Shown: positions 1 through 64,000, numbered from the stretch's first letter. The stretch: DNA of 64,000 nucleotides from an uncultured virus (IMG/VR IMGVR_UViG_3300017989_000061) (IMGVR_UViG_3300017989_000061); one strand, 5' to 3'. Notes: a model not told the origin generated them from the letters alone. A program made the numbers and translations.

Positions 1-74
1 ATGCTGTGCGGTGGCGAAAGATCTATATACATGGACCAAAAATAAAGTGGTTCAAAACAACAAGGAGAGTTAAT

Positions 75-362
75 ATGTTTTATTTGATTTGGATTTTGGT
101 GATTGGTTTCGTAGCGGGCCTGATTGGGAAAGCTATACATCCGGGGCCTGAGCCGGGTGGCTTAATTGCTACTCTGGTGATTGGGGTTGCAGGAAGTTTC
201 ATAGGTGGTATGATTAACTGGTTGATTGCTGGTGGTTCATTTGGTCCAGCAGGATTGCTGTTTTCGATTATCGGTGCAGTGATCTTTTGTTTTGCATATC
301 GCAAGTATAACTTGAGCAAATACATTCCACTGGAAGACGACAAAGACGAAACTGAAGAATGA
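75..362 (+). CDS. GlsB/YeaQ/YmgE family (transglycosylase-associated) small membrane protein
   Basis: Three Gly-rich hydrophobic helices (IGFVAGLIGK...IGVAGSFIGG...SIIGAVI); AAGGAG RBS before ATG at 75. Confidence 0.85.
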   Translation: MFYLIWILVIGFVAGLIGKAIHPGPEPGGLIATLVIGVAGSFIGGMINWLIAGGSFGPAGLLFSIIGAVIFCFAYRKYNLSKYIPLEDDKDETEE

Positions 363-372
363 AAGACGACTA

Positions 373-648
373 ATGGAATCTTTGATGACTGTTGCCAGAA
401 ATATTCGTCACACAATGATTGAGACGAAAGAAGGCAAAAAGACTGTTCCAGAAATTGAAGCTGTGCTCACGACATTTGATAAAGCAATGGAATTTCATGG
501 TGGAAGCATGGTGAATGTTGAACGCACGAATACAATTCGTTTTCAGATGACAACTGAGACAGCTAGAAATTTTGCTGAGAATTTACATTCTTGGGCAAAT
601 GAGGCCGAAGAGCAATCCGAATCTTTGGTTATCGAGGAACAGGCATGA
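373..648 (+). CDS. hypothetical protein
   Basis: ORF in co-directional run, overlaps next start. Confidence 0.7.
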   Translation: MESLMTVARNIRHTMIETKEGKKTVPEIEAVLTTFDKAMEFHGGSMVNVERTNTIRFQMTTETARNFAENLHSWANEAEEQSESLVIEEQA

Positions 649-914
649 ATCTTTACATTTATCGCCCAAAATCTTTTGTGGCTCGTGCTGTTCGCAAATG
701 CACGACATGTAGAAAGAAAAGGCGATTTTTGGTGAAAGTATATGGCTGGCACCCCTCCACATGGATTTGTGGAGGGTGTGGCTGGTCTTTTTGTGGAGGT
801 CGGCAAAATGTGACACCCACTAAACGAGAAGAAAACAAAGAGTTCGTTCGCACTGAGTGGAAAAATGCAATGAACCACAAACAGGCGATTGAGGAAATTC
901 TCTCTGTGACATGA
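645..914 (+). CDS. hypothetical Zn-ribbon protein
   Basis: CTTC...CGGC cysteine pairs; GAGG RBS. Confidence 0.6.
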   Translation: MNLYIYRPKSFVARAVRKCTTCRKKRRFLVKVYGWHPSTWICGGCGWSFCGGRQNVTPTKREENKEFVRTEWKNAMNHKQAIEEILSVT

Positions 915-924
915 AAGGGAAGTC

Positions 925-1518
925 ATGACACGCATCAATGCTGGGGTTCATCCTTTTGAACTTCCAGATAAATTGCTTCTTGCAGAACATCGTGAAATTG
1001 TTCGTATTCCAAATGCTGTGCGTTCAGGACGTGCAGTCCTTGAAGGAAAAATTCCAAAGGATTTCACGCTTGGCACCGGACATGTACGGTTTTTTTACGA
1101 TAAAATTGGTTACTTGCTCACACGTTACTTAGAAATTTTTCTTGAATGTGAAGATCGTGATTTCAATGTAACATGGATGGGCGGTGCTTTTCGTGAAATT
1201 CCTGATAAACAAATGAACAATTGGTCACCAACCACAGAAGCTCGTCGTCTTATTATTGAACGTATTGAATCCAAGGGATTTTCATTAAGGCGATGTCAAG
1301 CTTGTCCTTTTAGAGATGGTGAAAACAAAGATGCGACAGTGGCTCAAAATTTAGGTTGTTTGCCATCTGCAAGAAATATGATCAAACTGTTCGATGAAGA
1401 AGGCGTTTCTTTATCTTGTCATAATGATGATGAAATGCCATGTAGAGGACTTTCTTCTGTAAGAAACACAAAGAACACAACAATCAAAGCATACACTGAT
1501 TGGTATCATAATGGCTAA
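925..1518 (+). CDS. denV: pyrimidine dimer DNA glycosylase (T4 endonuclease V family) with Cys-rich C-terminal extension
   Basis: MTRIN N-terminus, LLAEHREIVRI, FTLGTGHVRFFYDK motifs. Confidence 0.9.
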   Translation: MTRINAGVHPFELPDKLLLAEHREIVRIPNAVRSGRAVLEGKIPKDFTLGTGHVRFFYDKIGYLLTRYLEIFLECEDRDFNVTWMGGAFREIPDKQMNNWSPTTEARRLIIERIESKGFSLRRCQACPFRDGENKDATVAQNLGCLPSARNMIKLFDEEGVSLSCHNDDEMPCRGLSSVRNTKNTTIKAYTDWYHNG

Positions 1519-1729
1519 AAAAGAATCTTATGCTAAACGCATTGAAGATCGTTGGGAAAATGGAGTTGAACACAATGAAGAAGCAATGCACATTGCTTAT
1601 GCATTAGCCAGATATCTTGAGCCGTAATTCGATATCAAATTTGGTGGCGATGGTGATTTTGGTGAAGGCATTTGTTTTGCTTTGTCATTATGGATTGAAG
1701 ATGGCAAGCCTGATATGAGGCCGGATTGG

Positions 1730-1768
1730 GTGAACTACCCCGACCTCTTTAGGGTCGGGGTAGTTCAC
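1730..1768. repeat. perfect 16-bp inverted repeat resembling an IS200/IS605 end
   Basis: GTGAACTACCCCGACC-TCTTTAG-GGTCGGGGTAGTTCAC; similar to the IS end at 26897. Confidence 0.8.
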
Positions 1769-1845
1769 AAAAGAGGCAGCGATCTTCATCTGCGAATCAC
1801 TCATGAGGCTTCATGTGATGAAAAATGGAATGTGACGCTTCAGTT

Positions 1846-1877
1846 TGCTTTACAAGCCAACTTTTCGTTCGTAAAAT
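1846..1877 (+). promoter_or_regulatory. conserved sigma70-type promoter, copy 1
   Basis: GC-TTTACA(1849)-17 nt-TAAAAT, with CG before the -10 box. Confidence 0.75.
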
Positions 1878-1913
1878 GTTCTTGGATTTAACTTCAAGTT
1901 TGTAGGAGATATC

Positions 1914-2144
1914 ATGGCAGTAGCAGCAAAGATGAAGCTTTGGCCACAGATACGTGATCTGGTCACATGGTGGATTTTCTACAATCTCGATTCGGAGTTT
2001 GACCCCACTCCAGAGAAGATTGACGAATGGTATATGGATGTCTATCGCAACACCGATAGGCACGATGAAATTCACGAAACGCTCTACCGTGAGTATGAAG
2101 AGTTTCGCAACAAGTTTGAGGAACCGAGATCAAAACATGCCTGA
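1914..2144 (+). CDS. hypothetical protein
   Basis: AGGAG RBS, downstream of promoter. Confidence 0.75.
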   Translation: MAVAAKMKLWPQIRDLVTWWIFYNLDSEFDPTPEKIDEWYMDVYRNTDRHDEIHETLYREYEEFRNKFEEPRSKHA

Positions 2145-2343
2145 AGAAAGAACATACATTCTGTATGACAGTCGTGCTTGCGGTGATCAGGGGACAGAAG
2201 ATGCATCTGTTTTCGACACTGCCGACAGCAACAAAGAAGCCAAAAGTCTCAAAGGAGACTATGGTGCCATGGCTTGTTACTCCTGTCGCAAGGATGGCAA
2301 TCAACTCGTAGATGAACGATGGGAATGGGATTATCGGGGTTGA
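2137..2343 (+). CDS. hypothetical protein
   Basis: ATG 2137 (MPEERTY), coupled to neighbours. Confidence 0.65.
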   Translation: MPEERTYILYDSRACGDQGTEDASVFDTADSNKEAKSLKGDYGAMACYSCRKDGNQLVDERWEWDYRG

Positions 2344-2344
2344 T

Positions 2345-2971
2345 ATGACAGATTTCATTACTTCTGACTGGCATCTTGGCGAAGATCGATTTGAAATCAT
2401 GGGGCGTCCGGGTTTTGTAAGTGCCCAGCACATGGTTGATGAATTTATTTTCCTGCACAATGAACTCGTTGAACCTGATGATACAGTCTACGTCGTTGGC
2501 GATGCTGTAAATCTAAACACGCCTGAATTTCTCTCACAGGTGAGTCATTTCAATGGTCGGAAAATCCTCTTTCGAGGAAATCATGACCGAGTGTTTACCG
2601 ACGAACAGCTATCAAAATATTTCGATGAAATCGTTGCTGAAGGCGATGGTCTTGAAATTGATGTAGAAGGTGTTCCTTGTTGGATTACGCACTATCCAAC
2701 ACAGGGCCGAGCCGACCGTTTCAATCTCGTTGGACACATTCATTCAGCTTGGAAAGTTCAATTGAACTCATTCAACGTAGGAGTGGATGTCAACCACTTT
2801 CGACCACATGTGTTAAACAAAGCTGTTCCCTTCTTTCACAAAGCGATAACTGAATTCTACGATCAGGATGTTTGGGTGGCTTATCGTGAAATCAATGAAC
2901 ACTTCAAGGGCAAACGTGGCAAACCCGGTCGTTACCTTGATGTCGATGGGAATGTGGGTGGTGGATCATGA
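2345..2971 (+). CDS. calcineurin-like metallophosphoesterase
   Basis: SDWHLG, VGD, GNHD, THYP, GHIH motifs. Confidence 0.9.
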   Translation: MTDFITSDWHLGEDRFEIMGRPGFVSAQHMVDEFIFLHNELVEPDDTVYVVGDAVNLNTPEFLSQVSHFNGRKILFRGNHDRVFTDEQLSKYFDEIVAEGDGLEIDVEGVPCWITHYPTQGRADRFNLVGHIHSAWKVQLNSFNVGVDVNHFRPHVLNKAVPFFHKAITEFYDQDVWVAYREINEHFKGKRGKPGRYLDVDGNVGGGS

Positions 2972-3435
2972 TGAGAATTATCTGTCCCGGCGATTTGGTT
3001 GACGACGAACAGATGCCTTGTATCTTCTTGGTAGGGCCAACACCAAGAAGCCCAAGCGTGCCATCATGGAGACCAGAGGCAATTAAACTTTTGGAAGAAA
3101 CGGGGTTCAAGGGAACCGTGTTTGTCCCAGAGGTTTTTGGAATGGTTGTTCAAACTTACATTGACCAAGTTGATTGGGAAGATGCGGCACTGGTTTTGTC
3201 TTCTCAAAGAGGCTGCATTGCTGCTTGGGTGCCACGAGAATTGGAAAACATGCCAGCTTTCACTACCAATGTGGAATTTGGCATGTATTTGAATTGTGGT
3301 CGATTTGTTTATGGTCGCCCTGATGGTGCTCCTAAAACAAGGTATCTTGATCGCATGTATGAAAAAAGAACGAACGAGACACCTTGTAACACTTTAAAAG
3401 CACTTATTGAGCAGGCGGTTGATCGGGTTTCTTGA
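2968..3435 (+). CDS. nucleoside 2-deoxyribosyltransferase-like protein
   Basis: IFLVGPTPR..SWR, QVDWE, WVPRELENMPAFTTNVEFG. Confidence 0.8.
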   Translation: MMRIICPGDLVDDEQMPCIFLVGPTPRSPSVPSWRPEAIKLLEETGFKGTVFVPEVFGMVVQTYIDQVDWEDAALVLSSQRGCIAAWVPRELENMPAFTTNVEFGMYLNCGRFVYGRPDGAPKTRYLDRMYEKRTNETPCNTLKALIEQAVDRVS

Positions 3436-3492
3436 TAAACCAGTAAAGTTTGACACCTGATCATTCGATAATGGCGACAAAGGAGAATTACT

Positions 3493-5145
3493 ATGGCTAC
3501 TAAACTCGACAAAAAAGAATACCCAAAAGGTCTTGGTCCTGATGACTTTAAATGTCACGGTCCTGTCGCCACTGAAGATACAAAGTTTGAAGGCTGTATG
3601 CTGGCCGATATGGGCTGTTTTCAGCAGGAAGAAAAGGGTGTTTCCAAAGATGGCAGCGCTCGTAAGGTTGATTCAAATAAATTTTATCACGCTGCTGTGG
3701 TGAGTGATCCAGATGGGGACTGGTATCTTTATGTTGAGTTTGGTCGTGTGGGAAATAATCCTACATTCCAGTTTACGCAATGCTCCAGCAAAGATGAGGC
3801 AATGGCTGCTTTTGTCAAGCAGTGTAAATCCAAGAATACATCCCGAGGTGTATGGGATAAAGTTGGCGGCATCGATATGTTCGTGCCAAAGAAAGATAGC
3901 AAGGGTAAGCTGAAAGATCTGTACGCTGTGAGGCCGCTCGTCTCACGTGATACGGGTCTTCCAGATGCCCGTAATCTTTCTGCTGACGATGGTTCTACTC
4001 AATCTTCTGCTTCATCTAACGGTTCTAAAAAGAAAACCAAAGCCAAGAGCAAAAATCGCTGCGATATTGAAACCTCAAAACTAATGCGTGATCTTCTTGG
4101 CGGTACGATTCAGCACGCTCGTACCACACTTCAAGGAGGCACTGTTCCGTCACAGAAAGCACTGGATCAGGGTCGAGATTTGCTTCAGGCTGCACTTAAA
4201 CGTGTTGGCAAAGTTGGTGGTGATGTTGACAATCAGGTCAATGATCAGGAATTGAAGCAGATCACTTATGCTTTGTATGGGTTGATTCCTAAAATCAAAC
4301 CGCTCAATGCACATGAAAGCTCATGGATTCTTTCAGCGAATAACATCAATGAGTGGGAACTTGAAATTGATGCTTTTGAATCTGCTTTGAAGACTGGCGA
4401 TTTCACCATTGAAGATGATGGTAATGATCCGATGGCGGGAATGCCTTTGGATATGAAGCATATTTCTAAGACTTCAGAAATTGGCAAGTATCTTTATGCT
4501 TGGTGGAAAGAAGCTACCAAAAATAGATATGGTGGTCGTGGTTCTTTGACCGTTCATCATCTTTGGGAAGTCCTTCGTCATGGCGATGACAAGACTTTCA
4601 CAAAGTCACAGGATCAAATTAAATCAGAAATGAAAAAGCTTTCTGATGGTGATCGTCCGTTACATCAGGACAAAAAGCGTCCTGATTTGACTCCAGCTCA
4701 ACGGAGAAAGTATTGGGAAACCAATACTGCCGCTTTGTTCCACGGAACTCGTTCGGTAAATGTTGCTGGTATCTTGAGAGAGAATTTCCGATTCCCACAG
4801 GAACTTGTCAATGTAGCTACAAATGGTGCTGCATTTGGTCAGGGAATTTACTTTGCTGACGACTGGCAGAAATCTTCGCAGTATTGTTCAGCATCGGGTT
4901 CAATGTATGCTGGTGATGGTGGAATTTCTGGTCGTCATTCTTTTATGATGCTTTGTGATGTTTGTCTTGGAATGCCGGATATTGCAGGTACAGGTGGCGG
5001 CAGAAGTATGACAGCCAGCAAAGGAACTCACCACGTGTTTGGTAAGGGCGGCATGAGTGGTGGCTACCTTGCCAATAACGAGTTCATTATCTACAAAAAG
5101 GGTCGTCACATGATCAAATATCTTGCAGAAGTTTCTTGGAGATAA
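3493..5145 (+). CDS. poly(ADP-ribose) polymerase-like protein (WGR + helical regulatory + catalytic domains)
   Basis: WGR-like SNKFY...EFGRVG; YGLIP helical region; H-Y-E triad LFHGT / FGQGIYFAD..KSSQY / NNEFIIY. Confidence 0.85.
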   Translation: MATKLDKKEYPKGLGPDDFKCHGPVATEDTKFEGCMLADMGCFQQEEKGVSKDGSARKVDSNKFYHAAVVSDPDGDWYLYVEFGRVGNNPTFQFTQCSSKDEAMAAFVKQCKSKNTSRGVWDKVGGIDMFVPKKDSKGKLKDLYAVRPLVSRDTGLPDARNLSADDGSTQSSASSNGSKKKTKAKSKNRCDIETSKLMRDLLGGTIQHARTTLQGGTVPSQKALDQGRDLLQAALKRVGKVGGDVDNQVNDQELKQITYALYGLIPKIKPLNAHESSWILSANNINEWELEIDAFESALKTGDFTIEDDGNDPMAGMPLDMKHISKTSEIGKYLYAWWKEATKNRYGGRGSLTVHHLWEVLRHGDDKTFTKSQDQIKSEMKKLSDGDRPLHQDKKRPDLTPAQRRKYWETNTAALFHGTRSVNVAGILRENFRFPQELVNVATNGAAFGQGIYFADDWQKSSQYCSASGSMYAGDGGISGRHSFMMLCDVCLGMPDIAGTGGGRSMTASKGTHHVFGKGGMSGGYLANNEFIIYKKGRHMIKYLAEVSWR

Positions 5146-5148
5146 TTG

Positions 5149-5337
5149 ATGAGTGATCATCGATGCGAGAACTGTGGCAAGACTTACAAAGTCAGCGTTG
5201 TTGTTTCTGATGAGACATGGAATAGAATCAAAACATCAGATGGTGGTCCACTTTGTGGCACTTGTGTTGTCAAGCGACTCGAAAGTCGATTGCAATCAGG
5301 AAAATCGGTGAAGGGAAAAATCAATGTTTGGGTTTGA
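5149..5337 (+). CDS. small Zn-finger protein
   Basis: CENC...LCGTC. Confidence 0.6.
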   Translation: MSDHRCENCGKTYKVSVVVSDETWNRIKTSDGGPLCGTCVVKRLESRLQSGKSVKGKINVWV

Positions 5338-5548
5338 GGAAGAAGAAGCGGAAGAACTCGGCAGTTGGGGCCGTTTCTACAAACGTATCGACAAATTCAG
5401 AGCCAAAGGGAAACGGTTTCCACTGATCCAACACCACTGTTGGTGGTTGTTTCACAACTGTTTTGCACACATGTGTATTGGTCTATTTCCTCATCGATTT
5501 ACCTTTTGGCTCCATGATTGGACAAGTAGAAAGTTAAACGCCGAATGA
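5324..5548 (+). CDS. hypothetical protein
   Basis: overlapping co-directional ORF. Confidence 0.6.
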   Translation: MFGFEEEEAEELGSWGRFYKRIDKFRAKGKRFPLIQHHCWWLFHNCFAHMCIGLFPHRFTFWLHDWTSRKLNAE

Positions 5549-5940
5549 CTTTTAATGCTCCATCTCTTGGTTGGCTATATGGTCATTATAAGAAGTACAT
5601 CAACAAGTGGGCTGAGTTTGAAGTTGTCAACGAAGAGAATACGATCATCCCATGGTTTAGAGAACAGTTTGGTTTTGATGATTCAAAGACTGTGACATTT
5701 CGTGGATTGTTCTTAGGTTTTCTCAAAAAACCACCTCGTGGAGTTGTGGCCTGTTTGCCACAGGAAACTGAGTTGCATCTTGTTTTTCGGAAAGTGTCAA
5801 TCTCACAAGATAAGAAAACAGTCGGTATCGATTTGAGAGAGTTGGCATTTCCCATAGAGTCAATCAATTTCAGAAACAGCTTTTTTCAAATCAATGAAAC
5901 TTTGAGATTGGCGGGTTTGACTAATCAGAGTAGTTTTTAG
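5545..5940 (+). CDS. hypothetical protein
   Basis: ATGA-coupled ORF. Confidence 0.65.
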   Translation: MTFNAPSLGWLYGHYKKYINKWAEFEVVNEENTIIPWFREQFGFDDSKTVTFRGLFLGFLKKPPRGVVACLPQETELHLVFRKVSISQDKKTVGIDLRELAFPIESINFRNSFFQINETLRLAGLTNQSSF

Positions 5941-6012
5941 TTAGGGGTTGCTGCTTCGCTTGTGTAACTAAAAAACCCCAACACCCCGTCAATCTTTTCT
6001 ACAGGTGCTTCG

Positions 6013-6375
6013 ATGTCAAAAGACATAACTGAGATCGACAAAGTCATTGAACGATGGACCAATGAGCAGGAGGTCTTGCTTCATGCAGGTGAGATGGAGG
6101 CACAAGAACTCCGCACGGCAATGGCTGTGTTGAACGCTTTTGCTCGTGAGATCAAAATGGCTCTGGCTGGACAATTGATCCTGTCTTCTTATCAGCAAAC
6201 GGCACTTGCTGAAGTTTGCAGCCTTGTGGCTACACCTGCTTATCGAATTCGCAATGGTGAAATGCCCGATATGGAAAAATTGGGTGATGGTGTTGTCGAT
6301 CATTTGGAGCGGTTTCATAAAATTGACTGGAACGATCTCTACGACAAACTTCACCGTAGCGGAGCAAATTTCTGA
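6013..6375 (+). CDS. hypothetical protein
   Basis: ORF with AGGTG RBS. Confidence 0.7.
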   Translation: MSKDITEIDKVIERWTNEQEVLLHAGEMEAQELRTAMAVLNAFAREIKMALAGQLILSSYQQTALAEVCSLVATPAYRIRNGEMPDMEKLGDGVVDHLERFHKIDWNDLYDKLHRSGANF

Positions 6376-6923
6376 TGTACATAAGGATTGGCAATGAAGA
6401 AATGGTTCCCGGTGCATTTCATTGTGTCTTTGCAGCCTTCTATGCAGAAGATGGCAAACCTTACAGGAACTACAAAGATGTTTCTGAGAACCACCGAAAT
6501 ACAGTTATTCCCACGGTGATGATGCAGTTGCGGTGGGATGGCACGTTTGGTTTTCCCGGTGGCAAAGTCGATGGGGAAGAGACTTTGCGGGAAGCTTTGG
6601 TGCGGGAAGTGCAAGAGGAAGTCAATTATAACATTCAGCACCTTATCGACAAAGTGCATCTTGTTGGCTCTTACAGCACCAAAGAGCGTAAGATGTGTCA
6701 GCATTGTTTTGGGATTCATGTTCCATACGAAGAACTCAAGAGAATTCGCATGTGTTCTTTGACCGGCGAACACATTGATTCAGAGAATTCGGGGAGTGTG
6801 CTTGTTCATATCATGAACTATGGTCCAAATAGCGGTTTTGAGGCTTTTCGTCAGAATAACTTCAAAGCAACTGCTGGTATGGAACTTGATGATTTAGTGA
6901 ATCAAATGAATTGGATTCAGTGA
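6375..6923 (+). CDS. Nudix hydrolase, NUDT16 (U8 snoRNA-decapping)-like
   Basis: MMQLRWDGTFGFPGGKVD...REVQEE Nudix box; resembles the NUDT16 MQMRFDGRLGFPGGFVD signature. Confidence 0.85.
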   Translation: MYIRIGNEEMVPGAFHCVFAAFYAEDGKPYRNYKDVSENHRNTVIPTVMMQLRWDGTFGFPGGKVDGEETLREALVREVQEEVNYNIQHLIDKVHLVGSYSTKERKMCQHCFGIHVPYEELKRIRMCSLTGEHIDSENSGSVLVHIMNYGPNSGFEAFRQNNFKATAGMELDDLVNQMNWIQ

Positions 6924-7195
6924 TGGCAAAGAGTGTTGCTGAAGGGTTGAGAAATATCCTTAAAGACAAATCAATTATTCATGCCAATGATGCTTGGAAT
7001 TGCCTTGTGCAAACATACCCTCAGTTTATAGGACGTAAACGAGCTTTTCAGGTTGCTTGGAGTAAAATGAGAGGGGTGGGTGCAACGCCCCATAATCGAC
7101 GAATTAAAGCGGCAGAACGGTTAATTGAGGTTTGTGAAGGCAACAAACAAAAGGCGTTAGATGCTCTCCAGTTTGTTGTAGAATCATCTAAATGA
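6923..7195 (+). CDS. hypothetical basic protein
   Basis: TGATG-coupled ORF. Confidence 0.65.
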   Translation: MAKSVAEGLRNILKDKSIIHANDAWNCLVQTYPQFIGRKRAFQVAWSKMRGVGATPHNRRIKAAERLIEVCEGNKQKALDALQFVVESSK

Positions 7196-7203
7196 ATCTA
7201 TGT

Positions 7204-7235
7204 TGCTTTACAATTTAATTTTTTGGTCGTAGAAT
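7204..7235 (+). promoter_or_regulatory. conserved sigma70-type promoter, copy 2
   Basis: GC-TTTACA(7207)-17 nt-TAGAAT. Confidence 0.8.
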
Positions 7236-7301
7236 GTAAGAAGTCCTACAGAAATTGCCTGCTCTTGTCGATAACAAAGAAACTCTAATGGAGGAAACCA
7301 A

Positions 7302-8036
7302 ATGTGCCGTTTAGATTCAAATATTGAAGCTTTGTACGAAAAAACAATCGATGCCTTTGTTGAGCAGGGCAGACCTTTCAGTGGTTACGATCTCACTGTT
7401 GAGACTCGTCGTCGGGAAGGTGTTCAAATGCGTCATGGTCCCAATCGTCAGGGGATTCATGAAATTCCCAGTCTCATTGAACTTTGTGATGATTTCGGTG
7501 ATTGGGACAAAACACTGACTTCGCTGCATAATGGCACGCAAGTCCTTGTTTATCACCCAAATGGCTATGATCTTTCACAGTATGAGCCAATGGCCGATTC
7601 ATACTCCAAAGGTCAATCAACTTCATCACCTGTCGCAGCTCAAACTTCCTCACCGACAGTTTGTACGTCTGCACCAGCAGGAATCAGCGGTAGCAGCCCG
7701 CTTGGTTCTGATGACGATGCAGATGATGTTGGCGGTGAGCAGGATGATGGCACCTATAAGACCAATTGCCGAGGTGGTTTGTTCATCCGAACGCAATTTC
7801 TGCGTGAAGCTGAAATTGAGCCAAATGACACTGTCAATGTTGTGATCAACGACGGTGAAATCCTGCTGACAAACATCACAAGTGGGCTTCAGGGTTACCT
7901 TTCTATTGATCAGCGAAAGATTGAAAGAAATGGTGATCTTCGACTTGCTCGTAGGACTCTCCATGAAGCCAATATGACTGGTGATTCATTCAATATTGAA
8001 AATACGGACAATGGTGTAAAAATCACCGAGCCGTAA
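7302..8036 (+). CDS. protein with C-terminal tandem AbrB/MraZ-like DNA-binding domains
   Basis: Two repeats of RG.L.I....LREA.I...D.V.V......I.L/IT after a Ser-rich linker; GGAGG RBS. Confidence 0.6.
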   Translation: MCRLDSNIEALYEKTIDAFVEQGRPFSGYDLTVETRRREGVQMRHGPNRQGIHEIPSLIELCDDFGDWDKTLTSLHNGTQVLVYHPNGYDLSQYEPMADSYSKGQSTSSPVAAQTSSPTVCTSAPAGISGSSPLGSDDDADDVGGEQDDGTYKTNCRGGLFIRTQFLREAEIEPNDTVNVVINDGEILLTNITSGLQGYLSIDQRKIERNGDLRLARRTLHEANMTGDSFNIENTDNGVKITEP

Positions 8037-8052
8037 ATTTCAATGAGTTTTC

Positions 8053-8088
8053 AAAAGGGAATAGGTTTTTGGCCTATTCCCTTTTTTT
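8053..8088 (+). terminator. intrinsic terminator
   Basis: AAAAGGGAATAGG/CCTATTCCC stem followed by T7. Confidence 0.85.
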
Positions 8089-8173
8089 GTTCTAAGATTC
8101 ATCTTGACCTTTTTAAGTATCAAACTTAGAGTGCTGTTGTCTAATAAAGTCCACTCTCTAAAGGAGTCCAAGG

Positions 8174-9874
8174 ATGGACGAACAACAGCAACATATTGAA
8201 CGTGAAGTACAGAGAAAGCTCTCCAGCGAACGAAGGCGTCATAATGAAGAAGTCGCCTCTTTAAGAGCTATTTTGAAGGAACAGCAAGATAAGCTAATTG
8301 AACAACATGAAGTTATCCAACAATTGGGTTCTGTTCCTTATCGCTACGCTGTTGTTCATACTGTTCACAACAAAGTAGATGTTACTGCCTTCCAACCAGA
8401 TGATCGAGTGATGGTTATCGATGAGGAAGCTCCCAACTACAAAAAAGTTGGTTCTATTACAGAGGTTAATGATGGAATAGCCACTGTTGCTTTTGAAGAT
8501 GGCTCAGGTCAATACAGCATAGGTCTCAATGAGCCTCAGCAAATTCATCTAGCAGAAAAATCAGATGGGCGGTTTGTTGTTGCTATTGTTGATGGGAAAC
8601 TTTGGGAGTTGGAACATCCTGCTTATGACCTGTCTCCCGGTGATTTCGTTAAAGTAAACGAAAAAAACCAAATTGTGGGTCATGCTGAATATGATCTCAA
8701 CAGTGGTCCCATATGCACTGTTGAAGGCGTGGTTGATCAGTGTGTCGAAATAAACAACAAAGGTGAACGCTACCTTGTGTATAATCCACAAGGTATTGAA
8801 CTGAAAGATGGAGATAAAATAGCTGTTGACTCTGGTTATTTGATGGTTGTCAAAAAGCTCAATAAAGACAATCGAAAAAGATATACGCTTGGCCATCAGT
8901 CAAACATCAATTGGGACAGTATTGGTGGGCTGGAACGTCCAAAAGAAATGATCAGAGAGTTTTTGGAGTTGCCTTATTCTCAGCCTGAGCTTTTTGAACA
9001 TTATGGGATGAGCAGACCCAAAGGTGCAGTTTTGCATGGGCCACCGGGTTGTGGAAAAACTTTATTGGCTCGTCTTTGTGCTTGGTTGATTGCTGAAGTG
9101 CATGGCAAAGAGGTGATCGATACAGGTTATCTGTTTGTCAAAGGCCCGGAAATCCTTGACATGTATGTGGGGAATTCTGAAGGTGAAATTCGTGGATTGT
9201 TTGCCAGAGGACGTGAACATTACAGGCAACATGGTTATCCAGCTTTGTTGGCCATTGATGAAGCTGATGCAATTATGCCACAACGTGGTACACGTCGTTC
9301 CAGTGATATTGCCGACACATTGGTCCCCATGTTTTTGGGTGAGATGGATGGCGTGGACGAAGAGCAAACAAAAGAAAATCCAATTGTCATTTTGATGACG
9401 AATAGAATCGATATTTTGGACCCGGCAGTGATTCGTGCTGAAAGAATTTCTCATCACATCAAAATTGATCGTCCTGATGAAGATGCTGCTCTTGACATAA
9501 TGGCGATTCATACTTCTAATACACCGTTCAAAGGTGATAAGAAGCAGGTATTAGCAGTAACAGTTGCTGATATCTTTAGTAGAAGTCGATTGTTGTATCG
9601 TATCAACAATGAACATGACTTCTCATTTGCCGATACGATCAATGGTGCTATGCTGAAGCAGATTTCAGAAAGTGCCAAGATGATTGCTTTGAAACGGGAT
9701 GTTCTTGAAGGCACATCAACTGGTGTGGACATCATGGACTTCCGACAAGCTGTTCAGGAAGCCTACAAAGAGCAGGAGGGACTGAATCACGCTTACGACC
9801 TACATGACTTTGCAGAAAAGCACCATTTGCAGTCTAAAGACATGACTGTGACTCGTTGTTTCGGTGCTGCTTAA
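8174..9874 (+). CDS. ARC/Mpa (proteasome-ATPase)-like AAA+ ATPase
   Basis: N-terminal coiled coil, OB-like region, GPPGCGKT, VKGPEILDMYVG, IDEAD, RSSDIADTLVPMFLGEMDG, TNRIDILDPAVIR. Confidence 0.85.
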   Translation: MDEQQQHIEREVQRKLSSERRRHNEEVASLRAILKEQQDKLIEQHEVIQQLGSVPYRYAVVHTVHNKVDVTAFQPDDRVMVIDEEAPNYKKVGSITEVNDGIATVAFEDGSGQYSIGLNEPQQIHLAEKSDGRFVVAIVDGKLWELEHPAYDLSPGDFVKVNEKNQIVGHAEYDLNSGPICTVEGVVDQCVEINNKGERYLVYNPQGIELKDGDKIAVDSGYLMVVKKLNKDNRKRYTLGHQSNINWDSIGGLERPKEMIREFLELPYSQPELFEHYGMSRPKGAVLHGPPGCGKTLLARLCAWLIAEVHGKEVIDTGYLFVKGPEILDMYVGNSEGEIRGLFARGREHYRQHGYPALLAIDEADAIMPQRGTRRSSDIADTLVPMFLGEMDGVDEEQTKENPIVILMTNRIDILDPAVIRAERISHHIKIDRPDEDAALDIMAIHTSNTPFKGDKKQVLAVTVADIFSRSRLLYRINNEHDFSFADTINGAMLKQISESAKMIALKRDVLEGTSTGVDIMDFRQAVQEAYKEQEGLNHAYDLHDFAEKHHLQSKDMTVTRCFGAA

Positions 9875-9895
9875 ATATTTTTGAAAGGACCAAGG

Positions 9896-10363
9896 ATGGC
9901 CTCGCTTGAATCTACATTTTCAAGAGAAGACATTGAAACTCTCATTGATTCATTGACCGACTGGGAACTCAGTCGGAATCAAGAATATCATCTCATGGAA
10001 ATGATCAAGTCGGCACCAATGCCACCTGAAGATCATGAAGCTTATGACATGATGCTTGATATCAAAAATCAATTCCGTCAACGTGAACGTGACATCATTG
10101 ACACACGTAAACTGTGTCAGGAAAGAGCGGTTATGTTGAAAGCCAAACTGATGTTGGCCAGACAGGAATTGGCAATTGATCAACTCTTTGATTTTGCATC
10201 CAATACAACAACCGAAGAGGTTGCTCCCAAGAAAGAAAAGGATGTAACACCAAAGACAGAAGTCCCCGAAAGTGAAGCAAAGAAAAGTTTGGATCTTGCC
10301 GAACACTTCATCAAAGACTTGGGCGTTTGGGATCATTACCAAAAATTCTTGTCTGAAAATTGA
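9896..10363 (+). CDS. hypothetical protein
   Basis: ORF after ATPase, AAGGA RBS. Confidence 0.7.
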   Translation: MASLESTFSREDIETLIDSLTDWELSRNQEYHLMEMIKSAPMPPEDHEAYDMMLDIKNQFRQRERDIIDTRKLCQERAVMLKAKLMLARQELAIDQLFDFASNTTTEEVAPKKEKDVTPKTEVPESEAKKSLDLAEHFIKDLGVWDHYQKFLSEN

Positions 10364-10367
10364 CATT

Positions 10368-10399
10368 TGCTTTACAACCCAAAAAATCTTCCGTAGAAT
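10368..10399 (+). promoter_or_regulatory. conserved sigma70-type promoter, copy 3
   Basis: GC-TTTACA(10371)-17 nt-TAGAAT. Confidence 0.8.
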
Positions 10400-10444
10400 G
10401 TTGGGGTAAACAAGTTTCAAACATTCACGAAAGAGGGTTGAAAA

Positions 10445-11320
10445 ATGGCAAAGCCGGATTTGCTGCAACAGGTTGCTTCCAAAGCAACAAAGAAGAAGTC
10501 TTCAGACGTTAAAAAGAAGAACGAGACTGTTTGGAACCCAGACACAGAATTGATTGATGATGTCAGGGATCTGATCAGTTCGGCAGCAGTGGCAGAAGTC
10601 ATTGATCCTGTGGTCAAGCAAAAGAAAGCTGTTGTTGGCAACAAGCTTTTTGAAAGATGGACGCAGGCTATGTGGAATGACAAACAGCTTCCACCAAATC
10701 CTCGAATTGTCGTTCAAAAAGATTCTGCCGTGGTGAGAGACATGTCGTTTCTCTTCATGGTGAAATTTCGAACTAACGCTCTTGCGTCTTTCATCCCTAA
10801 ACCTGATGAACTTCAGGAAGATGAAACACCTGAAAGTGTGGTGATTGCTGCTCTCACCAGTGATCTTGTGGGTCTTTCTCAGAAGACTGCTGAAAAGATC
10901 GTTGCTGAATCTGGTGATGAAAGCGATGCTGAGTTCATCATTGAAAGTCAGCTTAATCTCATCAAAAGCTTCGACAAGCTTTACTACAGCAAAGATGAGA
11001 CAGAGAAGGGCCTTGCAAAAAAACTGCTTGGTTACTTTAATGCCAGTCCCGCTAAAGGCAGAAAGAATGTCAGTCTGCCTCCTATCACAGATGAAGAGCG
11101 TGGGTTGCTCGTTATGGATAAAGTCCTGAAAATCAAGGACGGTTTCATGGAGCGAGCTTGCAGCTACTGTGAGAATGTCGAACAGTTGCGAAACCTGCTG
11201 CGATTTGTCAAAATCACCATCGTGTGTCAGAACTTTGAGTTCGCTATTGGCGAAGAGCCAGAAAAGCGTGCTGCACGTATGGAAGAGTCAGTCAAGAAAT
11301 TCCTGACTGTCGCTGCTTAG
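10445..11320 (+). CDS. hypothetical protein
   Basis: 291-aa ORF directly downstream of promoter. Confidence 0.8.
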   Translation: MAKPDLLQQVASKATKKKSSDVKKKNETVWNPDTELIDDVRDLISSAAVAEVIDPVVKQKKAVVGNKLFERWTQAMWNDKQLPPNPRIVVQKDSAVVRDMSFLFMVKFRTNALASFIPKPDELQEDETPESVVIAALTSDLVGLSQKTAEKIVAESGDESDAEFIIESQLNLIKSFDKLYYSKDETEKGLAKKLLGYFNASPAKGRKNVSLPPITDEERGLLVMDKVLKIKDGFMERACSYCENVEQLRNLLRFVKITIVCQNFEFAIGEEPEKRAARMEESVKKFLTVAA

Positions 11321-11522
11321 GAGTTGGTCGATTGTTCGACAAGCAACAGGCACTGTCTTTGTTGACAGAGGAACAGAGGCAGCTTCGGAAACAGGGTTTA
11401 TATGACCAAATAAACCTGACTGATCAACAACGCAAGATTCTTGGAGAGGAAGCTTGTTGTTGGATTGAATCGCCTACATTTTACGCCAATAGTCAATGGT
11501 GCATGTAACGAAAGGTGTTTAA

Positions 11523-12284
11523 ATGCATTTCCCAAAAGACGACAATGAAACTGGGTTTTTCTTTCCAGAGGCAAAGCCGGGTGCTAATAAAACCCAGTTG
11601 ATTCGGGATGTCCTAAAGAAAACTCCCGAAGTCAGTCGCCAAAAATTGGCTATGTTTTACAAAGTTCATATTTCTACCGTGCATCGTGCGGCAGCTTCTT
11701 TGAACAAGTCAGGGAGAAAGACTAAAGGAAAAGACAGCAAATCGAAGTTGGTTCGATATCTTGTTCTTCACAATCTTCATGCTGACAATGACACATTGAT
11801 CAGCATTTGGAGTGAACTGAATGCAAATAATCCGTTGAAGAAGCAGGAGATCTATCTTGCCAAGAATCAAATCAGGAAGCGATACGGAAACGATCCAATT
11901 CCTGAACACAACGGCAAGCTGAATCTGTCAGCGATGGTTGAGCGTGCTATGCGAATAAAGCCGAATCTTTCAACCAAAAAGATCATTGAATATTGTGCAT
12001 TGGATGGTCTTGAGGTGAAGCCTGAGTTGGTCAGGGGCGTTCGTTCAAAGATGAAGGATTCTCCTGATCCCAATCAGCATACAGGGCCAAGAGCCGGTGC
12101 TGGTAAAAGCAAACGAATTTCTGGTCGATCACTGATTCACAACGAATCAGATACAGATGGCTACCTTGCTATCGAACGTGATCTGGAAGAAATCATCAGT
12201 CGTGTTAGGGCAATGGGAGATGATCGCCTTGTGGACATTCTTCTTCGTGGTCGTCGCATTGCCAGTTCTCACCTGATTGATTGA
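11523..12284 (+). CDS. putative DNA-binding protein (HTH-like)
   Basis: SRQKLAMFYKVHISTVHRA HTH pattern; very basic. Confidence 0.55.
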   Translation: MHFPKDDNETGFFFPEAKPGANKTQLIRDVLKKTPEVSRQKLAMFYKVHISTVHRAAASLNKSGRKTKGKDSKSKLVRYLVLHNLHADNDTLISIWSELNANNPLKKQEIYLAKNQIRKRYGNDPIPEHNGKLNLSAMVERAMRIKPNLSTKKIIEYCALDGLEVKPELVRGVRSKMKDSPDPNQHTGPRAGAGKSKRISGRSLIHNESDTDGYLAIERDLEEIISRVRAMGDDRLVDILLRGRRIASSHLID

Positions 12285-12589
12285 AGGAGGTTCCCTTGAT
12301 TGAACCAGCATTCAATATTGGAATTGTCTCTGAAGGCACAAGGCCACCTGATCCTCGCTTTGTTGAACAATCTTTGGATTTCTTTGCCGGTAAGCATGTT
12401 AAACTTTCGTTTCCGACGAAATGTGGTAAGTGTGAATACATGTGGGTGCTTGTCACTAGCATAGCTGAAAACAACGACGAAGAACTGCGTGGAATTTTGG
12501 ACAATATCCCTCGATTTGAAATGGATATTACTTGTTGTGACATTGTCGAATTTTCTCGATCTGAGGTGATCGAAGTATTGGAAAACTAA
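12281..12589 (+). CDS. DUF2314/YegJ-like protein
   Basis: VKLSF...EYMWV...LRGILDN.P. Confidence 0.55.
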   Translation: MKEVPLIEPAFNIGIVSEGTRPPDPRFVEQSLDFFAGKHVKLSFPTKCGKCEYMWVLVTSIAENNDEELRGILDNIPRFEMDITCCDIVEFSRSEVIEVLEN

Positions 12590-12603
12590 TGGCATTCGGC
12601 CCG

Positions 12604-12647
12604 CTCCCTGCCATTTCTATACGGACGATGAGATGGCAGGGAGTTTT
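12604..12647 (+). terminator. strong hairpin, possible terminator upstream of the tRNA-like gene
   Basis: CTCCCTGCCAT/ATGGCAGGGAG stem followed by TTTT. Confidence 0.5.
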
Positions 12648-12648
12648 A

Positions 12649-12716
12649 GCTCGTGGATGGATAGACAGCGAATTCTAAATTCGTGTAGTCAAGGGGTTCG
12701 ATTCCCCTCACGAGCA
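12649..12716 (+). tRNA. aberrant tRNA with apparent anticodon CUA (amber suppressor-like or degenerate tRNA)
   Basis: Acceptor GCTCGTG/CACGAGC+A, T-arm AGGGG-TTCGATT-CCCCT, anticodon arm GCGAA-TTCTAAA-TTCGT; D-arm truncated. Confidence 0.65.
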
Positions 12717-12801
12717 TTTATCAAAACTCGGTTGCACAATCAAAAAAGCATCGTTACTATTTGTGATGGTGTGAAGTCCGTTTGATTACCAAGGAGACGA
12801 C

Positions 12802-13074
12802 ATGACTCTTCGAGTTGTTGGAAGTGTTCAGGACAAAAAGTTTCGTGACCTGCACAAAAAGACAGATGAAATCTTCATCGCAGCTTGTGATGTAAAAGAT
12901 TGGACATGGGGCGAACTTGCAAAAGCAGCAGGTCTCTCATATTCAACTGTGGCCAAACTGGGTAAACGTGAGACTCGTTATCCGAGACACATGACTATCT
13001 GGAAAATGGCTAAAGCTGTTGGCCTCAACTATCAGTTGATCTCGCCAGCAGAATTTAAACGCAAGGCCGGTTAA
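12802..13074 (+). CDS. XRE-family HTH regulator
   Basis: WTWGELAKAAGLSYSTVAKL...P...TIWKMAKAVG. Confidence 0.85.
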   Translation: MTLRVVGSVQDKKFRDLHKKTDEIFIAACDVKDWTWGELAKAAGLSYSTVAKLGKRETRYPRHMTIWKMAKAVGLNYQLISPAEFKRKAG

Positions 13075-13113
13075 GCTCTGCGTGTTTTTCTTTTTTCGAG
13101 GAAGGGTATCCTA

Positions 13114-13674
13114 ATGACGCAAAATACACGTTCAGAGTACATCGAAGATTGTCGCCGCATTGTTCGTGAACATTTTGATTCACAGAGCAAACGAATGCTC
13201 GTGAATTATGTTCGTGCAAAACGATCAAGGCCAATTGAAGGTTGCAATGCAGCACAAACACAAGCCATCAGGGGGATTTTGAATTCTTTTGGTGACACTT
13301 TGAGTGTCGCTGTGGCTCAACGTCTTCTCGAACCCATTCTGTCTGGTGAAGATAGCTTCAAAGACGAAGCAGCCTTCAATAAGGCTTTCACTTCTGTCAG
13401 GCGAAATTGGCGTTCACGTCGATCCCCAATTGTTGGCGTGGTCATTTCCATCAATACAGGTCCGTCTGAAATAGATGCTGTTATTGGATGGAGCATGTGC
13501 CATCCGAACGACAAGTTCAGCCGACATGTTGGCATCAGGAAGGCAATTGATCATGCTGAGTCCGTAAGGGTAGTTCAGAAGAATTTGATGAACAACAAAT
13601 CCATTCCTCACACGATGGTTCCAGCAATTCATGAGATGATGGATCGTGCTTCAAGAATTTACAACAAGAAGTAA
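13114..13674 (+). CDS. hypothetical phage protein
   Basis: C-terminal GWSMCHPNDKFSRHVGIRKA segment of a type seen in small phage domains. Confidence 0.7.
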   Translation: MTQNTRSEYIEDCRRIVREHFDSQSKRMLVNYVRAKRSRPIEGCNAAQTQAIRGILNSFGDTLSVAVAQRLLEPILSGEDSFKDEAAFNKAFTSVRRNWRSRRSPIVGVVISINTGPSEIDAVIGWSMCHPNDKFSRHVGIRKAIDHAESVRVVQKNLMNNKSIPHTMVPAIHEMMDRASRIYNKK

Positions 13675-13677
13675 ATC

Positions 13678-14163
13678 ATGAAGAAACTTCTACAGTATTC
13701 CGCTGCATATGCCATCTTTGCAACTTGGTATTTGATTGGCAGATTCTATAAGCTTCTGTCTTTCATTCCCGGTTGCGGATGGCCATTGCGAAGACACCAG
13801 ATTTTGACACATGGAATGATTGCCACTATTGAAGAGAGTGGCATGACGTGTGTTTACAGTCCCAAAGACAATCTTCATGTGTTCTTTCCAACGAACAGTG
13901 AAGATAAAAATTCTCTTAATTGGTCCATCAATGCCAACCAAGAGAACATGGATGTTGTAGAAGATAAAGTTTCTGTGGGGAAATTCAGCTTTTGGGGTGG
14001 ATTTCAGATATCGGCTCGAAGTAAAAATCTTCCTGCCATAGTTGCGGCAAGTCAAATGCATAAAGTTCTTTATGAGGGCGTTATGCATGGTGAATTTCCA
14101 AGATGTATCTCCAACATTTCTCTGGGTGGAATTTTCCCCGGAGTAAAAATCATTGACACGTAA
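13678..14163 (+). CDS. hypothetical protein
   Basis: co-directional ORF. Confidence 0.6.
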   Translation: MKKLLQYSAAYAIFATWYLIGRFYKLLSFIPGCGWPLRRHQILTHGMIATIEESGMTCVYSPKDNLHVFFPTNSEDKNSLNWSINANQENMDVVEDKVSVGKFSFWGGFQISARSKNLPAIVAASQMHKVLYEGVMHGEFPRCISNISLGGIFPGVKIIDT

Positions 14164-14172
14164 AGGAACAAA

Positions 14173-14382
14173 ATGAGCCAAGTGCCAGAATGCCCGGAAG
14201 GATTCAGAGTTCTGAATGTTGGCGAAATGATTCAAATGGGCGATGTTTATTACTCGTCTGTAAGTCGAAATTGGGAGCCCACACCTTGTTTAAGTGGCGT
14301 GGTTGCACATGCAGCTTTTGGTCTTTTCGTAAGGCCCAAAACTCCAGCTATAATTCCTTCTAACGCTCTTGCAATGACTTAA
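14173..14382 (+). CDS. hypothetical protein
   Basis: AAGGA RBS. Confidence 0.65.
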   Translation: MSQVPECPEGFRVLNVGEMIQMGDVYYSSVSRNWEPTPCLSGVVAHAAFGLFVRPKTPAIIPSNALAMT

Positions 14383-14419
14383 TTATCAAGATTATGCTTG
14401 GTGATTACTATTGTAATTA

Positions 14420-14578
14420 GGTTCTCTGTGCCTTCTCACAGAGTGGCGGTGCGGTGATGGTCTTCGGACCACGCTTCCCCCGAGGCCACTTCACTCGGGA
14501 CGGGCTTGACCCGGAATGTGTGTCAAACACAAAAGAAGTTGAAAGCACCGGGTGCAAGTCATCCGGTGCTTTTTATTT
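14420..14578 (+). ncRNA. candidate structured ncRNA ending in an intrinsic terminator
   Basis: Four consecutive hairpins including a C-UUCG-G tetraloop, then AAAGCACCGG/CCGGTGCTTTTT. Confidence 0.5.
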
Positions 14579-14647
14579 GCTCAAAACTAAGTTTTTGTAT
14601 ATACTGTTCGCAAGGATGCAAATATTTTTCTAATGGAATAGATAGTA

Positions 14648-15313
14648 GTGATGACCAGTTACAAGGCTATAGCTACGATAACGTGGAGATTCGACTCAGA
14701 CAAACCTCGTGCTGAATGTCTCAAGCACGCCAAAAAATTACTTGAAAGCATACTCGAATGTGAACCACACGGGGATGATTTTGAAGGTTTTGGTGTTCAA
14801 CTCGACATAGCAAAGATGAAGGAACGTAAGAAGCTGGAACATCTGGCGACTTACAGTGTCGATGAAGTCTTTCCCTACATTACCGAAGAAGATGTAAAAA
14901 AAGAGTACGAAGTAGATGGACAAATCTACCAAGTGCGAATGAATTCAGATCGTTATTTTGTGTTTAGAGACAATACTTCATGTGTTTCATGTGGTTTGGA
15001 AGGCACAAAAATGATCTTGGATATTAATCCCGGTGACCAATCTCCACATTTTAATTTGTATGCTGAAGAGAATAGTCGATTGGTCCTGATGACAAAAGAT
15101 CATATTCTTGCAAAAAGTCGTGGTGGCAAAGATGAATTACGAAATTACCAAACAATGTGTAGTGTTTGTAATAACCTCAAGGGAGCTTACGACATAAGTT
15201 TAGAAAATTGCAGGGAATTGAGGCGTCTTCATAACAATCACGATAAGTTGCCAAGAAAAGAGCTTCGAGATCTCATAAATACTAGGCGAGAAGAAATGAC
15301 CAAAGGAGGATAG
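14648..15313 (+). CDS. HNH endonuclease domain protein
   Basis: CVSCG...MTKDHILAKSRGG...NYQTMCSVCNNLKG. Confidence 0.85.
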   Translation: MMTSYKAIATITWRFDSDKPRAECLKHAKKLLESILECEPHGDDFEGFGVQLDIAKMKERKKLEHLATYSVDEVFPYITEEDVKKEYEVDGQIYQVRMNSDRYFVFRDNTSCVSCGLEGTKMILDINPGDQSPHFNLYAEENSRLVLMTKDHILAKSRGGKDELRNYQTMCSVCNNLKGAYDISLENCRELRRLHNNHDKLPRKELRDLINTRREEMTKGG

Positions 15314-15895
15314 GTGAAACTTAGTCAACAAGATTTAGAAACGATCAAAAATGGTGTGAGAGCAGGAACGAGGCCAAGTCAGCCACGTAGGTTTACGGCA
15401 CCTGTTTATGCACAATCACAGCCAGAACAGAGTGGGTCTAGTGGGTCTAGTGGGTCCAATAGTGCAACAGTGTTTTTGGGAGCATTTGCAACCATGTTGT
15501 CTTTGGCGACCATTTTTGGAATTTGGTCACTCATGAACAAAGACAATTCAAATGAATTGTATGCACAACAACCACCTCAATCATACACACAGCCATATTC
15601 AGAACCTGAAAGTTATGATTTGAGACCAAGTATTGATGCTCAAACCGAGAAAAGAATTGGTGCCCTTGAAGATGGGTACAAAGAATTGATGCATCGAACT
15701 CATGTCTTGGGCCTTCAGGCAAATCAAAATACTTCTATTAACAAAGAGGCAGATCGTCAGTTCCATAAAGGTCAGCGAGTAAATCGTTATGTGTATGTTG
15801 AAGGCAGTCCTTGGAAACTTGATAAAAGACCGGACAACATTCGATTTTCACAGAAAGATTTGGATCGCATCCACGAATTTGTCAAGAAGCCCTAA
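15314..15895 (+). CDS. single-pass membrane protein
   Basis: One TM segment after SGS repeat; GGAGG RBS. Confidence 0.7.
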   Translation: MKLSQQDLETIKNGVRAGTRPSQPRRFTAPVYAQSQPEQSGSSGSSGSNSATVFLGAFATMLSLATIFGIWSLMNKDNSNELYAQQPPQSYTQPYSEPESYDLRPSIDAQTEKRIGALEDGYKELMHRTHVLGLQANQNTSINKEADRQFHKGQRVNRYVYVEGSPWKLDKRPDNIRFSQKDLDRIHEFVKKP

Positions 15896-16647
15896 AGGTG
15901 AAATTTTTGTTGCGACATGAGCCATTCTGAATATGGCTCATGTCGTTTCCATCTATTGAGACCGATAAAGTGCATTCCCTTTCCTCTCATAAGTTTTCTT
16001 TCGCAATTTGTAATTGTTGTGTTGGGAATCAGAAAATGTTTCTGGTTTGATAAAATCAGAGCAACAAGTCCCTGTTCGTCAAAAGTCACACTTTCAGAGT
16101 GAATTCCCGTAGCATTCTCTTCCCAATTATTTCCTGCGTGATTTTTTACATAAGTCGCAAAATCGAATCCGGGCGGCAAACCAAATAAACCACTGTTGAT
16201 CATCAGATTGGCAGGTACGTGTTTTTCAAATCTCCCGTAGGTACGTGAGATTCCCTGAAGCATGAGACAATGATCGTCACAAGAGAGAAAATCATCGATT
16301 TCATCGATTGTTGACTCCAAAATGATATCGTTATCAATAATGATCTCATGACGGTTGATATCAAGCCTTGGAGGATAAAGTTTCCAAGCTACCCCCATTG
16401 GGGTGAGGTCATCGTTTAGGTGTACGGATTGATCAAAAAGAAAGACGTTTAATTCTTTTTTTAAATATTTAACGTGTTTTTTATCACAGTTGAAACAAAC
16501 AGTGATATCGCATGGATACAACTTTTGTATTTGTTTTATTGCTCTTTTTAAGCAGTCAAAACCAAATTTAGTGACTGATCCTATCGTAAATCTCACAAGG
16601 GGCTTGTTTTTCACTGTATTCTCCATTGTTTTAACATACATACTCAC
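15892..16647 (-). CDS. glycosyltransferase-like (GT-A) protein
   Basis: IIIDNDII DxD motif, NSGLFG, DEQG; only resident gene on the - strand. Confidence 0.55.
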   Translation of the reverse strand: MSMYVKTMENTVKNKPLVRFTIGSVTKFGFDCLKRAIKQIQKLYPCDITVCFNCDKKHVKYLKKELNVFLFDQSVHLNDDLTPMGVAWKLYPPRLDINRHEIIIDNDIILESTIDEIDDFLSCDDHCLMLQGISRTYGRFEKHVPANLMINSGLFGLPPGFDFATYVKNHAGNNWEENATGIHSESVTFDEQGLVALILSNQKHFLIPNTTITNCERKLMRGKGMHFIGLNRWKRHEPYSEWLMSQQKFHL

Positions 16648-16828
16648 TGCAAATTATTGCGAGGGAAAATCCACTGCAAAAAGAAAAGTCCAAGTTCACC
16701 CTAGATTTACGTCAAATGAAACGTCATGAAGCCATGGCTGTTTTGAGGCTTTTGGGCACAGTCTCCAAAGGGGTGAAACGCTCTGGATACAAACTTCGGG
16801 TCAAATCTGCCAAGTAATTTTGGATTTA

Positions 16829-16859
16829 CGCTTTACAGACCACGGAACTGACGTAGAAT
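16829..16859 (+). promoter_or_regulatory. conserved sigma70-type promoter, copy 4
   Basis: GC-TTTACA(16832)-16 nt-TAGAAT. Confidence 0.7.
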
Positions 16860-16938
16860 AACAGCCGTGTGACACGGTGTGTCGTTTTTTGTGGCACTGT
16901 GTAGTTTTCATCAAAACATCTCATGGAGATTTGCCGCA

Positions 16939-18132
16939 ATGGCTGCCGAAACCGCTGAAGCTCCTGCTGAAGAAACAGTTGTTGACACCCAACAAGCTGA
17001 CGAAACGAAGAAGCCAGCTAAGACAAGAACAAAGAAATCTGACAATCGTCCAAAGGCCAAGCAGGTCAAAATTGACCATTGGACGATTCCACTGTCAAGA
17101 ATCACAGCAGTGGATAACTGTCGGAATGAACCAGAAAATCTGTTTGCTCTTGGTTACAAGCTGGTTGATTCTTCAGACAAAGAACATTCACTGATCCACA
17201 TGGCTCTGTCAGAAGACATTGAAGTGGTTCGACAAGTTGTCAGTCTGTTTGAAACACATGAATGTGAGCCAATGGAACTGGACGTGGCAACGGTAGAGGA
17301 CGAAGATTCCAAACAGGTGACCCCACCTGCTTCATCTATTGTTGCATTTGCACGTCGTCTTGCCCGTTATGGGCAGTTCCATCCGGTAATGGTGCGTAAA
17401 GGCAATAAACTGAGTGATGGTAATTACAACTTCACTCTGTTGGCAGGAAATCGACGAACATCAGCAACTTTGTACAACCACGCAAAAAGTCGTGTTGATG
17501 TTGCGGATGAAGTTGAAGGTGCCAAAATTTATCCAGCAGAAGTCATCGCCACCAATAAACAGGTGAATGATGATGAAGGCTTCCTGATTTCAGTCGAAGA
17601 AAATCTCAGCAACAAACGATTGACTGCTCTTCAGGAAGCGGCGATCTACAAAAACTTCCGATCCAGAATCAATCCTGCTTCTGGTAAGAAGTGGACCCTA
17701 ACAGAAATTGCTGAGTATCTTTATCCCGGACAGAAGAAGAAAGGCACGGTCAGAAACCGTGAGGCTCTGCTTCGTCCTCGAAAAGAAGCAAGGATCGACG
17801 AAGAAACAGGTGAAGTCATCAAACCAGCAACTGGTCTTACAGATAAAGACCGGGCTGATTTGGAATCTGGTCGCATGACCTTAACTGCTGCTACACGAAA
17901 AGCTCTGGGTGAGCAGCATTACAGCGAATCAACTGCACGCCAATCAACTCGTGCGAAACCGATTCCGCTCAAGGAAATGCAAAAATTGTTCGACCAGACA
18001 GATGAAGACAATGCTGAATTCCGCAAAGGTGTGGCAGCCTGTATGAACATCACGTATGAACAGGCTTGCGAAGAATCCGAAAAAAGGATTCAGGCGGAAG
18101 AAGCGAAAACTCTTCGGGTTCGTAAGAAATAA
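16939..18132 (+). CDS. ParB/Srx N-terminal domain protein with HTH
   Basis: GQFHPVMVR...LLAGNRR...SVEENL..KRLTALQEA, then TLTEIAEYL; GGAG RBS before 16939. Confidence 0.75.
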   Translation: MAAETAEAPAEETVVDTQQADETKKPAKTRTKKSDNRPKAKQVKIDHWTIPLSRITAVDNCRNEPENLFALGYKLVDSSDKEHSLIHMALSEDIEVVRQVVSLFETHECEPMELDVATVEDEDSKQVTPPASSIVAFARRLARYGQFHPVMVRKGNKLSDGNYNFTLLAGNRRTSATLYNHAKSRVDVADEVEGAKIYPAEVIATNKQVNDDEGFLISVEENLSNKRLTALQEAAIYKNFRSRINPASGKKWTLTEIAEYLYPGQKKKGTVRNREALLRPRKEARIDEETGEVIKPATGLTDKDRADLESGRMTLTAATRKALGEQHYSESTARQSTRAKPIPLKEMQKLFDQTDEDNAEFRKGVAACMNITYEQACEESEKRIQAEEAKTLRVRKK

Positions 18133-18147
18133 AGGGAACGTCACCCC

Positions 18148-18190
18148 GAGAAAAAGTCGTCTACTGGGAAACTGGTTGGCGGCTTTTTCT
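18148..18190 (+). terminator. probable intrinsic terminator
   Basis: AGAAAAAGTCGTC/GGCGGCTTTTTCT stem after the ParB-like gene. Confidence 0.6.
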
Positions 18191-18318
18191 ATTTGGTGCA
18201 AAAGAGGACACCCTGTAAATCGACTCGAAGACAGTTTTCTATGAATGTGGTGATCCATGTGAACATGGCCAGCGTTTGTCATGTCAGACACCCATCAAGA
18301 AAATAACTTCCGTAATCG

Positions 18319-19212
18319 ATGAAAGGGAATCTCCTCATGATTGGGTGTATTAAACCTCGTACTCTCTCAGAAGAAGAAGAACAGAAATATTCTTCAATTA
18401 TGGCTGACGCACAGCCAATTATTCGTGCGGCGGCAGAAAAAGAATTTGACACCGAAAATCCCTCTATCAAAGAGTTTCGGCGTAGATATCACAATGGAAC
18501 TCTTCAGACTTTGACAGATTACGTCAAACAGACGATGGACTCTGTCAAAGAAATTGAGTATCCTGTCCTTCAGGGTTATTGTCGCCTTGTGCCCGGTATT
18601 GTTCTGCCTTTCTACAAAGCACACAGATTACGTCATCGTGCTGTCGATATTGAAGATTTCATTCAAGAGGGGATTTGGGCAATCTCCGATTCGATGTTTG
18701 CCTATAGCGGCAATGCGAAATTTGATACATATTCCTGTAATGCCATTCGGAATCGAATGATCGATTACATTCGCACTGATCATTTCCTTTCAAGCGTCAA
18801 AAAACGAATTCTTCGTATGCTCCCAGATCTGCGAGACCTTATGTCTAAAGGTCTTTCTTTTGAGCAGGCCGCAAATAAACTGGAGATCAATGATTCTGAT
18901 CGTGAAGAATGCTTTTCAGCGTTAGCCGTGGCAGTTGATGGGCCAGAGGTAGCTTGGGAAGATTTTGTATCAAGTTACAGTTACAGCAGTTTCGATGGCG
19001 AAGTGACCATGGAAATCGATCAGGTCCGAGCTGTGATTGAAGAAGTCGGTTTGTCAGAACTGGAGCGTGATGTTCTTTATACTGTTCTGGGTGGCGGCAA
19101 AAAATCAGAAGTATCCAAGAAGCATTCTGTGAGCCGCATGGCATCAACTTACGCCTATGATCGAGCACTGAAAAAAGTGAAAGACGTGTTTGCTAAGGAG
19201 AAAGTGGCCTAA
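18319..19212 (+). CDS. sigma-70 family RNA polymerase sigma factor (group 3/4-like)
   Basis: Region 2 EDFIQEGIWAI...KFDTYSCNAIRNRMIDYIR; region 4 LSELERDVL...SEVSKK..VSR. Confidence 0.85.
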   Translation: MKGNLLMIGCIKPRTLSEEEEQKYSSIMADAQPIIRAAAEKEFDTENPSIKEFRRRYHNGTLQTLTDYVKQTMDSVKEIEYPVLQGYCRLVPGIVLPFYKAHRLRHRAVDIEDFIQEGIWAISDSMFAYSGNAKFDTYSCNAIRNRMIDYIRTDHFLSSVKKRILRMLPDLRDLMSKGLSFEQAANKLEINDSDREECFSALAVAVDGPEVAWEDFVSSYSYSSFDGEVTMEIDQVRAVIEEVGLSELERDVLYTVLGGGKKSEVSKKHSVSRMASTYAYDRALKKVKDVFAKEKVA

Positions 19213-19274
19213 ATCTATAGTTGACACCCATCAAAGTCGTAACAAGAAAGTTTCAACGACAGAAAGGGATGTTA

Positions 19275-20429
19275 ATGAAAAAATATGCTAAGCAGCTTCA
19301 AATTCAGTTCTTCAATCCGGGCGGCTTTCCAGATAGGCCAACTGATGAAGAAATCCGTGAAGCCTTGGCTCATCCAAAATGTCCACTCAACAAAGTAATT
19401 GTGAGTAAGGAAAATGAGGGTAATATGAGCACCCTCAAGACATTTGCATTCAACGCATTTGGTCTTCCGAATCACAGTTGTCGTGGGATGTCATTTGCAA
19501 TTTATGCGACATCTGGCCAAGGTAAGACTTTTATTGTTCGGCAGTTTGCCGAAACTATTGGTATTCCGTTTGTCTTTGTACAGGCGGATGCTCTTTCCAG
19601 CACCTACAACTTGTTTCAATTGATCTGTGAAACCTTTGCTAAGAAGGGCATCAAGATCGTTGAAGTTGCCAAAGATGAGTATCAGATTCCTCCGTGTATT
19701 CTGTTCTTTGATGAGGCACATGCTTTAAGTAAATCACTCATGCAGGGTGGTCTTCTGAACGGCATGGAGTATGGTGACGGTTGGATGAAGATCACGACCG
19801 GCACAGGAAAGAAAACTAGAACTTTCAAAGTGGACTGCCGAGAAATTTGTTGGGTCGGTGCTACCACTGAGGAAGGTAAGTTGTTCGATGCTTTCGCACA
19901 GCGATTGGGTACAACTTTGAGATGGCAACCTGCTGGTAAGAAAGAGATCGCTCAGATCATCAAGCTTAATTACCCGCACTTCTCCGAAGAAGCGTGTAAC
20001 GCAGTTGCCAAATATCGAATTGTTCCTCGTTTGGCGAAGGATTTCGCTCGACTTATGGAGATGACTAAAAATCAGCACGGCAATGATTGGCAGACTGCTG
20101 CCAGAATCGTTGCTGACAATCTGGGACTTGATGAGTTCGGCATGGACCGTCGAGAAGTCAAGATTCTTGAAGCATTGGGCAGTCGTCCAATCTCCAAGGA
20201 TAATCTCCAAAGAGTGGCAAACTGTAAGGCAGAGGCGTTAGAGCGTGTGATTCTGCCTCCATTGATGTCTGTTGCAGGCAATGGTCCGTATGTTGTATCT
20301 ACCAGTCGTGGTATCACACTAACAAGAGCGGGGCTTGCCGAACTGGATCGACGTGGCATTGAACATGCCGGTGATCAGGTGACAGCAGAATATATGGATG
20401 AGCGGCGATACGCCAAACATTCTGCATGA
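19275..20429 (+). CDS. ruvB: RuvB-like AAA+ ATPase (divergent)
   Basis: GQGKT, LFFDEAHAL, VGATT..GKL, GLDEFGMD..EVKIL, TSRG..LT..G winged helix; start uncertain. Confidence 0.7.
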   Translation: MKKYAKQLQIQFFNPGGFPDRPTDEEIREALAHPKCPLNKVIVSKENEGNMSTLKTFAFNAFGLPNHSCRGMSFAIYATSGQGKTFIVRQFAETIGIPFVFVQADALSSTYNLFQLICETFAKKGIKIVEVAKDEYQIPPCILFFDEAHALSKSLMQGGLLNGMEYGDGWMKITTGTGKKTRTFKVDCREICWVGATTEEGKLFDAFAQRLGTTLRWQPAGKKEIAQIIKLNYPHFSEEACNAVAKYRIVPRLAKDFARLMEMTKNQHGNDWQTAARIVADNLGLDEFGMDRREVKILEALGSRPISKDNLQRVANCKAEALERVILPPLMSVAGNGPYVVSTSRGITLTRAGLAELDRRGIEHAGDQVTAEYMDERRYAKHSA

Positions 20430-20432
20430 TTT

Positions 20433-20461
20433 AAGGGGCAGGGAAACCTGCCCCTTCTTTT
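20433..20461 (+). terminator. intrinsic terminator
   Basis: AAGGGGCAGG-GAAA-CCTGCCCCTT followed by CTTTT. Confidence 0.85.
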
Positions 20462-20514
20462 AGGACACCCAATGAAATCGAAGTAAATTGGCGAATGCCT
20501 TTAGGAGTGCTGGA

Positions 20515-21156
20515 ATGACGATCAGTGAATTTAATGAAAATCAAAGTGGTAAGTTTCGTCTTGTTGAAATTGATCCATACGTTCGACATAACAAACATCA
20601 CGTTCGTCGGTTTAAGCTTGAGCAATTTTGTCCAATAGCAGACAAGTGGGTACGCATATGTGTTCCTGTCCCTTCACTCCTTAATTTTCAATCTTCTAAT
20701 AAAGATCCGCTTACAGATGATAAGTTGGTTCTCTCTCAGAAGAAGTGGGACAATTTGGTTTCGGCTTTGCATCGACAGTACATTATCGTTCTGCGAGAAA
20801 AACATGGCGAACGATACTTTGCAGCGAACACCACTGAGCATATTGGTCGTGCTTGCTTGAAAGTAATTCAGGAGAGAAAAGAAGAAGGGTACTACGAATC
20901 TTATAGCGAAGAACCAGAGCAACCAAAACACAGGCCAGATGAATTTGAGGATGATCCTCATCTCAAGAAGACTGTGGAAGAGCAGTGGGGTGATTACCGC
21001 CAAAAATTAGCTTCACACAGGGAAAGTATGAGACAGGAAGAAGAGTTAGAACGCATCCTGTCTGATCAGGACTACCATGGTGCCAAGGTCTTTTTGGAAG
21101 GTCGGAATGGATACTGTTACGAAGGGTTTTCGATCTGTTTAGCTGAAACTGTTTAG
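20515..21156 (+). CDS. hypothetical protein
   Basis: AGGAG RBS before ATG 20515. Confidence 0.7.
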   Translation: MTISEFNENQSGKFRLVEIDPYVRHNKHHVRRFKLEQFCPIADKWVRICVPVPSLLNFQSSNKDPLTDDKLVLSQKKWDNLVSALHRQYIIVLREKHGERYFAANTTEHIGRACLKVIQERKEEGYYESYSEEPEQPKHRPDEFEDDPHLKKTVEEQWGDYRQKLASHRESMRQEEELERILSDQDYHGAKVFLEGRNGYCYEGFSICLAETV

Positions 21157-21167
21157 GACACCCAATA

Positions 21168-21548
21168 ATGAACACATACGAACTCAGCGTTGAGGCTGTG
21201 CATCAAACAGATATGGGGCTTCGTGGGAGATCATTTGATCAGCTCTACGCCACAAATTCTGATGAATTGAATGATGTGGTCATGGACGCTCTGAGATACA
21301 TTAAAAGATTGATGCTGTGTATCGGAGAACCCTATGATATTTTGTATGTCGGATCAATTAAGATTCATCCATATGTCATAGGTTCAATTGATGAGGAAGG
21401 TCATTGTTCCACAGTGTATGGAATGTGTATCTTTGAGTGGAAACATGACACCGGATGTTACAAAAGCGTCAACGAACAAGTGTTGACACTGCTTGAAGAA
21501 ATCAAGGCATTAGGTCCAGATGATTGGAAAAGGATTGAAAATGAGTAA
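21168..21548 (+). CDS. hypothetical protein
   Basis: co-directional ORF. Confidence 0.7.
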   Translation: MNTYELSVEAVHQTDMGLRGRSFDQLYATNSDELNDVVMDALRYIKRLMLCIGEPYDILYVGSIKIHPYVIGSIDEEGHCSTVYGMCIFEWKHDTGCYKSVNEQVLTLLEEIKALGPDDWKRIENE

Positions 21549-23043
21549 GAATTGGTTTACGGCACACAAAGATGGTCTTCGTATGGTCGCCAAGCGACTC
21601 GTTGAAAGACGTTCTTTTGGGATCATCGGGGCAGAACTTTATCAAAACGTCATGGACACAGAGGCAACTGAATGTCATATCAAGGTGGCGATAATCCCCG
21701 GAAAGCCATTGATTGAAATCAGCGTCATTGACAATGGTCCGGGTTACACTGATCTGTCTCATGCTTGGACAGTCTATGCTCCATCTGAGAAGAAAGATGA
21801 TCCTACTAAAGCTGGTCGGTTCAATGTCGGCTGTAAGATGGCTCTGGCTTTCTGCAAAGAAGCTCGTGTTCACACAACAAGCGGCACAGTTGAATTCAAT
21901 GATGAAGGGCGACATGAATACCCTCGTCGGAAGCGAGACAATGGAACAGAGTTCTGGGCACTCATGGAATGTACTCGTCAGCAGTACACTGAACTTATTG
22001 AGTACATGAACAAAATCATTGTTCGTCCCGGTCTAAAACTGTTTGTTAATGGTGATGAAATCAAAGGCAGAAAGCCAATTCACACTTTTGAGCAAACTCT
22101 TTTCACTGAGATCGGTGAAGATCTTCGTACATCTGCACGAAAGTGTGAAATTCAGATTTTTGATGTTCTTCCTGATGAGGTGCCGAGTCTCTATGAATTG
22201 GGTATTCCGGTTGTAGAAACTGGGGATAAATGGCATTACAGCATTCAGCAGAAAGTTCCTCTGAATGTAGATCGTGACAATGTGACCCCTTCTTATCTTA
22301 AAGCTGTTCGTACTCATGTGCTCAATGAAATGCATGAAAAAATTGAACAGGATGATACCACTGAAGCTTGGGTCAATGAAGCGTCCAGTGATGAACGGTG
22401 TTCAGATGAGGCCACACATTCGTTTATGACTAAACGGTTTGGGCCTAAGAGGGTATCGATTGACCCAACTAACCCGGATGCAAACGGTGCAGCCATTACG
22501 GCTGGATACAATATGATTTCGTCACATGGACTGACAAAAGGTCAGCGAGCTAATGCCAAGATGGCAGGTGCCCTTTTCAGCAGTTCTCAGGCTTTTCCCA
22601 TGGAGGGCAAAGGAGCGTACAGTGATGACCCAAATGCAACCCCAGTGGAAGTGATCCCAAGGGAAAAGTGGACACCTGCTATGGGTTTAATCGAGGAATA
22701 CACTCGATGGTTGGGTTCAGAATTGCTGGACCATGGTATCATTGTTCGGTTTGTGATGTGTCATAGTTTTGTTGGCAGATCATGGATTGCCTGTTATGGC
22801 GATAATGTGCTGGACTACAACAAGTTCACCATGGGCAACAAGTTCTTTGAAGAAGGCTTCACGCCTCGTCTTGACGGGCTTATTATTCATGAGCTTGCAC
22901 ATGACAAGGTGAAAAATCATGCAACAGATGATTTTCACGAGGAGTGTTGCTCTCTGGGAGCTAAGCTCAAGCGTCTGGCACTCGACCAACCAGAGAAATT
23001 CCATGGTTTCGCATCAAGATTTGAAAGAAGGAACAACATATGA
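21541..23043 (+). CDS. GHKL (HATPase_c) ATPase fused to a C-terminal HExxH metallopeptidase-like domain
   Basis: ELYQNVMD, DNGPG, GRFNVGCK, GT boxes; IIHELAHD...H...F. Confidence 0.8.
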   Translation: MSKNWFTAHKDGLRMVAKRLVERRSFGIIGAELYQNVMDTEATECHIKVAIIPGKPLIEISVIDNGPGYTDLSHAWTVYAPSEKKDDPTKAGRFNVGCKMALAFCKEARVHTTSGTVEFNDEGRHEYPRRKRDNGTEFWALMECTRQQYTELIEYMNKIIVRPGLKLFVNGDEIKGRKPIHTFEQTLFTEIGEDLRTSARKCEIQIFDVLPDEVPSLYELGIPVVETGDKWHYSIQQKVPLNVDRDNVTPSYLKAVRTHVLNEMHEKIEQDDTTEAWVNEASSDERCSDEATHSFMTKRFGPKRVSIDPTNPDANGAAITAGYNMISSHGLTKGQRANAKMAGALFSSSQAFPMEGKGAYSDDPNATPVEVIPREKWTPAMGLIEEYTRWLGSELLDHGIIVRFVMCHSFVGRSWIACYGDNVLDYNKFTMGNKFFEEGFTPRLDGLIIHELAHDKVKNHATDDFHEECCSLGAKLKRLALDQPEKFHGFASRFERRNNI

Positions 23044-23396
23044 AATCACTGTCTTTGGTCCCTAAAGGAAGTTTGCAGCATCGTCGATTCATTCTTGCAG
23101 CAAATGAAAATGAGTTTTGGACTGGTCATGGTTGGTCTATGAATGAAGACGACGCAATGCTCATTTCAGATCCAAGAACTATCGATTTAAAAGAAATCAT
23201 CAATCCAAATGGGACACCTCGTAAGTTTGTAGCACCAGTTGAAGTAGAAGTTTTCGGTGATGATCCAGTGGATTTGATCGGACTTCAAGTCTTCATGATG
23301 AAAGCTGCTCGTTTGTATTTGGATTACAATCAAAACAATACTCAGAACTTTGCACTTTTGGGTATTGATTGGTCGGAGTTAAAAGAGGTATCATAA
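23040..23396 (+). CDS. hypothetical protein
   Basis: ATGA-coupled ORF. Confidence 0.7.
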   Translation: MKSLSLVPKGSLQHRRFILAANENEFWTGHGWSMNEDDAMLISDPRTIDLKEIINPNGTPRKFVAPVEVEVFGDDPVDLIGLQVFMMKAARLYLDYNQNNTQNFALLGIDWSELKEVS

Positions 23397-23965
23397 TGTC
23401 TTGGCTTAATCAACGTGACTATGGTCACCACAATGGTTATTCTGGTCGTCGCAATCGGACACCACGTATCGTGATGTTCCTGCGATGTTGTGTGCCCGGA
23501 TTTCTAATTTGTGGACTTTGGACTTACATGATTATGCCCCCACAGGGAAAAGTCGGTTGGAGCTATACTGATGGGGTTTGTACTCTGGAAGATCAAATTG
23601 ACATGGTTATCGGCGTTGGCATTATTGCCCCTCTGATTGGTTCGTTTTTGACACTTACCATTCCATGGTTTTTCTTTCATCTGGTATCGACTGTTGAAAT
23701 GAAAAACGATGCCGGGTGGCAACAGTTTCTGGAAGAAGGTGGGTCTCCATTTTGGGACCATTACTTACCTTGGCCTTTTAACCCGGATTCCAAAATCGTA
23801 AGATGGGGTGGCTGTGACTATGTTGATTATGATGAAAATGGCGTTCCCATCCATTATGATGACTACGACGATTATGACGAAGGGTATGATGAGGATTATA
23901 ATGATCCTGATTGGTCGGGAGATCCTCATCAACCCACAATGCCCATGGAACGGAGAGAAAGCTGA
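23396..23965 (+). CDS. membrane protein with Asp/Tyr-rich tail
   Basis: Two TM segments; YDDYDDYDEGYDEDY tail. Confidence 0.65.
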   Translation: MSWLNQRDYGHHNGYSGRRNRTPRIVMFLRCCVPGFLICGLWTYMIMPPQGKVGWSYTDGVCTLEDQIDMVIGVGIIAPLIGSFLTLTIPWFFFHLVSTVEMKNDAGWQQFLEEGGSPFWDHYLPWPFNPDSKIVRWGGCDYVDYDENGVPIHYDDYDDYDEGYDEDYNDPDWSGDPHQPTMPMERRES

Positions 23966-24495
23966 TGATTGAATACAAACAAGGCGATCTGTTTTCAACA
24001 GATTGGACCACGCCAACAATTAAACTGGTTCCTCATTGTTGTAATGACGTTGACCGATTTGGCTCAGGCTTTGCTGGTGCAGTTGCTAAGCATTGGCCAC
24101 AGGTCAAGCAACGATATCATGATTGGCATCGTTTGGGCATCGACATTGAAAGCGGTAAGCCTTTTAAGCTGGGACAGTTTCAGACCGTCAAGGTGCGTGG
24201 AGATGATTTGTTCTCGCTGACTTATGCCATCAACATGATTGGTCAACGGGACACGGTCAGCTCTGACAATCCTAAGCCAGTGAAATATGGTCCGCTCTAC
24301 AAGTGTATCGAAGGGATTGGAATGATGCTGAGAAACTTCTCCAATCAGCATTACCCAGTTCACAACATCGAGGTCATCACTCCCAAATTTGGGAGTGGCC
24401 TTGCGGGAGGCGACTGGGCGATCATAGAAGAAATGGTTCAAGACCAATGGGTTTCCGACATCGTTAATGTGACTGTTTGGGAGCTTGACCGATGA
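23965..24495 (+). CDS. macrodomain protein (Poa1p/TARG1-like ADP-ribose hydrolase class)
   Basis: IEYKQGDLF, HCCND..FGSGFA, PKFGSGLAGGDW. Confidence 0.9.
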   Translation: MIEYKQGDLFSTDWTTPTIKLVPHCCNDVDRFGSGFAGAVAKHWPQVKQRYHDWHRLGIDIESGKPFKLGQFQTVKVRGDDLFSLTYAINMIGQRDTVSSDNPKPVKYGPLYKCIEGIGMMLRNFSNQHYPVHNIEVITPKFGSGLAGGDWAIIEEMVQDQWVSDIVNVTVWELDR

Positions 24496-24725
24496 AACAA
24501 CTGTTTGCCATTCTGGGCATTTCCGTGTTCATTATGATTGGCTTGCTTTTTTATATGCAGGTCAATGTCGAAGAGATCAAAATTCAATCTCGACAAGATA
24601 AAGCGATTTTGGGTTTTGTTTTTCTCTTTGACTCTTTTCTAATCTTTCTTTCAGTCGCATTGATTGGATTGAGATTGGTTACAAAGAAAGTCTCTGGAGG
24701 TGATTTTGATGATTCCCAACATTGA
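24492..24725 (+). CDS. small membrane protein
   Basis: Two hydrophobic helices. Confidence 0.65.
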   Translation: MKQLFAILGISVFIMIGLLFYMQVNVEEIKIQSRQDKAILGFVFLFDSFLIFLSVALIGLRLVTKKVSGGDFDDSQH

Positions 24726-25095
24726 AGATCGAATCAAAAGCCTCATAGCAGGCCATATGCCTGTGACGCACGGAAAGCTCGCCACTGAATGTTCAGAAGA
24801 GTATCGTGAAGAGGTGACGATTGATCGCTACAAACAACGTGAAGGCGATGATCTTTGGGCTATCAAAAAGTATGGTAGTCTTTGTCTTGCCAAAGATGGG
24901 TGTTGGGAATATGAGCCAATGCCTTCGTCGAGGACTGATGAATTCATTGAAAGCTGTCGCTATGATTCGATGGAAGAAGCGTTTGCTTATTTCCAAAGAT
25001 GGAGTGCGTGGGCTATCGAAAAGTTTCATCAGGGAATCATTTACGGAACAAATACTTGGGACGATGAAACTTTCCCATATAAGACACCCTTGTAG
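24709..25095 (+). CDS. hypothetical phage protein
   Basis: WEYEPMPSSRTDEF segment; GGAGG RBS. Confidence 0.7.
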   Translation: MIPNIEDRIKSLIAGHMPVTHGKLATECSEEYREEVTIDRYKQREGDDLWAIKKYGSLCLAKDGCWEYEPMPSSRTDEFIESCRYDSMEEAFAYFQRWSAWAIEKFHQGIIYGTNTWDDETFPYKTPL

Positions 25096-25191
25096 AATCT
25101 AACACAAGAGAAAATCACTAAGAATTCTTACTCCTGTAAGTTCTTGTAGAATTACAACTTATGTCTTCTTGGTGAAAATCTTAGTGAGTTT

Positions 25192-25222
25192 TGCTTTACA
25201 ATCAAAACCACTATCGTAGAAT
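25192..25222 (+). promoter_or_regulatory. conserved sigma70-type promoter, copy 5
   Basis: GC-TTTACA(25195)-16 nt-TAGAAT. Confidence 0.75.
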
Positions 25223-25317
25223 GTTGAGAGAACCTGACGCCGTGACCAATGTTGGACAGCGGCCCGTTTATCGTGGCGGTTCCACGAAAATTCGCATCAG
25301 AAAGCGAAGGTGTAATT

Positions 25318-25734
25318 ATGGCCAAAGGCCCAACAACGCAAGCTCTGTTCGACGTACTCGATGCTCAGGGCGATCTGACCCGCAGTGAAGCAGAATCCCA
25401 TCTGAAGAAGAAGGGCAAGACTGTTTACGAGTATTTCTATGGTGACCATGGAAAGGGAACAAATCGCTTCAATTCGTTCAAGAACGACTGGAAGAAGTCA
25501 CGCAACATGCCAATTGGCAAGCGTGGCAGGAAGCCGGGTAAGTCAACCAAGACAACGACCACTCGTCGTCGGCGTCAGGTTGTTGCAACAAATCCCGTGA
25601 CTGATTTCGGCAAGGCTCTGGCCGAAGTCAAGAGCATGGGTGGCATCAGTGCTGTCCGCTCACGGATCACTGAGCTTCAGGGTCTCATTGAGACGGTGGA
25701 ATCTGTTCAGGAACAGCTCAAGGGAGTTGCCTGA
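25318..25734 (+). CDS. basic putative DNA-binding protein
   Basis: KRGRKPG AT-hook-like and RRRR segments; has its own promoter and terminator. Confidence 0.7.
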   Translation: MAKGPTTQALFDVLDAQGDLTRSEAESHLKKKGKTVYEYFYGDHGKGTNRFNSFKNDWKKSRNMPIGKRGRKPGKSTKTTTTRRRRQVVATNPVTDFGKALAEVKSMGGISAVRSRITELQGLIETVESVQEQLKGVA

Positions 25735-25754
25735 CATTTGCCGGTTGGTCATAC

Positions 25755-25786
25755 AAAGGGGGCAGGCAGCCTGCCCCCTTTTGTTT
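25755..25786 (+). terminator. intrinsic terminator
   Basis: GGGGCAGG/CCTGCCCC stem followed by TTTTT. Confidence 0.8.
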
Positions 25787-25802
25787 AACACGAAAGAAAA
25801 AT

Positions 25803-26402
25803 ATGCAAACTATCGGATGGTCACAATTTGCTCGTGATCGACATCAGCCGAGTTCAGGTCATTCTTACTTCACTATCTCAGAAGATGAAGTCATTGATCG
25901 AATTCAGCAGAATTTCGATAAGAGAATTCCCGGTACAGGTGAAACTGGCATACACCGAAAGGTGCTTGTGCCTATTGAAGCTGATGGGTTTTTCTGTCCT
26001 CCAAGTATGCCCCTTCGGGAAGGAATGCCTGTTCAAGCACGGGTGACCTATCGACAGAAAGGGGAAGATCCGTATATTGAAACATACATCACCCTTGATG
26101 ATGCAAAGGCACTTGGTTTCACGGGGACACCTGCTAAGTTCTGTGAAATCGTTTGTTACAGTGCTAAGGCCCTTGTGGAAAATGGCGGTGAGCGATCTAC
26201 TGATTGTGAATGGGAAATCGTTTGTATTCTTGCCACTGAGACTGAAGGTACTGAACCAATGCCGAGTTTAACCATGGCAAGGAATTTTTTACAGAAAGCA
26301 GGGGGCACTTTCACAGACTACACAGCAAAGGAATTTGCAGAATCAATTTACTACCATTCAACCCGGAAGGGAGTTCGTGTTGTTACACCTACTAAGGAGT
26401 GA
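25803..26402 (+). CDS. DUF3228-like protein
   Basis: WEIVCILA...EPMPSLTMARN.L...GG...ESIYY. Confidence 0.6.
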   Translation: MQTIGWSQFARDRHQPSSGHSYFTISEDEVIDRIQQNFDKRIPGTGETGIHRKVLVPIEADGFFCPPSMPLREGMPVQARVTYRQKGEDPYIETYITLDDAKALGFTGTPAKFCEIVCYSAKALVENGGERSTDCEWEIVCILATETEGTEPMPSLTMARNFLQKAGGTFTDYTAKEFAESIYYHSTRKGVRVVTPTKE

Positions 26403-26404
26403 CA

Positions 26405-26770
26405 ATGATCACGCACCCGGAATTATTGGTGCCTCATGCTGAAGCAGCATTGATTGAAGTTCCTGAAGATCTCACTGATTATGATCCATTTGAATATCCT
26501 TGGTGGGACATTTATTTAAAAACTCAACTTTGGTCACCTGTTCCTGACTGGGACGCACCAGCACACAATGCTCATATCATTTCTCGAATTCCAGAAGAAG
26601 AAATTCGCACGATAAAATTCAAACAGCTTTTGGAAAGAGGCTACCAAACAGCTTCGTTTAATTCTGAAACAGTTTCTAAGTTTGAAATAGACTCTGATTC
26701 AAAAATGGTGTTTTCTGTTTGTTTTTTTGGTTGCATTGTCATGGTTCTGATTGCTGTACTTTTTTATTGA
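26405..26770 (+). CDS. hypothetical protein with C-terminal TM segment
   Basis: AAGGAG RBS. Confidence 0.65.
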   Translation: MITHPELLVPHAEAALIEVPEDLTDYDPFEYPWWDIYLKTQLWSPVPDWDAPAHNAHIISRIPEEEIRTIKFKQLLERGYQTASFNSETVSKFEIDSDSKMVFSVCFFGCIVMVLIAVLFY

Positions 26771-26880
26771 GGAACAACATGACACGTCGTGGCAAAAAGA
26801 AAAAACCCAAAGGACTTCATTGGAAACTGTTTGAAAGGGAAAGGGTTGTTTATCTTGATGGCAACCCTATGATCCTGCCA

Positions 26881-27050
26881 GATGATGTAGAGTATTGTCA
26901 ATTACCCCGCCGCTAAAGACGGCGGGGCTTGTTGCACCACTTTAAGCGGGAACATTAGCAGCCGTTAAGCCGCCGTTAGGCAAATTGACAGTTGCCCAAT
27001 CTGGATAGCTTGTAGCGTCCAGATATTTGAGTACGATATTTTTACTAGCG
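26881..27050 (-). ncRNA. predicted omega/reRNA of TnpB (5' boundary approximate)
   Basis: Inferred from known TnpB locus architecture: overlaps tnpB 3' end and right-end hairpin, guide from flank. Confidence 0.5.
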
Positions 27051-28308
27051 TTGAGGTCTGCATTCAGTTGGAAACCACAATTCCTGCACTTGAACTTACT
27101 TTGCTTATGGCGATTGCCTTTGTGTATGTGTCCGCACTTGCTACAGCGTTGGCTGGTGTATCGTGCGTCAACAAACACAACTTGGCAATTCTTAGCCATC
27201 GCTTTGTAAGCAAGGAATTGCTCAAACTGAAAGAAGTTCCACTTGTTCACTTCCTTGCGTTGTGGTTTTCGCAAAGTTTTTTTACCTTCAAGTCTTTGTT
27301 CTTGGTTAAGTTTCCTTGCTCCACCACGAATACCAGTCAGTTTTTCAAGAACAATGGTTGTTCCTTCTTCAAGACCTTCAACAATTTGTTTGGTAATGCA
27401 ATGGTTGATGTCCTTCCGCATAAGCCGTTCGCTTCGACTGATTTTAGCCAAGTGTCTTTTTGCGGATCGGGACTTCTTGCTTTGAAGTTGTCCCCTCAAC
27501 CTCTCATATCGTTCACTCAATTGTTTAATTCTTCTACCACCGAAGAACCTATTATCACTAACCACAGCAATCTTTTTAATGCCACGATCAATCCCCACGA
27601 ACTTCCCGTTAGGCACAACATCTTCGGTTTCTTTCTCAAATACAATATGCAAAAATGTTTTACCTTTGACTTGGAAAAGGTCTGCCGAACAGCGTTTCCA
27701 AGTAAGATATTGCTCAAAGTATTTGGGAACAAAGATGGGAAGTCTGACTCTGCCGTCCAGCGTCAAGATGTTGATGGTTCGTTTAGCAAAGTCAATCGTC
27801 AAACTTCGGTCATCATAGCGAATTGCCGAGCATTTACTTTGAGGACAGGAAACTTTCTTTCCTTTCTTCTTTCTTGCTTGGACTGCCGCAAGTGCTTCAG
27901 TTGCTTTGACTCTGGCAGAAATGGCAAGTTGGCTTTTAAGTCCTGTATTTTGACGGACTTGGTGATAGGTCAGGTGGTGCAGACGAACTCCGTTAAACTC
28001 TTGGTTGTCCCAAGCAGTTTGACATACATAGTTGAAAGCATTGGTGTATGCCTCAAGCGTTGGCTTGAACATTGTGCTATCAACTTTCAATTGCAGTTTA
28101 ACGGTTCTTATCTGTTTCATATACCACTCTTATATAGAGTAGGTAGAAACAGATTTTGCCGTAAATTATTTCAATTTTGTCCTAATTATTTTGGAGGCGG
28201 GCATTCCTCCCACTACCCTAAAGAGGCTAGGTTGCAGTCTCGTTCGCTACGCTCACTCGCTTTGCAACCTAGCGGCTTCGCCGTAGGGGTTTCCTGCCCG
28301 CAAATTAG
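26897..28308 (-). mobile_element. IS200/IS605-family element, TnpB only (IS1341-like), non-autonomous
   Basis: Subterminal hairpins at both ends, right end finishing TTGAC, TTCAT adjacent to left end, no target duplication, no tnpA. Confidence 0.85.
26942..28120 (-). CDS. tnpB: RNA-guided endonuclease TnpB
   Basis: RuvC GIDRG / VLEKL / NADLNASKNI; YTSQRCSKCG...CRNCG Zn finger. Confidence 0.95.
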   Translation of the reverse strand: MKQIRTVKLQLKVDSTMFKPTLEAYTNAFNYVCQTAWDNQEFNGVRLHHLTYHQVRQNTGLKSQLAISARVKATEALAAVQARKKKGKKVSCPQSKCSAIRYDDRSLTIDFAKRTINILTLDGRVRLPIFVPKYFEQYLTWKRCSADLFQVKGKTFLHIVFEKETEDVVPNGKFVGIDRGIKKIAVVSDNRFFGGRRIKQLSERYERLRGQLQSKKSRSAKRHLAKISRSERLMRKDINHCITKQIVEGLEEGTTIVLEKLTGIRGGARKLNQEQRLEGKKTLRKPQRKEVNKWNFFQFEQFLAYKAMAKNCQVVFVDARYTSQRCSKCGHIHKGNRHKQSKFKCRNCGFQLNADLNASKNIVLKYLDATSYPDWATVNLPNGGLTAANVPA

Positions 28309-28660
28309 ATGAAAATGGTCTCTACGGAGTGTTCAAACGGTGTGCCAGTGTTCTTCAGCCGATCTCGGAGGGTTGGCCTGAAATGTGGTGGTTGTCAATT
28401 AAGTCAATGGATCGTCATCCACGACATGATTGGCGGCATATGATGAAAATCAAGAATGAGTTGATTGGCGAAGAGAATGAAGCTGTTGAATTGTACCCGG
28501 CACAAAGTCGGGTAGTTGACACTTCAAATCAGTATCATCTTTTTGTCATCAAGGACACCCAACACAAATTTCCATTCGGGTACACTGAGGGACTGGTACT
28601 CGATTCCAATTCCGATCAACTGACTCCCGGAGCAGTACAAAGATCCCTTGAAAGCTAAAA

Positions 28661-28936
28661 ATGATTATGACTACCGATAGAGATCGAGAAAATCCAAGGT
28701 TCAATATCGAAACACCACTCGATATCAATCTTTCACTCAACTATGAGATGGCAGAGAAATTGGTCTTTGCTATTGACCAATCTAACATGCTTGACGACAA
28801 GCAACTGTTTGCACTCAAAATGCAGTTGAAGCGTCAATTGGAAGGATGGAAAGGGAAGCCCAATGTCTCGACCAGTTACAGCCCACGGCACGCTCAACGG
28901 CCAGAAGATTACAGCTCCAGTCATCAACCCCGGTGA
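28661..28936 (+). CDS. hypothetical protein
   Basis: co-directional ORF. Confidence 0.55.
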   Translation: MIMTTDRDRENPRFNIETPLDINLSLNYEMAEKLVFAIDQSNMLDDKQLFALKMQLKRQLEGWKGKPNVSTSYSPRHAQRPEDYSSSHQPR

Positions 28937-29402
28937 CTGGTTTGGCAAAACATGGTTGATTGCCGTAAGCATGGGTTTTGAAGCTTCATACTTTGTTGTT
29001 GAAGCTGATTCACCCAGTGATGCAATTGATGAATTTGCTGACAACGATACTTACGGACACCTTGTTAAAATCGAGGAACGTGAGTATAGAGACTATGCCT
29101 TTGCTGTTGGTAAAGGCGATATGATTGGCGGTGAAGAATTTGATCGGGCAGGTTGGGTAGATCTGAATGGCAAATTCTATGACACCGACCCCAAACTTCC
29201 AGAGCCACAAACCAGTGGTTGTGGGACACAATACGATACTGATAATTTGTTCATTCATGGAATAGAGGGAATTCAGAACGGCAAAGGAATGCCATGGCCT
29301 TGCACTTATTCTTGGGAGGGAATGCCGCAATGGGCTGCTGCACTGACTCCTTTGGAATTTGAGGCACAATATGACCAGTTCGAGGAATCCCTTGAATCTT
29401 GA
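28863..29402 (+). CDS. hypothetical protein
   Basis: acidic ORF with RBS. Confidence 0.7.
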   Translation: MSRPVTAHGTLNGQKITAPVINPGDWFGKTWLIAVSMGFEASYFVVEADSPSDAIDEFADNDTYGHLVKIEEREYRDYAFAVGKGDMIGGEEFDRAGWVDLNGKFYDTDPKLPEPQTSGCGTQYDTDNLFIHGIEGIQNGKGMPWPCTYSWEGMPQWAAALTPLEFEAQYDQFEESLES

Positions 29403-29727
29403 TGTCCTCGTCCAGTCATGTGTTGGATCAGGGATGTGCTGTCGTACAGCACCATGTCCATACGGTGAGTGGAATGAGGATAAATCAGCTTGCAAGCATT
29501 TGGTGGAGATCACATCCGATGAAGAAGAAAACCCCAGATTCGGATGCGGAATCTACGACGAGATCGTTAAGCAACCACTCTGGTACCTCTGTCCAGCGTT
29601 TGGACAGGGATGTACCAGCACCCTTTTCAACGCTGATCGACGAGCAATCCTCCGAGAAAATGCGGACAAACATGGTGATCCTTTTGTCCCTCCTGCAAGG
29701 TTTAACAGAGAATGTGATGAGCGGTGA
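29359..29727 (+). CDS. Cys-cluster (YkgJ-like) protein
   Basis: CVGSGMCC..PC...CKHL...CGIY...CP; start uncertain. Confidence 0.6.
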   Translation: MRHNMTSSRNPLNLDVLVQSCVGSGMCCRTAPCPYGEWNEDKSACKHLVEITSDEEENPRFGCGIYDEIVKQPLWYLCPAFGQGCTSTLFNADRRAILRENADKHGDPFVPPARFNRECDER

Positions 29728-29883
29728 TTTGATTGCTCTGTCATGTTATCGGGCAGCAGATATCTGTGCAGACTTGGGAGTGAGTCAAGCAGACTTTGAT
29801 GAAGCAATCAATAAATTTCTGTCTGCGGCAGAATCTAATCGCAGTCGAAATCCAATGCACTCTATGTTCTGAAGGGAATTATT

Positions 29884-30381
29884 GTGTCGATTGAACCACT
29901 TATTGTTGCCATGATAGTTTTGTTGTGTGTCGTTGCTGCTGCAAAAACACGCAATACCGAAACAACAGAACTTGAAATAGACATGGTTCTTCTCGAAAGT
30001 GATCGTCATTTCGAGTACCTCATGAAAGGTGATGGCTTTGATGGGTGGCGTGTTGTTGCACAATCTTCTGCTATCGGTGATTACGAAGATTCTTTTGATA
30101 GACCCGGTAGTAGTTTTTTGTGGGTTGGCGACGATCATCATTTGAATCGTGAAGAAATTGCAGAACTTGTTGATGCTTTGGAAAAATGGAATTGGTCAGA
30201 TAACCAAGCTCTTGAATGGCGTTGTTATTTGCCAAAACATGGAACACAAAACATTCTTCGGCAACAGGGTGATGCAATGTTAATTGGGACGAGAGAAGTC
30301 TCTCTTAACAAAGCTGAAGTCTCTTTGCTTGTTACTTATATGAGAACATGGCTGAAAACTGGTTGCATGGCCAATATCTGA
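29884..30381 (+). CDS. hypothetical protein with signal/TM segment
   Basis: Hydrophobic N-terminus; internal duplication (LNREEIAELV / LNKAEVSLLV). Confidence 0.6.
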   Translation: MSIEPLIVAMIVLLCVVAAAKTRNTETTELEIDMVLLESDRHFEYLMKGDGFDGWRVVAQSSAIGDYEDSFDRPGSSFLWVGDDHHLNREEIAELVDALEKWNWSDNQALEWRCYLPKHGTQNILRQQGDAMLIGTREVSLNKAEVSLLVTYMRTWLKTGCMANI

Positions 30382-30432
30382 CACCCTGTGACCAAGCATT
30401 AAAACTCGAATCTTCTTTCTAAGGAAAATATC

Positions 30433-31224
30433 ATGGGTTACTTCAGTTGGAAATGCAAAGGTTGTGGACATGAACTTTGTGAAGGTGAAGAAGTTCGTCT
30501 AAATGGTTGCCGTGGTACTTATGATGGGTTTGGCTGCGCTGGTGGTTTTGACGCTGGACACAGCGACGTGTATGACCCATCTGCATGGCACAATTCTTGC
30601 TACCTCAAAGCTACGCCAGAAGAACGTCTGGATGAAACTCCGAGTGAACATGCTCCTAATCAGGGTTTTGGTGCAACCAAGCTGGAGTTTGTTGAAAAGT
30701 ACGATCCAGAACAGCCGTACATTGTGGACATGATCAGAATCATTGTTCGTGATAAGTCCGATGATCCAATGGAACTTGGTCAAAAATATGAGTGGTATCT
30801 GACTCCAACAGGCTGGCAGGATCAGGAGGCTTGGAAGAAGCGAGCAGAAGAAGCTTCTGATAAGCTGTGGGAAGGTGTTGACTACAAAGATGTTGATTAT
30901 GCAGAAATGGAACGTCGTCAACATGAAATGGTTGGTCCTCCACCTGAAAAGAATACTAAAGAATTTTCTGATTTAGATGCAGCGATCAGTGCGTCTGAGG
31001 AATTTGTCAAAGGATGCCCACAAGCATCAGGTGGATACTCTGTGACCATTTTTGCCAAACAGGAAAATGGGGCAGAAGGTGCTGTTTACGAAAAGGATGT
31101 GAGCAGCAAAGGTAAGGTTTATGTTGAAAACCGAATTGGACACCCACCAAATGAATTGCCGATTCTTGACACGATTCTTGCAGAACAGCGAGAAACGGTT
31201 GTGAATGGTGCAACAGATTCTTGA
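30433..31224 (+). CDS. hypothetical phage protein
   Basis: MGYFSWKCKGCG start, AAGGA RBS. Confidence 0.75.
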   Translation: MGYFSWKCKGCGHELCEGEEVRLNGCRGTYDGFGCAGGFDAGHSDVYDPSAWHNSCYLKATPEERLDETPSEHAPNQGFGATKLEFVEKYDPEQPYIVDMIRIIVRDKSDDPMELGQKYEWYLTPTGWQDQEAWKKRAEEASDKLWEGVDYKDVDYAEMERRQHEMVGPPPEKNTKEFSDLDAAISASEEFVKGCPQASGGYSVTIFAKQENGAEGAVYEKDVSSKGKVYVENRIGHPPNELPILDTILAEQRETVVNGATDS

Positions 31225-31310
31225 CTTTTGGTTGTAAAGCCGATAAGTTGGCTGACTGAAGCATAAATAGGGTCATGTGCGATGGATTGGAACTTTGCCC
31301 ATCGCATCAG

Positions 31311-31342
31311 AGGCCCGGCGTCAAAACCGGGCCTTATTTTTT
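31311..31342 (+). terminator. intrinsic terminator
   Basis: AGGCCCGG/CCGGGCCT stem followed by TATTTTTT. Confidence 0.75.
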
Positions 31343-31376
31343 GGTGAACAACTTCCTTTGGATAAGGAGATCACAA

Positions 31377-31553
31377 ATGCTCGTTCTTTCAAGAAAAGCC
31401 GGAGAAAGGATCGTCATTGGTGATGATATTGTCATCACTGTGATTCGATCAACAAACAGTCAGGTAAAAATTGGCATTGAAGCACCAAAGAATGTAACTG
31501 TTATGAGAAAGGAGCTTCAGGATGTCAAAGAACCTTGCTATGACAATGCCTGA
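31377..31553 (+). CDS. csrA: carbon storage regulator CsrA
   Basis: MLVLSRKAGERIVIGDDIVITV...VKIGIEAPKNVTVMRKEL; AAGGAG RBS. Confidence 0.95.
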   Translation: MLVLSRKAGERIVIGDDIVITVIRSTNSQVKIGIEAPKNVTVMRKELQDVKEPCYDNA

Positions 31554-31887
31554 AGAACTTCGCTATCGAATTGACAGTGTTCGCAATGGCACCAATGAAG
31601 GCTACGGGGACAAATCAAGTCTCCGTAGCTTTACTGGATTTGCACGCCATCGAATCAAAGAGTTGACACCCTTCATGAAGGCAACAGAGAAAGACAAGTC
31701 TTTAATTGCCGATGATATTGGCAAACAACTTGTTGAGGAATACGAATCGCTCGTTGAACTTTGTGAAGAAGCACAGGTTGTTTTGGACGACAACAGCATC
31801 CTTGGCTTTGATATTCGTGGTAAGGAATGGTGGGAAAGGCATTTTGATTCCCCTCATCCTTGGTCGGAGAAATCTAATGACAACTGA
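31522..31887 (+). CDS. hypothetical protein
   Basis: co-directional ORF; start uncertain. Confidence 0.6.
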   Translation: MSKNLAMTMPEELRYRIDSVRNGTNEGYGDKSSLRSFTGFARHRIKELTPFMKATEKDKSLIADDIGKQLVEEYESLVELCEEAQVVLDDNSILGFDIRGKEWWERHFDSPHPWSEKSNDN

Positions 31888-32383
31888 CATTCAAGAAGAA
31901 CTGATCGATCAATCGGTCGAAGATGTTCGACACCTGCATAATGTATTACGTCACATCAATCGTGTTCGTGAAGACACATACCTGTTGGGAACTCGTTTGA
32001 TTGAAGGCGGGGAAACACAATTGGGGATCGACCTGATTGGACTTGGGTTGATCCATGATGCCAGTAAAATCCACAATCAGCTTGAATTCAAACACTTGCG
32101 TGACGATCAGGTGGGAACTCCTGAATTTAAAGCTGCTTGGTTGTCTCATGCAACTACAAACCTTCATCATCCAGAAGCATGGAACGGCATTGAAGAAATG
32201 CCCCGTGTTTATGTTGCTGAAATGGTTTGTGACTGGAAAGCCAGATCATCTGAATTTGGCAGTGATGTAATGGATTGGGTGAAAAAGCGAGCCACTGGTC
32301 GATTTGGCTTCAGTACCAGCGGCAAGGTCTACAAAGAGATCAAAGAATTCTTTGGTATCTTGCTCGATAAACCTTTTTCGTAG
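31877..32383 (+). CDS. HD-like (DUF5662-type) protein
   Basis: HDASK, H...N.HHPE, MP...VAEMVCDW.ARS. Confidence 0.75.
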   Translation: MTTDIQEELIDQSVEDVRHLHNVLRHINRVREDTYLLGTRLIEGGETQLGIDLIGLGLIHDASKIHNQLEFKHLRDDQVGTPEFKAAWLSHATTNLHHPEAWNGIEEMPRVYVAEMVCDWKARSSEFGSDVMDWVKKRATGRFGFSTSGKVYKEIKEFFGILLDKPFS

Positions 32384-32392
32384 GGAAACAAC

Positions 32393-32566
32393 ATGCTCTC
32401 AAGGATGTTTTGTGGCGGCGTAATGCTTATTGCTATGATGCAGGGTTGCACTGTGACTACCGGAGTTTATGTCGAAAAAGACTGGATGATCGATAGTCAC
32501 ATCAACCCTGATATGAATACGAAATTTAAGATCGAAGCAACAAGAACATTTGGTGACACCCACTGA
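32393..32566 (+). CDS. small putative lipoprotein (57 aa, not in ORF track)
   Basis: Hydrophobic N-terminus ending MMQGC. Confidence 0.5.
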   Translation: MLSRMFCGGVMLIAMMQGCTVTTGVYVEKDWMIDSHINPDMNTKFKIEATRTFGDTH

Positions 32567-32574
32567 GAGCAAAC

Positions 32575-32853
32575 ATGGCTACTCTATCTGTCAGCTACGA
32601 AGCTGAACTGTACTATGGTAATCCCGGTGAAGATATAGACACCCATCAATCAGATCATCCAGACCAGATCATTGATAGTTTAGTCGATGATTTGTTTCCT
32701 GAACCAGAAAGACTTGGTTCGGGAATGGGGTTTGGACGCCGTGATGTCCAGTATAAGTTTAGAAACAAAACTGATGCCGAACGTGTGTGGAAACACATCA
32801 AAGAGTTTTGTCCCTTTCCAATTCAACTAAACAACATATATGAAACATCATGA
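32575..32853 (+). CDS. hypothetical protein
   Basis: GSGMGFGRRD segment. Confidence 0.65.
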   Translation: MATLSVSYEAELYYGNPGEDIDTHQSDHPDQIIDSLVDDLFPEPERLGSGMGFGRRDVQYKFRNKTDAERVWKHIKEFCPFPIQLNNIYETS

Positions 32854-33440
32854 CACGCTCATTCAATCATCCTCTTGTCTCTCAAGTGAAACGAGATTTC
32901 TTTCCATCTGATTCAGCAATTCAGATTGATTTATCGATTGAGGGACAGGAAATTGATGATGAAGGTCGTTACATTATTGGCCCTTGGGCTGGGCCAGAGC
33001 CAGAGATGCCAAATTTGTTCCATGAAATGGGACACTTTGCTGACCGTGAAAAAGATAAGCTGGAAGAATTTCCCAATGGTGGCTGGGGCTATGGACAGGG
33101 CCAATTCTGGCAAATTGGGACAAGTTGGGGTTACGAGCCACAAACAGATCAATCCGTGGTTCGTGAAGGACGATGTTGGGCGTACCAGATTTCTCTGATG
33201 CGTCACTATGGACTGGAAACAAATGTTTCTGAAGTGGTAGCTTCTGCTGTTTGGCTGCCAGCATTCACTATCTACAAACGATCATCTTTAAAAATAGGCG
33301 ATGACAAGTCCAGACTTTCTGCGTTGGCAGAAGAAGTCGATGGCTTGAGCCAAACTACTCACTCTTTTGATGCTTTTCAAAAAGCATGGTTTGACCGTCT
33401 TAGACACCTTACTGGGAAGAGACAACTACAAACCTGCTGA
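32850..33440 (+). CDS. HExxH metallopeptidase-like protein
   Basis: LFHEMGHF with downstream E (REGRCW). Confidence 0.55.
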   Translation: MTRSFNHPLVSQVKRDFFPSDSAIQIDLSIEGQEIDDEGRYIIGPWAGPEPEMPNLFHEMGHFADREKDKLEEFPNGGWGYGQGQFWQIGTSWGYEPQTDQSVVREGRCWAYQISLMRHYGLETNVSEVVASAVWLPAFTIYKRSSLKIGDDKSRLSALAEEVDGLSQTTHSFDAFQKAWFDRLRHLTGKRQLQTC

Positions 33441-33451
33441 AAGGAACCACT

Positions 33452-33709
33452 ATGTCCGCTGAAACAATTCTTGATGAGATCGGCGAAGAACAGGGCTGGA
33501 ATGACAGTTCTAAGCTGTCACTGTGTCTTCAGTATATCGAAAACCAAAACTCTGACTCTGCCTTTGAGGATTTTCTCAGAACACAGGCAGAGGAAGAAAC
33601 CGGTTGTGACAGCTACATGGACATTAGTTAATGTCGCACATCAAATCAACATTTGACCAGTTGTGATGATGATGGTTTCTGTAATTCATGTGGTCATCAG
33701 GAAGCTTAA
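33452..33709 (+). pseudogene. small gene with in-frame TAA at 33629-33631
   Basis: 59-aa ORF continues in frame through CDDDGFCNSCG to a stop abutting the next ATG. Confidence 0.5.
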
Positions 33710-33937
33710 ATGAAACCCTCAGAATTTTACAAATACAAGATGGTTCCGTACAGTTCAGACACCATTGATTTCCTTGAAGGGAAAACAATTGAAGCTACTG
33801 ATCGGTCATCAAATTGTTTGAACATTCGATTCACTGATGGCACTTGCATCTGTATTGAATCAACAGGTCACAATCACATTGAAGTTCTTGATGTTCAGGA
33901 TGAAACTCGTTCTGAATTCAATGACTTTCCAATTTGA
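33710..33937 (+). CDS. hypothetical protein
   Basis: co-directional ORF. Confidence 0.6.
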   Translation: MKPSEFYKYKMVPYSSDTIDFLEGKTIEATDRSSNCLNIRFTDGTCICIESTGHNHIEVLDVQDETRSEFNDFPI

Positions 33938-33948
33938 GGAAAAACACC

Positions 33949-35463
33949 ATGGCTCGTGGAAGACAAAAACTGGTTATTGACAAAGATGAATTTCAGAAAG
34001 TCGTCAGTGATCTGGAATCGTCTGAGAATTTTTCTACGCTCTCCAAACTCTGGAAAGCAGTTGAAGGAACAGACTGGGCTAAAAATCTTGAGCCACGTCC
34101 GTTGACTGCTTCTGTTGCTTCTCAACGAGCACAGGAGCTTGGCATTGAGATTAAAACCAAAAGTGCTAAGCCGAGAAATGGCGAGAATAAAAACTCCATG
34201 TCTCGTGGAAGGCAAAAACTCGTCATCGACAAAGATGAATTCCAGAAGGTTGTCAATGATCTGGAAGACAAACAGGAATTCACAAGGCTTTCAGATCTTT
34301 GGAAAGCAGTTGAAGAAACAGACTGGGCGAAGAATCTCCAGCCACGTCCGTTGACTGTTGCCGTTGCTATTCAGAGAGCAAGAGAGCTTGATATTGAAAC
34401 CAAAACCAAAAGTGCCAAAGGTAAAGGTGGTGCTGGTCGGGGAAAACAAAAATTGGTCCTCGATAAAGATGAGTTTCAGCAGGTCGTCAACGATCTGGAA
34501 GATAAGCATAGCTTTACCAAAGCTTCAGATCTTTGGCAGGCCGTTGAAGACTCTGATTGGGCCAAGAACCTCAAGCCACGTCCTTTGACTGCTGGTGTGG
34601 CTTATCAGCGTGCCCGAGAACTTGGCATTGAAACCAAAACCAAAAGTTCCAAGGGCAGAGGCGTTAAAGAAAAACTCGTCATTGACAAAGATGAGTTTCA
34701 GAAGGTTGTCAATGATCTTGAAAGCAAGCGTGAATTCAAAAAGCTTTCAAGTCTTTGGAAAGCAGTTGAAGAAACAGATTGGGCCAAGAACCTCAAGCCA
34801 CGTCCTTTGACTGCTGGTGTAGCTTATCAGCGTGCCCGAGAACTTGGCATTGAAGTCAAGACAAAAGGCACCAAAGGCATCACCAAAGTCGAAGTTGACA
34901 AAGATGAGTTTCAGCAGGTTGTCAATGACCTTGAGAGCAAGCAGGAATTCAACAGGCAGAGTGAATTGTGGGCTGCTATTGAGGAGACAGACTGGGCCAA
35001 GAATCTCCAGCCACGTCCACTCAAAGCACAGACTGCTGCTAAACAGGCTGAACGACTTGGTATTGAAACCAAGGTCAAGAAGCGACGTAGACGCAGTGAA
35101 TCTGAAGAAAATCACGAACCGAACATTTATGATCGGCCTGACCCGTTGAATGCAGGGGTGCCACGTCCCACCAGAGGGACATATTTTGTGCTCGCTCCTG
35201 CTGGTTCATGCCCTCATAAACTTTCAGACACCCAAGAAGATGCTGTAGTCGATTGGGCTACGAAGGTTGTGGAAACGTGTTTCACATCAGATCGACTGAT
35301 GGCACCAACAGCTTTGAATTACTTTGTTAGTCATTTTTACGATGTTTTCTCGGAAGATTACGATCTGGCCAAGGAACATATCCAAAACAACAAAGATTTG
35401 ATTTATGAGTCCATTGGGGCTTGTTATCAGGAAGGTGATGATAGCGATGGCGAACAAGATTGA
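33949..35463 (+). CDS. protein with five tandem ~75-80 aa repeats and a unique C-terminal domain
   Basis: 5x DKDEFQ.VV.DLE...LW.AVE.TDWAKNL.PRPL...RA.ELGIE.K; GAGG RBS. Confidence 0.9.
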   Translation: MARGRQKLVIDKDEFQKVVSDLESSENFSTLSKLWKAVEGTDWAKNLEPRPLTASVASQRAQELGIEIKTKSAKPRNGENKNSMSRGRQKLVIDKDEFQKVVNDLEDKQEFTRLSDLWKAVEETDWAKNLQPRPLTVAVAIQRARELDIETKTKSAKGKGGAGRGKQKLVLDKDEFQQVVNDLEDKHSFTKASDLWQAVEDSDWAKNLKPRPLTAGVAYQRARELGIETKTKSSKGRGVKEKLVIDKDEFQKVVNDLESKREFKKLSSLWKAVEETDWAKNLKPRPLTAGVAYQRARELGIEVKTKGTKGITKVEVDKDEFQQVVNDLESKQEFNRQSELWAAIEETDWAKNLQPRPLKAQTAAKQAERLGIETKVKKRRRRSESEENHEPNIYDRPDPLNAGVPRPTRGTYFVLAPAGSCPHKLSDTQEDAVVDWATKVVETCFTSDRLMAPTALNYFVSHFYDVFSEDYDLAKEHIQNNKDLIYESIGACYQEGDDSDGEQD

Positions 35464-36184
35464 TCCGGTTCAGGAAGACGCTGATGTGTTGGGTGTTAAA
35501 GAGACTCATCCATGTTATGGGATGATCGGTCTGAATCGCCAGACTCATCCCGGTGGAACGATTCTTTTCGGATCGTCTATTCCTCACTCCAATGTCTTCA
35601 GCCTGACCATTCGTCCTGCATCAAAGTATCGAAATCTCAATAGTGACAGGTACTATGGCGAACGGAACCCTCACATTGAAGTGCTGATCAGTGGCACTCA
35701 GTTGATTGACCTGATTACCTCTCCCAACATGGGAGATGGAATCCCCTGCACCATTCATCGGCTGAATGGTGAAAAGATTGATGATTGTCCTGACACCAAT
35801 CAGCGTAAGAAATTCGAGGACGAGTTTGACGCAACCGTTAAGGAAGCAACACAACAGGCCATGGAACTTGAGGTTCAGATTGCTGAATTGCTGGAGCGAA
35901 AAGGCACCATCAAGAAGGCAGACAAAGAAGAACTTCGCAGAATGGTTGGTGCTGTTGTCTCTAAGCTGCGATCAACTGTTCCTTTCATTCAGAGTCAGTT
36001 CAATGAGGCGATTGATCGAACTGTAACTGAAGCAAAAGGTGAGGTTGAAGGGTTCTTTACCAGCAAGGTTGAAGCACTCGGTCTTGAGGCCCTGAAAGAT
36101 CAGTTGGAGCAATTCCTGCTTCCTCATGTCGATGATCAGGGGAAGCTGGAAGGTCCAAATGAGACACCTGATGAAGAATCGTAA
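35447..36184 (+). CDS. hypothetical phage protein
   Basis: LFGSSIPH...NMGDGIPCT followed by coiled coil. Confidence 0.75.
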   Translation: MANKIDPVQEDADVLGVKETHPCYGMIGLNRQTHPGGTILFGSSIPHSNVFSLTIRPASKYRNLNSDRYYGERNPHIEVLISGTQLIDLITSPNMGDGIPCTIHRLNGEKIDDCPDTNQRKKFEDEFDATVKEATQQAMELEVQIAELLERKGTIKKADKEELRRMVGAVVSKLRSTVPFIQSQFNEAIDRTVTEAKGEVEGFFTSKVEALGLEALKDQLEQFLLPHVDDQGKLEGPNETPDEES

Positions 36185-36335
36185 TGGAATCAGCAACCGT
36201 GCAAAACTGGATGAAGTAAGCAGTGCCTGATGCTAAAGGGCTAGTCCAGATAGTTAAAACTGCCGTAGCGGGTAGAACAAAGCCATCGGTTGTCTATTCC
36301 TTTTGTTTTGGAAACTTTAACTGAAAGAAGGCAAG

Positions 36336-36599
36336 ATGCCACAGGTTGCAGAGCTGAAACTTAAATGTTTGCTGGATAACTGTGTTCCAGTTGTTGCTGT
36401 CAATATCACAAATGATCGTTTTGTTTGTGTTGTGACACGATCTGAAGAACACGCAAATGTTGTCGGTCGTTGGTTGAAGATGTCTGATGTTGAGAACGTC
36501 AGTGTCAAAGAAAGACTTGATTCATTTGAAGGTCGGTCTTTTTGGGAAACAGTTGGGGACACCCGTGAAGAGTTTGTAAGAAAACTCGCAGTTGCATAG
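36336..36599 (+). CDS. hypothetical protein
   Basis: co-directional ORF. Confidence 0.65.
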   Translation: MPQVAELKLKCLLDNCVPVVAVNITNDRFVCVVTRSEEHANVVGRWLKMSDVENVSVKERLDSFEGRSFWETVGDTREEFVRKLAVA

Positions 36600-36608
36600 G
36601 AGAAAACA

Positions 36609-36764
36609 ATGTGGAATTGGCTGAAATCAAATGTCCTGTTCATCCTTGTGCTGGCTGTAATCATTGTGTTGCTGTTTGTGAAAACTCAATCACATAAAGC
36701 GACTATTGGTGAATACGAAAAAGAAAGAATCATTCTTCAAGAAAAGCTTGATGGGATCAGATAA
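36609..36764 (+). CDS. small membrane protein (51 aa, not in ORF track)
   Basis: AGGAG RBS, one TM helix. Confidence 0.55.
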   Translation: MWNWLKSNVLFILVLAVIIVLLFVKTQSHKATIGEYEKERIILQEKLDGIR

Positions 36765-36782
36765 TCAGAATAGGAGAAATTT

Positions 36783-37055
36783 ATGTCAGCTTGGGAAACT
36801 ACAATCGATGATATTCAGATTGTCACTGATGCACATGGTTTAAATCTCTCGCAAGATCAAATTGAAGAGATTCATGGCAATCTGAATCATGATGTTATTG
36901 AGAGTGGTGTTCTCTTCTACAACGACATGGACGATCAAATAGATTCCATGCTTGAAGACATTGAAGATCAGTTGATCACTTCAGGTATTCTTCCAAAGAA
37001 CACTGAGAAGAAATTCAAAGGTGTTCCTGTAACAACTCGTTCGCCTAAAATCTAA
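36783..37055 (+). CDS. hypothetical protein
   Basis: AGGAG RBS. Confidence 0.7.
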   Translation: MSAWETTIDDIQIVTDAHGLNLSQDQIEEIHGNLNHDVIESGVLFYNDMDDQIDSMLEDIEDQLITSGILPKNTEKKFKGVPVTTRSPKI

Positions 37056-37071
37056 ATCAGGAGCTATCTGA

Positions 37072-37353
37072 ATGAGTAACCGACTTTGCATTGAGCCAAC
37101 TAAATTTGAAGACGTGAGAACAGGGCATGTTTCCTTTGGTTATCGGATTTACGATGACTACGGATCAGCCTATGGAAATCTCTGGGATTCAATTCCAGAT
37201 GATGATCTTGATGTTCTTCGGTTGATCATGGAAGATCGTCGTAATAACATCGTTCTTGACAATCTTTTGTGTCAAATTCAGGAAGATGAATTGACAATTT
37301 TTATTGGCGACTCCCCATACAACTGGGAACAAGTTAAGGAAATCGTGACATGA
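37072..37353 (+). CDS. hypothetical protein
   Basis: AGGAG RBS. Confidence 0.7.
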   Translation: MSNRLCIEPTKFEDVRTGHVSFGYRIYDDYGSAYGNLWDSIPDDDLDVLRLIMEDRRNNIVLDNLLCQIQEDELTIFIGDSPYNWEQVKEIVT

Positions 37354-37572
37354 AACGAAGAACATTCATTTCAGCCTGTGCCAATGCAACAGCGTTTATT
37401 GGCACGATGCTCAAGATAGGCTATGCCGCCCCGATCCACTTTATCCACGTTGGCGACAGGCTGTTCTTGACATTCAGGAATACCGAAAACAACGTGGCAT
37501 TTCAGTGACCAAAACTTTCGTCGATGATGAAAAAGTTGATGCAATCTTTCGACGAGGAAACGTGGAAAAACC

Positions 37573-38013
37573 ATGAATGAAGACGGTTGGCACATCCAGA
37601 TCAAACATGGTGAATGGGTTCGCTGGGGTTATGTCGATGCTGACATGAGCGATGAGCGAAAGAGTCAAGTTGGGATTCACATTGAACCAGCATTTATTGT
37701 CATCGCTGCTGGCGACGAAGTTTGTCAAATTGACTTTAAGTTGCCCAAGCGATCCATTGGGGATTCTGTCCCGCAGGTCGTAGAACGCAAAACCTGTTGG
37801 GGTTGGCGTTTCAAAAGCAATTGTCTCATTCATGACACCGGATGGAATCTCGTAGACACAAAAGAACAGGTATTGGAAGATGCTGCCAAATGGGTAGACA
37901 ACAAACTGAATGTCCGAAACCATGACCGACCAGAGTGGTTGGATTACCTGAAGGATGTTCGTGAAATTGAACCGTTGAAGAATCCGCTGCTCGACATTGT
38001 GAACAACGCTTGA
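37573..38013 (+). CDS. hypothetical protein
   Basis: co-directional ORF. Confidence 0.65.
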   Translation: MNEDGWHIQIKHGEWVRWGYVDADMSDERKSQVGIHIEPAFIVIAAGDEVCQIDFKLPKRSIGDSVPQVVERKTCWGWRFKSNCLIHDTGWNLVDTKEQVLEDAAKWVDNKLNVRNHDRPEWLDYLKDVREIEPLKNPLLDIVNNA

Positions 38014-38064
38014 AGACACCCATTTAATGGATCTTGATGACTTAATTCTCACAAGGAGTACAAC

Positions 38065-38439
38065 ATGAAGATCATTAACCTTTCCTGCCATGGCATGACT
38101 CTGACAATTGACACTGATGGCGAAGGTGGCGGTTCCATCGTCAGTGATTTGGATCGTGAAGTTTGCCCTCATTGTGATACATCAAATTGTTTTTACAGTT
38201 GTGATGGATCAAAAGCTGAATATACCCACGACGCATACAATCCTTCAGCAAGTGAATCTGAAGATGAAATTATCGCCCGTGCTGAATACAACACGGCTCT
38301 CAACACCATTGAGAGTTTCACTCTTGCTTTAGTAAATGCTTTTGAACAAAAGGGGACACCCGTTGAAGGTCATATCAAACTGGTTGTCGAAGAGGCTATC
38401 GAAACTGCTTTGGATGCCGTTTACGACAAAGTTGCCTGA
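38065..38439 (+). CDS. hypothetical protein
   Basis: AAGGAG RBS; CPHC...C..C insert. Confidence 0.7.
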   Translation: MKIINLSCHGMTLTIDTDGEGGGSIVSDLDREVCPHCDTSNCFYSCDGSKAEYTHDAYNPSASESEDEIIARAEYNTALNTIESFTLALVNAFEQKGTPVEGHIKLVVEEAIETALDAVYDKVA

Positions 38440-38449
38440 AAGAAAAACT

Positions 38450-38725
38450 ATGTTCCGTCCTCATTTTGAACCAGCACGGACTTTGTACGATGCTCTTGTT
38501 GCGGAACAGGAGTATCGTTCAGTATGTGAGTCCGATGAATGGATTGAAAATGAAAGAAACGCCATTCATCAAGCTGCGATTAAATGGGCAGAACAAAATG
38601 GGGTGAAACCCCCATCTGTCGAAGATTTGTTTCGCATTGAAACCACTTCATCAGGCCACGTTGATTACACTTCAAAATACGCTTATGGTGTGGCTGAACT
38701 TTTGACCAAAAAGGCAGTAGCATGA
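38450..38725 (+). CDS. hypothetical phage protein
   Basis: GHVDYTSKYA segment. Confidence 0.65.
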   Translation: MFRPHFEPARTLYDALVAEQEYRSVCESDEWIENERNAIHQAAIKWAEQNGVKPPSVEDLFRIETTSSGHVDYTSKYAYGVAELLTKKAVA

Positions 38726-39150
38726 AACTCAAGATTTGCACCAATACAGGTCACCTTTTGGCATACATTGATGTTGACGAAGGCATTCAGTTTAGTACAG
38801 TTGCTCCCTGTATTGAGATCAGGGAAGATCAAGGCCACTGTGAAGAAGTCTTTGCTCACAATCTTGAAGAAGATTGTCTTGACCAGACTGATTGTGGTCA
38901 GGTTGGATTTTGGGTTGCTGCTGCCTGTGGCTCTGGTGAGTTGATGCAGTGGGGCATTGATGGTGACACTGAATACCCTCACCTTTCCTACGAAGATGCA
39001 GTCAAGCAGGTGGCATATCTAATGCAATCAGAATTGCACAAAGAAGACACCTTCTACATTTTGAACGTGTTCCCAAATGGACAAATCCGCACTGATGCTG
39101 TGGATGAACACGTTCTGGAGGATTTTGAACTTGATGCAATCGAAGCGTGA
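38722..39150 (+). CDS. hypothetical protein
   Basis: ATGA-coupled ORF. Confidence 0.65.
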   Translation: MKLKICTNTGHLLAYIDVDEGIQFSTVAPCIEIREDQGHCEEVFAHNLEEDCLDQTDCGQVGFWVAAACGSGELMQWGIDGDTEYPHLSYEDAVKQVAYLMQSELHKEDTFYILNVFPNGQIRTDAVDEHVLEDFELDAIEA

Positions 39151-39802
39151 ATCAATTCAAGTCGCTCTCTTTGATGGCTTTAAGTTGCACGGATTCCGCT
39201 CTGGTGGAGGTCTTCGTGTCCTTTCTTTGGAGAAAGAGGGAGAATCAGAAAAATACTATGGGGAATCCATTAACTTTGAGGAAGCGTTACGCATTCTTGA
39301 AGATGATGTAAAAGCCGGTGGTCGTGCATACAAAGATGTCTATGGGAAAATTGAAACTCATTATCTCACTGGTGAATATGGGGATGAGTCCAGAGGCATT
39401 GACAGCTTGATTGTCAGAGGAAATTCATTCGACATTTTTGTTGAACATGGATGGTTCATTTTTTATTCGGATGCGTTTGTTCAATTTGTGCCTGATCAAC
39501 GAATTGATGATTATGTCACTGACAGAGGAGTTACTGTCTTTTGGAAATCAAAGGTCGGTGAACGATATGACTTCTATGAGTCCAGTCTTCTTATCTTTCC
39601 CGGAAGCGGGGGAAGAGGCACGTCTATAAAATGCACAAAAAATAACAGCGGACAGAGTTTCATAGGAGAAAAAACTCTGAGGTTTGAAGCTTATTCTTTT
39701 GACCAATTGTTATTGGACACCGAGCGTGAACTCAAAGGGTGGACGGATAACGTGGTTATGCCGTTTGAACTCATTGGAAATTCAAAAAACATTCAACTTT
39801 AA
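39134..39802 (+). CDS. hypothetical phage protein
   Basis: HGFRSGGGLRV segment. Confidence 0.7.
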   Translation: MQSKRESIQVALFDGFKLHGFRSGGGLRVLSLEKEGESEKYYGESINFEEALRILEDDVKAGGRAYKDVYGKIETHYLTGEYGDESRGIDSLIVRGNSFDIFVEHGWFIFYSDAFVQFVPDQRIDDYVTDRGVTVFWKSKVGERYDFYESSLLIFPGSGGRGTSIKCTKNNSGQSFIGEKTLRFEAYSFDQLLLDTERELKGWTDNVVMPFELIGNSKNIQL

Positions 39803-39813
39803 GGACATTCATC

Positions 39814-40953
39814 ATGCCACGTCTGACAAAAGCCGAAAAACAACATGACATTTTCACATCAAACCCTTTTGTTCTCAGTGATAAAGGGATGATGCTTGTT
39901 TATCGTAATATCACAGATGACATGAGAAGGGAACTTTACAAGAGAACGAATCTTGGGCGATTTCTGCTGGAAGATATTTCAACCAATTTAGCAATGAGGC
40001 CCTACCGAGAACAAAAAGGACCAGTTTATCCTGTTTACCTTACTGACAATTATTTGGTTGCATTGTACGATGGGGCTTTCTATGGATTTGAATATGGCGA
40101 CTTTGAATTGTCTTTTGATCAAGTCCCGAGTGCTGTTTTGCTCAAAGAATACCCCGTCAATAAATTCAACAAGAAACACAAGCATGTTGTTGTTCTCAAT
40201 GGGGACGCTGAAGAAGAAGGTTGGGATGGGGCTATGGAAGAGAATTCCTGTAAGTACCCCATTGCCGAAGACAGTGGATTGGAAGCTATGCCCACTGTTA
40301 GTTTTCGTTGTCTTTCCGAACTGACAGGTGCCCATGTTGAAGATGTTGTTAAGATGTTGCGGTCAATGGAATTGACAATTCTTGCATACATCCCTGATCA
40401 GAGAATTGACCTCCGTAAATCTGACAAGGAACATCTAAAAGCAGGTAAGCCAGAATACAAATTAAAGCCACCTAAACAGGGCTTTACATTGCTTAGTCAC
40501 TGTTGGCACTGTTCAGCAACAGTCGTTCTTTACAATAACAAAAATGACGAAACTTATTTGATTGGTCAGGACGAAGGGACTTACTTCGGTTGTGTTCTGC
40601 CTGAGCGAGTTACATCTGTTGAAGATGCCTATGAGTGTTTGAAACCACCGGAAGCACGTAAAGGAAATGTTCTGAGGCAAGGTGAATGGTTCTTTGTTCC
40701 TGTTTCCAGAAAGAATTTGCCATCTGAAGTTGGTTGCGATGCTCTATTTGAAGAAAGCATCATTATGCCAATTGATGATGAAAATGCGAACAGGCATTAT
40801 CTTTTCGGCGAAGGCATGGTTCATGAAGGCACGATTTATTGTCACGATCCAAGGATGGAACACGATGATCATGCAACCGTGAAGCCTGAAGGTTGGTATG
40901 CTTTGCACAAAAATACTGCACTTCGTAGCGTGAGTGTTGATGGAGTTGATTGA
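39814..40953 (+). CDS. hypothetical protein with RQGE motif
   Basis: 379 aa; LRQGEWFFVP...H...H.DH. Confidence 0.8.
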   Translation: MPRLTKAEKQHDIFTSNPFVLSDKGMMLVYRNITDDMRRELYKRTNLGRFLLEDISTNLAMRPYREQKGPVYPVYLTDNYLVALYDGAFYGFEYGDFELSFDQVPSAVLLKEYPVNKFNKKHKHVVVLNGDAEEEGWDGAMEENSCKYPIAEDSGLEAMPTVSFRCLSELTGAHVEDVVKMLRSMELTILAYIPDQRIDLRKSDKEHLKAGKPEYKLKPPKQGFTLLSHCWHCSATVVLYNNKNDETYLIGQDEGTYFGCVLPERVTSVEDAYECLKPPEARKGNVLRQGEWFFVPVSRKNLPSEVGCDALFEESIIMPIDDENANRHYLFGEGMVHEGTIYCHDPRMEHDDHATVKPEGWYALHKNTALRSVSVDGVD

Positions 40954-41375
40954 TGACAGAAGAAGAACTGGAAGACGAACAGGATCGGATAGCTTTTGAA
41001 AATTTGACCTTCTATCCACAGGTCAAATACATTCGAGCAAATCTTCGACTTGTTCGTGAGGCAGGACATTGGCATGATGCCTGTCAACAGATTCAATCTG
41101 AGTTAAATGAGCTGGTTCAAAGGCGTCTTAAACAAATAGACACCCTTCAGCAACTCAGAGAAGATCAGGAACGTGTACAGCTTGAGATCTCAAGAGATCA
41201 ATCAAAGTTTGCTGTTTCGGATTCAGAACGCAGACGTGAACTTGAGGAAGTGCAGCTTAAAATCCTGCAACGTCAAAACGCAAATGAACGTGCAGATGAG
41301 ATGGAGGCTGCACGCTGGGCATCAATGCTTTCTGATGTTTGTGACAGATACATCCCAAGTGGAGTCATGGTGTGA
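40950..41375 (+). CDS. coiled-coil protein
   Basis: E/Q/R-rich heptads. Confidence 0.65.
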   Translation: MMTEEELEDEQDRIAFENLTFYPQVKYIRANLRLVREAGHWHDACQQIQSELNELVQRRLKQIDTLQQLREDQERVQLEISRDQSKFAVSDSERRRELEEVQLKILQRQNANERADEMEAARWASMLSDVCDRYIPSGVMV

Positions 41376-41866
41376 AATCAAGACTTCTTAAAACTCCAAT
41401 GGGGTACGTCAAAACCCAACATGATGCCCATGATCATTTGGTGCAAATGAAAGAGGTTTTTGATCAACTCACTAGGAAACAAAGGGAGCCAGAGCATCAT
41501 GCTCTTCATGCTCTTATGGTTGGCATGATAGCATTGTTGGATGAGGGAGAGCAACATGCTTACACAGAAGACCCGTTTCTAACGCCTATCGAAGAAGACG
41601 AGGAACCAACAATGAAACTCCACGTTCTGTTTTTCCAACGCAATGAATCATACGATGGCGAATATGCTCCTGAAGCACTTGCTGTCGTTGATGAATACAC
41701 TAATGAAGAAAGTCCCGAGTGGTTCATTGAAAAGCAAAAACAAGAAAAGGAAAAGCTGGAAGGGGAAGGGGTTTTCAAGGTAATTGACATCAAAGTCTCT
41801 CAGGAACAAATCAGGGAGTTGCTTGTTGGTGTTCCAGAGATCGAAGGGGAGGTTGATAGTGATTAA
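41372..41866 (+). CDS. hypothetical protein (possible fusion; internal RBS and ATG at 41612)
   Basis: GAGGAACCAACAATG inside the ORF. Confidence 0.6.
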   Translation: MKSRLLKTPMGYVKTQHDAHDHLVQMKEVFDQLTRKQREPEHHALHALMVGMIALLDEGEQHAYTEDPFLTPIEEDEEPTMKLHVLFFQRNESYDGEYAPEALAVVDEYTNEESPEWFIEKQKQEKEKLEGEGVFKVIDIKVSQEQIRELLVGVPEIEGEVDSD

Positions 41867-42047
41867 AAAAGATGATTTCGATGAGGCATATCAGCATGTC
41901 TCTGAAAAAATTTCGATAGCGTCATCAGATTCAAGGATCATAGCGGCAGCATTACTTGTGGCTGGTTCGCAAATAAGTGAATCATTGAACAATCTTGCCG
42001 AGGCCAATCGACAAGTAGCTGTTTCTATTGCCAGAAAAGTGCAATAA
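41859..42047 (+). CDS. hypothetical protein
   Basis: GGAGG RBS, GTG start. Confidence 0.55.
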   Translation: MIKKDDFDEAYQHVSEKISIASSDSRIIAAALLVAGSQISESLNNLAEANRQVAVSIARKVQ

Positions 42048-42139
42048 GCGACACCCAACAACAAACCAGATATTGATCAACTTCCAAACTCAAACCCATA
42101 GGAGACATGCCATGACTATGATCACTCGCACTCGCTAGT

Positions 42140-42335
42140 CTTCCCGTCCCTGCCGAATCGGTGGGGATTCACTGGAAATCGGAACGAAAGAGTCCAAAGT
42201 CCGGTGAGCAAATAAAGGCCGATCAATGGTTGCAGTCCCTCTGCTTGCAAGGACGGACCACGGTACAGTTTGTGGGTCGCTGCTAATGTTAATAGCGGTT
42301 CTCCACCGTTAGGCTCAACACCTAACATTGGAGAA
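42140..42335 (+). ncRNA. candidate structured RNA or cis-regulatory leader
   Basis: About six consecutive hairpins; the last sequesters the RBS of the 42341 gene. Confidence 0.45.
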
Positions 42336-42340
42336 AAGAC

Positions 42341-42991
42341 ATGAAACTTGTACAGGATTTAGCTGAAGAATTTGGTGCAGACAACCTTTGGTACATTTAC
42401 CGCACGGTCTACAAATACACAGACTGTGGACCAAGTATCGGATTTCTGATCAAGAACCTTCCGGGAGATCACCCAGCACGACCGTGTTACAGTGATGGAC
42501 CGAAAGCAGATGATCCGATATGGTTGTACTGCGATGATCTTGGGAAACTTGGGTCATTTGATGATATGCGTGCCGCTGGACAAGAAATAGTGGGTGTTTC
42601 TGTTTCCTCAATTGTCGAGGGATCGGATGCCGAAGTTCCCGGTGACACCCTACATGATAATGCGACAACCAAAGACTTCTGGGATTTGGTTGAAGCAGTA
42701 AACCAAGAGGCTGCTTATCTCTGGGAGCGTGACAATTCCGATTGGTTTTGTCTCAAAAGTCCAGAGGGCGAATCTTGGGGATTTCACAATACGTGGGGCG
42801 ATATAAGATGGCCCGATGAAGACCTGCCTCCTAAAGAGGTTGTTGCTGCTGTTGAAAAGTTTATTGAAGATGGCGGCAACATCACATGGGAAGAAGGATT
42901 CGGAACGCAAACTCATGCCTACGATGAATACTTCCCGTTGAAAGGCGCTGAAGGATGGACCATCTGCCAGTACATCAATGACTTTTGTTGA
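42341..42991 (+). CDS. hypothetical phage protein
   Basis: YKYTDCGP...SSIVEGSDAE. Confidence 0.75.
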   Translation: MKLVQDLAEEFGADNLWYIYRTVYKYTDCGPSIGFLIKNLPGDHPARPCYSDGPKADDPIWLYCDDLGKLGSFDDMRAAGQEIVGVSVSSIVEGSDAEVPGDTLHDNATTKDFWDLVEAVNQEAAYLWERDNSDWFCLKSPEGESWGFHNTWGDIRWPDEDLPPKEVVAAVEKFIEDGGNITWEEGFGTQTHAYDEYFPLKGAEGWTICQYINDFC

Positions 42992-43000
42992 AGGTGGATC

Positions 43001-43558
43001 ATGAAGGCTTTTCGAGAATCACATCTTTGGTCATACAAATCAGGCAAAGACTGGTTTGTCACTGAAGATCAACCAAGGTACTTCTTCACAAAAGCAGAGT
43101 GCCGTCAATGGTTGAAGAGTCAAAAAATCCGCTTCACTTCATTGCGTCCACCAAAGGTGAGGTATAAGCCTTTGGTGGACGATTTCATGGAACGGTTAGA
43201 GTTGGTTCAACTTGACCATGAAGATGAAGAGTCTTTCCAGCTTCAGTTTCAGGATGGTAAATGCCCGAAAGGATTTCGATCCGTGGTTGGTCTGTTTGAA
43301 GTGTGTGGTGGATTTATTCACTCAGACATTTATGACACCCGACTAATTGGTCGTGGGATTGGAACAAAGGCTTACAGCACCATACTGAAAAAGTACGGCA
43401 AACTGAAAACATCATATCACAGTGCCACAACAGAAGCACAAGCACTGTGGAGAAAATTGATCAAAATCTTCCCTCATGAAACTGAGTTCTTTGTGCCTCA
43501 TATCGAAATCACTTGGGTTGATGTTGATTATTCACTTTTTCCACTGAGGAAATGTTGA
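43001..43558 (+). CDS. GNAT-like acetyltransferase
   Basis: GRGIGTKAY motif A; SATTEAQALWRKL. Confidence 0.55.
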   Translation: MKAFRESHLWSYKSGKDWFVTEDQPRYFFTKAECRQWLKSQKIRFTSLRPPKVRYKPLVDDFMERLELVQLDHEDEESFQLQFQDGKCPKGFRSVVGLFEVCGGFIHSDIYDTRLIGRGIGTKAYSTILKKYGKLKTSYHSATTEAQALWRKLIKIFPHETEFFVPHIEITWVDVDYSLFPLRKC

Positions 43559-44142
43559 TGTATGACTTCTCAATAAAACTTGATACAGAACGTCCCAATC
43601 GAGGTTGGGTTGTGGATCGGGTTAGTGTTCACCATGAAGGTGAAGAAATTGCCTATCTGAAGTGCTCATACATTCCTCACGAGAACATTCCCAAGTTTTA
43701 TCCTCTTGGAATTGTCAGCTTTTTGGATAAGGTCAATGGCTGGTGTGGTGCTGTCGAAAAGTTTGAAAGTGGAAAGCCGGAATACTGGGGATGGATTAAC
43801 CACAGGAAGGAACTGTCCCGTGAAGAAGCATTAGCTTACATGAACAAACATCATCAAGATGACTTTCGTTCATTCCAGAATTTTTTCGTGGACAAACCTT
43901 TTGAAGAATTCATCAGTGTCGATGAGCCATTTCGTCGTCAGGGACTGGCGGAACAGATGTTGCTTTATGCTGCGGAATACTATCGCAACAAAGGCATGAA
44001 GTTTTATCTGTCTAACATGAGGACAGCGCCCAACAAAGTGTTGTTCAGGAAGCTGAAAGCTAAATACAAACTCCCTCGTCAGAGGTTTGACTGGGGCAAT
44101 CCTTGTCATCGATACTACTTCCCATTGGATTTCGCAGCATGA
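43552..44142 (+). CDS. GNAT acetyltransferase
   Basis: ISVDEPFRRQGLAEQML motif A. Confidence 0.75.
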   Translation: MLMYDFSIKLDTERPNRGWVVDRVSVHHEGEEIAYLKCSYIPHENIPKFYPLGIVSFLDKVNGWCGAVEKFESGKPEYWGWINHRKELSREEALAYMNKHHQDDFRSFQNFFVDKPFEEFISVDEPFRRQGLAEQMLLYAAEYYRNKGMKFYLSNMRTAPNKVLFRKLKAKYKLPRQRFDWGNPCHRYYFPLDFAA

Positions 44143-44546
44143 CTAAACCAGTTCAAACAACACTCGGCAACATCGGTTTCAAGCTGCATGTGATTTGGCC
44201 TGAATCCGACGTGGATGTGGTGTATACGGAGCTTGGTTCATCATTCCAAGGTGATCGTATTGCCAAAACAAGAACACCCACTACTGAATCAGTTGACAAC
44301 ATGCTGGAAGCCATGTTTCGGGATGAAGTTCTTAAAGAACATGGCATACGAGTTGAGGCAACTTCTGGTTTGATGATGGGTGGTTGTCATATTGAGTTTG
44401 AAATTGATTCAGATAGAATCAACGAACTGCAATCACTCATCAAAATTGCAGACCAGCGTGTTCGTCATAACCGACGACAGTATGTCCGTTACTACAAGAA
44501 AGACTACCTTGTTTCAGGTAGACGAGTTCAGGAGATCGTTTCATGA
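44139..44546 (+). CDS. hypothetical protein
   Basis: ATGA-coupled ORF. Confidence 0.65.
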   Translation: MTKPVQTTLGNIGFKLHVIWPESDVDVVYTELGSSFQGDRIAKTRTPTTESVDNMLEAMFRDEVLKEHGIRVEATSGLMMGGCHIEFEIDSDRINELQSLIKIADQRVRHNRRQYVRYYKKDYLVSGRRVQEIVS

Positions 44547-44599
44547 ATGTTTTGTGGGATATTGCTCTCAATCCAAGAAGTGAATCAGGAGACAATCAA

Positions 44600-44843
44600 G
44601 TGACAGCCAAGCGAATCAGCACAGTCAATGTTATTGACTGTAGGAACAGTGAGAATTTTTTTGATCGATGAACTTGTGTCCTATGAGGACACCCCGGAAA
44701 ACGTGCAGGTGGCACAAGCACTGTTTCGACAGTGGTGCCGTTCAGTTAATCCTGATGTGACTGAAGATGAATTGGAAATTGCCCTTGATGATGGGGTGAT
44801 GGAGATCGGAGAGGGTTGCATCGCAATCGTTCATTCGACATAA
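44600..44843 (+). pseudogene. small gene frameshifted at a T7 run (44656-44662)
   Basis: AGGAG RBS and GTG 44600 join the 44628..44843 frame if one T is removed. Confidence 0.5.
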
Positions 44844-44850
44844 TGCGTAC

Positions 44851-45035
44851 ATGACACTGTGGCGGAAACCTAACGCACTTGGAGGAGAAATCCAGAGAAG
44901 AGGTTTGTGGAGGTGCAAAGGGGGTCGCTGCCCCACAATCCAGAACGTCAATGACAGGCGGAGCTGGAGGGTATATACATGACGATAGCTACGTCCACCA
45001 GAAGCATTGCAGGTAACCAGTCCTGCCAGTGTCAT
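44851..45035 (+). ncRNA. candidate structured ncRNA
   Basis: Closed by 9-bp ATGACACTG/CAGTGTCAT; internal hairpins, GGA-rich. Confidence 0.45.
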
Positions 45036-45038
45036 TTT

Positions 45039-45074
45039 TGGAGTTGAAAAATGGAGTTGAAAAATGGAGTTGAA
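45039..45074 (+). repeat. 13-bp tandem repeat across an RBS and start codon
   Basis: TGGAGTTGAAAAA x2 plus TGGAGTTGAA. Confidence 0.9.
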
Positions 45075-45690
45075 CCAAGAATTTATTGATGCGATTTACA
45101 GCGACGAATCTTTGACTTTACAGAAAGTCATGGACCTTGCTGGAACGCCTCAAGATTTCGTTGAAGAAATCACAGATCAACTTGGTTTGGCAGATCGCTA
45201 TGATCTTCTGGAACAACTCAAAGATGATCCAGACTTTGGGTTGAGTGCCAAAAAAGAACTTGCTTTCAAACAAAGAATGGATGACCACGATAAGTGGTTC
45301 AAAGAAAGGGTAAACAATTATCCATCAATCCTGAAACAGTGGCACGAGACGATCTCTACTTCTGAGAAGATTGGCATTTGGTCAATCTCCTATCCATGTG
45401 CTTCTGCTATTCGTTATGAGTTGGGCGACAATTATGTTGCTGTCTCAGGCGATGGTATATTTTTGTATATGTTTGAAGTGATTTCTCTTGAAGGAAATGG
45501 TAAGTTTAGTCTTGCTGAAAGTCCTATTTGGGGCAAAGAGTCACAATATGAACTCAAAGTATGGGGCGAACGATACGAATCAGGGTCTTGTAAGTCTTTT
45601 CGTGAAGTCACCGGAGCAAACTATGGTGACGTACTGACAGGCACACAGATTCTGGAGGCTCTTCAAGTCATCTATCACCCTAATGGGTGA
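45064..45690 (+). CDS. hypothetical protein
   Basis: 208-aa ORF. Confidence 0.75.
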   Translation: MELNQEFIDAIYSDESLTLQKVMDLAGTPQDFVEEITDQLGLADRYDLLEQLKDDPDFGLSAKKELAFKQRMDDHDKWFKERVNNYPSILKQWHETISTSEKIGIWSISYPCASAIRYELGDNYVAVSGDGIFLYMFEVISLEGNGKFSLAESPIWGKESQYELKVWGERYESGSCKSFREVTGANYGDVLTGTQILEALQVIYHPNG

Positions 45691-45769
45691 GTTTATGCCA
45701 TCAACAATAGAACTGTTCCTAAAACAAGACACCCAATACAATCCTATCCTACTACGAAAGGACAGGAAG

Positions 45770-46204
45770 ATGAAAACTCAATGGCGTAACGTATCGGGAC
45801 AGTTCAATATCGAAATCACTATGATTGGCAACGGTAAGGTGTTCGATGTTGATGGGAATGAAATCAACTTTGTGTCACCTTGCCTCCAATCCAAAAGTTG
45901 GATTAGGCGACTCGCCAACTCTCTACTTCGTTGTCACACACCTGTTGTTGAAGGTGAACTGACCATCGACTTTCTGAGTTCCGGGTTCAACGATCCCGGA
46001 AGTATGTATGGTGGTCCAGATAATCTAGGTTATCCACCAGAAGGGGATGATGAGAGATTGTATGACGATGCGTATGTCACGACATGCGATGGGGACACCC
46101 TTCAACTGACAAAGGAGGTCGGTGAGCAGTTGTTTGACTTCTACACTGATCAGATTCACGACATTGAACTCGAATGTGATTACGACTATCACGAGGATTG
46201 GTAA
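45770..46204 (+). CDS. hypothetical protein
   Basis: RBS before ATG 45770; ORF open from 45683. Confidence 0.65.
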   Translation: MKTQWRNVSGQFNIEITMIGNGKVFDVDGNEINFVSPCLQSKSWIRRLANSLLRCHTPVVEGELTIDFLSSGFNDPGSMYGGPDNLGYPPEGDDERLYDDAYVTTCDGDTLQLTKEVGEQLFDFYTDQIHDIELECDYDYHEDW

Positions 46205-46212
46205 CATGGAAA

Positions 46213-47199
46213 ATGAAAAGCGAGGCTTGTATGAGGTTTCAGGAAATAGCTGAGAAAGTCAAGGATGGTTCTATTGTTCTTGACACCCAAGGTCACAACA
46301 TCAATCCATTGCGGTTCATTGAAGACTGTGATGACACTGTAGCTTTAGCAAATGGATCTAATGATGGCAATTGGAGAAATGTATCTGATGCTCAGATGCG
46401 TTCACACTATCAGCTTCTTTTAGACAAGCAGGTGCAAGAGGGAGATGAAGTTAAGGAAAACTGGGCTTCAGATGGCGTTTTTTGCTTTAACTGTGGGCGT
46501 CATCTCAAATGGGTTTTTGATGGCGATAGATTGACTCTTCGTGGTTACTTCGATCCAGAAAAGAGAGAGCATCTGAAGGTGCCTTTAGACACCCTTTGTG
46601 AATTGCATGAGCCAAGACCACTCACTGGCAGCATCAATGTTCAGAGTCCGTTGATATTTGCTAACATTTTCAGAATCGTTGATGATTGTCCGAAGGACAA
46701 GAAATACACTGAGGATTGGTCTCTTAACGCAATCCGTGGCCGAATCAATGTCACAAAATACAAAGCCGATCAAAATGTAGCCTGTGGTCAAATGGGCAAC
46801 ATGAGTGTTGGTATCTATACGCACCCTAATGACTCTACATCAATTATTATGGGGTGTTGTTACAAACAGGATCAAATCTTCGATAATATGTCTCAAGAGG
46901 AATATAATGATCTTACAGAAGATCAAAAGGAAGAATACGGACTGATTGAAGGGCATGAGAAGATTGGCGAACTTTGTCTTGATGTCTGGCGATGGGAAGC
47001 CGCTGATCTCAATACTATTGGTGACACCCGGTACAAGGAAGTGAAGAGCAAACAGGACACTGTGAAGCTGAATGTTCCTCATGGCACTTGGGATTTCGAG
47101 CACTACTATGATTTTCCTGATTATGAAAAGCTTAGTGGCAGCGAATTCATCTATTCACGATTCAAACTAAGAGAGGAAAACAATGACCAAACTGTTTGA
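46213..47199 (+). CDS. hypothetical phage protein
   Basis: About 330 aa; GQMGNMS...CLDVWRW; start uncertain. Confidence 0.75.
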   Translation: MKSEACMRFQEIAEKVKDGSIVLDTQGHNINPLRFIEDCDDTVALANGSNDGNWRNVSDAQMRSHYQLLLDKQVQEGDEVKENWASDGVFCFNCGRHLKWVFDGDRLTLRGYFDPEKREHLKVPLDTLCELHEPRPLTGSINVQSPLIFANIFRIVDDCPKDKKYTEDWSLNAIRGRINVTKYKADQNVACGQMGNMSVGIYTHPNDSTSIIMGCCYKQDQIFDNMSQEEYNDLTEDQKEEYGLIEGHEKIGELCLDVWRWEAADLNTIGDTRYKEVKSKQDTVKLNVPHGTWDFEHYYDFPDYEKLSGSEFIYSRFKLREENNDQTV

Positions 47200-47950
47200 T
47201 ATGGAAACAATCGATGCACAGGAACTGGCACTGGAATACAACCGTGTCGGTGCCAAGTTTGGTAAAGCCTTTCGCCACTACATGGAAGAACTGCCTGTGT
47301 TGGATGGTGATCGGTTTTGGGAAATCCTTGAGAAGTATTTCCGACCGCTCGTTGTCGAACGAATCACCCGACAGGATGCAGCAAAGGATGCTATCTCAGA
47401 GTTTTTCCGAGTGCAGAGTGCTGCTGGCAAGGTTCAGGTCTGGGATTCCAGAGGCGGCTATCGCTACGAAGAATGCCCCTACACCTTTGATGAAGCACTT
47501 CGCTTCGCTAAGACATGGGAGCATTACAAACGAGCTTTGTACAAGCCTCTGTTTAATGTGGTCGAGGACAAAGGTGACGATGGTTATGGTGACCTGTTGG
47601 ATTCTTTGCCATTGGCAGGTCAGGTTGTTCACAATGCTTGTCACGACCGTGATTACGGCGATAACGAAGAGTTCCGAGAAGCCGTCAAGAACACCTTGGA
47701 ACAAGTTGTTGACACCCAGATGAAAGGTAATGAGTTCGTTGATGATGAACGAATTGCTAAGGTCAAAAAGCGACTGGTGAGTTTTGTCATCGACGGTGAG
47801 AACTACTTTGAGATGAGACTGACCGATATTGCTCAGAGTTGGTTCGTCATCTGGGCACGAGATCAGTATCTCGCCGAACAGGAAAAAGAAGGAAAGGACG
47901 GAAACGAAGTTTACTCTGAGGAGTTTTCAGGCTTCGATCTGAATATCTAA
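47183..47950 (+). CDS. hypothetical protein
   Basis: GDDGYGDL segment; GAGG RBS. Confidence 0.75.
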   Translation: MTKLFDMETIDAQELALEYNRVGAKFGKAFRHYMEELPVLDGDRFWEILEKYFRPLVVERITRQDAAKDAISEFFRVQSAAGKVQVWDSRGGYRYEECPYTFDEALRFAKTWEHYKRALYKPLFNVVEDKGDDGYGDLLDSLPLAGQVVHNACHDRDYGDNEEFREAVKNTLEQVVDTQMKGNEFVDDERIAKVKKRLVSFVIDGENYFEMRLTDIAQSWFVIWARDQYLAEQEKEGKDGNEVYSEEFSGFDLNI

Positions 47951-48454
47951 ATGGCAAATCTTGCTGCTGTGATTCCAAAAACGATGCCCTCTGATGATGA
48001 AATTCACTCATTCATCGAGGGCATCGTTCGTAAGAAGTTCCCTCAATTCATGTTGGTTCGTCACGAGAAACCAACCTATACAATCTGGACCCTCCGACAC
48101 AAGCTGGAACAGCATATCGCTCTCCAGTTCTGGACAGGCAAGACATTCAATCCTGATGAAGAATATCAGGAAGCTGAGGATTACACAGAGATGCCCTGTA
48201 TTGAATTCCAGCATGGTCACAACTGGAATTTTCTATGGTGGGTTGAACGTGAGCTAAGGGAACCACTGGCTGTTCATTTTGATGCCAGAATCATCGATGA
48301 TGGTGTTGGTGAAACAAAGCCTAAAACGAACAGTTACGACACCTATGAAGAATACGTGAAAGCGACAATGCCTGAATGGTCATTGTCTGTTTGGATTGAT
48401 GAAGAAATCCAGCACGTTCCCGATGACATCAAAACTTTGATAAAGGCAGAATAA
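47951..48454 (+). CDS. hypothetical protein
   Basis: coupled ORF. Confidence 0.7.
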   Translation: MANLAAVIPKTMPSDDEIHSFIEGIVRKKFPQFMLVRHEKPTYTIWTLRHKLEQHIALQFWTGKTFNPDEEYQEAEDYTEMPCIEFQHGHNWNFLWWVERELREPLAVHFDARIIDDGVGETKPKTNSYDTYEEYVKATMPEWSLSVWIDEEIQHVPDDIKTLIKAE

Positions 48455-48711
48455 TGATTGGTGTTGGTGACAAAGTGACATGCAAGCTGCCCGTGGAAGG
48501 ATATTACAGCGGTTATGGGATCACTCCCAAAATCGTGTTCCAGCCCGGTATGGTTGGTAAAGTCACCAGCATTGCACCAAAGGTCTGCAAGGTCAAAGGA
48601 CCAGAGTTTGATGGCAAGGATGAATTTCTTGTTGTTGACTACCATGCACCGGAAACGGACACCCAACAACGAGTTGCTCTCAATTTCTGTAACGCTATTT
48701 TGGTGAACTAA
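48454..48711 (+). CDS. small SH3-like hypothetical protein
   Basis: VGDKV...GMVGKV. Confidence 0.6.
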   Translation: MIGVGDKVTCKLPVEGYYSGYGITPKIVFQPGMVGKVTSIAPKVCKVKGPEFDGKDEFLVVDYHAPETDTQQRVALNFCNAILVN

Positions 48712-48768
48712 AATGCACATCAAAGTTTTTCACCGACTTGAAAGAACTAAAGCAGCGGAAAAAGCAGC

Positions 48769-49041
48769 ATGATTCCAAAATTCACATCCGAACAAACTGT
48801 GGCAACATCCAATGCTGTTGACTTCATGGAAGAACACAGCATTGATGGAAGGGAACTTCTCAATCGTCATTTTGCTGGTGATTGGGGCAATCAAAGTACA
48901 GGCGATATCAAGCTAAACGATGCTGCTCTTGAAAATGGGTCACGTGTCATGTCATCTTTTGATACCAGTGGTGGCACTCTATGGATCATCACAGAATGGG
49001 ATCGAAGCGTGACTACGATTTTGATGCCCAGCGACTATTGA
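48769..49041 (+). CDS. conserved small mobile-element protein
   Basis: RHFAGDWG...ND.AL..G.R..S...WIITEWDRSVTTIL.P.DY. Confidence 0.75.
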   Translation: MIPKFTSEQTVATSNAVDFMEEHSIDGRELLNRHFAGDWGNQSTGDIKLNDAALENGSRVMSSFDTSGGTLWIITEWDRSVTTILMPSDY

Positions 49042-49093
49042 TGACACCCATCTAACAAACATCGAATCACTTTTATCAAAAGGATAAATTAAC

Positions 49094-49681
49094 ATGAACA
49101 CCATCCGACTTCGATTCATTCCCCAAGCATGGGAGACCGAAAACAAGGCTATTGTCTCCCCCGGTGGCGACAGATGCCTGATCTGGTCTGTGCCAGTCAA
49201 TGTTATCGACTTCGATTTTCACGAAGAACATGAGCGGCGTAATGCTCTTCGTAACGAAGGTTGCACCCCTCAGTGGATACGTGACTGGGATGGCCCCTTC
49301 CAGATCGAACTGGAAGACTACGACAATTGGGATGAATTCCTGAAAGCTCAGGAAAGACGATCCTTCAAAAACACCAAGATCCTCACACTTACTCAGGCAA
49401 AAACAGAGTTGGTTGAGTTTTGGCGAGATGTTCTTGTCAACGATCCACAGAACACTCTTGAGGTTGTTCGTTGTGGAAAATTGGATTCTTTCATTCCCAA
49501 TATCACTAAGTTGAACGACGAACAAGTTGCTGAAAAGTATGCTGAACTTTGTTTGGGTGAAAAGTATTGTGCCGACAGTGCTGAAAACCCGGCTGATCTG
49601 GTTCTGATTCAGGTTGATGATTATCAGTTCCGATTTGCTGCTCATGTTCAACAACTTCATGACGGCAAGGCAATTGCATGA
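49094..49681 (+). CDS. hypothetical protein
   Basis: PQWIRDWDGPF segment. Confidence 0.7.
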   Translation: MNTIRLRFIPQAWETENKAIVSPGGDRCLIWSVPVNVIDFDFHEEHERRNALRNEGCTPQWIRDWDGPFQIELEDYDNWDEFLKAQERRSFKNTKILTLTQAKTELVEFWRDVLVNDPQNTLEVVRCGKLDSFIPNITKLNDEQVAEKYAELCLGEKYCADSAENPADLVLIQVDDYQFRFAAHVQQLHDGKAIA

Positions 49682-49863
49682 ATTGGTTTCGGTTCATCCT
49701 CAAAGGCATGGCTTCGATTATGGAGGGCATGGCAACATTTACGTTGTTTCCTCCAAAACAAAGACGCAAGTTCAAAGTTCCATCGTTGAAAAACGGTTTT
49801 GAAACAGACGCAGAAAATTTGCGAAAAGATTACGAAACTCTAAAAGAAGATGGAATCTGAGTT

Positions 49864-50451
49864 ATGTCAAAGCACCCATTGAATCCAGCTAAAGCTGCTG
49901 AGTTTATCGGCTGGCCATTAGATGAGTGGGCAGGCAATTGCTACGGCATTGCCTGTCAACTGGTCAAACACAAGTTGATTCCCGGCAAGGCAGTCTATGG
50001 TCAGTATTGTGGGCCGATTGCTCCAACTTCCCGATTTGGCAGGTTTGAGTTTCATCATCATGGTTGGATCATCGATGGGGACACCCTTGTTGATCCTACA
50101 CGATGGGTCTTTGAGGATGTTGAACCCTACATCTTTGTGGACACAGCCAACAATACCAACTACGACTTTGGAAGTAATAGGCTGAAAGAAGTATTCATGC
50201 TCCCTCCACCACCACACGCACCGGAACAAAATCAATACAAGCTGCCTGAAGGGCCAGTTAAAGCATACTGTCAGTCTGTGTTTGAAACAGATGATGACAC
50301 CCTGTGTGCTCAACGTGTTGGCTGGATTGCCAGTCAGCCTCTTCACCATCTGGGAAATCTGGCAGAACCCATTTACAGGTGGGTTGCTGAAGATGTTGGT
50401 ATTCCCGGATTTATTCCTATCGACAACAAAATGCTCATTCTTGGAGAGTGA
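49864..50451 (+). CDS. hypothetical protein, possible transglutaminase/papain-like C-H-D triad
   Basis: GNCY...HGWI...VDPT. Confidence 0.55.
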   Translation: MSKHPLNPAKAAEFIGWPLDEWAGNCYGIACQLVKHKLIPGKAVYGQYCGPIAPTSRFGRFEFHHHGWIIDGDTLVDPTRWVFEDVEPYIFVDTANNTNYDFGSNRLKEVFMLPPPPHAPEQNQYKLPEGPVKAYCQSVFETDDDTLCAQRVGWIASQPLHHLGNLAEPIYRWVAEDVGIPGFIPIDNKMLILGE

Positions 50452-50452
50452 T

Positions 50453-50689
50453 ATGAGTGAAAGACAACTCACGATGGACCGTCTATTCGGCGGCGAATTG
50501 ACCCGGATTACTCCTGACTACAGAAACAATGGGAAATACCAGTTCGTTACTGGCTACACTGGTGGATTTACCGCAGAGATGTGTGTTCACTTAGACTTTG
50601 ATGAAGTTAAAGAACGACTCCAAGCTAAGTATGGCAAAGACACCGTATTGGTGGATGATGGAACGGATCTCATTTTGTCAAGAGAATGA
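50453..50689 (+). CDS. hypothetical protein
   Basis: GGAG RBS. Confidence 0.6.
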   Translation: MSERQLTMDRLFGGELTRITPDYRNNGKYQFVTGYTGGFTAEMCVHLDFDEVKERLQAKYGKDTVLVDDGTDLILSRE

Positions 50690-50739
50690 TGGAAATCATC
50701 ATTCAGTGACTAATCAAAATTTTTGTCTAAGGAAATATC

Positions 50740-51297
50740 ATGGCAACTGCTGTTCAACGGACACTAAAGCTGGCTCGTCTTGCAGAACAATTCTATGATG
50801 AACATGGAAGTGCAAAGGGTGATTATCACACAACCAAGGCTCTTGACTTTGTTGCCCCCAAGAAAGCGGAGTCGGCACCATTTTGTGATATGGGCGGCGC
50901 AGGGTTAGGTCTCATTGCCGTTCATCGCAAGAGGATTTATGCCAGAAGTTATAAGTTCGGCCCTCACCATTCACAGTCTGTATTTCTCGTTGGGAGAAAC
51001 GAGGCAGGGACTTACTTTTCACATTGTGTTCCCTCTGATTGTAGACAAGTGTTTTCGGCTCTTCAATGGATTTGGAATGGTCGAGCAAACAACATCGTTC
51101 AGCGACAGGGGGACATTGCCCTTGTTAAAGGTCGTGGACCGAAGTTCCCTGAACTTCCTCAAGGACACCTGATAGATCATGACAAGCAGTTCATCTTTCA
51201 CGAAACACATCCTCCGTTGAGATTTCCGGGAAAGAACGAACGCATCATCGTTGGGCGACGTGCCCACGTATATGTCTCAGAACAAACACGGGATTAG
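50740..51297 (+). CDS. hypothetical protein with RQGD motif
   Basis: GRNEAGTYF...QRQGDIAL...H...H.TH; resembles the C-terminus of the 39814 protein. Confidence 0.7.
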   Translation: MATAVQRTLKLARLAEQFYDEHGSAKGDYHTTKALDFVAPKKAESAPFCDMGGAGLGLIAVHRKRIYARSYKFGPHHSQSVFLVGRNEAGTYFSHCVPSDCRQVFSALQWIWNGRANNIVQRQGDIALVKGRGPKFPELPQGHLIDHDKQFIFHETHPPLRFPGKNERIIVGRRAHVYVSEQTRD

Positions 51298-51306
51298 GAT
51301 AGTGAT

Positions 51307-51654
51307 ATGAGTGATATGTTTTCTTACCTTGACGTTGAAGATGGTAAAATCCATTGTGGTGAACCTGAGCTGGTATTCCCTTGCACTCGTGAGGGTTGTC
51401 TGAATATGGGTAAAACACTTTGTGATGCTGGAGTTCAACAGTGGATGAATTCATCTTCTGTTCACCATCCAACTGAATATGGTGGAGAAGACATTGATGT
51501 TGAAACCATCATTGATGAAGGCTACATGAATAGCCTAAATGAAATTCATGACAAAAGAATCAACAAAGTCGCTGAGAAGACAGGTTTGACACCTGAAAAG
51601 GTGAAAGATGTTCTGAAGCACTTTGAAGTGATTTTGAAACCAGAGGCAAAGTGA
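51307..51654 (+). CDS. hypothetical protein
   Basis: co-directional ORF. Confidence 0.65.
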   Translation: MSDMFSYLDVEDGKIHCGEPELVFPCTREGCLNMGKTLCDAGVQQWMNSSSVHHPTEYGGEDIDVETIIDEGYMNSLNEIHDKRINKVAEKTGLTPEKVKDVLKHFEVILKPEAK

Positions 51655-51990
51655 TGAAACACTCTGATTGGATACGAGATAATGTGGGTGATGTTCACTT
51701 TCGAGCTGATGGTCAAACCGGAGGTTGGACTGTGAAGACATGGGTTGCATCTGTGGACACCTTCATAACAACAAAACACAAAGACTCACTTCCACCAACA
51801 ATGGATCAGGTGGTTGAAGCTATTCAGAAAAAGATACAAACCCTAAGCACTGAGAATGAGGCATAGACCGCTTCCTTAGTGCGACCATTGCTGACTATGG
51901 TAGGGATGACTCTCCCCCAGACAGGGGGGGAGTAGGGAAGTCAGTCCGGCTCGCACCCGGTCCCTTGGCAACAAATGGAGAACTTTTGAC

Positions 51991-52530
51991 ATGAAATTCA
52001 GTCAGCCTGCGAAAGAGAAAACAAAGAATTGTGAGATCGTCATTCGACGTAGTGAATGTGAAAACTTCACGATCATTACACCGAAACTATCTGACAAACG
52101 TAAACTCTGGCATCTGACTGAAGATCAGCGTTGTGTCCTCCGTGAAGGAATGTCAACAATCGGTGCATTCCGAACAGTTCGTGAAGCAATTGCCGAAGCA
52201 GATAAGCAAGCTGCCGATAAAGCAAAGGTCTGGCATTACTTTGTTGAACGTGCTGAACGAGAAATCGAATTATCTAAAACCAATCTTGCTGATCCAAATT
52301 GGAAAAGTCGGGCCTGCACAATCTCAGTACAGGGTGCCAAAAAAGCACTCAACAAAACTGTTGAGGAATTGGCACAGGAGAAGTACAATTACGCCAAGTA
52401 CCGGGCTTTTCTCAAAACTGGACCTGAAAGCATGGCATGGTCCAAAAGAATTGATCCTGCTGCATGGCGTGACTGGAACGCTATGCTTGATGGCACTTAT
52501 GTTCAATGGTGGGACAAAGTAGCAATTTAA
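51991..52530 (+). CDS. hypothetical protein
   Basis: GGAG RBS. Confidence 0.7.
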   Translation: MKFSQPAKEKTKNCEIVIRRSECENFTIITPKLSDKRKLWHLTEDQRCVLREGMSTIGAFRTVREAIAEADKQAADKAKVWHYFVERAEREIELSKTNLADPNWKSRACTISVQGAKKALNKTVEELAQEKYNYAKYRAFLKTGPESMAWSKRIDPAAWRDWNAMLDGTYVQWWDKVAI

Positions 52531-52565
52531 TTTCTTGACACCCTTCTACCTTTGGAGAAGTAAAA

Positions 52566-55500
52566 ATGTTTCAAATGTTTGAACCGAATGAAAACCTCCC
52601 TTCAACAAGCTCAGAACATGCCTGTCACACAGATGGCGTTCGCATTCTTCCAAAAATGCAGCATGTGACAGTGGGTCTCCCGCCCGGATTCAATGGTTGC
52701 CGACTTAATGTCGTTTACCATGATGGTGAATCCAAAGGCTTGAGGATCTCTAAAAAAGTAGCTGAAGTTTTGTTGGCTCAGGGTTTTCCAGCAGAGGGAT
52801 AAATATGCAATACCAAATTGGCGATATCGTCAAAGCCACACAAAGGTTGGTCAGTGAAGACCCTAATTCTGACATGGAAGTTCCGTTGGGAACACTGGGC
52901 GAAGTCCGAAGACGAAGCGATGTTGATTATTACAATCCTGATGTGACCTTTGTTGACGGAGACGGACCACGGGAAGGTGATCCCGATTGTTATGTGGTTT
53001 GGTGGGGTGATGTCACTTGTGACACCCACATATCTGAAATGAGACTTATCTCAAGACGGAACCCACCTGTGAGTGAAGCATGATTCAACACACAACCCGA
53101 ATTAAATACAACGACGGACGAACTGAATCGGTCTATTATCTTCTTGAAGAAGATCGATTCAGATTTGTGCTTGACTACAACAACTGGCACAAGCCGAAGG
53201 ACGGAGAACCGCTTTATCAAGCAATACTCAGAGTCTGGTCAGAGATTTGTAAGACAACTTGGCCCGATAAACCAGAGTTTTGGCCATCCGAAATTCAACC
53301 AGCCGAAAATGCCGAAACATGAACACCAGAGATCTAACGCCAGAAGAACGTGAGACCTTAGATGAAGCATACGGCAAGTATTGTGAATCATCTAAGGAAA
53401 TCATAGATCGTGCCACTAATGCTGGTCACAGTGAACATCAGGCTCTTTTTGATGCCATTGGTGATGAATGGAATAAGTATCTTGAAGTCATGGAAGACAT
53501 GGACATCATTTCGACCGTTCATGGATATTATGTGCGGTTGAAAGACATTCCATATTCAGAGGAAGACTTCCATGCCAAAACCAATGGATGATAGAGAACT
53601 TTACATTCTGGCACTTGAAACACAGGCTCAGCTCGAAAGAGGAATGCTGTGTACCGTCCGTGAGAATTTGGCGAAGATCACGGAGGGTCTTCGTATGAAG
53701 CACATGAAAGCTACAATTCAGACACCCACTAAATCACAGTTCGCTGATCGAGATCAATGGGAAGGAAGATAATGATTACAACTCCCACAGACCAACTTTT
53801 GGATCTTGTCAACGACGGAAAATTGGACGTTGATGGATTCTCTCTCGAAGGCATTGTAGACAATGCTCGTGAGTGGATGTTTGAAGGATGGGGAATTCCA
53901 TCCCAGTCAGACATGGGTGGTGAACCCACTTTGATTGCTGCTGCTATCTTCAATGAAGCAAAAACACAGGATCAATGTGTGAAAGATGGAGATTCACACC
54001 CGGATTATCCTAAAGCACTGCGTTGGTTTGCTCATGCAATCCTCAAAGTTGATGGACATGATCCAAAGTTCACAGAACGTGTTGATGAACTGAAGAAAAA
54101 TAACCTTGCACACTGGGCCGCAATCTTGGCAGCGCTTAGTGAAGATGGAGTTATGAAATGACAACACAGACAGAATTGCCTTATAGCTTCGACCTGCTTC
54201 ACGACATTAAAACCCTTGAACAACTTCAGAGGGAATACAACGACGCAGTTGAAAAAATAAGAAGTCTGGAAGATCTCTGCAAGGATTACAAAATCCAATT
54301 GCAGACACCCAGTAGGAACGATGACGAGTTTCAACCGTTCGACCATGATGCCGCAAAGATTCAGCGTTGCAGGGTTCGACCGGGCAAGCCAGTCGAAATC
54401 AAAGTTACAGGGGACAGAGACCAGCGTGGTCCTGACAACTCTGTAATGCTTTGGGTTGATGAAGATGACAAACTTCACATCCGAACATGGAAAGCAGATC
54501 GTTGTTATCAGTTCGATAAAGTCATCGAAAATGATGGCTGCATCGAAGTTGTTGCCAAATAAAGGACACCTGAATATGTTCACAGATAGCCCGGAAATTG
54601 CCAAACGTGATCGAGTGATCACGACTCTGCACTATGAGAATGATCAGTTCCGACAGTTTTTCACGTCACCATTTGATCAATATGCAGAGCATGTTGGCAA
54701 GGCTTTTACTGTGATCAAAAAGACACAGGAATTCAAAAACGCCACTGACCACGAAGAAGGCAAAGAAGATATGTACTTGATTCGTTTTGAAGACGGTACA
54801 GAAATCGAAGCATTCGGACACGAAGTGTGCATTCTCGACTACGAAAAGTGCTACCCACTAATGAAGGACACCTAATATGTCACTGTCTGAAAACGCAACC
54901 AAAATGTTGTTTGAACTGGCACCTGTTGACTTTCAGTCATTTATCAATGATCTGAGTAATGTTGACCGTCAGAAGTTAGCAGATGAAATTGAGGGAATTG
55001 CCATTCAAGCTACTTTCGCTCACGCTTATGTGCAAGAACGACACGGTTACGGTTGCGGAGATCAGGGACACGAAGACGCTGCTAAGGCAGCAAACAAAGC
55101 ACGACGCAAAGTTCGCAACAATGTCATTGGGTACAATGAAACCCGAGACATTCCTTTCTAAGACACCCAAAGGGAAATCATGACCACACAAGCCCAAAAA
55201 GATATCGAACAGGAAATTGAGTGGTATGAGCCACGTTGGCCGATTGCCAAAGCAATGAGGGAATTGGGCGAGATTGGGTTTGAGTTTTCAGGTCATGGCG
55301 TAGGTTTTGGCGGTGAGGATTTTAACCTTTCTAGGGAATCAGACTATTACGTTAATTTCTGTGATAAAGGCAAAGGAAACGGGATAGTGGCTACTGTGTA
55401 TCCGTATCCAGATGATGACGTTGAAGACGAAGTGCTGTTTTCAGGTTCAGCAAATCAAGCTGTCTTGTTCATCAAAGACACCTGATAATTAACCTGTTGA

Positions 55501-57007
55501 TTGTTACCTCTAACATTGCAGGAGTCGATGAATGACCACTGAAACCAAATTCTACCGAACTTCATACTCCTCAGCATTCGACCGCATTGAAGAAGGTCCA
55601 CAGTCTGAAATTGACTATAAGGATCAGAAACGTGGTGAAGAATTCGCTGAGACGTTCTCCCAATTCGTCAACAAGATGAGTGGCGACGAAGCATGTGCTT
55701 ATGCCATTGACAAAATGTCCCGAGATCACCGAACACTGCAACAGGGCATCACTCGATTCTGTGTTGGCTGGCTGGAACATCTTGCCGAAAAGGGAGTCAG
55801 TGCCAGTACGTGCGATCTTCGCAATGAAGCAAGCATGAAACTGGCACAAATCTTTGTCCAGAATGTTCGAGTGGAAGATCGATCTCTACCTAACGTCTAA
55901 GGAACATCATGCTTGAACTGTTTGACAGTATCGATAATTCATCTTTGATTACACTTGGCATGGTTGCTGGTCTTATCGGCGGATTTGCTGGAGCTATGTT
56001 CAAAGATGCCTTCAGGAAGAAACGAGTAACCATTGTTACCAACATTACTGGAGAAATCATAGATTATCATGTGCCCTCTGGTGTGGAACTGCGTGTTACT
56101 AATGGGAAAACGGTAAACCTTGTTACCAAGGATGGTATCAGAAAACCAGATCATCACATTGGTGATTATCTTCCATAGGAGACATCCATGAAACAGAATG
56201 ACGCATGGGAGTTTGCAGTCAAGAGTCTGAGACTTCGATTTCTTCAGAACAATTCACATATCCCAAACATTGATTCGTGGATTGATGAACAGGTTGTCCA
56301 GACTTTAGACGCAATCCGAAATACAGCAAATTCCAAATCTACTGAATCAATGGTACACAAAGTGGAAGGAAGATACTAATGGAAACTAGGACACGTGAAC
56401 AGGCAGAAGCAGACGGGTATCCCGTTTACAACAATGGTCCTCATATTACCATCGATGTTCCCGATGGTCACTCAACACTAAGTTGCGTTCTGTCAAATGG
56501 TCAGCATGTGACCTTTGCTTTTTGCTCTTACTCTGAAGTAGGTGTTCCGAAGTGCGTTGATATTATGGCACACAAAACTGGACACCATGTTGAAAATGGT
56601 TCAGCCAAAGTTCCCACACAACGAGTGATGGCACTTGGTTGCGGTCCAACAAACTTCAGATCGACTCATGAAGACAAATCTCCAACAACAATGGCAGTTC
56701 TGTTGCTGGATGATCCACCAGAGGAGTGACAATGATTAACAAGAATCTGGCAATCGCCCCTTACACTTTGGGTGAATACGAACGTCTGGCGAAACTCGTC
56801 GATGCTATCGTTGAATACGAAACGGGAGAAGAAAACTCGTTCTATTCTCCACCACATGGCGAAGAAACCCGAAAAGTAGACATTGACGTAATGGGCAAGA
56901 ATCCAGATTTCTATGCGATCAATGATCTTGATCCTACAATGGAACCAAGACTCGAACGGATTGCAGAAATCATGAGGATGATCGTTTGGCGTCGAGTGCC
57001 TGCTTAA
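52566..57007 (+). other. run of about 15 small (60-135 aa) hypothetical genes
   Basis: Abutting + ORFs, approximate starts 52566, 52805, 53080, 53319, 53572, 53772, 54158, 54576, 54877, 55180, 55532, 55909, 56188, 56379, 56726. Confidence 0.7.
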
Positions 57008-57056
57008 AGACACCCGGTAAACCGGCATTCAACAACTCCCATTAAGGAAACAAACA

Positions 57057-57662
57057 ATGCCGAAGACCGACCCTGTAACTGGTTGCACTGTAATGACTCA
57101 CTTTGAGTTTATTGCCGAAGAAGCACAGCGAACCGGACAACAGCCAGAAGATTATATGGTTGATCTCTGGAATGAGATCGACGAAGACAACCGACGTATG
57201 GAACAGTCACTCAGTGAGGTTTCTGAAACCGGACCTGAACTGGTACGAATCACTGAGGAAACACACAAAGATTGGGCAGAAACAAAGCAGTGGTATGCTG
57301 ACAATACCCCGGTCATGCATCGCAAGTTTGGTCGCAATGATGCTAACGAACTGATCAGTGTTGAGTACGAAGCGACCTTTGATGATCCTGAACCACCACG
57401 CATCCGACGTGTGCTTTACATTGAGTCTGTTGAATGTCACCAAAACACACGTGAATCCAGTGATTCTATTGTCGCTGTGGTTCTGTGTCGTGACTGGAAG
57501 TGTCGTAAGGTAAAACTGGACACCTACCACGACAGTGGAACACGAATCGATCCCCCTGACTATGGAGAAGAACTGGAATGGCAGGAAGACGTGTCTACGT
57601 TACGCTCGCTGTGGACTTGGACGCTGAAGACTTTGTTCCGATCAAAGAAATCAGTCACGTAA
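57057..57662 (+). CDS. hypothetical protein
   Basis: AAGGA RBS. Confidence 0.7.
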   Translation: MPKTDPVTGCTVMTHFEFIAEEAQRTGQQPEDYMVDLWNEIDEDNRRMEQSLSEVSETGPELVRITEETHKDWAETKQWYADNTPVMHRKFGRNDANELISVEYEATFDDPEPPRIRRVLYIESVECHQNTRESSDSIVAVVLCRDWKCRKVKLDTYHDSGTRIDPPDYGEELEWQEDVSTLRSLWTWTLKTLFRSKKSVT

Positions 57663-57777
57663 CAGATGCCATAGCATCTGACCCAGAAGAAATCACTGTT
57701 TACTTTAACCCACATCTCATTTTGGATGTTGAGGTAGTGAAGGTCTCAGATGAATTTCCACACTTGAGGAAGCAACA

Positions 57778-59379
57778 ATGAGTTTTCACAAACTGCTTTC
57801 ATTTTGCATGATGCTGTTCATTGTTGCTTCTTCTATTCTGTTGGGCATTGTTCTTATTGTCTGCTTGAATTCTGAAAAAGAAAATGCCAAGTACACTTTG
57901 TCAGGGAAGCCATCCAACTGGACACAGGAACAGTGGGAGATACTGAACACCCACCTAAAACAAATCGAACACCTTGAACAAAGAATCAATCAACTCGAAG
58001 GAAACAACAATGGCAATCGCAAAACATCAACTTATCGATTGCGGAGACAACCCGAACGCTCAGCGACCGAAGCTGAATATCGAATTCGACGGGACCAGTG
58101 ATATCCTTTGGGTACTGCCTGAAGGATATGGTGATGCGACCAGTGAAGATGGTCACGGTTCTCCTCTTGGTATCGAATACTACAATGGTTCTCTGCGACT
58201 GATTGTTTACAAAGACATCAACGAACAGGAACCCCAAATCATTGATTTGGAAAAGGCAAGAGAATCGAACAGAAAGGACACCTGATGAAAAAATACATCG
58301 GAATTGCGATGATCGTTGCAATGTTTGTGACATTCTTTGTCTTCATTGCATCAGTTGGTGGGATAAAGGCTGCACTGGAAGTTTTCATTTATAGCTTCGT
58401 GGGGTGCGTTTGGTTCTTTACTGCTCTTCATTTGATTGAAAGCGGAGAAAATGGCAACAGTACAGATCCTGTCTGAATTTAATGGTGAACAAAGGCAGGT
58501 TGCCGGATATGAAGAGGTTTCCGTTTACACCGCAATTGGGTTTCTGAACCACACTGTTTCTGTTTGGTTGTTTGAAAACGAACAAAACCATCCCGATGCA
58601 CAAATGGTTGACACCACATACGAAATTAACGGCAAGACACATCATACACGAACTATCGTCTCCGTTGACAAAAAAGAAATCATTGGCCAATTTTGGTTGG
58701 AGTTTCCACAATGGTAAATCCAATTCTTACACTTGATGTTCACTTCTATGTCTCCGTTGTCGGGACAGAATGTGAAAAGGGCAACAACTCACGTGGACAC
58801 CTGATAAACGAACTGGTTAAACTGACAAGCCTCAATGAACAGGAAGCCAACCAGTTTCTCGATGCCATGATTGAGGCTGAAAAACTCGTGGATGATGGCA
58901 ACGGATGTTTCCGCTGTACCATCCCATCCTGAAAGGAAGAACAATGATTGAAATTCGTGTCACACGTCCCGAAATGTACGAAGATGGAGACTTCTCGAAA
59001 CGACAGGGACATTACTTTGAAGCAGAAACTTTTGATATTGCTCTCGACAGAGCGCTTCATTCCAAGGTGTTCAACGAAGGTGAAGTGCTGGACGTTCAAA
59101 ACAAATTCACAGGTGCTTTCATCGGGGCTTATCGACTCGTTGATGGGTCACCAAAGAAACTTCCGCATACCTACGCTTAGGAACATTATGGCAATCGTCA
59201 TCTACGTTGGCAGGAAAGCACGGTATAAAGGGAATCTTTGTACTGTGTCTGCAATTCATCAAATCAGTTTGTTACGCAACAGACCCGTTACAATCGAATT
59301 AGAGGATGGGTCGAAGGTCAAGTGTTTTGAATCCGATCTTGCACCGGATTATGATAAACAATTGATCTACAAAGATTGA
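57778..59379 (+). other. run of 7 small hypothetical genes (two with TM segments)
   Basis: Abutting + ORFs, approximate starts 57778, 58010, 58285, 58451, 58711, 58944, 59188. Confidence 0.65.
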
Positions 59380-59440
59380 GACACCCTTATAGGGTAGCAT
59401 CACTCAAGCCGATTACTAAATTCAACTACTAAGGCGAACT

Positions 59441-60040
59441 GTGACTCAATCAAATTCCGCATCTTTCGATATGTCCTCTGATATCGCCCTCACAATGAAG
59501 CCAAATCGCACCATTCAAAAACCATTCAGCGAAGTTCTGCCCGGACAAAGATTCTGGGCTGAGAACTGGGGTGACATCAAATGTCATGTCAAACTTGATG
59601 AACCAACAAACAATTTCAACGCCTGTGAGATCAGCACAGGCTGTCTGTGTGAAGTTCCCGAACACAAGAATTGTGAGGTTAGAGCTGAGATCCAAGGGGC
59701 AGTTCAGCCGTTTCGTTTCTATCTGAGCCATTCAGAGCATCCAATCATTGTTGCGGTAGAGGGGTGTGCGTTGTTTGATGTGAGTGAAAATGAAATCAAA
59801 CGACGACTCGGAGAGGCAATCAAAAACTGGAACAAACACGATCCAAGCAATGATGCTGTAGGTCTGTTTGATATCCATACTGAAATTGAAAATGAATTTG
59901 CTGACACCTCTTCACAGGTTTATACCGACCCTGAAACACTGGAATGCCACATACAAAGGCAAGGTTTCGTGAGTCTGTCCTTGGAGTGCTACCACGTTGC
60001 TGAATCTGACTGGTGCGGCAATGATAATTTGATAGGCTAA
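59441..60040 (+). CDS. hypothetical protein (N-domain shared with next gene)
   Basis: FSEVLPGQRF...HVKL...NACEISTGCLC. Confidence 0.65.
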   Translation: MTQSNSASFDMSSDIALTMKPNRTIQKPFSEVLPGQRFWAENWGDIKCHVKLDEPTNNFNACEISTGCLCEVPEHKNCEVRAEIQGAVQPFRFYLSHSEHPIIVAVEGCALFDVSENEIKRRLGEAIKNWNKHDPSNDAVGLFDIHTEIENEFADTSSQVYTDPETLECHIQRQGFVSLSLECYHVAESDWCGNDNLIG

Positions 60041-60051
60041 AGGAACACAGC

Positions 60052-60405
60052 ATGTTGACCCAAATCAAATTCGGCGACCTTGCTCCCGGTGCAAAATTCT
60101 ACATCGATGACTTGGAGCATGTGAAACTCCAAAAGAACAGTGGCAATGGAAATTGGAATGCCTGTGATATTGAAACTGGCACACTTTGCTATGTCGTCGA
60201 TCAAATCACGGTCTCAATCTGCAAAGCCACTGCTTCAGCCCATGAGCAACTGATAGCACTTGGTTGTACTTACGTGAAAGCAGAAGACCGATTCGGGGAC
60301 ACCCGAACAGGATATTGGTTTCAAGGGGATGACCCCACTCACAGAGTTTATGGAGATTTCCTCGGAGAAACAGAGGAAGCTGCCATGCAGGCAATCAAAG
60401 GATAA
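60052..60405 (+). CDS. hypothetical protein (N-domain shared with previous gene)
   Basis: FGDLAPGAKF...HVKL...NACDIETGTLC. Confidence 0.7.
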   Translation: MLTQIKFGDLAPGAKFYIDDLEHVKLQKNSGNGNWNACDIETGTLCYVVDQITVSICKATASAHEQLIALGCTYVKAEDRFGDTRTGYWFQGDDPTHRVYGDFLGETEEAAMQAIKG

Positions 60406-60410
60406 ACAAT

Positions 60411-60938
60411 ATGAACCTCAGAGATATAGACAACCTCAAAGCTGCTGGTTACGAATTTGCTCACAGCATCGACAGCGCTTCGTATGGTGCAGTTCTACTG
60501 GTAAAAACCAAGCTGGATCTTCAGGATTTAACATACGAAGAAACACGTGTCTTCAGACAGTGTACCGAAAAGGTTTTCTATGCACTGGAAGATCTGGAAT
60601 CTATTCACGACCCGGAGATTCAACAAAGAAACCAGAACGAAAAAGAACAACTTCTCGCTTGTTTTGGTGATCGTTCTATTTTCGTTCAGGACATTCCTAA
60701 CGAATACCTCAACAGACCCTTTTATCCTGTCTGGCACATTGTGACTACTGAAATCGGTCACATCAAAACAGGATGGCGAAAACGTGTCATCGTCATCGAC
60801 TGGTCACAAACCATCGTTGATAAAAAAGCTGACACCCTCTTTCCTGAAGAAGACGTAACCAAAGACGGTCAAATGATCCATGCTTGGGGTTACGATAAAG
60901 CCAAAGAGTACATCGACAAACTTCACGAAGTTGCATAG
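60411..60938 (+). CDS. hypothetical phage protein
   Basis: GWRKRVIVIDW...EDVTK...IHAWG. Confidence 0.75.
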   Translation: MNLRDIDNLKAAGYEFAHSIDSASYGAVLLVKTKLDLQDLTYEETRVFRQCTEKVFYALEDLESIHDPEIQQRNQNEKEQLLACFGDRSIFVQDIPNEYLNRPFYPVWHIVTTEIGHIKTGWRKRVIVIDWSQTIVDKKADTLFPEEDVTKDGQMIHAWGYDKAKEYIDKLHEVA

Positions 60939-60946
60939 GAGCAACC

Positions 60947-61447
60947 ATGATTGACAAAAAATCCGTTGAACAGTTCACTCATCTGATAAACAGCACCATC
61001 GAAGAAACAAAGGACATGCAGAGTCCCCTGTATTCGTTCTATTGTGTGCTGGAAAACCGACTCAACGCCGATGATGAACTGGACGTGCGAGACAAAGCAC
61101 ACTTCGCCCAAAAGCGAATTGCTGCCAGATTATTTCTTGTCTATCAACGTGCAAACTTTGTCTCACAGGATGTTATTGCTGATCATCTGATTGAAGCACG
61201 AACAGTCAATGCCACCGTTCAGCTTGGACGGGATATCGTAGACTTTGTTGAAGTCTATGCGGAAGACAATGGGCTGAACCCAGAAGAAGTGATGGCAGAG
61301 GCAATTAAGGACTGGCACGAAACCCATTCCAACCGAGAACGACGTAAGAAACAACTCAAAGGGGTGAAAACCTCATCAGAGTTGACACCCCATATCGAAG
61401 CACGAGAAACAATTCTCAAACAAAGAAACACGGGGACGGGGGAATAA
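60947..61447 (+). CDS. hypothetical protein, possible C-terminal ribbon-helix-helix
   Basis: AGGAG RBS; ATVQL..DIVDFV..YA..NG.....VMAEAI. Confidence 0.65.
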   Translation: MIDKKSVEQFTHLINSTIEETKDMQSPLYSFYCVLENRLNADDELDVRDKAHFAQKRIAARLFLVYQRANFVSQDVIADHLIEARTVNATVQLGRDIVDFVEVYAEDNGLNPEEVMAEAIKDWHETHSNRERRKKQLKGVKTSSELTPHIEARETILKQRNTGTGE

Positions 61448-61529
61448 CCAACACAATCTGTAAAAGTAAAATGATTGTGCAATAAAACGCACGGGTTATG
61501 CACCCCGTCCCGACTTACAAAGGCAACTC

Positions 61530-61883
61530 ATGCCACATATCAGAAAAGAAGAACGTTACGTCAGAGTGGCATACGATCTGATGTGCGGATACGAAAGAGC
61601 AACTGCTCTTGCTGATGATGTAAACAAAGAACTGAAGGAAGATCGTGGTTTACATTCAGCCAAAGATGATACCCGTGGATGGGATGGCGACCGTATGTCG
61701 TGCGTTGTTGTCACCTATGATACTCTCGCAGATGCTGTTCGACTCGATCCGATAGTCAGACAACTTCTGTCTCGTAAAGCTAATTTCACTTACGAACCGA
61801 TCTATGGCGAATCCTATGGTTCAACAAGAGCGTATCTAAAAGTCAATTCCTGTACTTCGTTGACACCCATCAACAGTACATAA
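61530..61883 (+). CDS. hypothetical protein
   Basis: co-directional ORF. Confidence 0.65.
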   Translation: MPHIRKEERYVRVAYDLMCGYERATALADDVNKELKEDRGLHSAKDDTRGWDGDRMSCVVVTYDTLADAVRLDPIVRQLLSRKANFTYEPIYGESYGSTRAYLKVNSCTSLTPINST

Positions 61884-61907
61884 CCAATACTTCAACAGGG
61901 GACAACA

Positions 61908-62672
61908 ATGCCGACAGCAACTCGCAAACGAATCACCAAAGGTCTGAAGTTTCATTGGCATCATGCTGATGCGAACCCATGTTGGGAAGTCAAACATTCC
62001 CGTGGACAGGGAGTCTGGATTTGCCAGATTGTTGATTGCCCGGATTATTCCGGTGTGACCCGTGCCTTCACCAGAGAAGAAATTCATCTTGCTTTGTCTT
62101 CAGAAGAATTCTGGTCAGGCAGAGCTGATGACCACGAAAGTTTCTATGCTTCTCTGAAGCCGGGACAGATTGTTCACTACAACAACGGATTCAACAACTA
62201 TGTGCGTTGTGAAGCCTTCATTGAAGATGGTGAAACAAAGTTGAAGCCGATTGCTCTTGTCGGTCAGTGGAGAGAGTACGATCTCCCACGACGAAACGTC
62301 GATGGTTCAATCTCTTATAACTACTACCCGGCAATGGTACTCGGTGAAAAGTTTGGCAGCGATAACGTCAAAACCTCATTCACTCCGAACTACTCAAACA
62401 TTTATGAGGCAAAGCCAAGGGTGGGGGATATCGACCCGACAGACCTTGAACCTATCGATCTGTCAGTTCCTCCGATGACCGATGAACAGAAGTCTATCGC
62501 TGCTAAATGGCAGAAGGTAGCAGCGGTCAGTCGGGCAATTGAAGAAGGGCAGCGGGCAAGAGGAAAGGAAAACAATCCTCAGAAGATTCTCGATGCCATC
62601 GAAACTCTGATGAAAAAGAACCCCAAAGAATATCTCAGGCTGTTCACCACACTATCGGGGACACCTGTATAA
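61908..62672 (+). CDS. hypothetical phage protein
   Basis: 254 aa; GQIVHYNNGFNNYVRC. Confidence 0.75.
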   Translation: MPTATRKRITKGLKFHWHHADANPCWEVKHSRGQGVWICQIVDCPDYSGVTRAFTREEIHLALSSEEFWSGRADDHESFYASLKPGQIVHYNNGFNNYVRCEAFIEDGETKLKPIALVGQWREYDLPRRNVDGSISYNYYPAMVLGEKFGSDNVKTSFTPNYSNIYEAKPRVGDIDPTDLEPIDLSVPPMTDEQKSIAAKWQKVAAVSRAIEEGQRARGKENNPQKILDAIETLMKKNPKEYLRLFTTLSGTPV

Positions 62673-62677
62673 AAGCC

Positions 62678-62959
62678 ATGACAACTTCATCTGAACAAAA
62701 TATGACTCCCGAACAACGTGCTATGCCAAAGCACGTTCAACAGGAAGCATACAAAAGAATCCCAATGACCTGCGATCTGGTCAGACAGATTCTGGACGAA
62801 GCAATAGTCACATTGATGGACGATCTGGATATTGATCCTGCTGATGTGGCAACCGTTGATGTGGCTATGTCTCATGCTTTTCAACGTATTCGGGATGAAG
62901 TTACACAACCCTTCCGAACAGAACAAATGAGGTTGTTATGTCCAAAGGATACACCGTAA
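62678..62959 (+). CDS. hypothetical protein
   Basis: co-directional ORF. Confidence 0.6.
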   Translation: MTTSSEQNMTPEQRAMPKHVQQEAYKRIPMTCDLVRQILDEAIVTLMDDLDIDPADVATVDVAMSHAFQRIRDEVTQPFRTEQMRLLCPKDTP

Positions 62960-63128
62960 TCAGTGAAGCCGACGATCATATCATCGTTGGAATGAGTTTC
63001 GCACACTTCAACAAAAATTGCGAACCCTCAATTACCTACAACGGCAGATAATACAAGTGGGGACCACTGGAAATCTGCCCAATCAATTTCTGTTCCGCAC
63101 GTCGCTACAATCTGGAAAGCTGAAATCA

Positions 63129-63332
63129 ATGACATACAGAGAACTTCAGGCTGAAATGGCTAACTGGACCGATGAGCAACTGGATTCCGATGTGACCATT
63201 GAGATGCTCTGTGATCACGGCGACAATGAATGTTTTGCCGCTGAGTTGAGAATCGCTGGTGAAGATCATCCATCACTGGATGAAGATCACCCTGTACTGC
63301 TGGAATCGTCTTTTGACGACACCCAGTCATAA
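63129..63332 (+). CDS. hypothetical protein
   Basis: MTYREL...EQLDSDVT...LDEDHPVL. Confidence 0.65.
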   Translation: MTYRELQAEMANWTDEQLDSDVTIEMLCDHGDNECFAAELRIAGEDHPSLDEDHPVLLESSFDDTQS

Positions 63333-63448
63333 AGAAACAAGTCCCCTGATTGGATGCAGGTAGCCAACCATAGTGCTGGTAAACGCCGTATGCACGTGGA
63401 GGAGTGCCAGAACAATCAGGGGCAATTCTTTCAACAAAGGGGAAAATA

Positions 63449-64000
63449 ATGACGAACATCCGAATCACAATCAGTCCTGATCTCGATGCAGAACATCTGA
63501 ACCCTGCGAGTTATGACTGTGAATGGAAACCAATTAGCTTTTCTTCAAAGTTCATCAACTATGAAGATCCCGAAAACTACCTCAAGTTTGAAAACGGCAA
63601 GATCGTTCCTGCCACCGAAGAACTGAAGGAAAAGTTTGAGCAGGGATTCGCTTTCCTGCTCGACTATTACGAACACGGTTTGGGAATGTGGTCAATTCAT
63701 GGAACTGGTCCTAGTAGCACATGGGATAATACCAGTTGTGCTGGCATTTTGCTCTGGAACCACAAAGCTGAGGACATGGGTGCCAAGACACCCGATGAAC
63801 GAGAAAAGGACGCAAAACGCTTCCTCGAACGATACACTGACTGGTGCAATGGCACTTGTCATTACTTTGAAATCCACAAAATTACAGACTGTGAACATTG
63901 TGGACAAGAAATCAAAGAAACAATCGAAACAGACTACTCAAGGCAAGGTCACGTCGGAGACGACATCGAAGACGCTATCCGACAGGACTTGTTTGGAGTG
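63449..64000 (+). CDS. hypothetical protein, truncated by window end
   Basis: ORF from ATG 63449 (MTNIRITISPD) with GGGG RBS; appears open to the edge. Confidence 0.6.
   Translation, partial: MTNIRITISPDLDAEHLNPASYDCEWKPISFSSKFINYEDPENYLKFENGKIVPATEELKEKFEQGFAFLLDYYEHGLGMWSIHGTGPSSTWDNTSCAGILLWNHKAEDMGAKTPDEREKDAKRFLERYTDWCNGTCHYFEIHKITDCEHCGQEIKETIETDYSRQGHVGDDIEDAIRQDLFGV

What the first reader, a model, noticed from the sequence alone, without database searches (positions are those of the whole stretch)
16984..63793. Strand-polarised GACACC(C/T) heptamer seeded at about one copy per gene, with a steep positional gradient
Seen: by eye I count about 46 GACACCC (e.g. 16984, 19223, 20464, 21157, 30380, 38015, 42050, 46094, 46282, 46588, 49043, 52537, 55162, 57009, 59380, 61862, 63787) and 21 GACACCT on the + strand. 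I noticed no GGGTGTC, i.e. no - strand copy. A base-composition estimate (~42% GC) predicts only about 2 GACACCC per strand. Only 3 GACACCY sites lie in the first 16.9 kb, against about 39 in 42.0-63.8 kb (mean gap ~570 bp, few very short gaps). The motif falls in all three reading frames (D-T-x, T-P, H-P) and between genes, so it is a nucleic-acid signal and not a peptide motif. Inference: an uncharacterised orientation-dependent cis-signal marks the small-gene region. It could be analogous to Chi or KOPS (recombination, translocation), a coat site for a phage DNA-binding protein during entry or segregation, or an mRNA site for antitermination or processing. The conserved promoter is seen only left of 25.3 kb, where the motif is sparse.
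Basis: partly seen in the sequence, partly recalled or inferred. Interest (0 to 1): 0.9.

Follow-up and report, generated by a model that had tools for sequence, protein, structure and literature searches.

The report
Strand-locked promoter-like motif in jumbo phage
A short DNA word sits about once per gene, always on the coding strand, along an 80-kb run of small unknown genes in a giant T4-like phage, and it most likely marks the start signals read by the phage's own sigma factor.

Summary
The window has 80 GACACC on + and 0 on -. The whole 234.6-kb phage record has 195 against 5. Synonymous-codon shuffles give 27.6±4.3 sense copies in the block's genes against 113 observed, and 9.2±2.8 antisense against 0.

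The motif is confined to one co-directional, about 80-kb block of ORFan genes. It is spaced more evenly than Poisson, enriched at stop codons, and lies 28-43 nt before many downstream start codons. A 459-kb relative carries a homologous T(G/A)ATACCAACTAG (59:0) with the same rising density, rising GC and abrupt stop. Three other loci found through a phage sigma-factor homologue carry further variants flanking that gene.

My best reading (about 0.5) is a single-element, -10-like promoter core read by the phage sigma-70-family protein. It would form regulatory cassettes like the PeSL promoter/stem-loop cassettes of T4-type phages, but without a host-type -35/-10 promoter. No transcript data exist, so an RNA-processing site remains the main rival. 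Chi/KOPS-like, primase and codon explanations fit poorly. I rate it a new variant of a known kind.

The parts
16984..63793 (+). The part of the motif array that lies in the window: 76 of the window's 80 GACACC copies (65 of 68 GACACCY), all on +. The array continues past the window's right end for a further 31 kb, to record G000:C1 about 128,750.
18319..19212 (+). Phage sigma-70-family protein (297-aa ORF; the catalogued product of 291 aa starts at 18337). Candidate reader of the motif.
   Evidence: Pfam Sigma70_r2 30.7 bits against a cut-off of 24. PHROG 351 'RNA polymerase sigma factor' 2e-14 over residues 67-295. A profile of 5 homologues hits RpoD/SigA/FliA chains across regions 2-4, best 1.4e-7. 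P0001.
18207..18218 (+). Motif copy GACACCCTGTAA, 112 nt upstream of the sigma ORF.
18287..18298 (+). Motif copy GACACCCATCAA, 32 nt upstream of the sigma ORF start (38 nt of leader to the ATG at 18337). Homologous arrangements occur in L246, L247 and L249.
19223..19234 (+). Motif copy directly after the sigma stop codon, at the start of the next gene (an AAA+ ATPase).
16830..16859 (+). Host-type (sigma-70-like) promoter GCTTTACA-N16-TAGAAT, upstream of the gene preceding sigma. It would give the first sigma expression. Sister copies lie at 1847-1877, 7205-7235, 10369-10399 and 25193-25222.
20434..20475 (+). GC-rich hairpin plus T-run (terminator-like, -20.7 kcal/mol) followed immediately by GACACCCAATGA. 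This is one of the few terminator-then-motif junctions in this phage.
49043..49054 (+). Representative gene-boundary copy: stop TGA, one base, then GACACCCATCTAAC, a leader, an SD and ATG at 49094.
55162..55173 (+). Representative copy starting on the base after stop TAA, with the SD and ATG (55180) directly downstream.
57009..57020 (+). Representative copy one base after stop TAA: GACACCCGGTAAAC, a leader, then ATG at 57057.
59380..59391 (+). Representative copy on the base after stop TGA (ORF 58948-59379). The next ORF starts at 59441.

Best explanation
GACACC(C/T), with the extended form GACACC-C-A-n-T-A-A(C), is the core of a phage-specific transcription start signal. I read it as a single-element, -10-like promoter recognised on double-stranded DNA by host RNA polymerase carrying the phage's own sigma-70-family protein (window 18319-19212).

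Proposed sequence of events. Host-type promoters (window 1.8-25.2 kb) fire first and make the sigma. The sigma then drives about 180 motif copies spread along an 80-kb, one-directional hyperplastic block of ORFan genes. These copies include two in front of its own gene. Transcripts would start just 3' of the 12-nt element, giving leaders of about 30-40 nt.

Each copy together with its leader (and, in the 459-kb relative, a GC-rich hairpin) forms a repeated intergenic regulatory cassette. This is functionally analogous to the PeSL cassettes of T4-type phages.

What is shown: the motif statistics, its anatomy, its restriction to this block, its homologues in relatives, the sigma homology, and the genomic linkage of motif and sigma. 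What is inferred: that it is a promoter, that the sigma reads it, and where the start site lies.
For: 1. Recognition at DNA level. The reverse complement is absent from the block (0 against 9.2±2.8 in synonymous shuffles; 0 against 16.3 by Markov). Outside the block both orientations are depleted (sense 12 against 23.8±4.4; antisense 8 against 17.8±4.0). This is what one expects if stray copies fire in either direction.

2. Position. 65 of 179 copies lie at ORF ends against 22.4±4.4 for random positions. 57 of 128 ORFs have a copy 5-120 nt upstream against about 29 expected. Intragenic copies pile up in the last tenth of genes. At 21 of the 47 ORF-end copies that have an SD-preceded start within 200 nt (65 ORF-end copies in all), the distance from motif end to that ATG is 28-43 nt.

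3. Intragenic copies keep the extension where coding allows. For example, GACACCCATCAA occurs 6 times in place of ...TAA.

4. Host-type promoters are almost absent where the motif is dense. My TT[TG]AC-N16-18-TAnRAT pattern gives 7 + strand hits up to 46 kb (reverse-complement coordinates of the record) and one (93.9 kb) in the remaining 60 kb of the block. A generic sigma-70 scan of the densest 11.5 kb finds 7 against 9.5±3.0 expected.

5. Linkage to a sigma factor. All five loci that hold a homologue (this phage; G001 at 29% identity; L246 at 57%; L247 at 47%; L249 at 22%) carry a GAYACC-type motif on the sigma strand. Copies lie just upstream of the sigma gene or its operon in all five, and right after its stop in this phage, L246, L247 and L249. 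The extension differs by lineage: CAC-TAA, CAA-TAG, GCA-TAG, AAC-TAG and CGC-TTG.

6. In phage 7-11, which has a phiEco32-type sigma, the sigma gene is described as transcribed from both host-type and phage-specific promoters (PMC4331800, passages read). This locus has the same layout.

7. GAYACC shares the A at position 2, and in G001 the T and A at positions 3-4, with the recalled TATAAT -10 hexamer. No upstream -35 partner exists.

8. In G001, 30 of 85 copies are followed by a strong hairpin whose base pairs AACTAG with CTAGTT, followed by a T/C-rich tract. A start just after the motif would drop the 5' AACTAG. That would separate the stem from the U-tract, so own transcripts could pass a structure that stops upstream ones. 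This last step is inference.
Against: No transcript 5' ends are available (one search listed no RNA run), so promoter activity is untested.

The sigma has a region-4-like part, yet no -35 element is seen.

In several copies the SD begins within 0-5 nt of the motif end. Examples are window 55162, L246:3643, L249:13391 and G001:328814. Leaders there would be extremely short.

In G001 a terminator-like hairpin lies downstream of the putative start. This is awkward unless my read-through argument holds.

The sigma-bearing loci were found by searching with sigma, so the co-occurrence is linkage, not an independent association. The 9 related fragments without a polarised motif are 20-48% complete and may simply miss the block. 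Sigma itself was searched in only 4 of them.

In G001 the variation at motif positions 1 and 12 stays within stop codons: TGA or TAA at the start, TAG or TAA at the end. That hints at a coding-level constraint as well.

In this phage, terminators directly upstream of the motif are not enriched (9 of 179 against 7.2 expected). The need for a promoter at every gene is therefore not demonstrated.

The phage strips many restriction palindromes from its genome. Antisense avoidance could therefore have a restriction-related cause.
Confidence: 0.5

Rival explanations
1. RNA-level signal. The block is transcribed as long polycistronic RNA. GACACC(C/U)… is the recognition or cleavage site of a host or phage endoribonuclease, or of an RNA-binding protein. 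Cleavage would cut the RNA into gene-sized mRNAs with defined leaders (in G001 with a 5'-terminal hairpin). Alternatively it would mark early messages for timed decay, as the T4 RegB nuclease does at GGAG (recalled).
For: The motif is always in mRNA sense. It sits at gene boundaries just after or overlapping stop codons and ahead of the leader and SD. In G001 the hairpin begins exactly at the motif's 3' edge. A tmRNA-like gene ends 4 nt before a copy. The phage carries many RNA-handling genes: CsrA, a Nudt16-like Nudix, a poly(A)/CCA polymerase head domain, 2'-5' ligase-like proteins and an RNA-repair HAD domain. This reading has no difficulty with an SD that abuts the motif.
Against: The non-transcribed orientation should be neutral for an RNA signal. 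Yet the reverse complement is absent from the block and depleted elsewhere. 114 of 179 copies are not at ORF ends, so most would lie inside reading frames and cleavage there would destroy messages. Where a strong terminator directly precedes the motif (window 20464; L246:965 and 3643; L247:1151), little RNA would carry the site. No nuclease candidate was identified.
Confidence: 0.2
2. Recombination joint. The motif (plus the hairpin in G001) is chiefly a shared linker at which ORFan cassettes are swapped, duplicated or captured. This could work by homologous recombination between cassettes, as proposed for PeSLs, or by an unknown site-specific enzyme, as in integrons. Any regulatory role would be secondary.
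For: The block is the hyperplastic part of the genome. Only 4 of 139 ORFs between 50 and 120 kb (reverse-complement coordinates) have a homologue in G001, against 17 of 76 and 55 of 84 in the flanks, which are syntenic. In G001, cassettes of 42-79 nt recur at 85-98% identity between non-adjacent genes. The motif carries stop codons in two frames, which would close any incoming ORF. GC3 climbs along the block in both phages: 0.35 to 0.50 here and 0.30 to 0.53 in G001.
Against: In this phage only 6-12 nt are shared, too little for homologous recombination. No tyrosine recombinase was found in the Pfam scans. Those scans covered all 199 ORFs of 140 aa or more and 31 of the 156 shorter ones. The only recombinases seen are a serine resolvase and a TnpB far from the block. 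Most copies here lie inside genes. Motif quality does not decay along the block (extension score 2.7, 2.5, 2.4 and 2.9 of 5). The 99.87%-identical sister contig shows no cassette-sized indel over 20 kb.
Confidence: 0.12
3. Another strand-specific DNA signal: sites for a phage nicking enzyme (nicks confined to one strand, as recalled for T5 and some Pseudomonas phages), primase start sites, a Chi/KOPS-type polarity signal, or one-orientation sites that evade a Type III or Type ISP restriction enzyme (as recalled for CAGCAG in T7).
For: Polarity is near total (195:5) and the opposite orientation is avoided. The complement GGGTGTC ends in GTC, the T7-type primase trinucleotide (recalled). A conserved HNH endonuclease gene (window 14648-15313, 57% identical in G001) and a Toprim protein are present. 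The genome shows heavy restriction-site avoidance.
Against: The signal is restricted to one block of a record of at least 234 kb. The other 150 kb holds 16 + and 5 - copies, so it cannot serve genome-wide replication, recombination or translocation. The coupling to stop codons and to start-codon distance is unexplained. In G001 the complement ends in ATC, so the primase trinucleotide is not conserved. Five opposite-strand copies exist, which would defeat Type III evasion. Over-representation is not needed for evasion. The core is conserved in phages of 33-49% GC, presumably with different hosts.
Confidence: 0.08
4. A by-product of amino-acid or codon usage (Asp-Thr, Thr-Pro or His-Pro dipeptides), or of a paralogous gene family.
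For: Frame 1 (GAC ACC) is the commonest frame (64 of 117 copies inside my ORF calls).
Against: Synonymous shuffles that keep every protein and each gene's codon set give 27.6±4.3 against 113. All frames and intergenic DNA are used. The genes are unrelated ORFans. The motif is homologous in relatives whose genes differ.
Confidence: 0.01

Closest known systems
PeSL (promoter-early stem-loop) cassettes of T4-type phages (Arbiol et al. 2010, PMC2839356; Comeau et al. 2014, PMC4122927; abstracts and passages read)
   Same: The host is a T4-like myovirus. The elements are repeated intergenic cassettes between small ORFan genes in a hyperplastic region. [quoted passage not shown] In the 459-kb relative they carry a G-run/C-run stem-loop of the kind described for PeSLs. 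Cassette sequence differs between phage lineages.
   Different: PeSLs contain a near-consensus host sigma-70 promoter (-35, N17, -10) with the stem-loop between or over the boxes. Here there is one 6-13-nt element with no -35 partner. In this phage there is usually no stem-loop. There are about 180 copies, more than half of them not at ORF ends, with a density and GC ramp and total strand polarity. The phage has its own sigma factor.
Single-element promoters of phage-encoded sigma factors (T4 gp55 late promoters, recalled; the phiEco32 / 7-11 sigma, PMC4331800, passages read)
   Same: A phage sigma-70-family protein. A short conserved element of about 10 bp in sense orientation upstream of genes. 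The sigma gene is served by both host-type and phage-type signals. Host-type promoters are confined to the early end.
   Different: The sequence is unrelated to the recalled T4 octamer, which occurs only twice in this record. The copy number is roughly ten times higher. Copies are dense inside genes. The targets are an ORFan block rather than replication or structural genes. The sigma has no homologue among 50,697 deposited phage records by tblastn at E ≤ 1e-3.
Orientation-biased restriction sites (CAGCAG/EcoP15I in T7) and Chi/KOPS polarity motifs (recalled)
   Same: Near-absolute single-strand polarity of a short asymmetric word.
   Different: Those signals are genome-wide and indifferent to gene boundaries. 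This one is regional, tied to gene boundaries, four- to twelve-fold over-represented, and has lineage-specific extensions.
Integron attC sites
   Same: A one-directional array of small promoter-poor cassettes, each with a repeated element at its 3' end. In G001 that element folds into a hairpin.
   Different: No integrase gene was found. The element in this phage is too short and not palindromic. Most copies lie inside genes.

Membership tests
PeSL cassettes (T4-type phages) | Intergenic, between small ORFan genes of a hyperplastic region in a T4-like genome | tested here: met
   T4-type Gp23, Gp20, S77 protease, terminase and gp25. The block shares 4 of 139 ORFs with G001 while its flanks are syntenic. 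Boundary enrichment is 65 of 179 against 22.4.
PeSL cassettes (T4-type phages) | Contains a sigma-70-type promoter (-35, about 17 nt, -10) | tested here: not met
   No conserved positions upstream of the motif and none at -10 distance downstream. In G001 the ATG follows within 17-24 nt in 11 of 38 cases (and within 9-10 nt in 2 more), leaving no room. A generic scan is not enriched.
PeSL cassettes (T4-type phages) | Stable stem-loop acting as terminator or attenuator | tested here: inconclusive
   G001: 30 of 85 copies are followed by a hairpin of -20 kcal/mol or stronger. This phage: hairpin plus T-run directly upstream in 9 of 179 against 7.2 expected. Function was not tested.
PeSL cassettes (T4-type phages) | Mediates recombination, indels or mini-circles | not testable with these tools
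   The only close relative available is 99.87% identical and has no cassette-sized indel.
Promoters of a phage-encoded sigma factor | The phage encodes a sigma-70-family protein | tested here: met
Promoters of a phage-encoded sigma factor | Conserved element in sense orientation upstream of genes, including the sigma gene itself | tested here: met
Promoters of a phage-encoded sigma factor | Transcripts start a few nt downstream, and the holoenzyme binds and melts the element | not testable with these tools
   No RNA run was listed.
T7-type single-subunit RNA polymerase promoters | The phage encodes a T7-like RNA polymerase | tested here: inconclusive
   PF00940 found nothing in G000, G001 (91% complete), G003 or G004. 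The tool's control genomes did not ring either.
Chi / KOPS-type polarity signals | Distributed genome-wide with orientation following replication or translocation direction | tested here: not met
   179 of 195 copies lie in one 81-kb block. Other + and - blocks lack it.
Type III restriction evasion by site orientation | All sites in one orientation, with no need for excess or fixed position | tested here: inconclusive
   195:5. However, five inverse sites exist, and the excess and gene-boundary coupling need another cause.
Integron attC | Adjacent tyrosine-recombinase integrase and imperfect palindromic sites of 57-141 bp | tested here: not met
   No integrase in the Pfam scans, which covered all 199 ORFs of 140 aa or more and 31 of the 156 shorter ones. 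The element here is 6-13 nt.
RegB-type endoribonuclease target | Sense-strand RNA motif with no constraint on the opposite DNA strand | tested here: inconclusive
   The sense restriction is met. Opposite-strand avoidance is not expected for this family. Cleavage cannot be tested.

The most novel reading that the evidence does not exclude
The block is a directional gene-accretion array, a phage counterpart of an integron. ORFan cassettes, each closed by the motif (with its two-frame stops and, in G001, a hairpin), are added at the distal end. The ramps in GC3 (0.30 to 0.53 in G001) and in motif density would then record cassette age or origin, with the motif serving as both joint and promoter. 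Against this, motif quality does not decay along the block and no recombinase was found. Only the GC ramp, the ORFan turnover and the cassette homogenisation speak for it.
Probability: 0.1. Interest if true: 0.85.

Novelty: new variant of a known kind. Interest (0 to 1): 0.6.

Why it matters
If the reading holds, one uncultivated clade of 230-460-kb T4-like phages runs a regulon of about 100-200 promoters through its own sigma factor. The promoter word is short, and it can be read directly from metagenomic sequence. That would give a cheap way to delimit the host-takeover (early/middle) gene set of giant phages, most of which are ORFans and likely hold anti-defence functions. It would also add a sigma/promoter pair that may be orthogonal to host promoters, of possible use in synthetic biology. 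Finally, it would extend the PeSL idea of mobile regulatory cassettes beyond host-type promoters. The parallel GC ramp in two distant relatives is unexplained and deserves its own study.

Tried and rejected
Expression data: no RNA holder was listed for window 52001-62000.

Deposited phages: megablast of window 42-62 kb and tblastn of the sigma protein both gave no match.

Relatives by sigma in viral contigs: none, with the single protein or with the 2-sequence alignment.

Exact 14-mer scans of viral contigs. GACACCCACTAACA returned one multi-copy contig, which is 99.87% identical to this phage. The rest were single chance hits. Five of these looked polarised but turned out to be Thr/Pro-repeat genes or high-GC DNA. 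TGACACCCGCTTGA returned only single hits in the rows shown.

Ten MCP relatives (80-88% identity). None shows polarised GACACC. G003 (79:39), G004 (41:19, partly a tandem repeat) and G007 (5:19) show mild asymmetries that I did not follow up. GAYACCNANTAR is frequent only in G001 (65:2).

Other checks:
- T7-like RNA polymerase: not found, but the control was silent.
- Rfam: only a tmRNA hit.
- Recalled T4 late-promoter octamer: 2 copies in the record.
- Bipartite promoter with the motif as -35: rejected, because there is no -10 and the ATG is too close.
- Terminator directly upstream of the motif in this phage: not enriched.
- Motif-quality gradient: absent.
- Earlier findings: none for this genome.

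I considered a primase reading and dropped it because the GTC is not conserved in G001.

Full report
WHAT THE WINDOW IS. The window is the reverse strand of positions 159,933-223,932 of a 234,631-bp virus record, rated about 44% complete. Pfam scans show a T4-type myovirus: Gp23 major capsid protein, Gp20 portal (with an intein), S77 prohead protease, T4-type terminase, and gp25 and V baseplate proteins. Many auxiliary genes are also present. Below, 'RC coordinates' are those of the reverse complement of the record. Window position equals RC position minus 10,699.

GACACC occurs 80 times on + and never on - in the window. GACACCC is 46:0 and GACACCT is 22:0. In the whole record the counts are 195:5 for GACACC and 118:0 for GACACCC. 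Dinucleotide shuffles of the window give 29.2±5.7 on both strands together. Shuffling synonymous codons within each of the block's 128 + strand ORFs keeps every protein and each gene's codon set. It gives 27.6±4.3 sense copies against 113 observed, and 9.2±2.8 antisense copies against 0, with no shuffle of 500 reaching 0. Among all hexamers in the block, GACACC is the most enriched and GGTGTC is among the most depleted.

WHERE IT IS. 179 of the 195 copies lie between RC 25 and 106 kb. This is one co-directional block of mostly small + strand genes. Density climbs from about 4 to 20 per 5 kb and then stops at RC 105.9 kb, where genes become convergent. Other + strand blocks (RC 130-155 and 180-205 kb) and the - strand blocks have almost none in either orientation. 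The motif therefore follows neither 'the coding strand' nor 'a genome strand' in general; it belongs to this block. GC rises along the block from 0.44 to 0.49, and GC3 from about 0.41 to 0.50, then falls back.

ANATOMY. Outside the hexamer, position 7 is C (113) or T (41). Positions 10-12 lean to T-A-A and position 19 to A. Upstream positions carry almost no information. In the densest part a fuller cassette is visible: a stop codon, then GACACCC-A-n-TAAC, then a CA-rich leader (…CATCAACAAC…), then GGGGAGAGA and ATG. Copies are spaced far more evenly than Poisson (CV 0.36-0.49). 65 of 179 lie at an ORF end against 22.4±4.4 for random positions. The stop is either just before the motif, overlapping it (cTGACACC), or inside the extension (GACACCTGA, GACACCCnnTAA). 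57 of 128 ORFs have a copy 5-120 nt upstream, against about 29 expected. At 21 of the 47 ORF-end copies that have an SD-preceded start within 200 nt (65 ORF-end copies in all), that ATG is 28-43 nt from the motif end. The other 114 copies are not at ORF ends, so most lie inside reading frames. These are skewed to the last tenth of the gene, and they keep near-consensus extensions that avoid an in-frame stop, such as …CATCAA.

RELATIVES. Proteins related to the capsid protein are common in IMG/VR. Ten large related contigs do not share a polarised GACACC. One of them, G001 (458,813 bp, 91% complete), encodes a 29%-identical homologue of a sigma-like protein of the window. A blind scan of G001 for strand-asymmetric k-mers found T(G/A)ATACCAACTAG: GATACCAACTAG is 59:0 and ACCAACTAG is 85:0.

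This motif aligns base for base with GACACCCACTAA and behaves the same way:
- The first copy sits upstream of the operon that holds the sigma homologue.
- Density climbs over about 80 kb, from 4 to 26 per 10 kb.
- GC climbs from 0.36 to 0.53 (GC3 from 0.30 to 0.53).
- Everything stops at about 359 kb.
- 59 of 85 copies are at ORF ends, with the stop codon built into the motif.
- 30 of 85 are followed by a strong GC-rich hairpin whose base pairs AACTAG with CTAGTT, followed by a T/C-rich tract.
- Whole cassettes of 42-79 nt recur at up to 98% identity between non-adjacent genes.

Homologues of the sigma protein are rare: 4 in 5.8 billion proteins. A profile search of JGI metagenome contigs returned three further loci with near-full-length matches. 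All three carry variants on the sigma strand, flanking the sigma gene. L246 has GACACCCAATAG, L247 has GACACC(GCA/ATC)TAG, and L249 has TGACACCCGCTTGA, ten times in 14.5 kb. The GAYACC core is thus kept while sigma diverges to 22% identity, and the following six bases are lineage-specific.

THE BLOCK IS THE HYPERPLASTIC REGION. Between this phage and G001 the flanks are syntenic, but only 4 of 139 ORFs between RC 50 and 120 kb have a homologue. Pfam and PHROG searches find almost nothing in those genes.

THE OTHER PROMOTER CLASS. A host-type promoter (GCTTTACA, about 16 nt, TAGAAT) occurs at window 1847, 7205, 10369, 16830 and 25193. It also occurs on the opposite strand in the convergent arm, but only once more inside the block. 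The copy at 16830 lies upstream of the gene before sigma. Two motif copies (18207 and 18287) lie just before sigma, and one (19223) lies just after it.

INTERPRETATION. The signal is read as nucleic acid. It acts in one orientation relative to genes. It is wanted at about one copy per gene in one temporal or functional block, and it is selected against elsewhere and in the opposite orientation. That last property argues for recognition on DNA rather than on RNA. Together with the fixed leader distance, the lack of host-type promoters in the block, the linked sigma-70-family gene, and the autoregulatory layout described for 7-11/phiEco32-type phages (PMC4331800, passages read), I read it as a single-element, -10-like promoter for the phage sigma. 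GAYACC would occupy -12 to -7 and the lineage-specific six bases the discriminator, with the start at about motif position 13-14.

The cassette architecture is closest to the PeSL promoter/stem-loop cassettes that Krisch and colleagues described in the hyperplastic regions of T4-type phages (PMC2839356 and PMC4122927; abstracts and passages read). It fails the defining feature of a host-type bipartite promoter, however, so I call it a variant and not a member.

In G001 the hairpin downstream of the motif looks at first to contradict a promoter. But a transcript that starts after CTAG lacks the AACUAG that extends the stem to the U-tract. The structure could therefore stop incoming transcripts and let its own pass. 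This is inference only.

WEAK POINTS. There are no transcript data. No -35 partner is seen although the sigma has a region-4-like part. Some copies abut the SD. The link to sigma is genomic linkage in loci that were found through sigma. In G001 the variation at motif positions 1 and 12 stays within stop codons, which suggests that closing the upstream frame is itself selected. The phage also strips many restriction palindromes from its genome, so avoidance of GGTGTC might have a restriction-related cause. For these reasons an RNA-processing site (0.2), a recombination joint (0.12) and other DNA signals (0.08) remain open. A codon artefact is excluded.

UNEXPLAINED. The parallel GC and GC3 ramp along the block in two distant relatives, ending at the same point as the motif, has no explanation. 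Motif quality does not change along the block, so a simple age gradient is not supported.

VERDICT. The feature is real and highly non-random. It is most likely a phage-sigma promoter/regulatory cassette system of a hyperplastic ORFan block: a new variant of a known kind, and testable by 5'-end mapping or in vitro transcription.

Noticed in passing
whole record G000 (window included): Extreme avoidance of restriction-type palindromes. CCWGG occurs 0 times against about 268 expected. CAGCTG, CGATCG, GTCGAC, CTGCAG, GACGTC, GGATCC, GAGCTC, CTCGAG, TCTAGA and CCCGGG each occur 0 times in 234.6 kb (21-72 expected). GCGC is 27 against 463, CTAG 116 against 868 and TATA 321 against 1629. TTCGAA is absent from the motif block but not from the rest of the record.
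   Followed up: partly
L017:14421-14560 (-), which is RC 100,072-100,211, outside the window: A 140-nt tmRNA-like gene inside the motif block (Rfam RF00023, 53.7 bits; ARAGORN tag peptide DNEKRPMFRSCLG*). It ends 4 nt before a motif copy.
   Followed up: no
RC 25-106 kb of G000; G001:280-360 kb: GC and GC3 rise steadily along the ORFan block (GC3 0.35 to 0.50 here and 0.30 to 0.53 in G001) and drop at its end, in step with motif density.
   Followed up: partly
window 31275-31553 (+): A phage-encoded CsrA homologue (Pfam CsrA 2.9e-22; PHROG 9500), conserved in G001. Many SDs in the dense part of the block are GGGGAGAGA, which contains the GGA that CsrA proteins bind (recalled).
   Followed up: no
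window 3493-5145, 6375-6923, 925-1518: A PARP-catalytic/WGR protein, a Nudt16-like Nudix (decapping-type) hydrolase and a DenV-type pyrimidine-dimer glycosylase, in the part driven by host-type promoters.
   Followed up: no
window 19221-20429 and 21520-23043: An AAA+ (RuvB_N-like) ATPase and a 507-aa HATPase_c protein are linked to the sigma gene in both this phage and G001, though in a different order.
   Followed up: no
L011:16804-19329 (-), L013:8676-10802 (-), L010:16337-17443 (-): Inteins in the portal protein and in a Volactin (actin-like) protein. An IS605-type TnpB/Cas12f-like gene lies next to a serine resolvase.
   Followed up: no
window 3552 and 3558: The window differs from the laid genome record at two bases.
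   Followed up: no
G004:C1:8398-8893 and 13405-13720; G003: G004 has GACACC inside a tandem repeat of about 61 bp. G003 shows a mild GACACC asymmetry (79:39 against controls of 54:58).
   Followed up: no
L069, L090 (unrelated viral contigs): Long Thr/Pro-rich repeat genes (ACACC-type codon repeats) give strongly one-stranded GACACC counts. This is a false-positive class for searches with this motif.
   Followed up: yes
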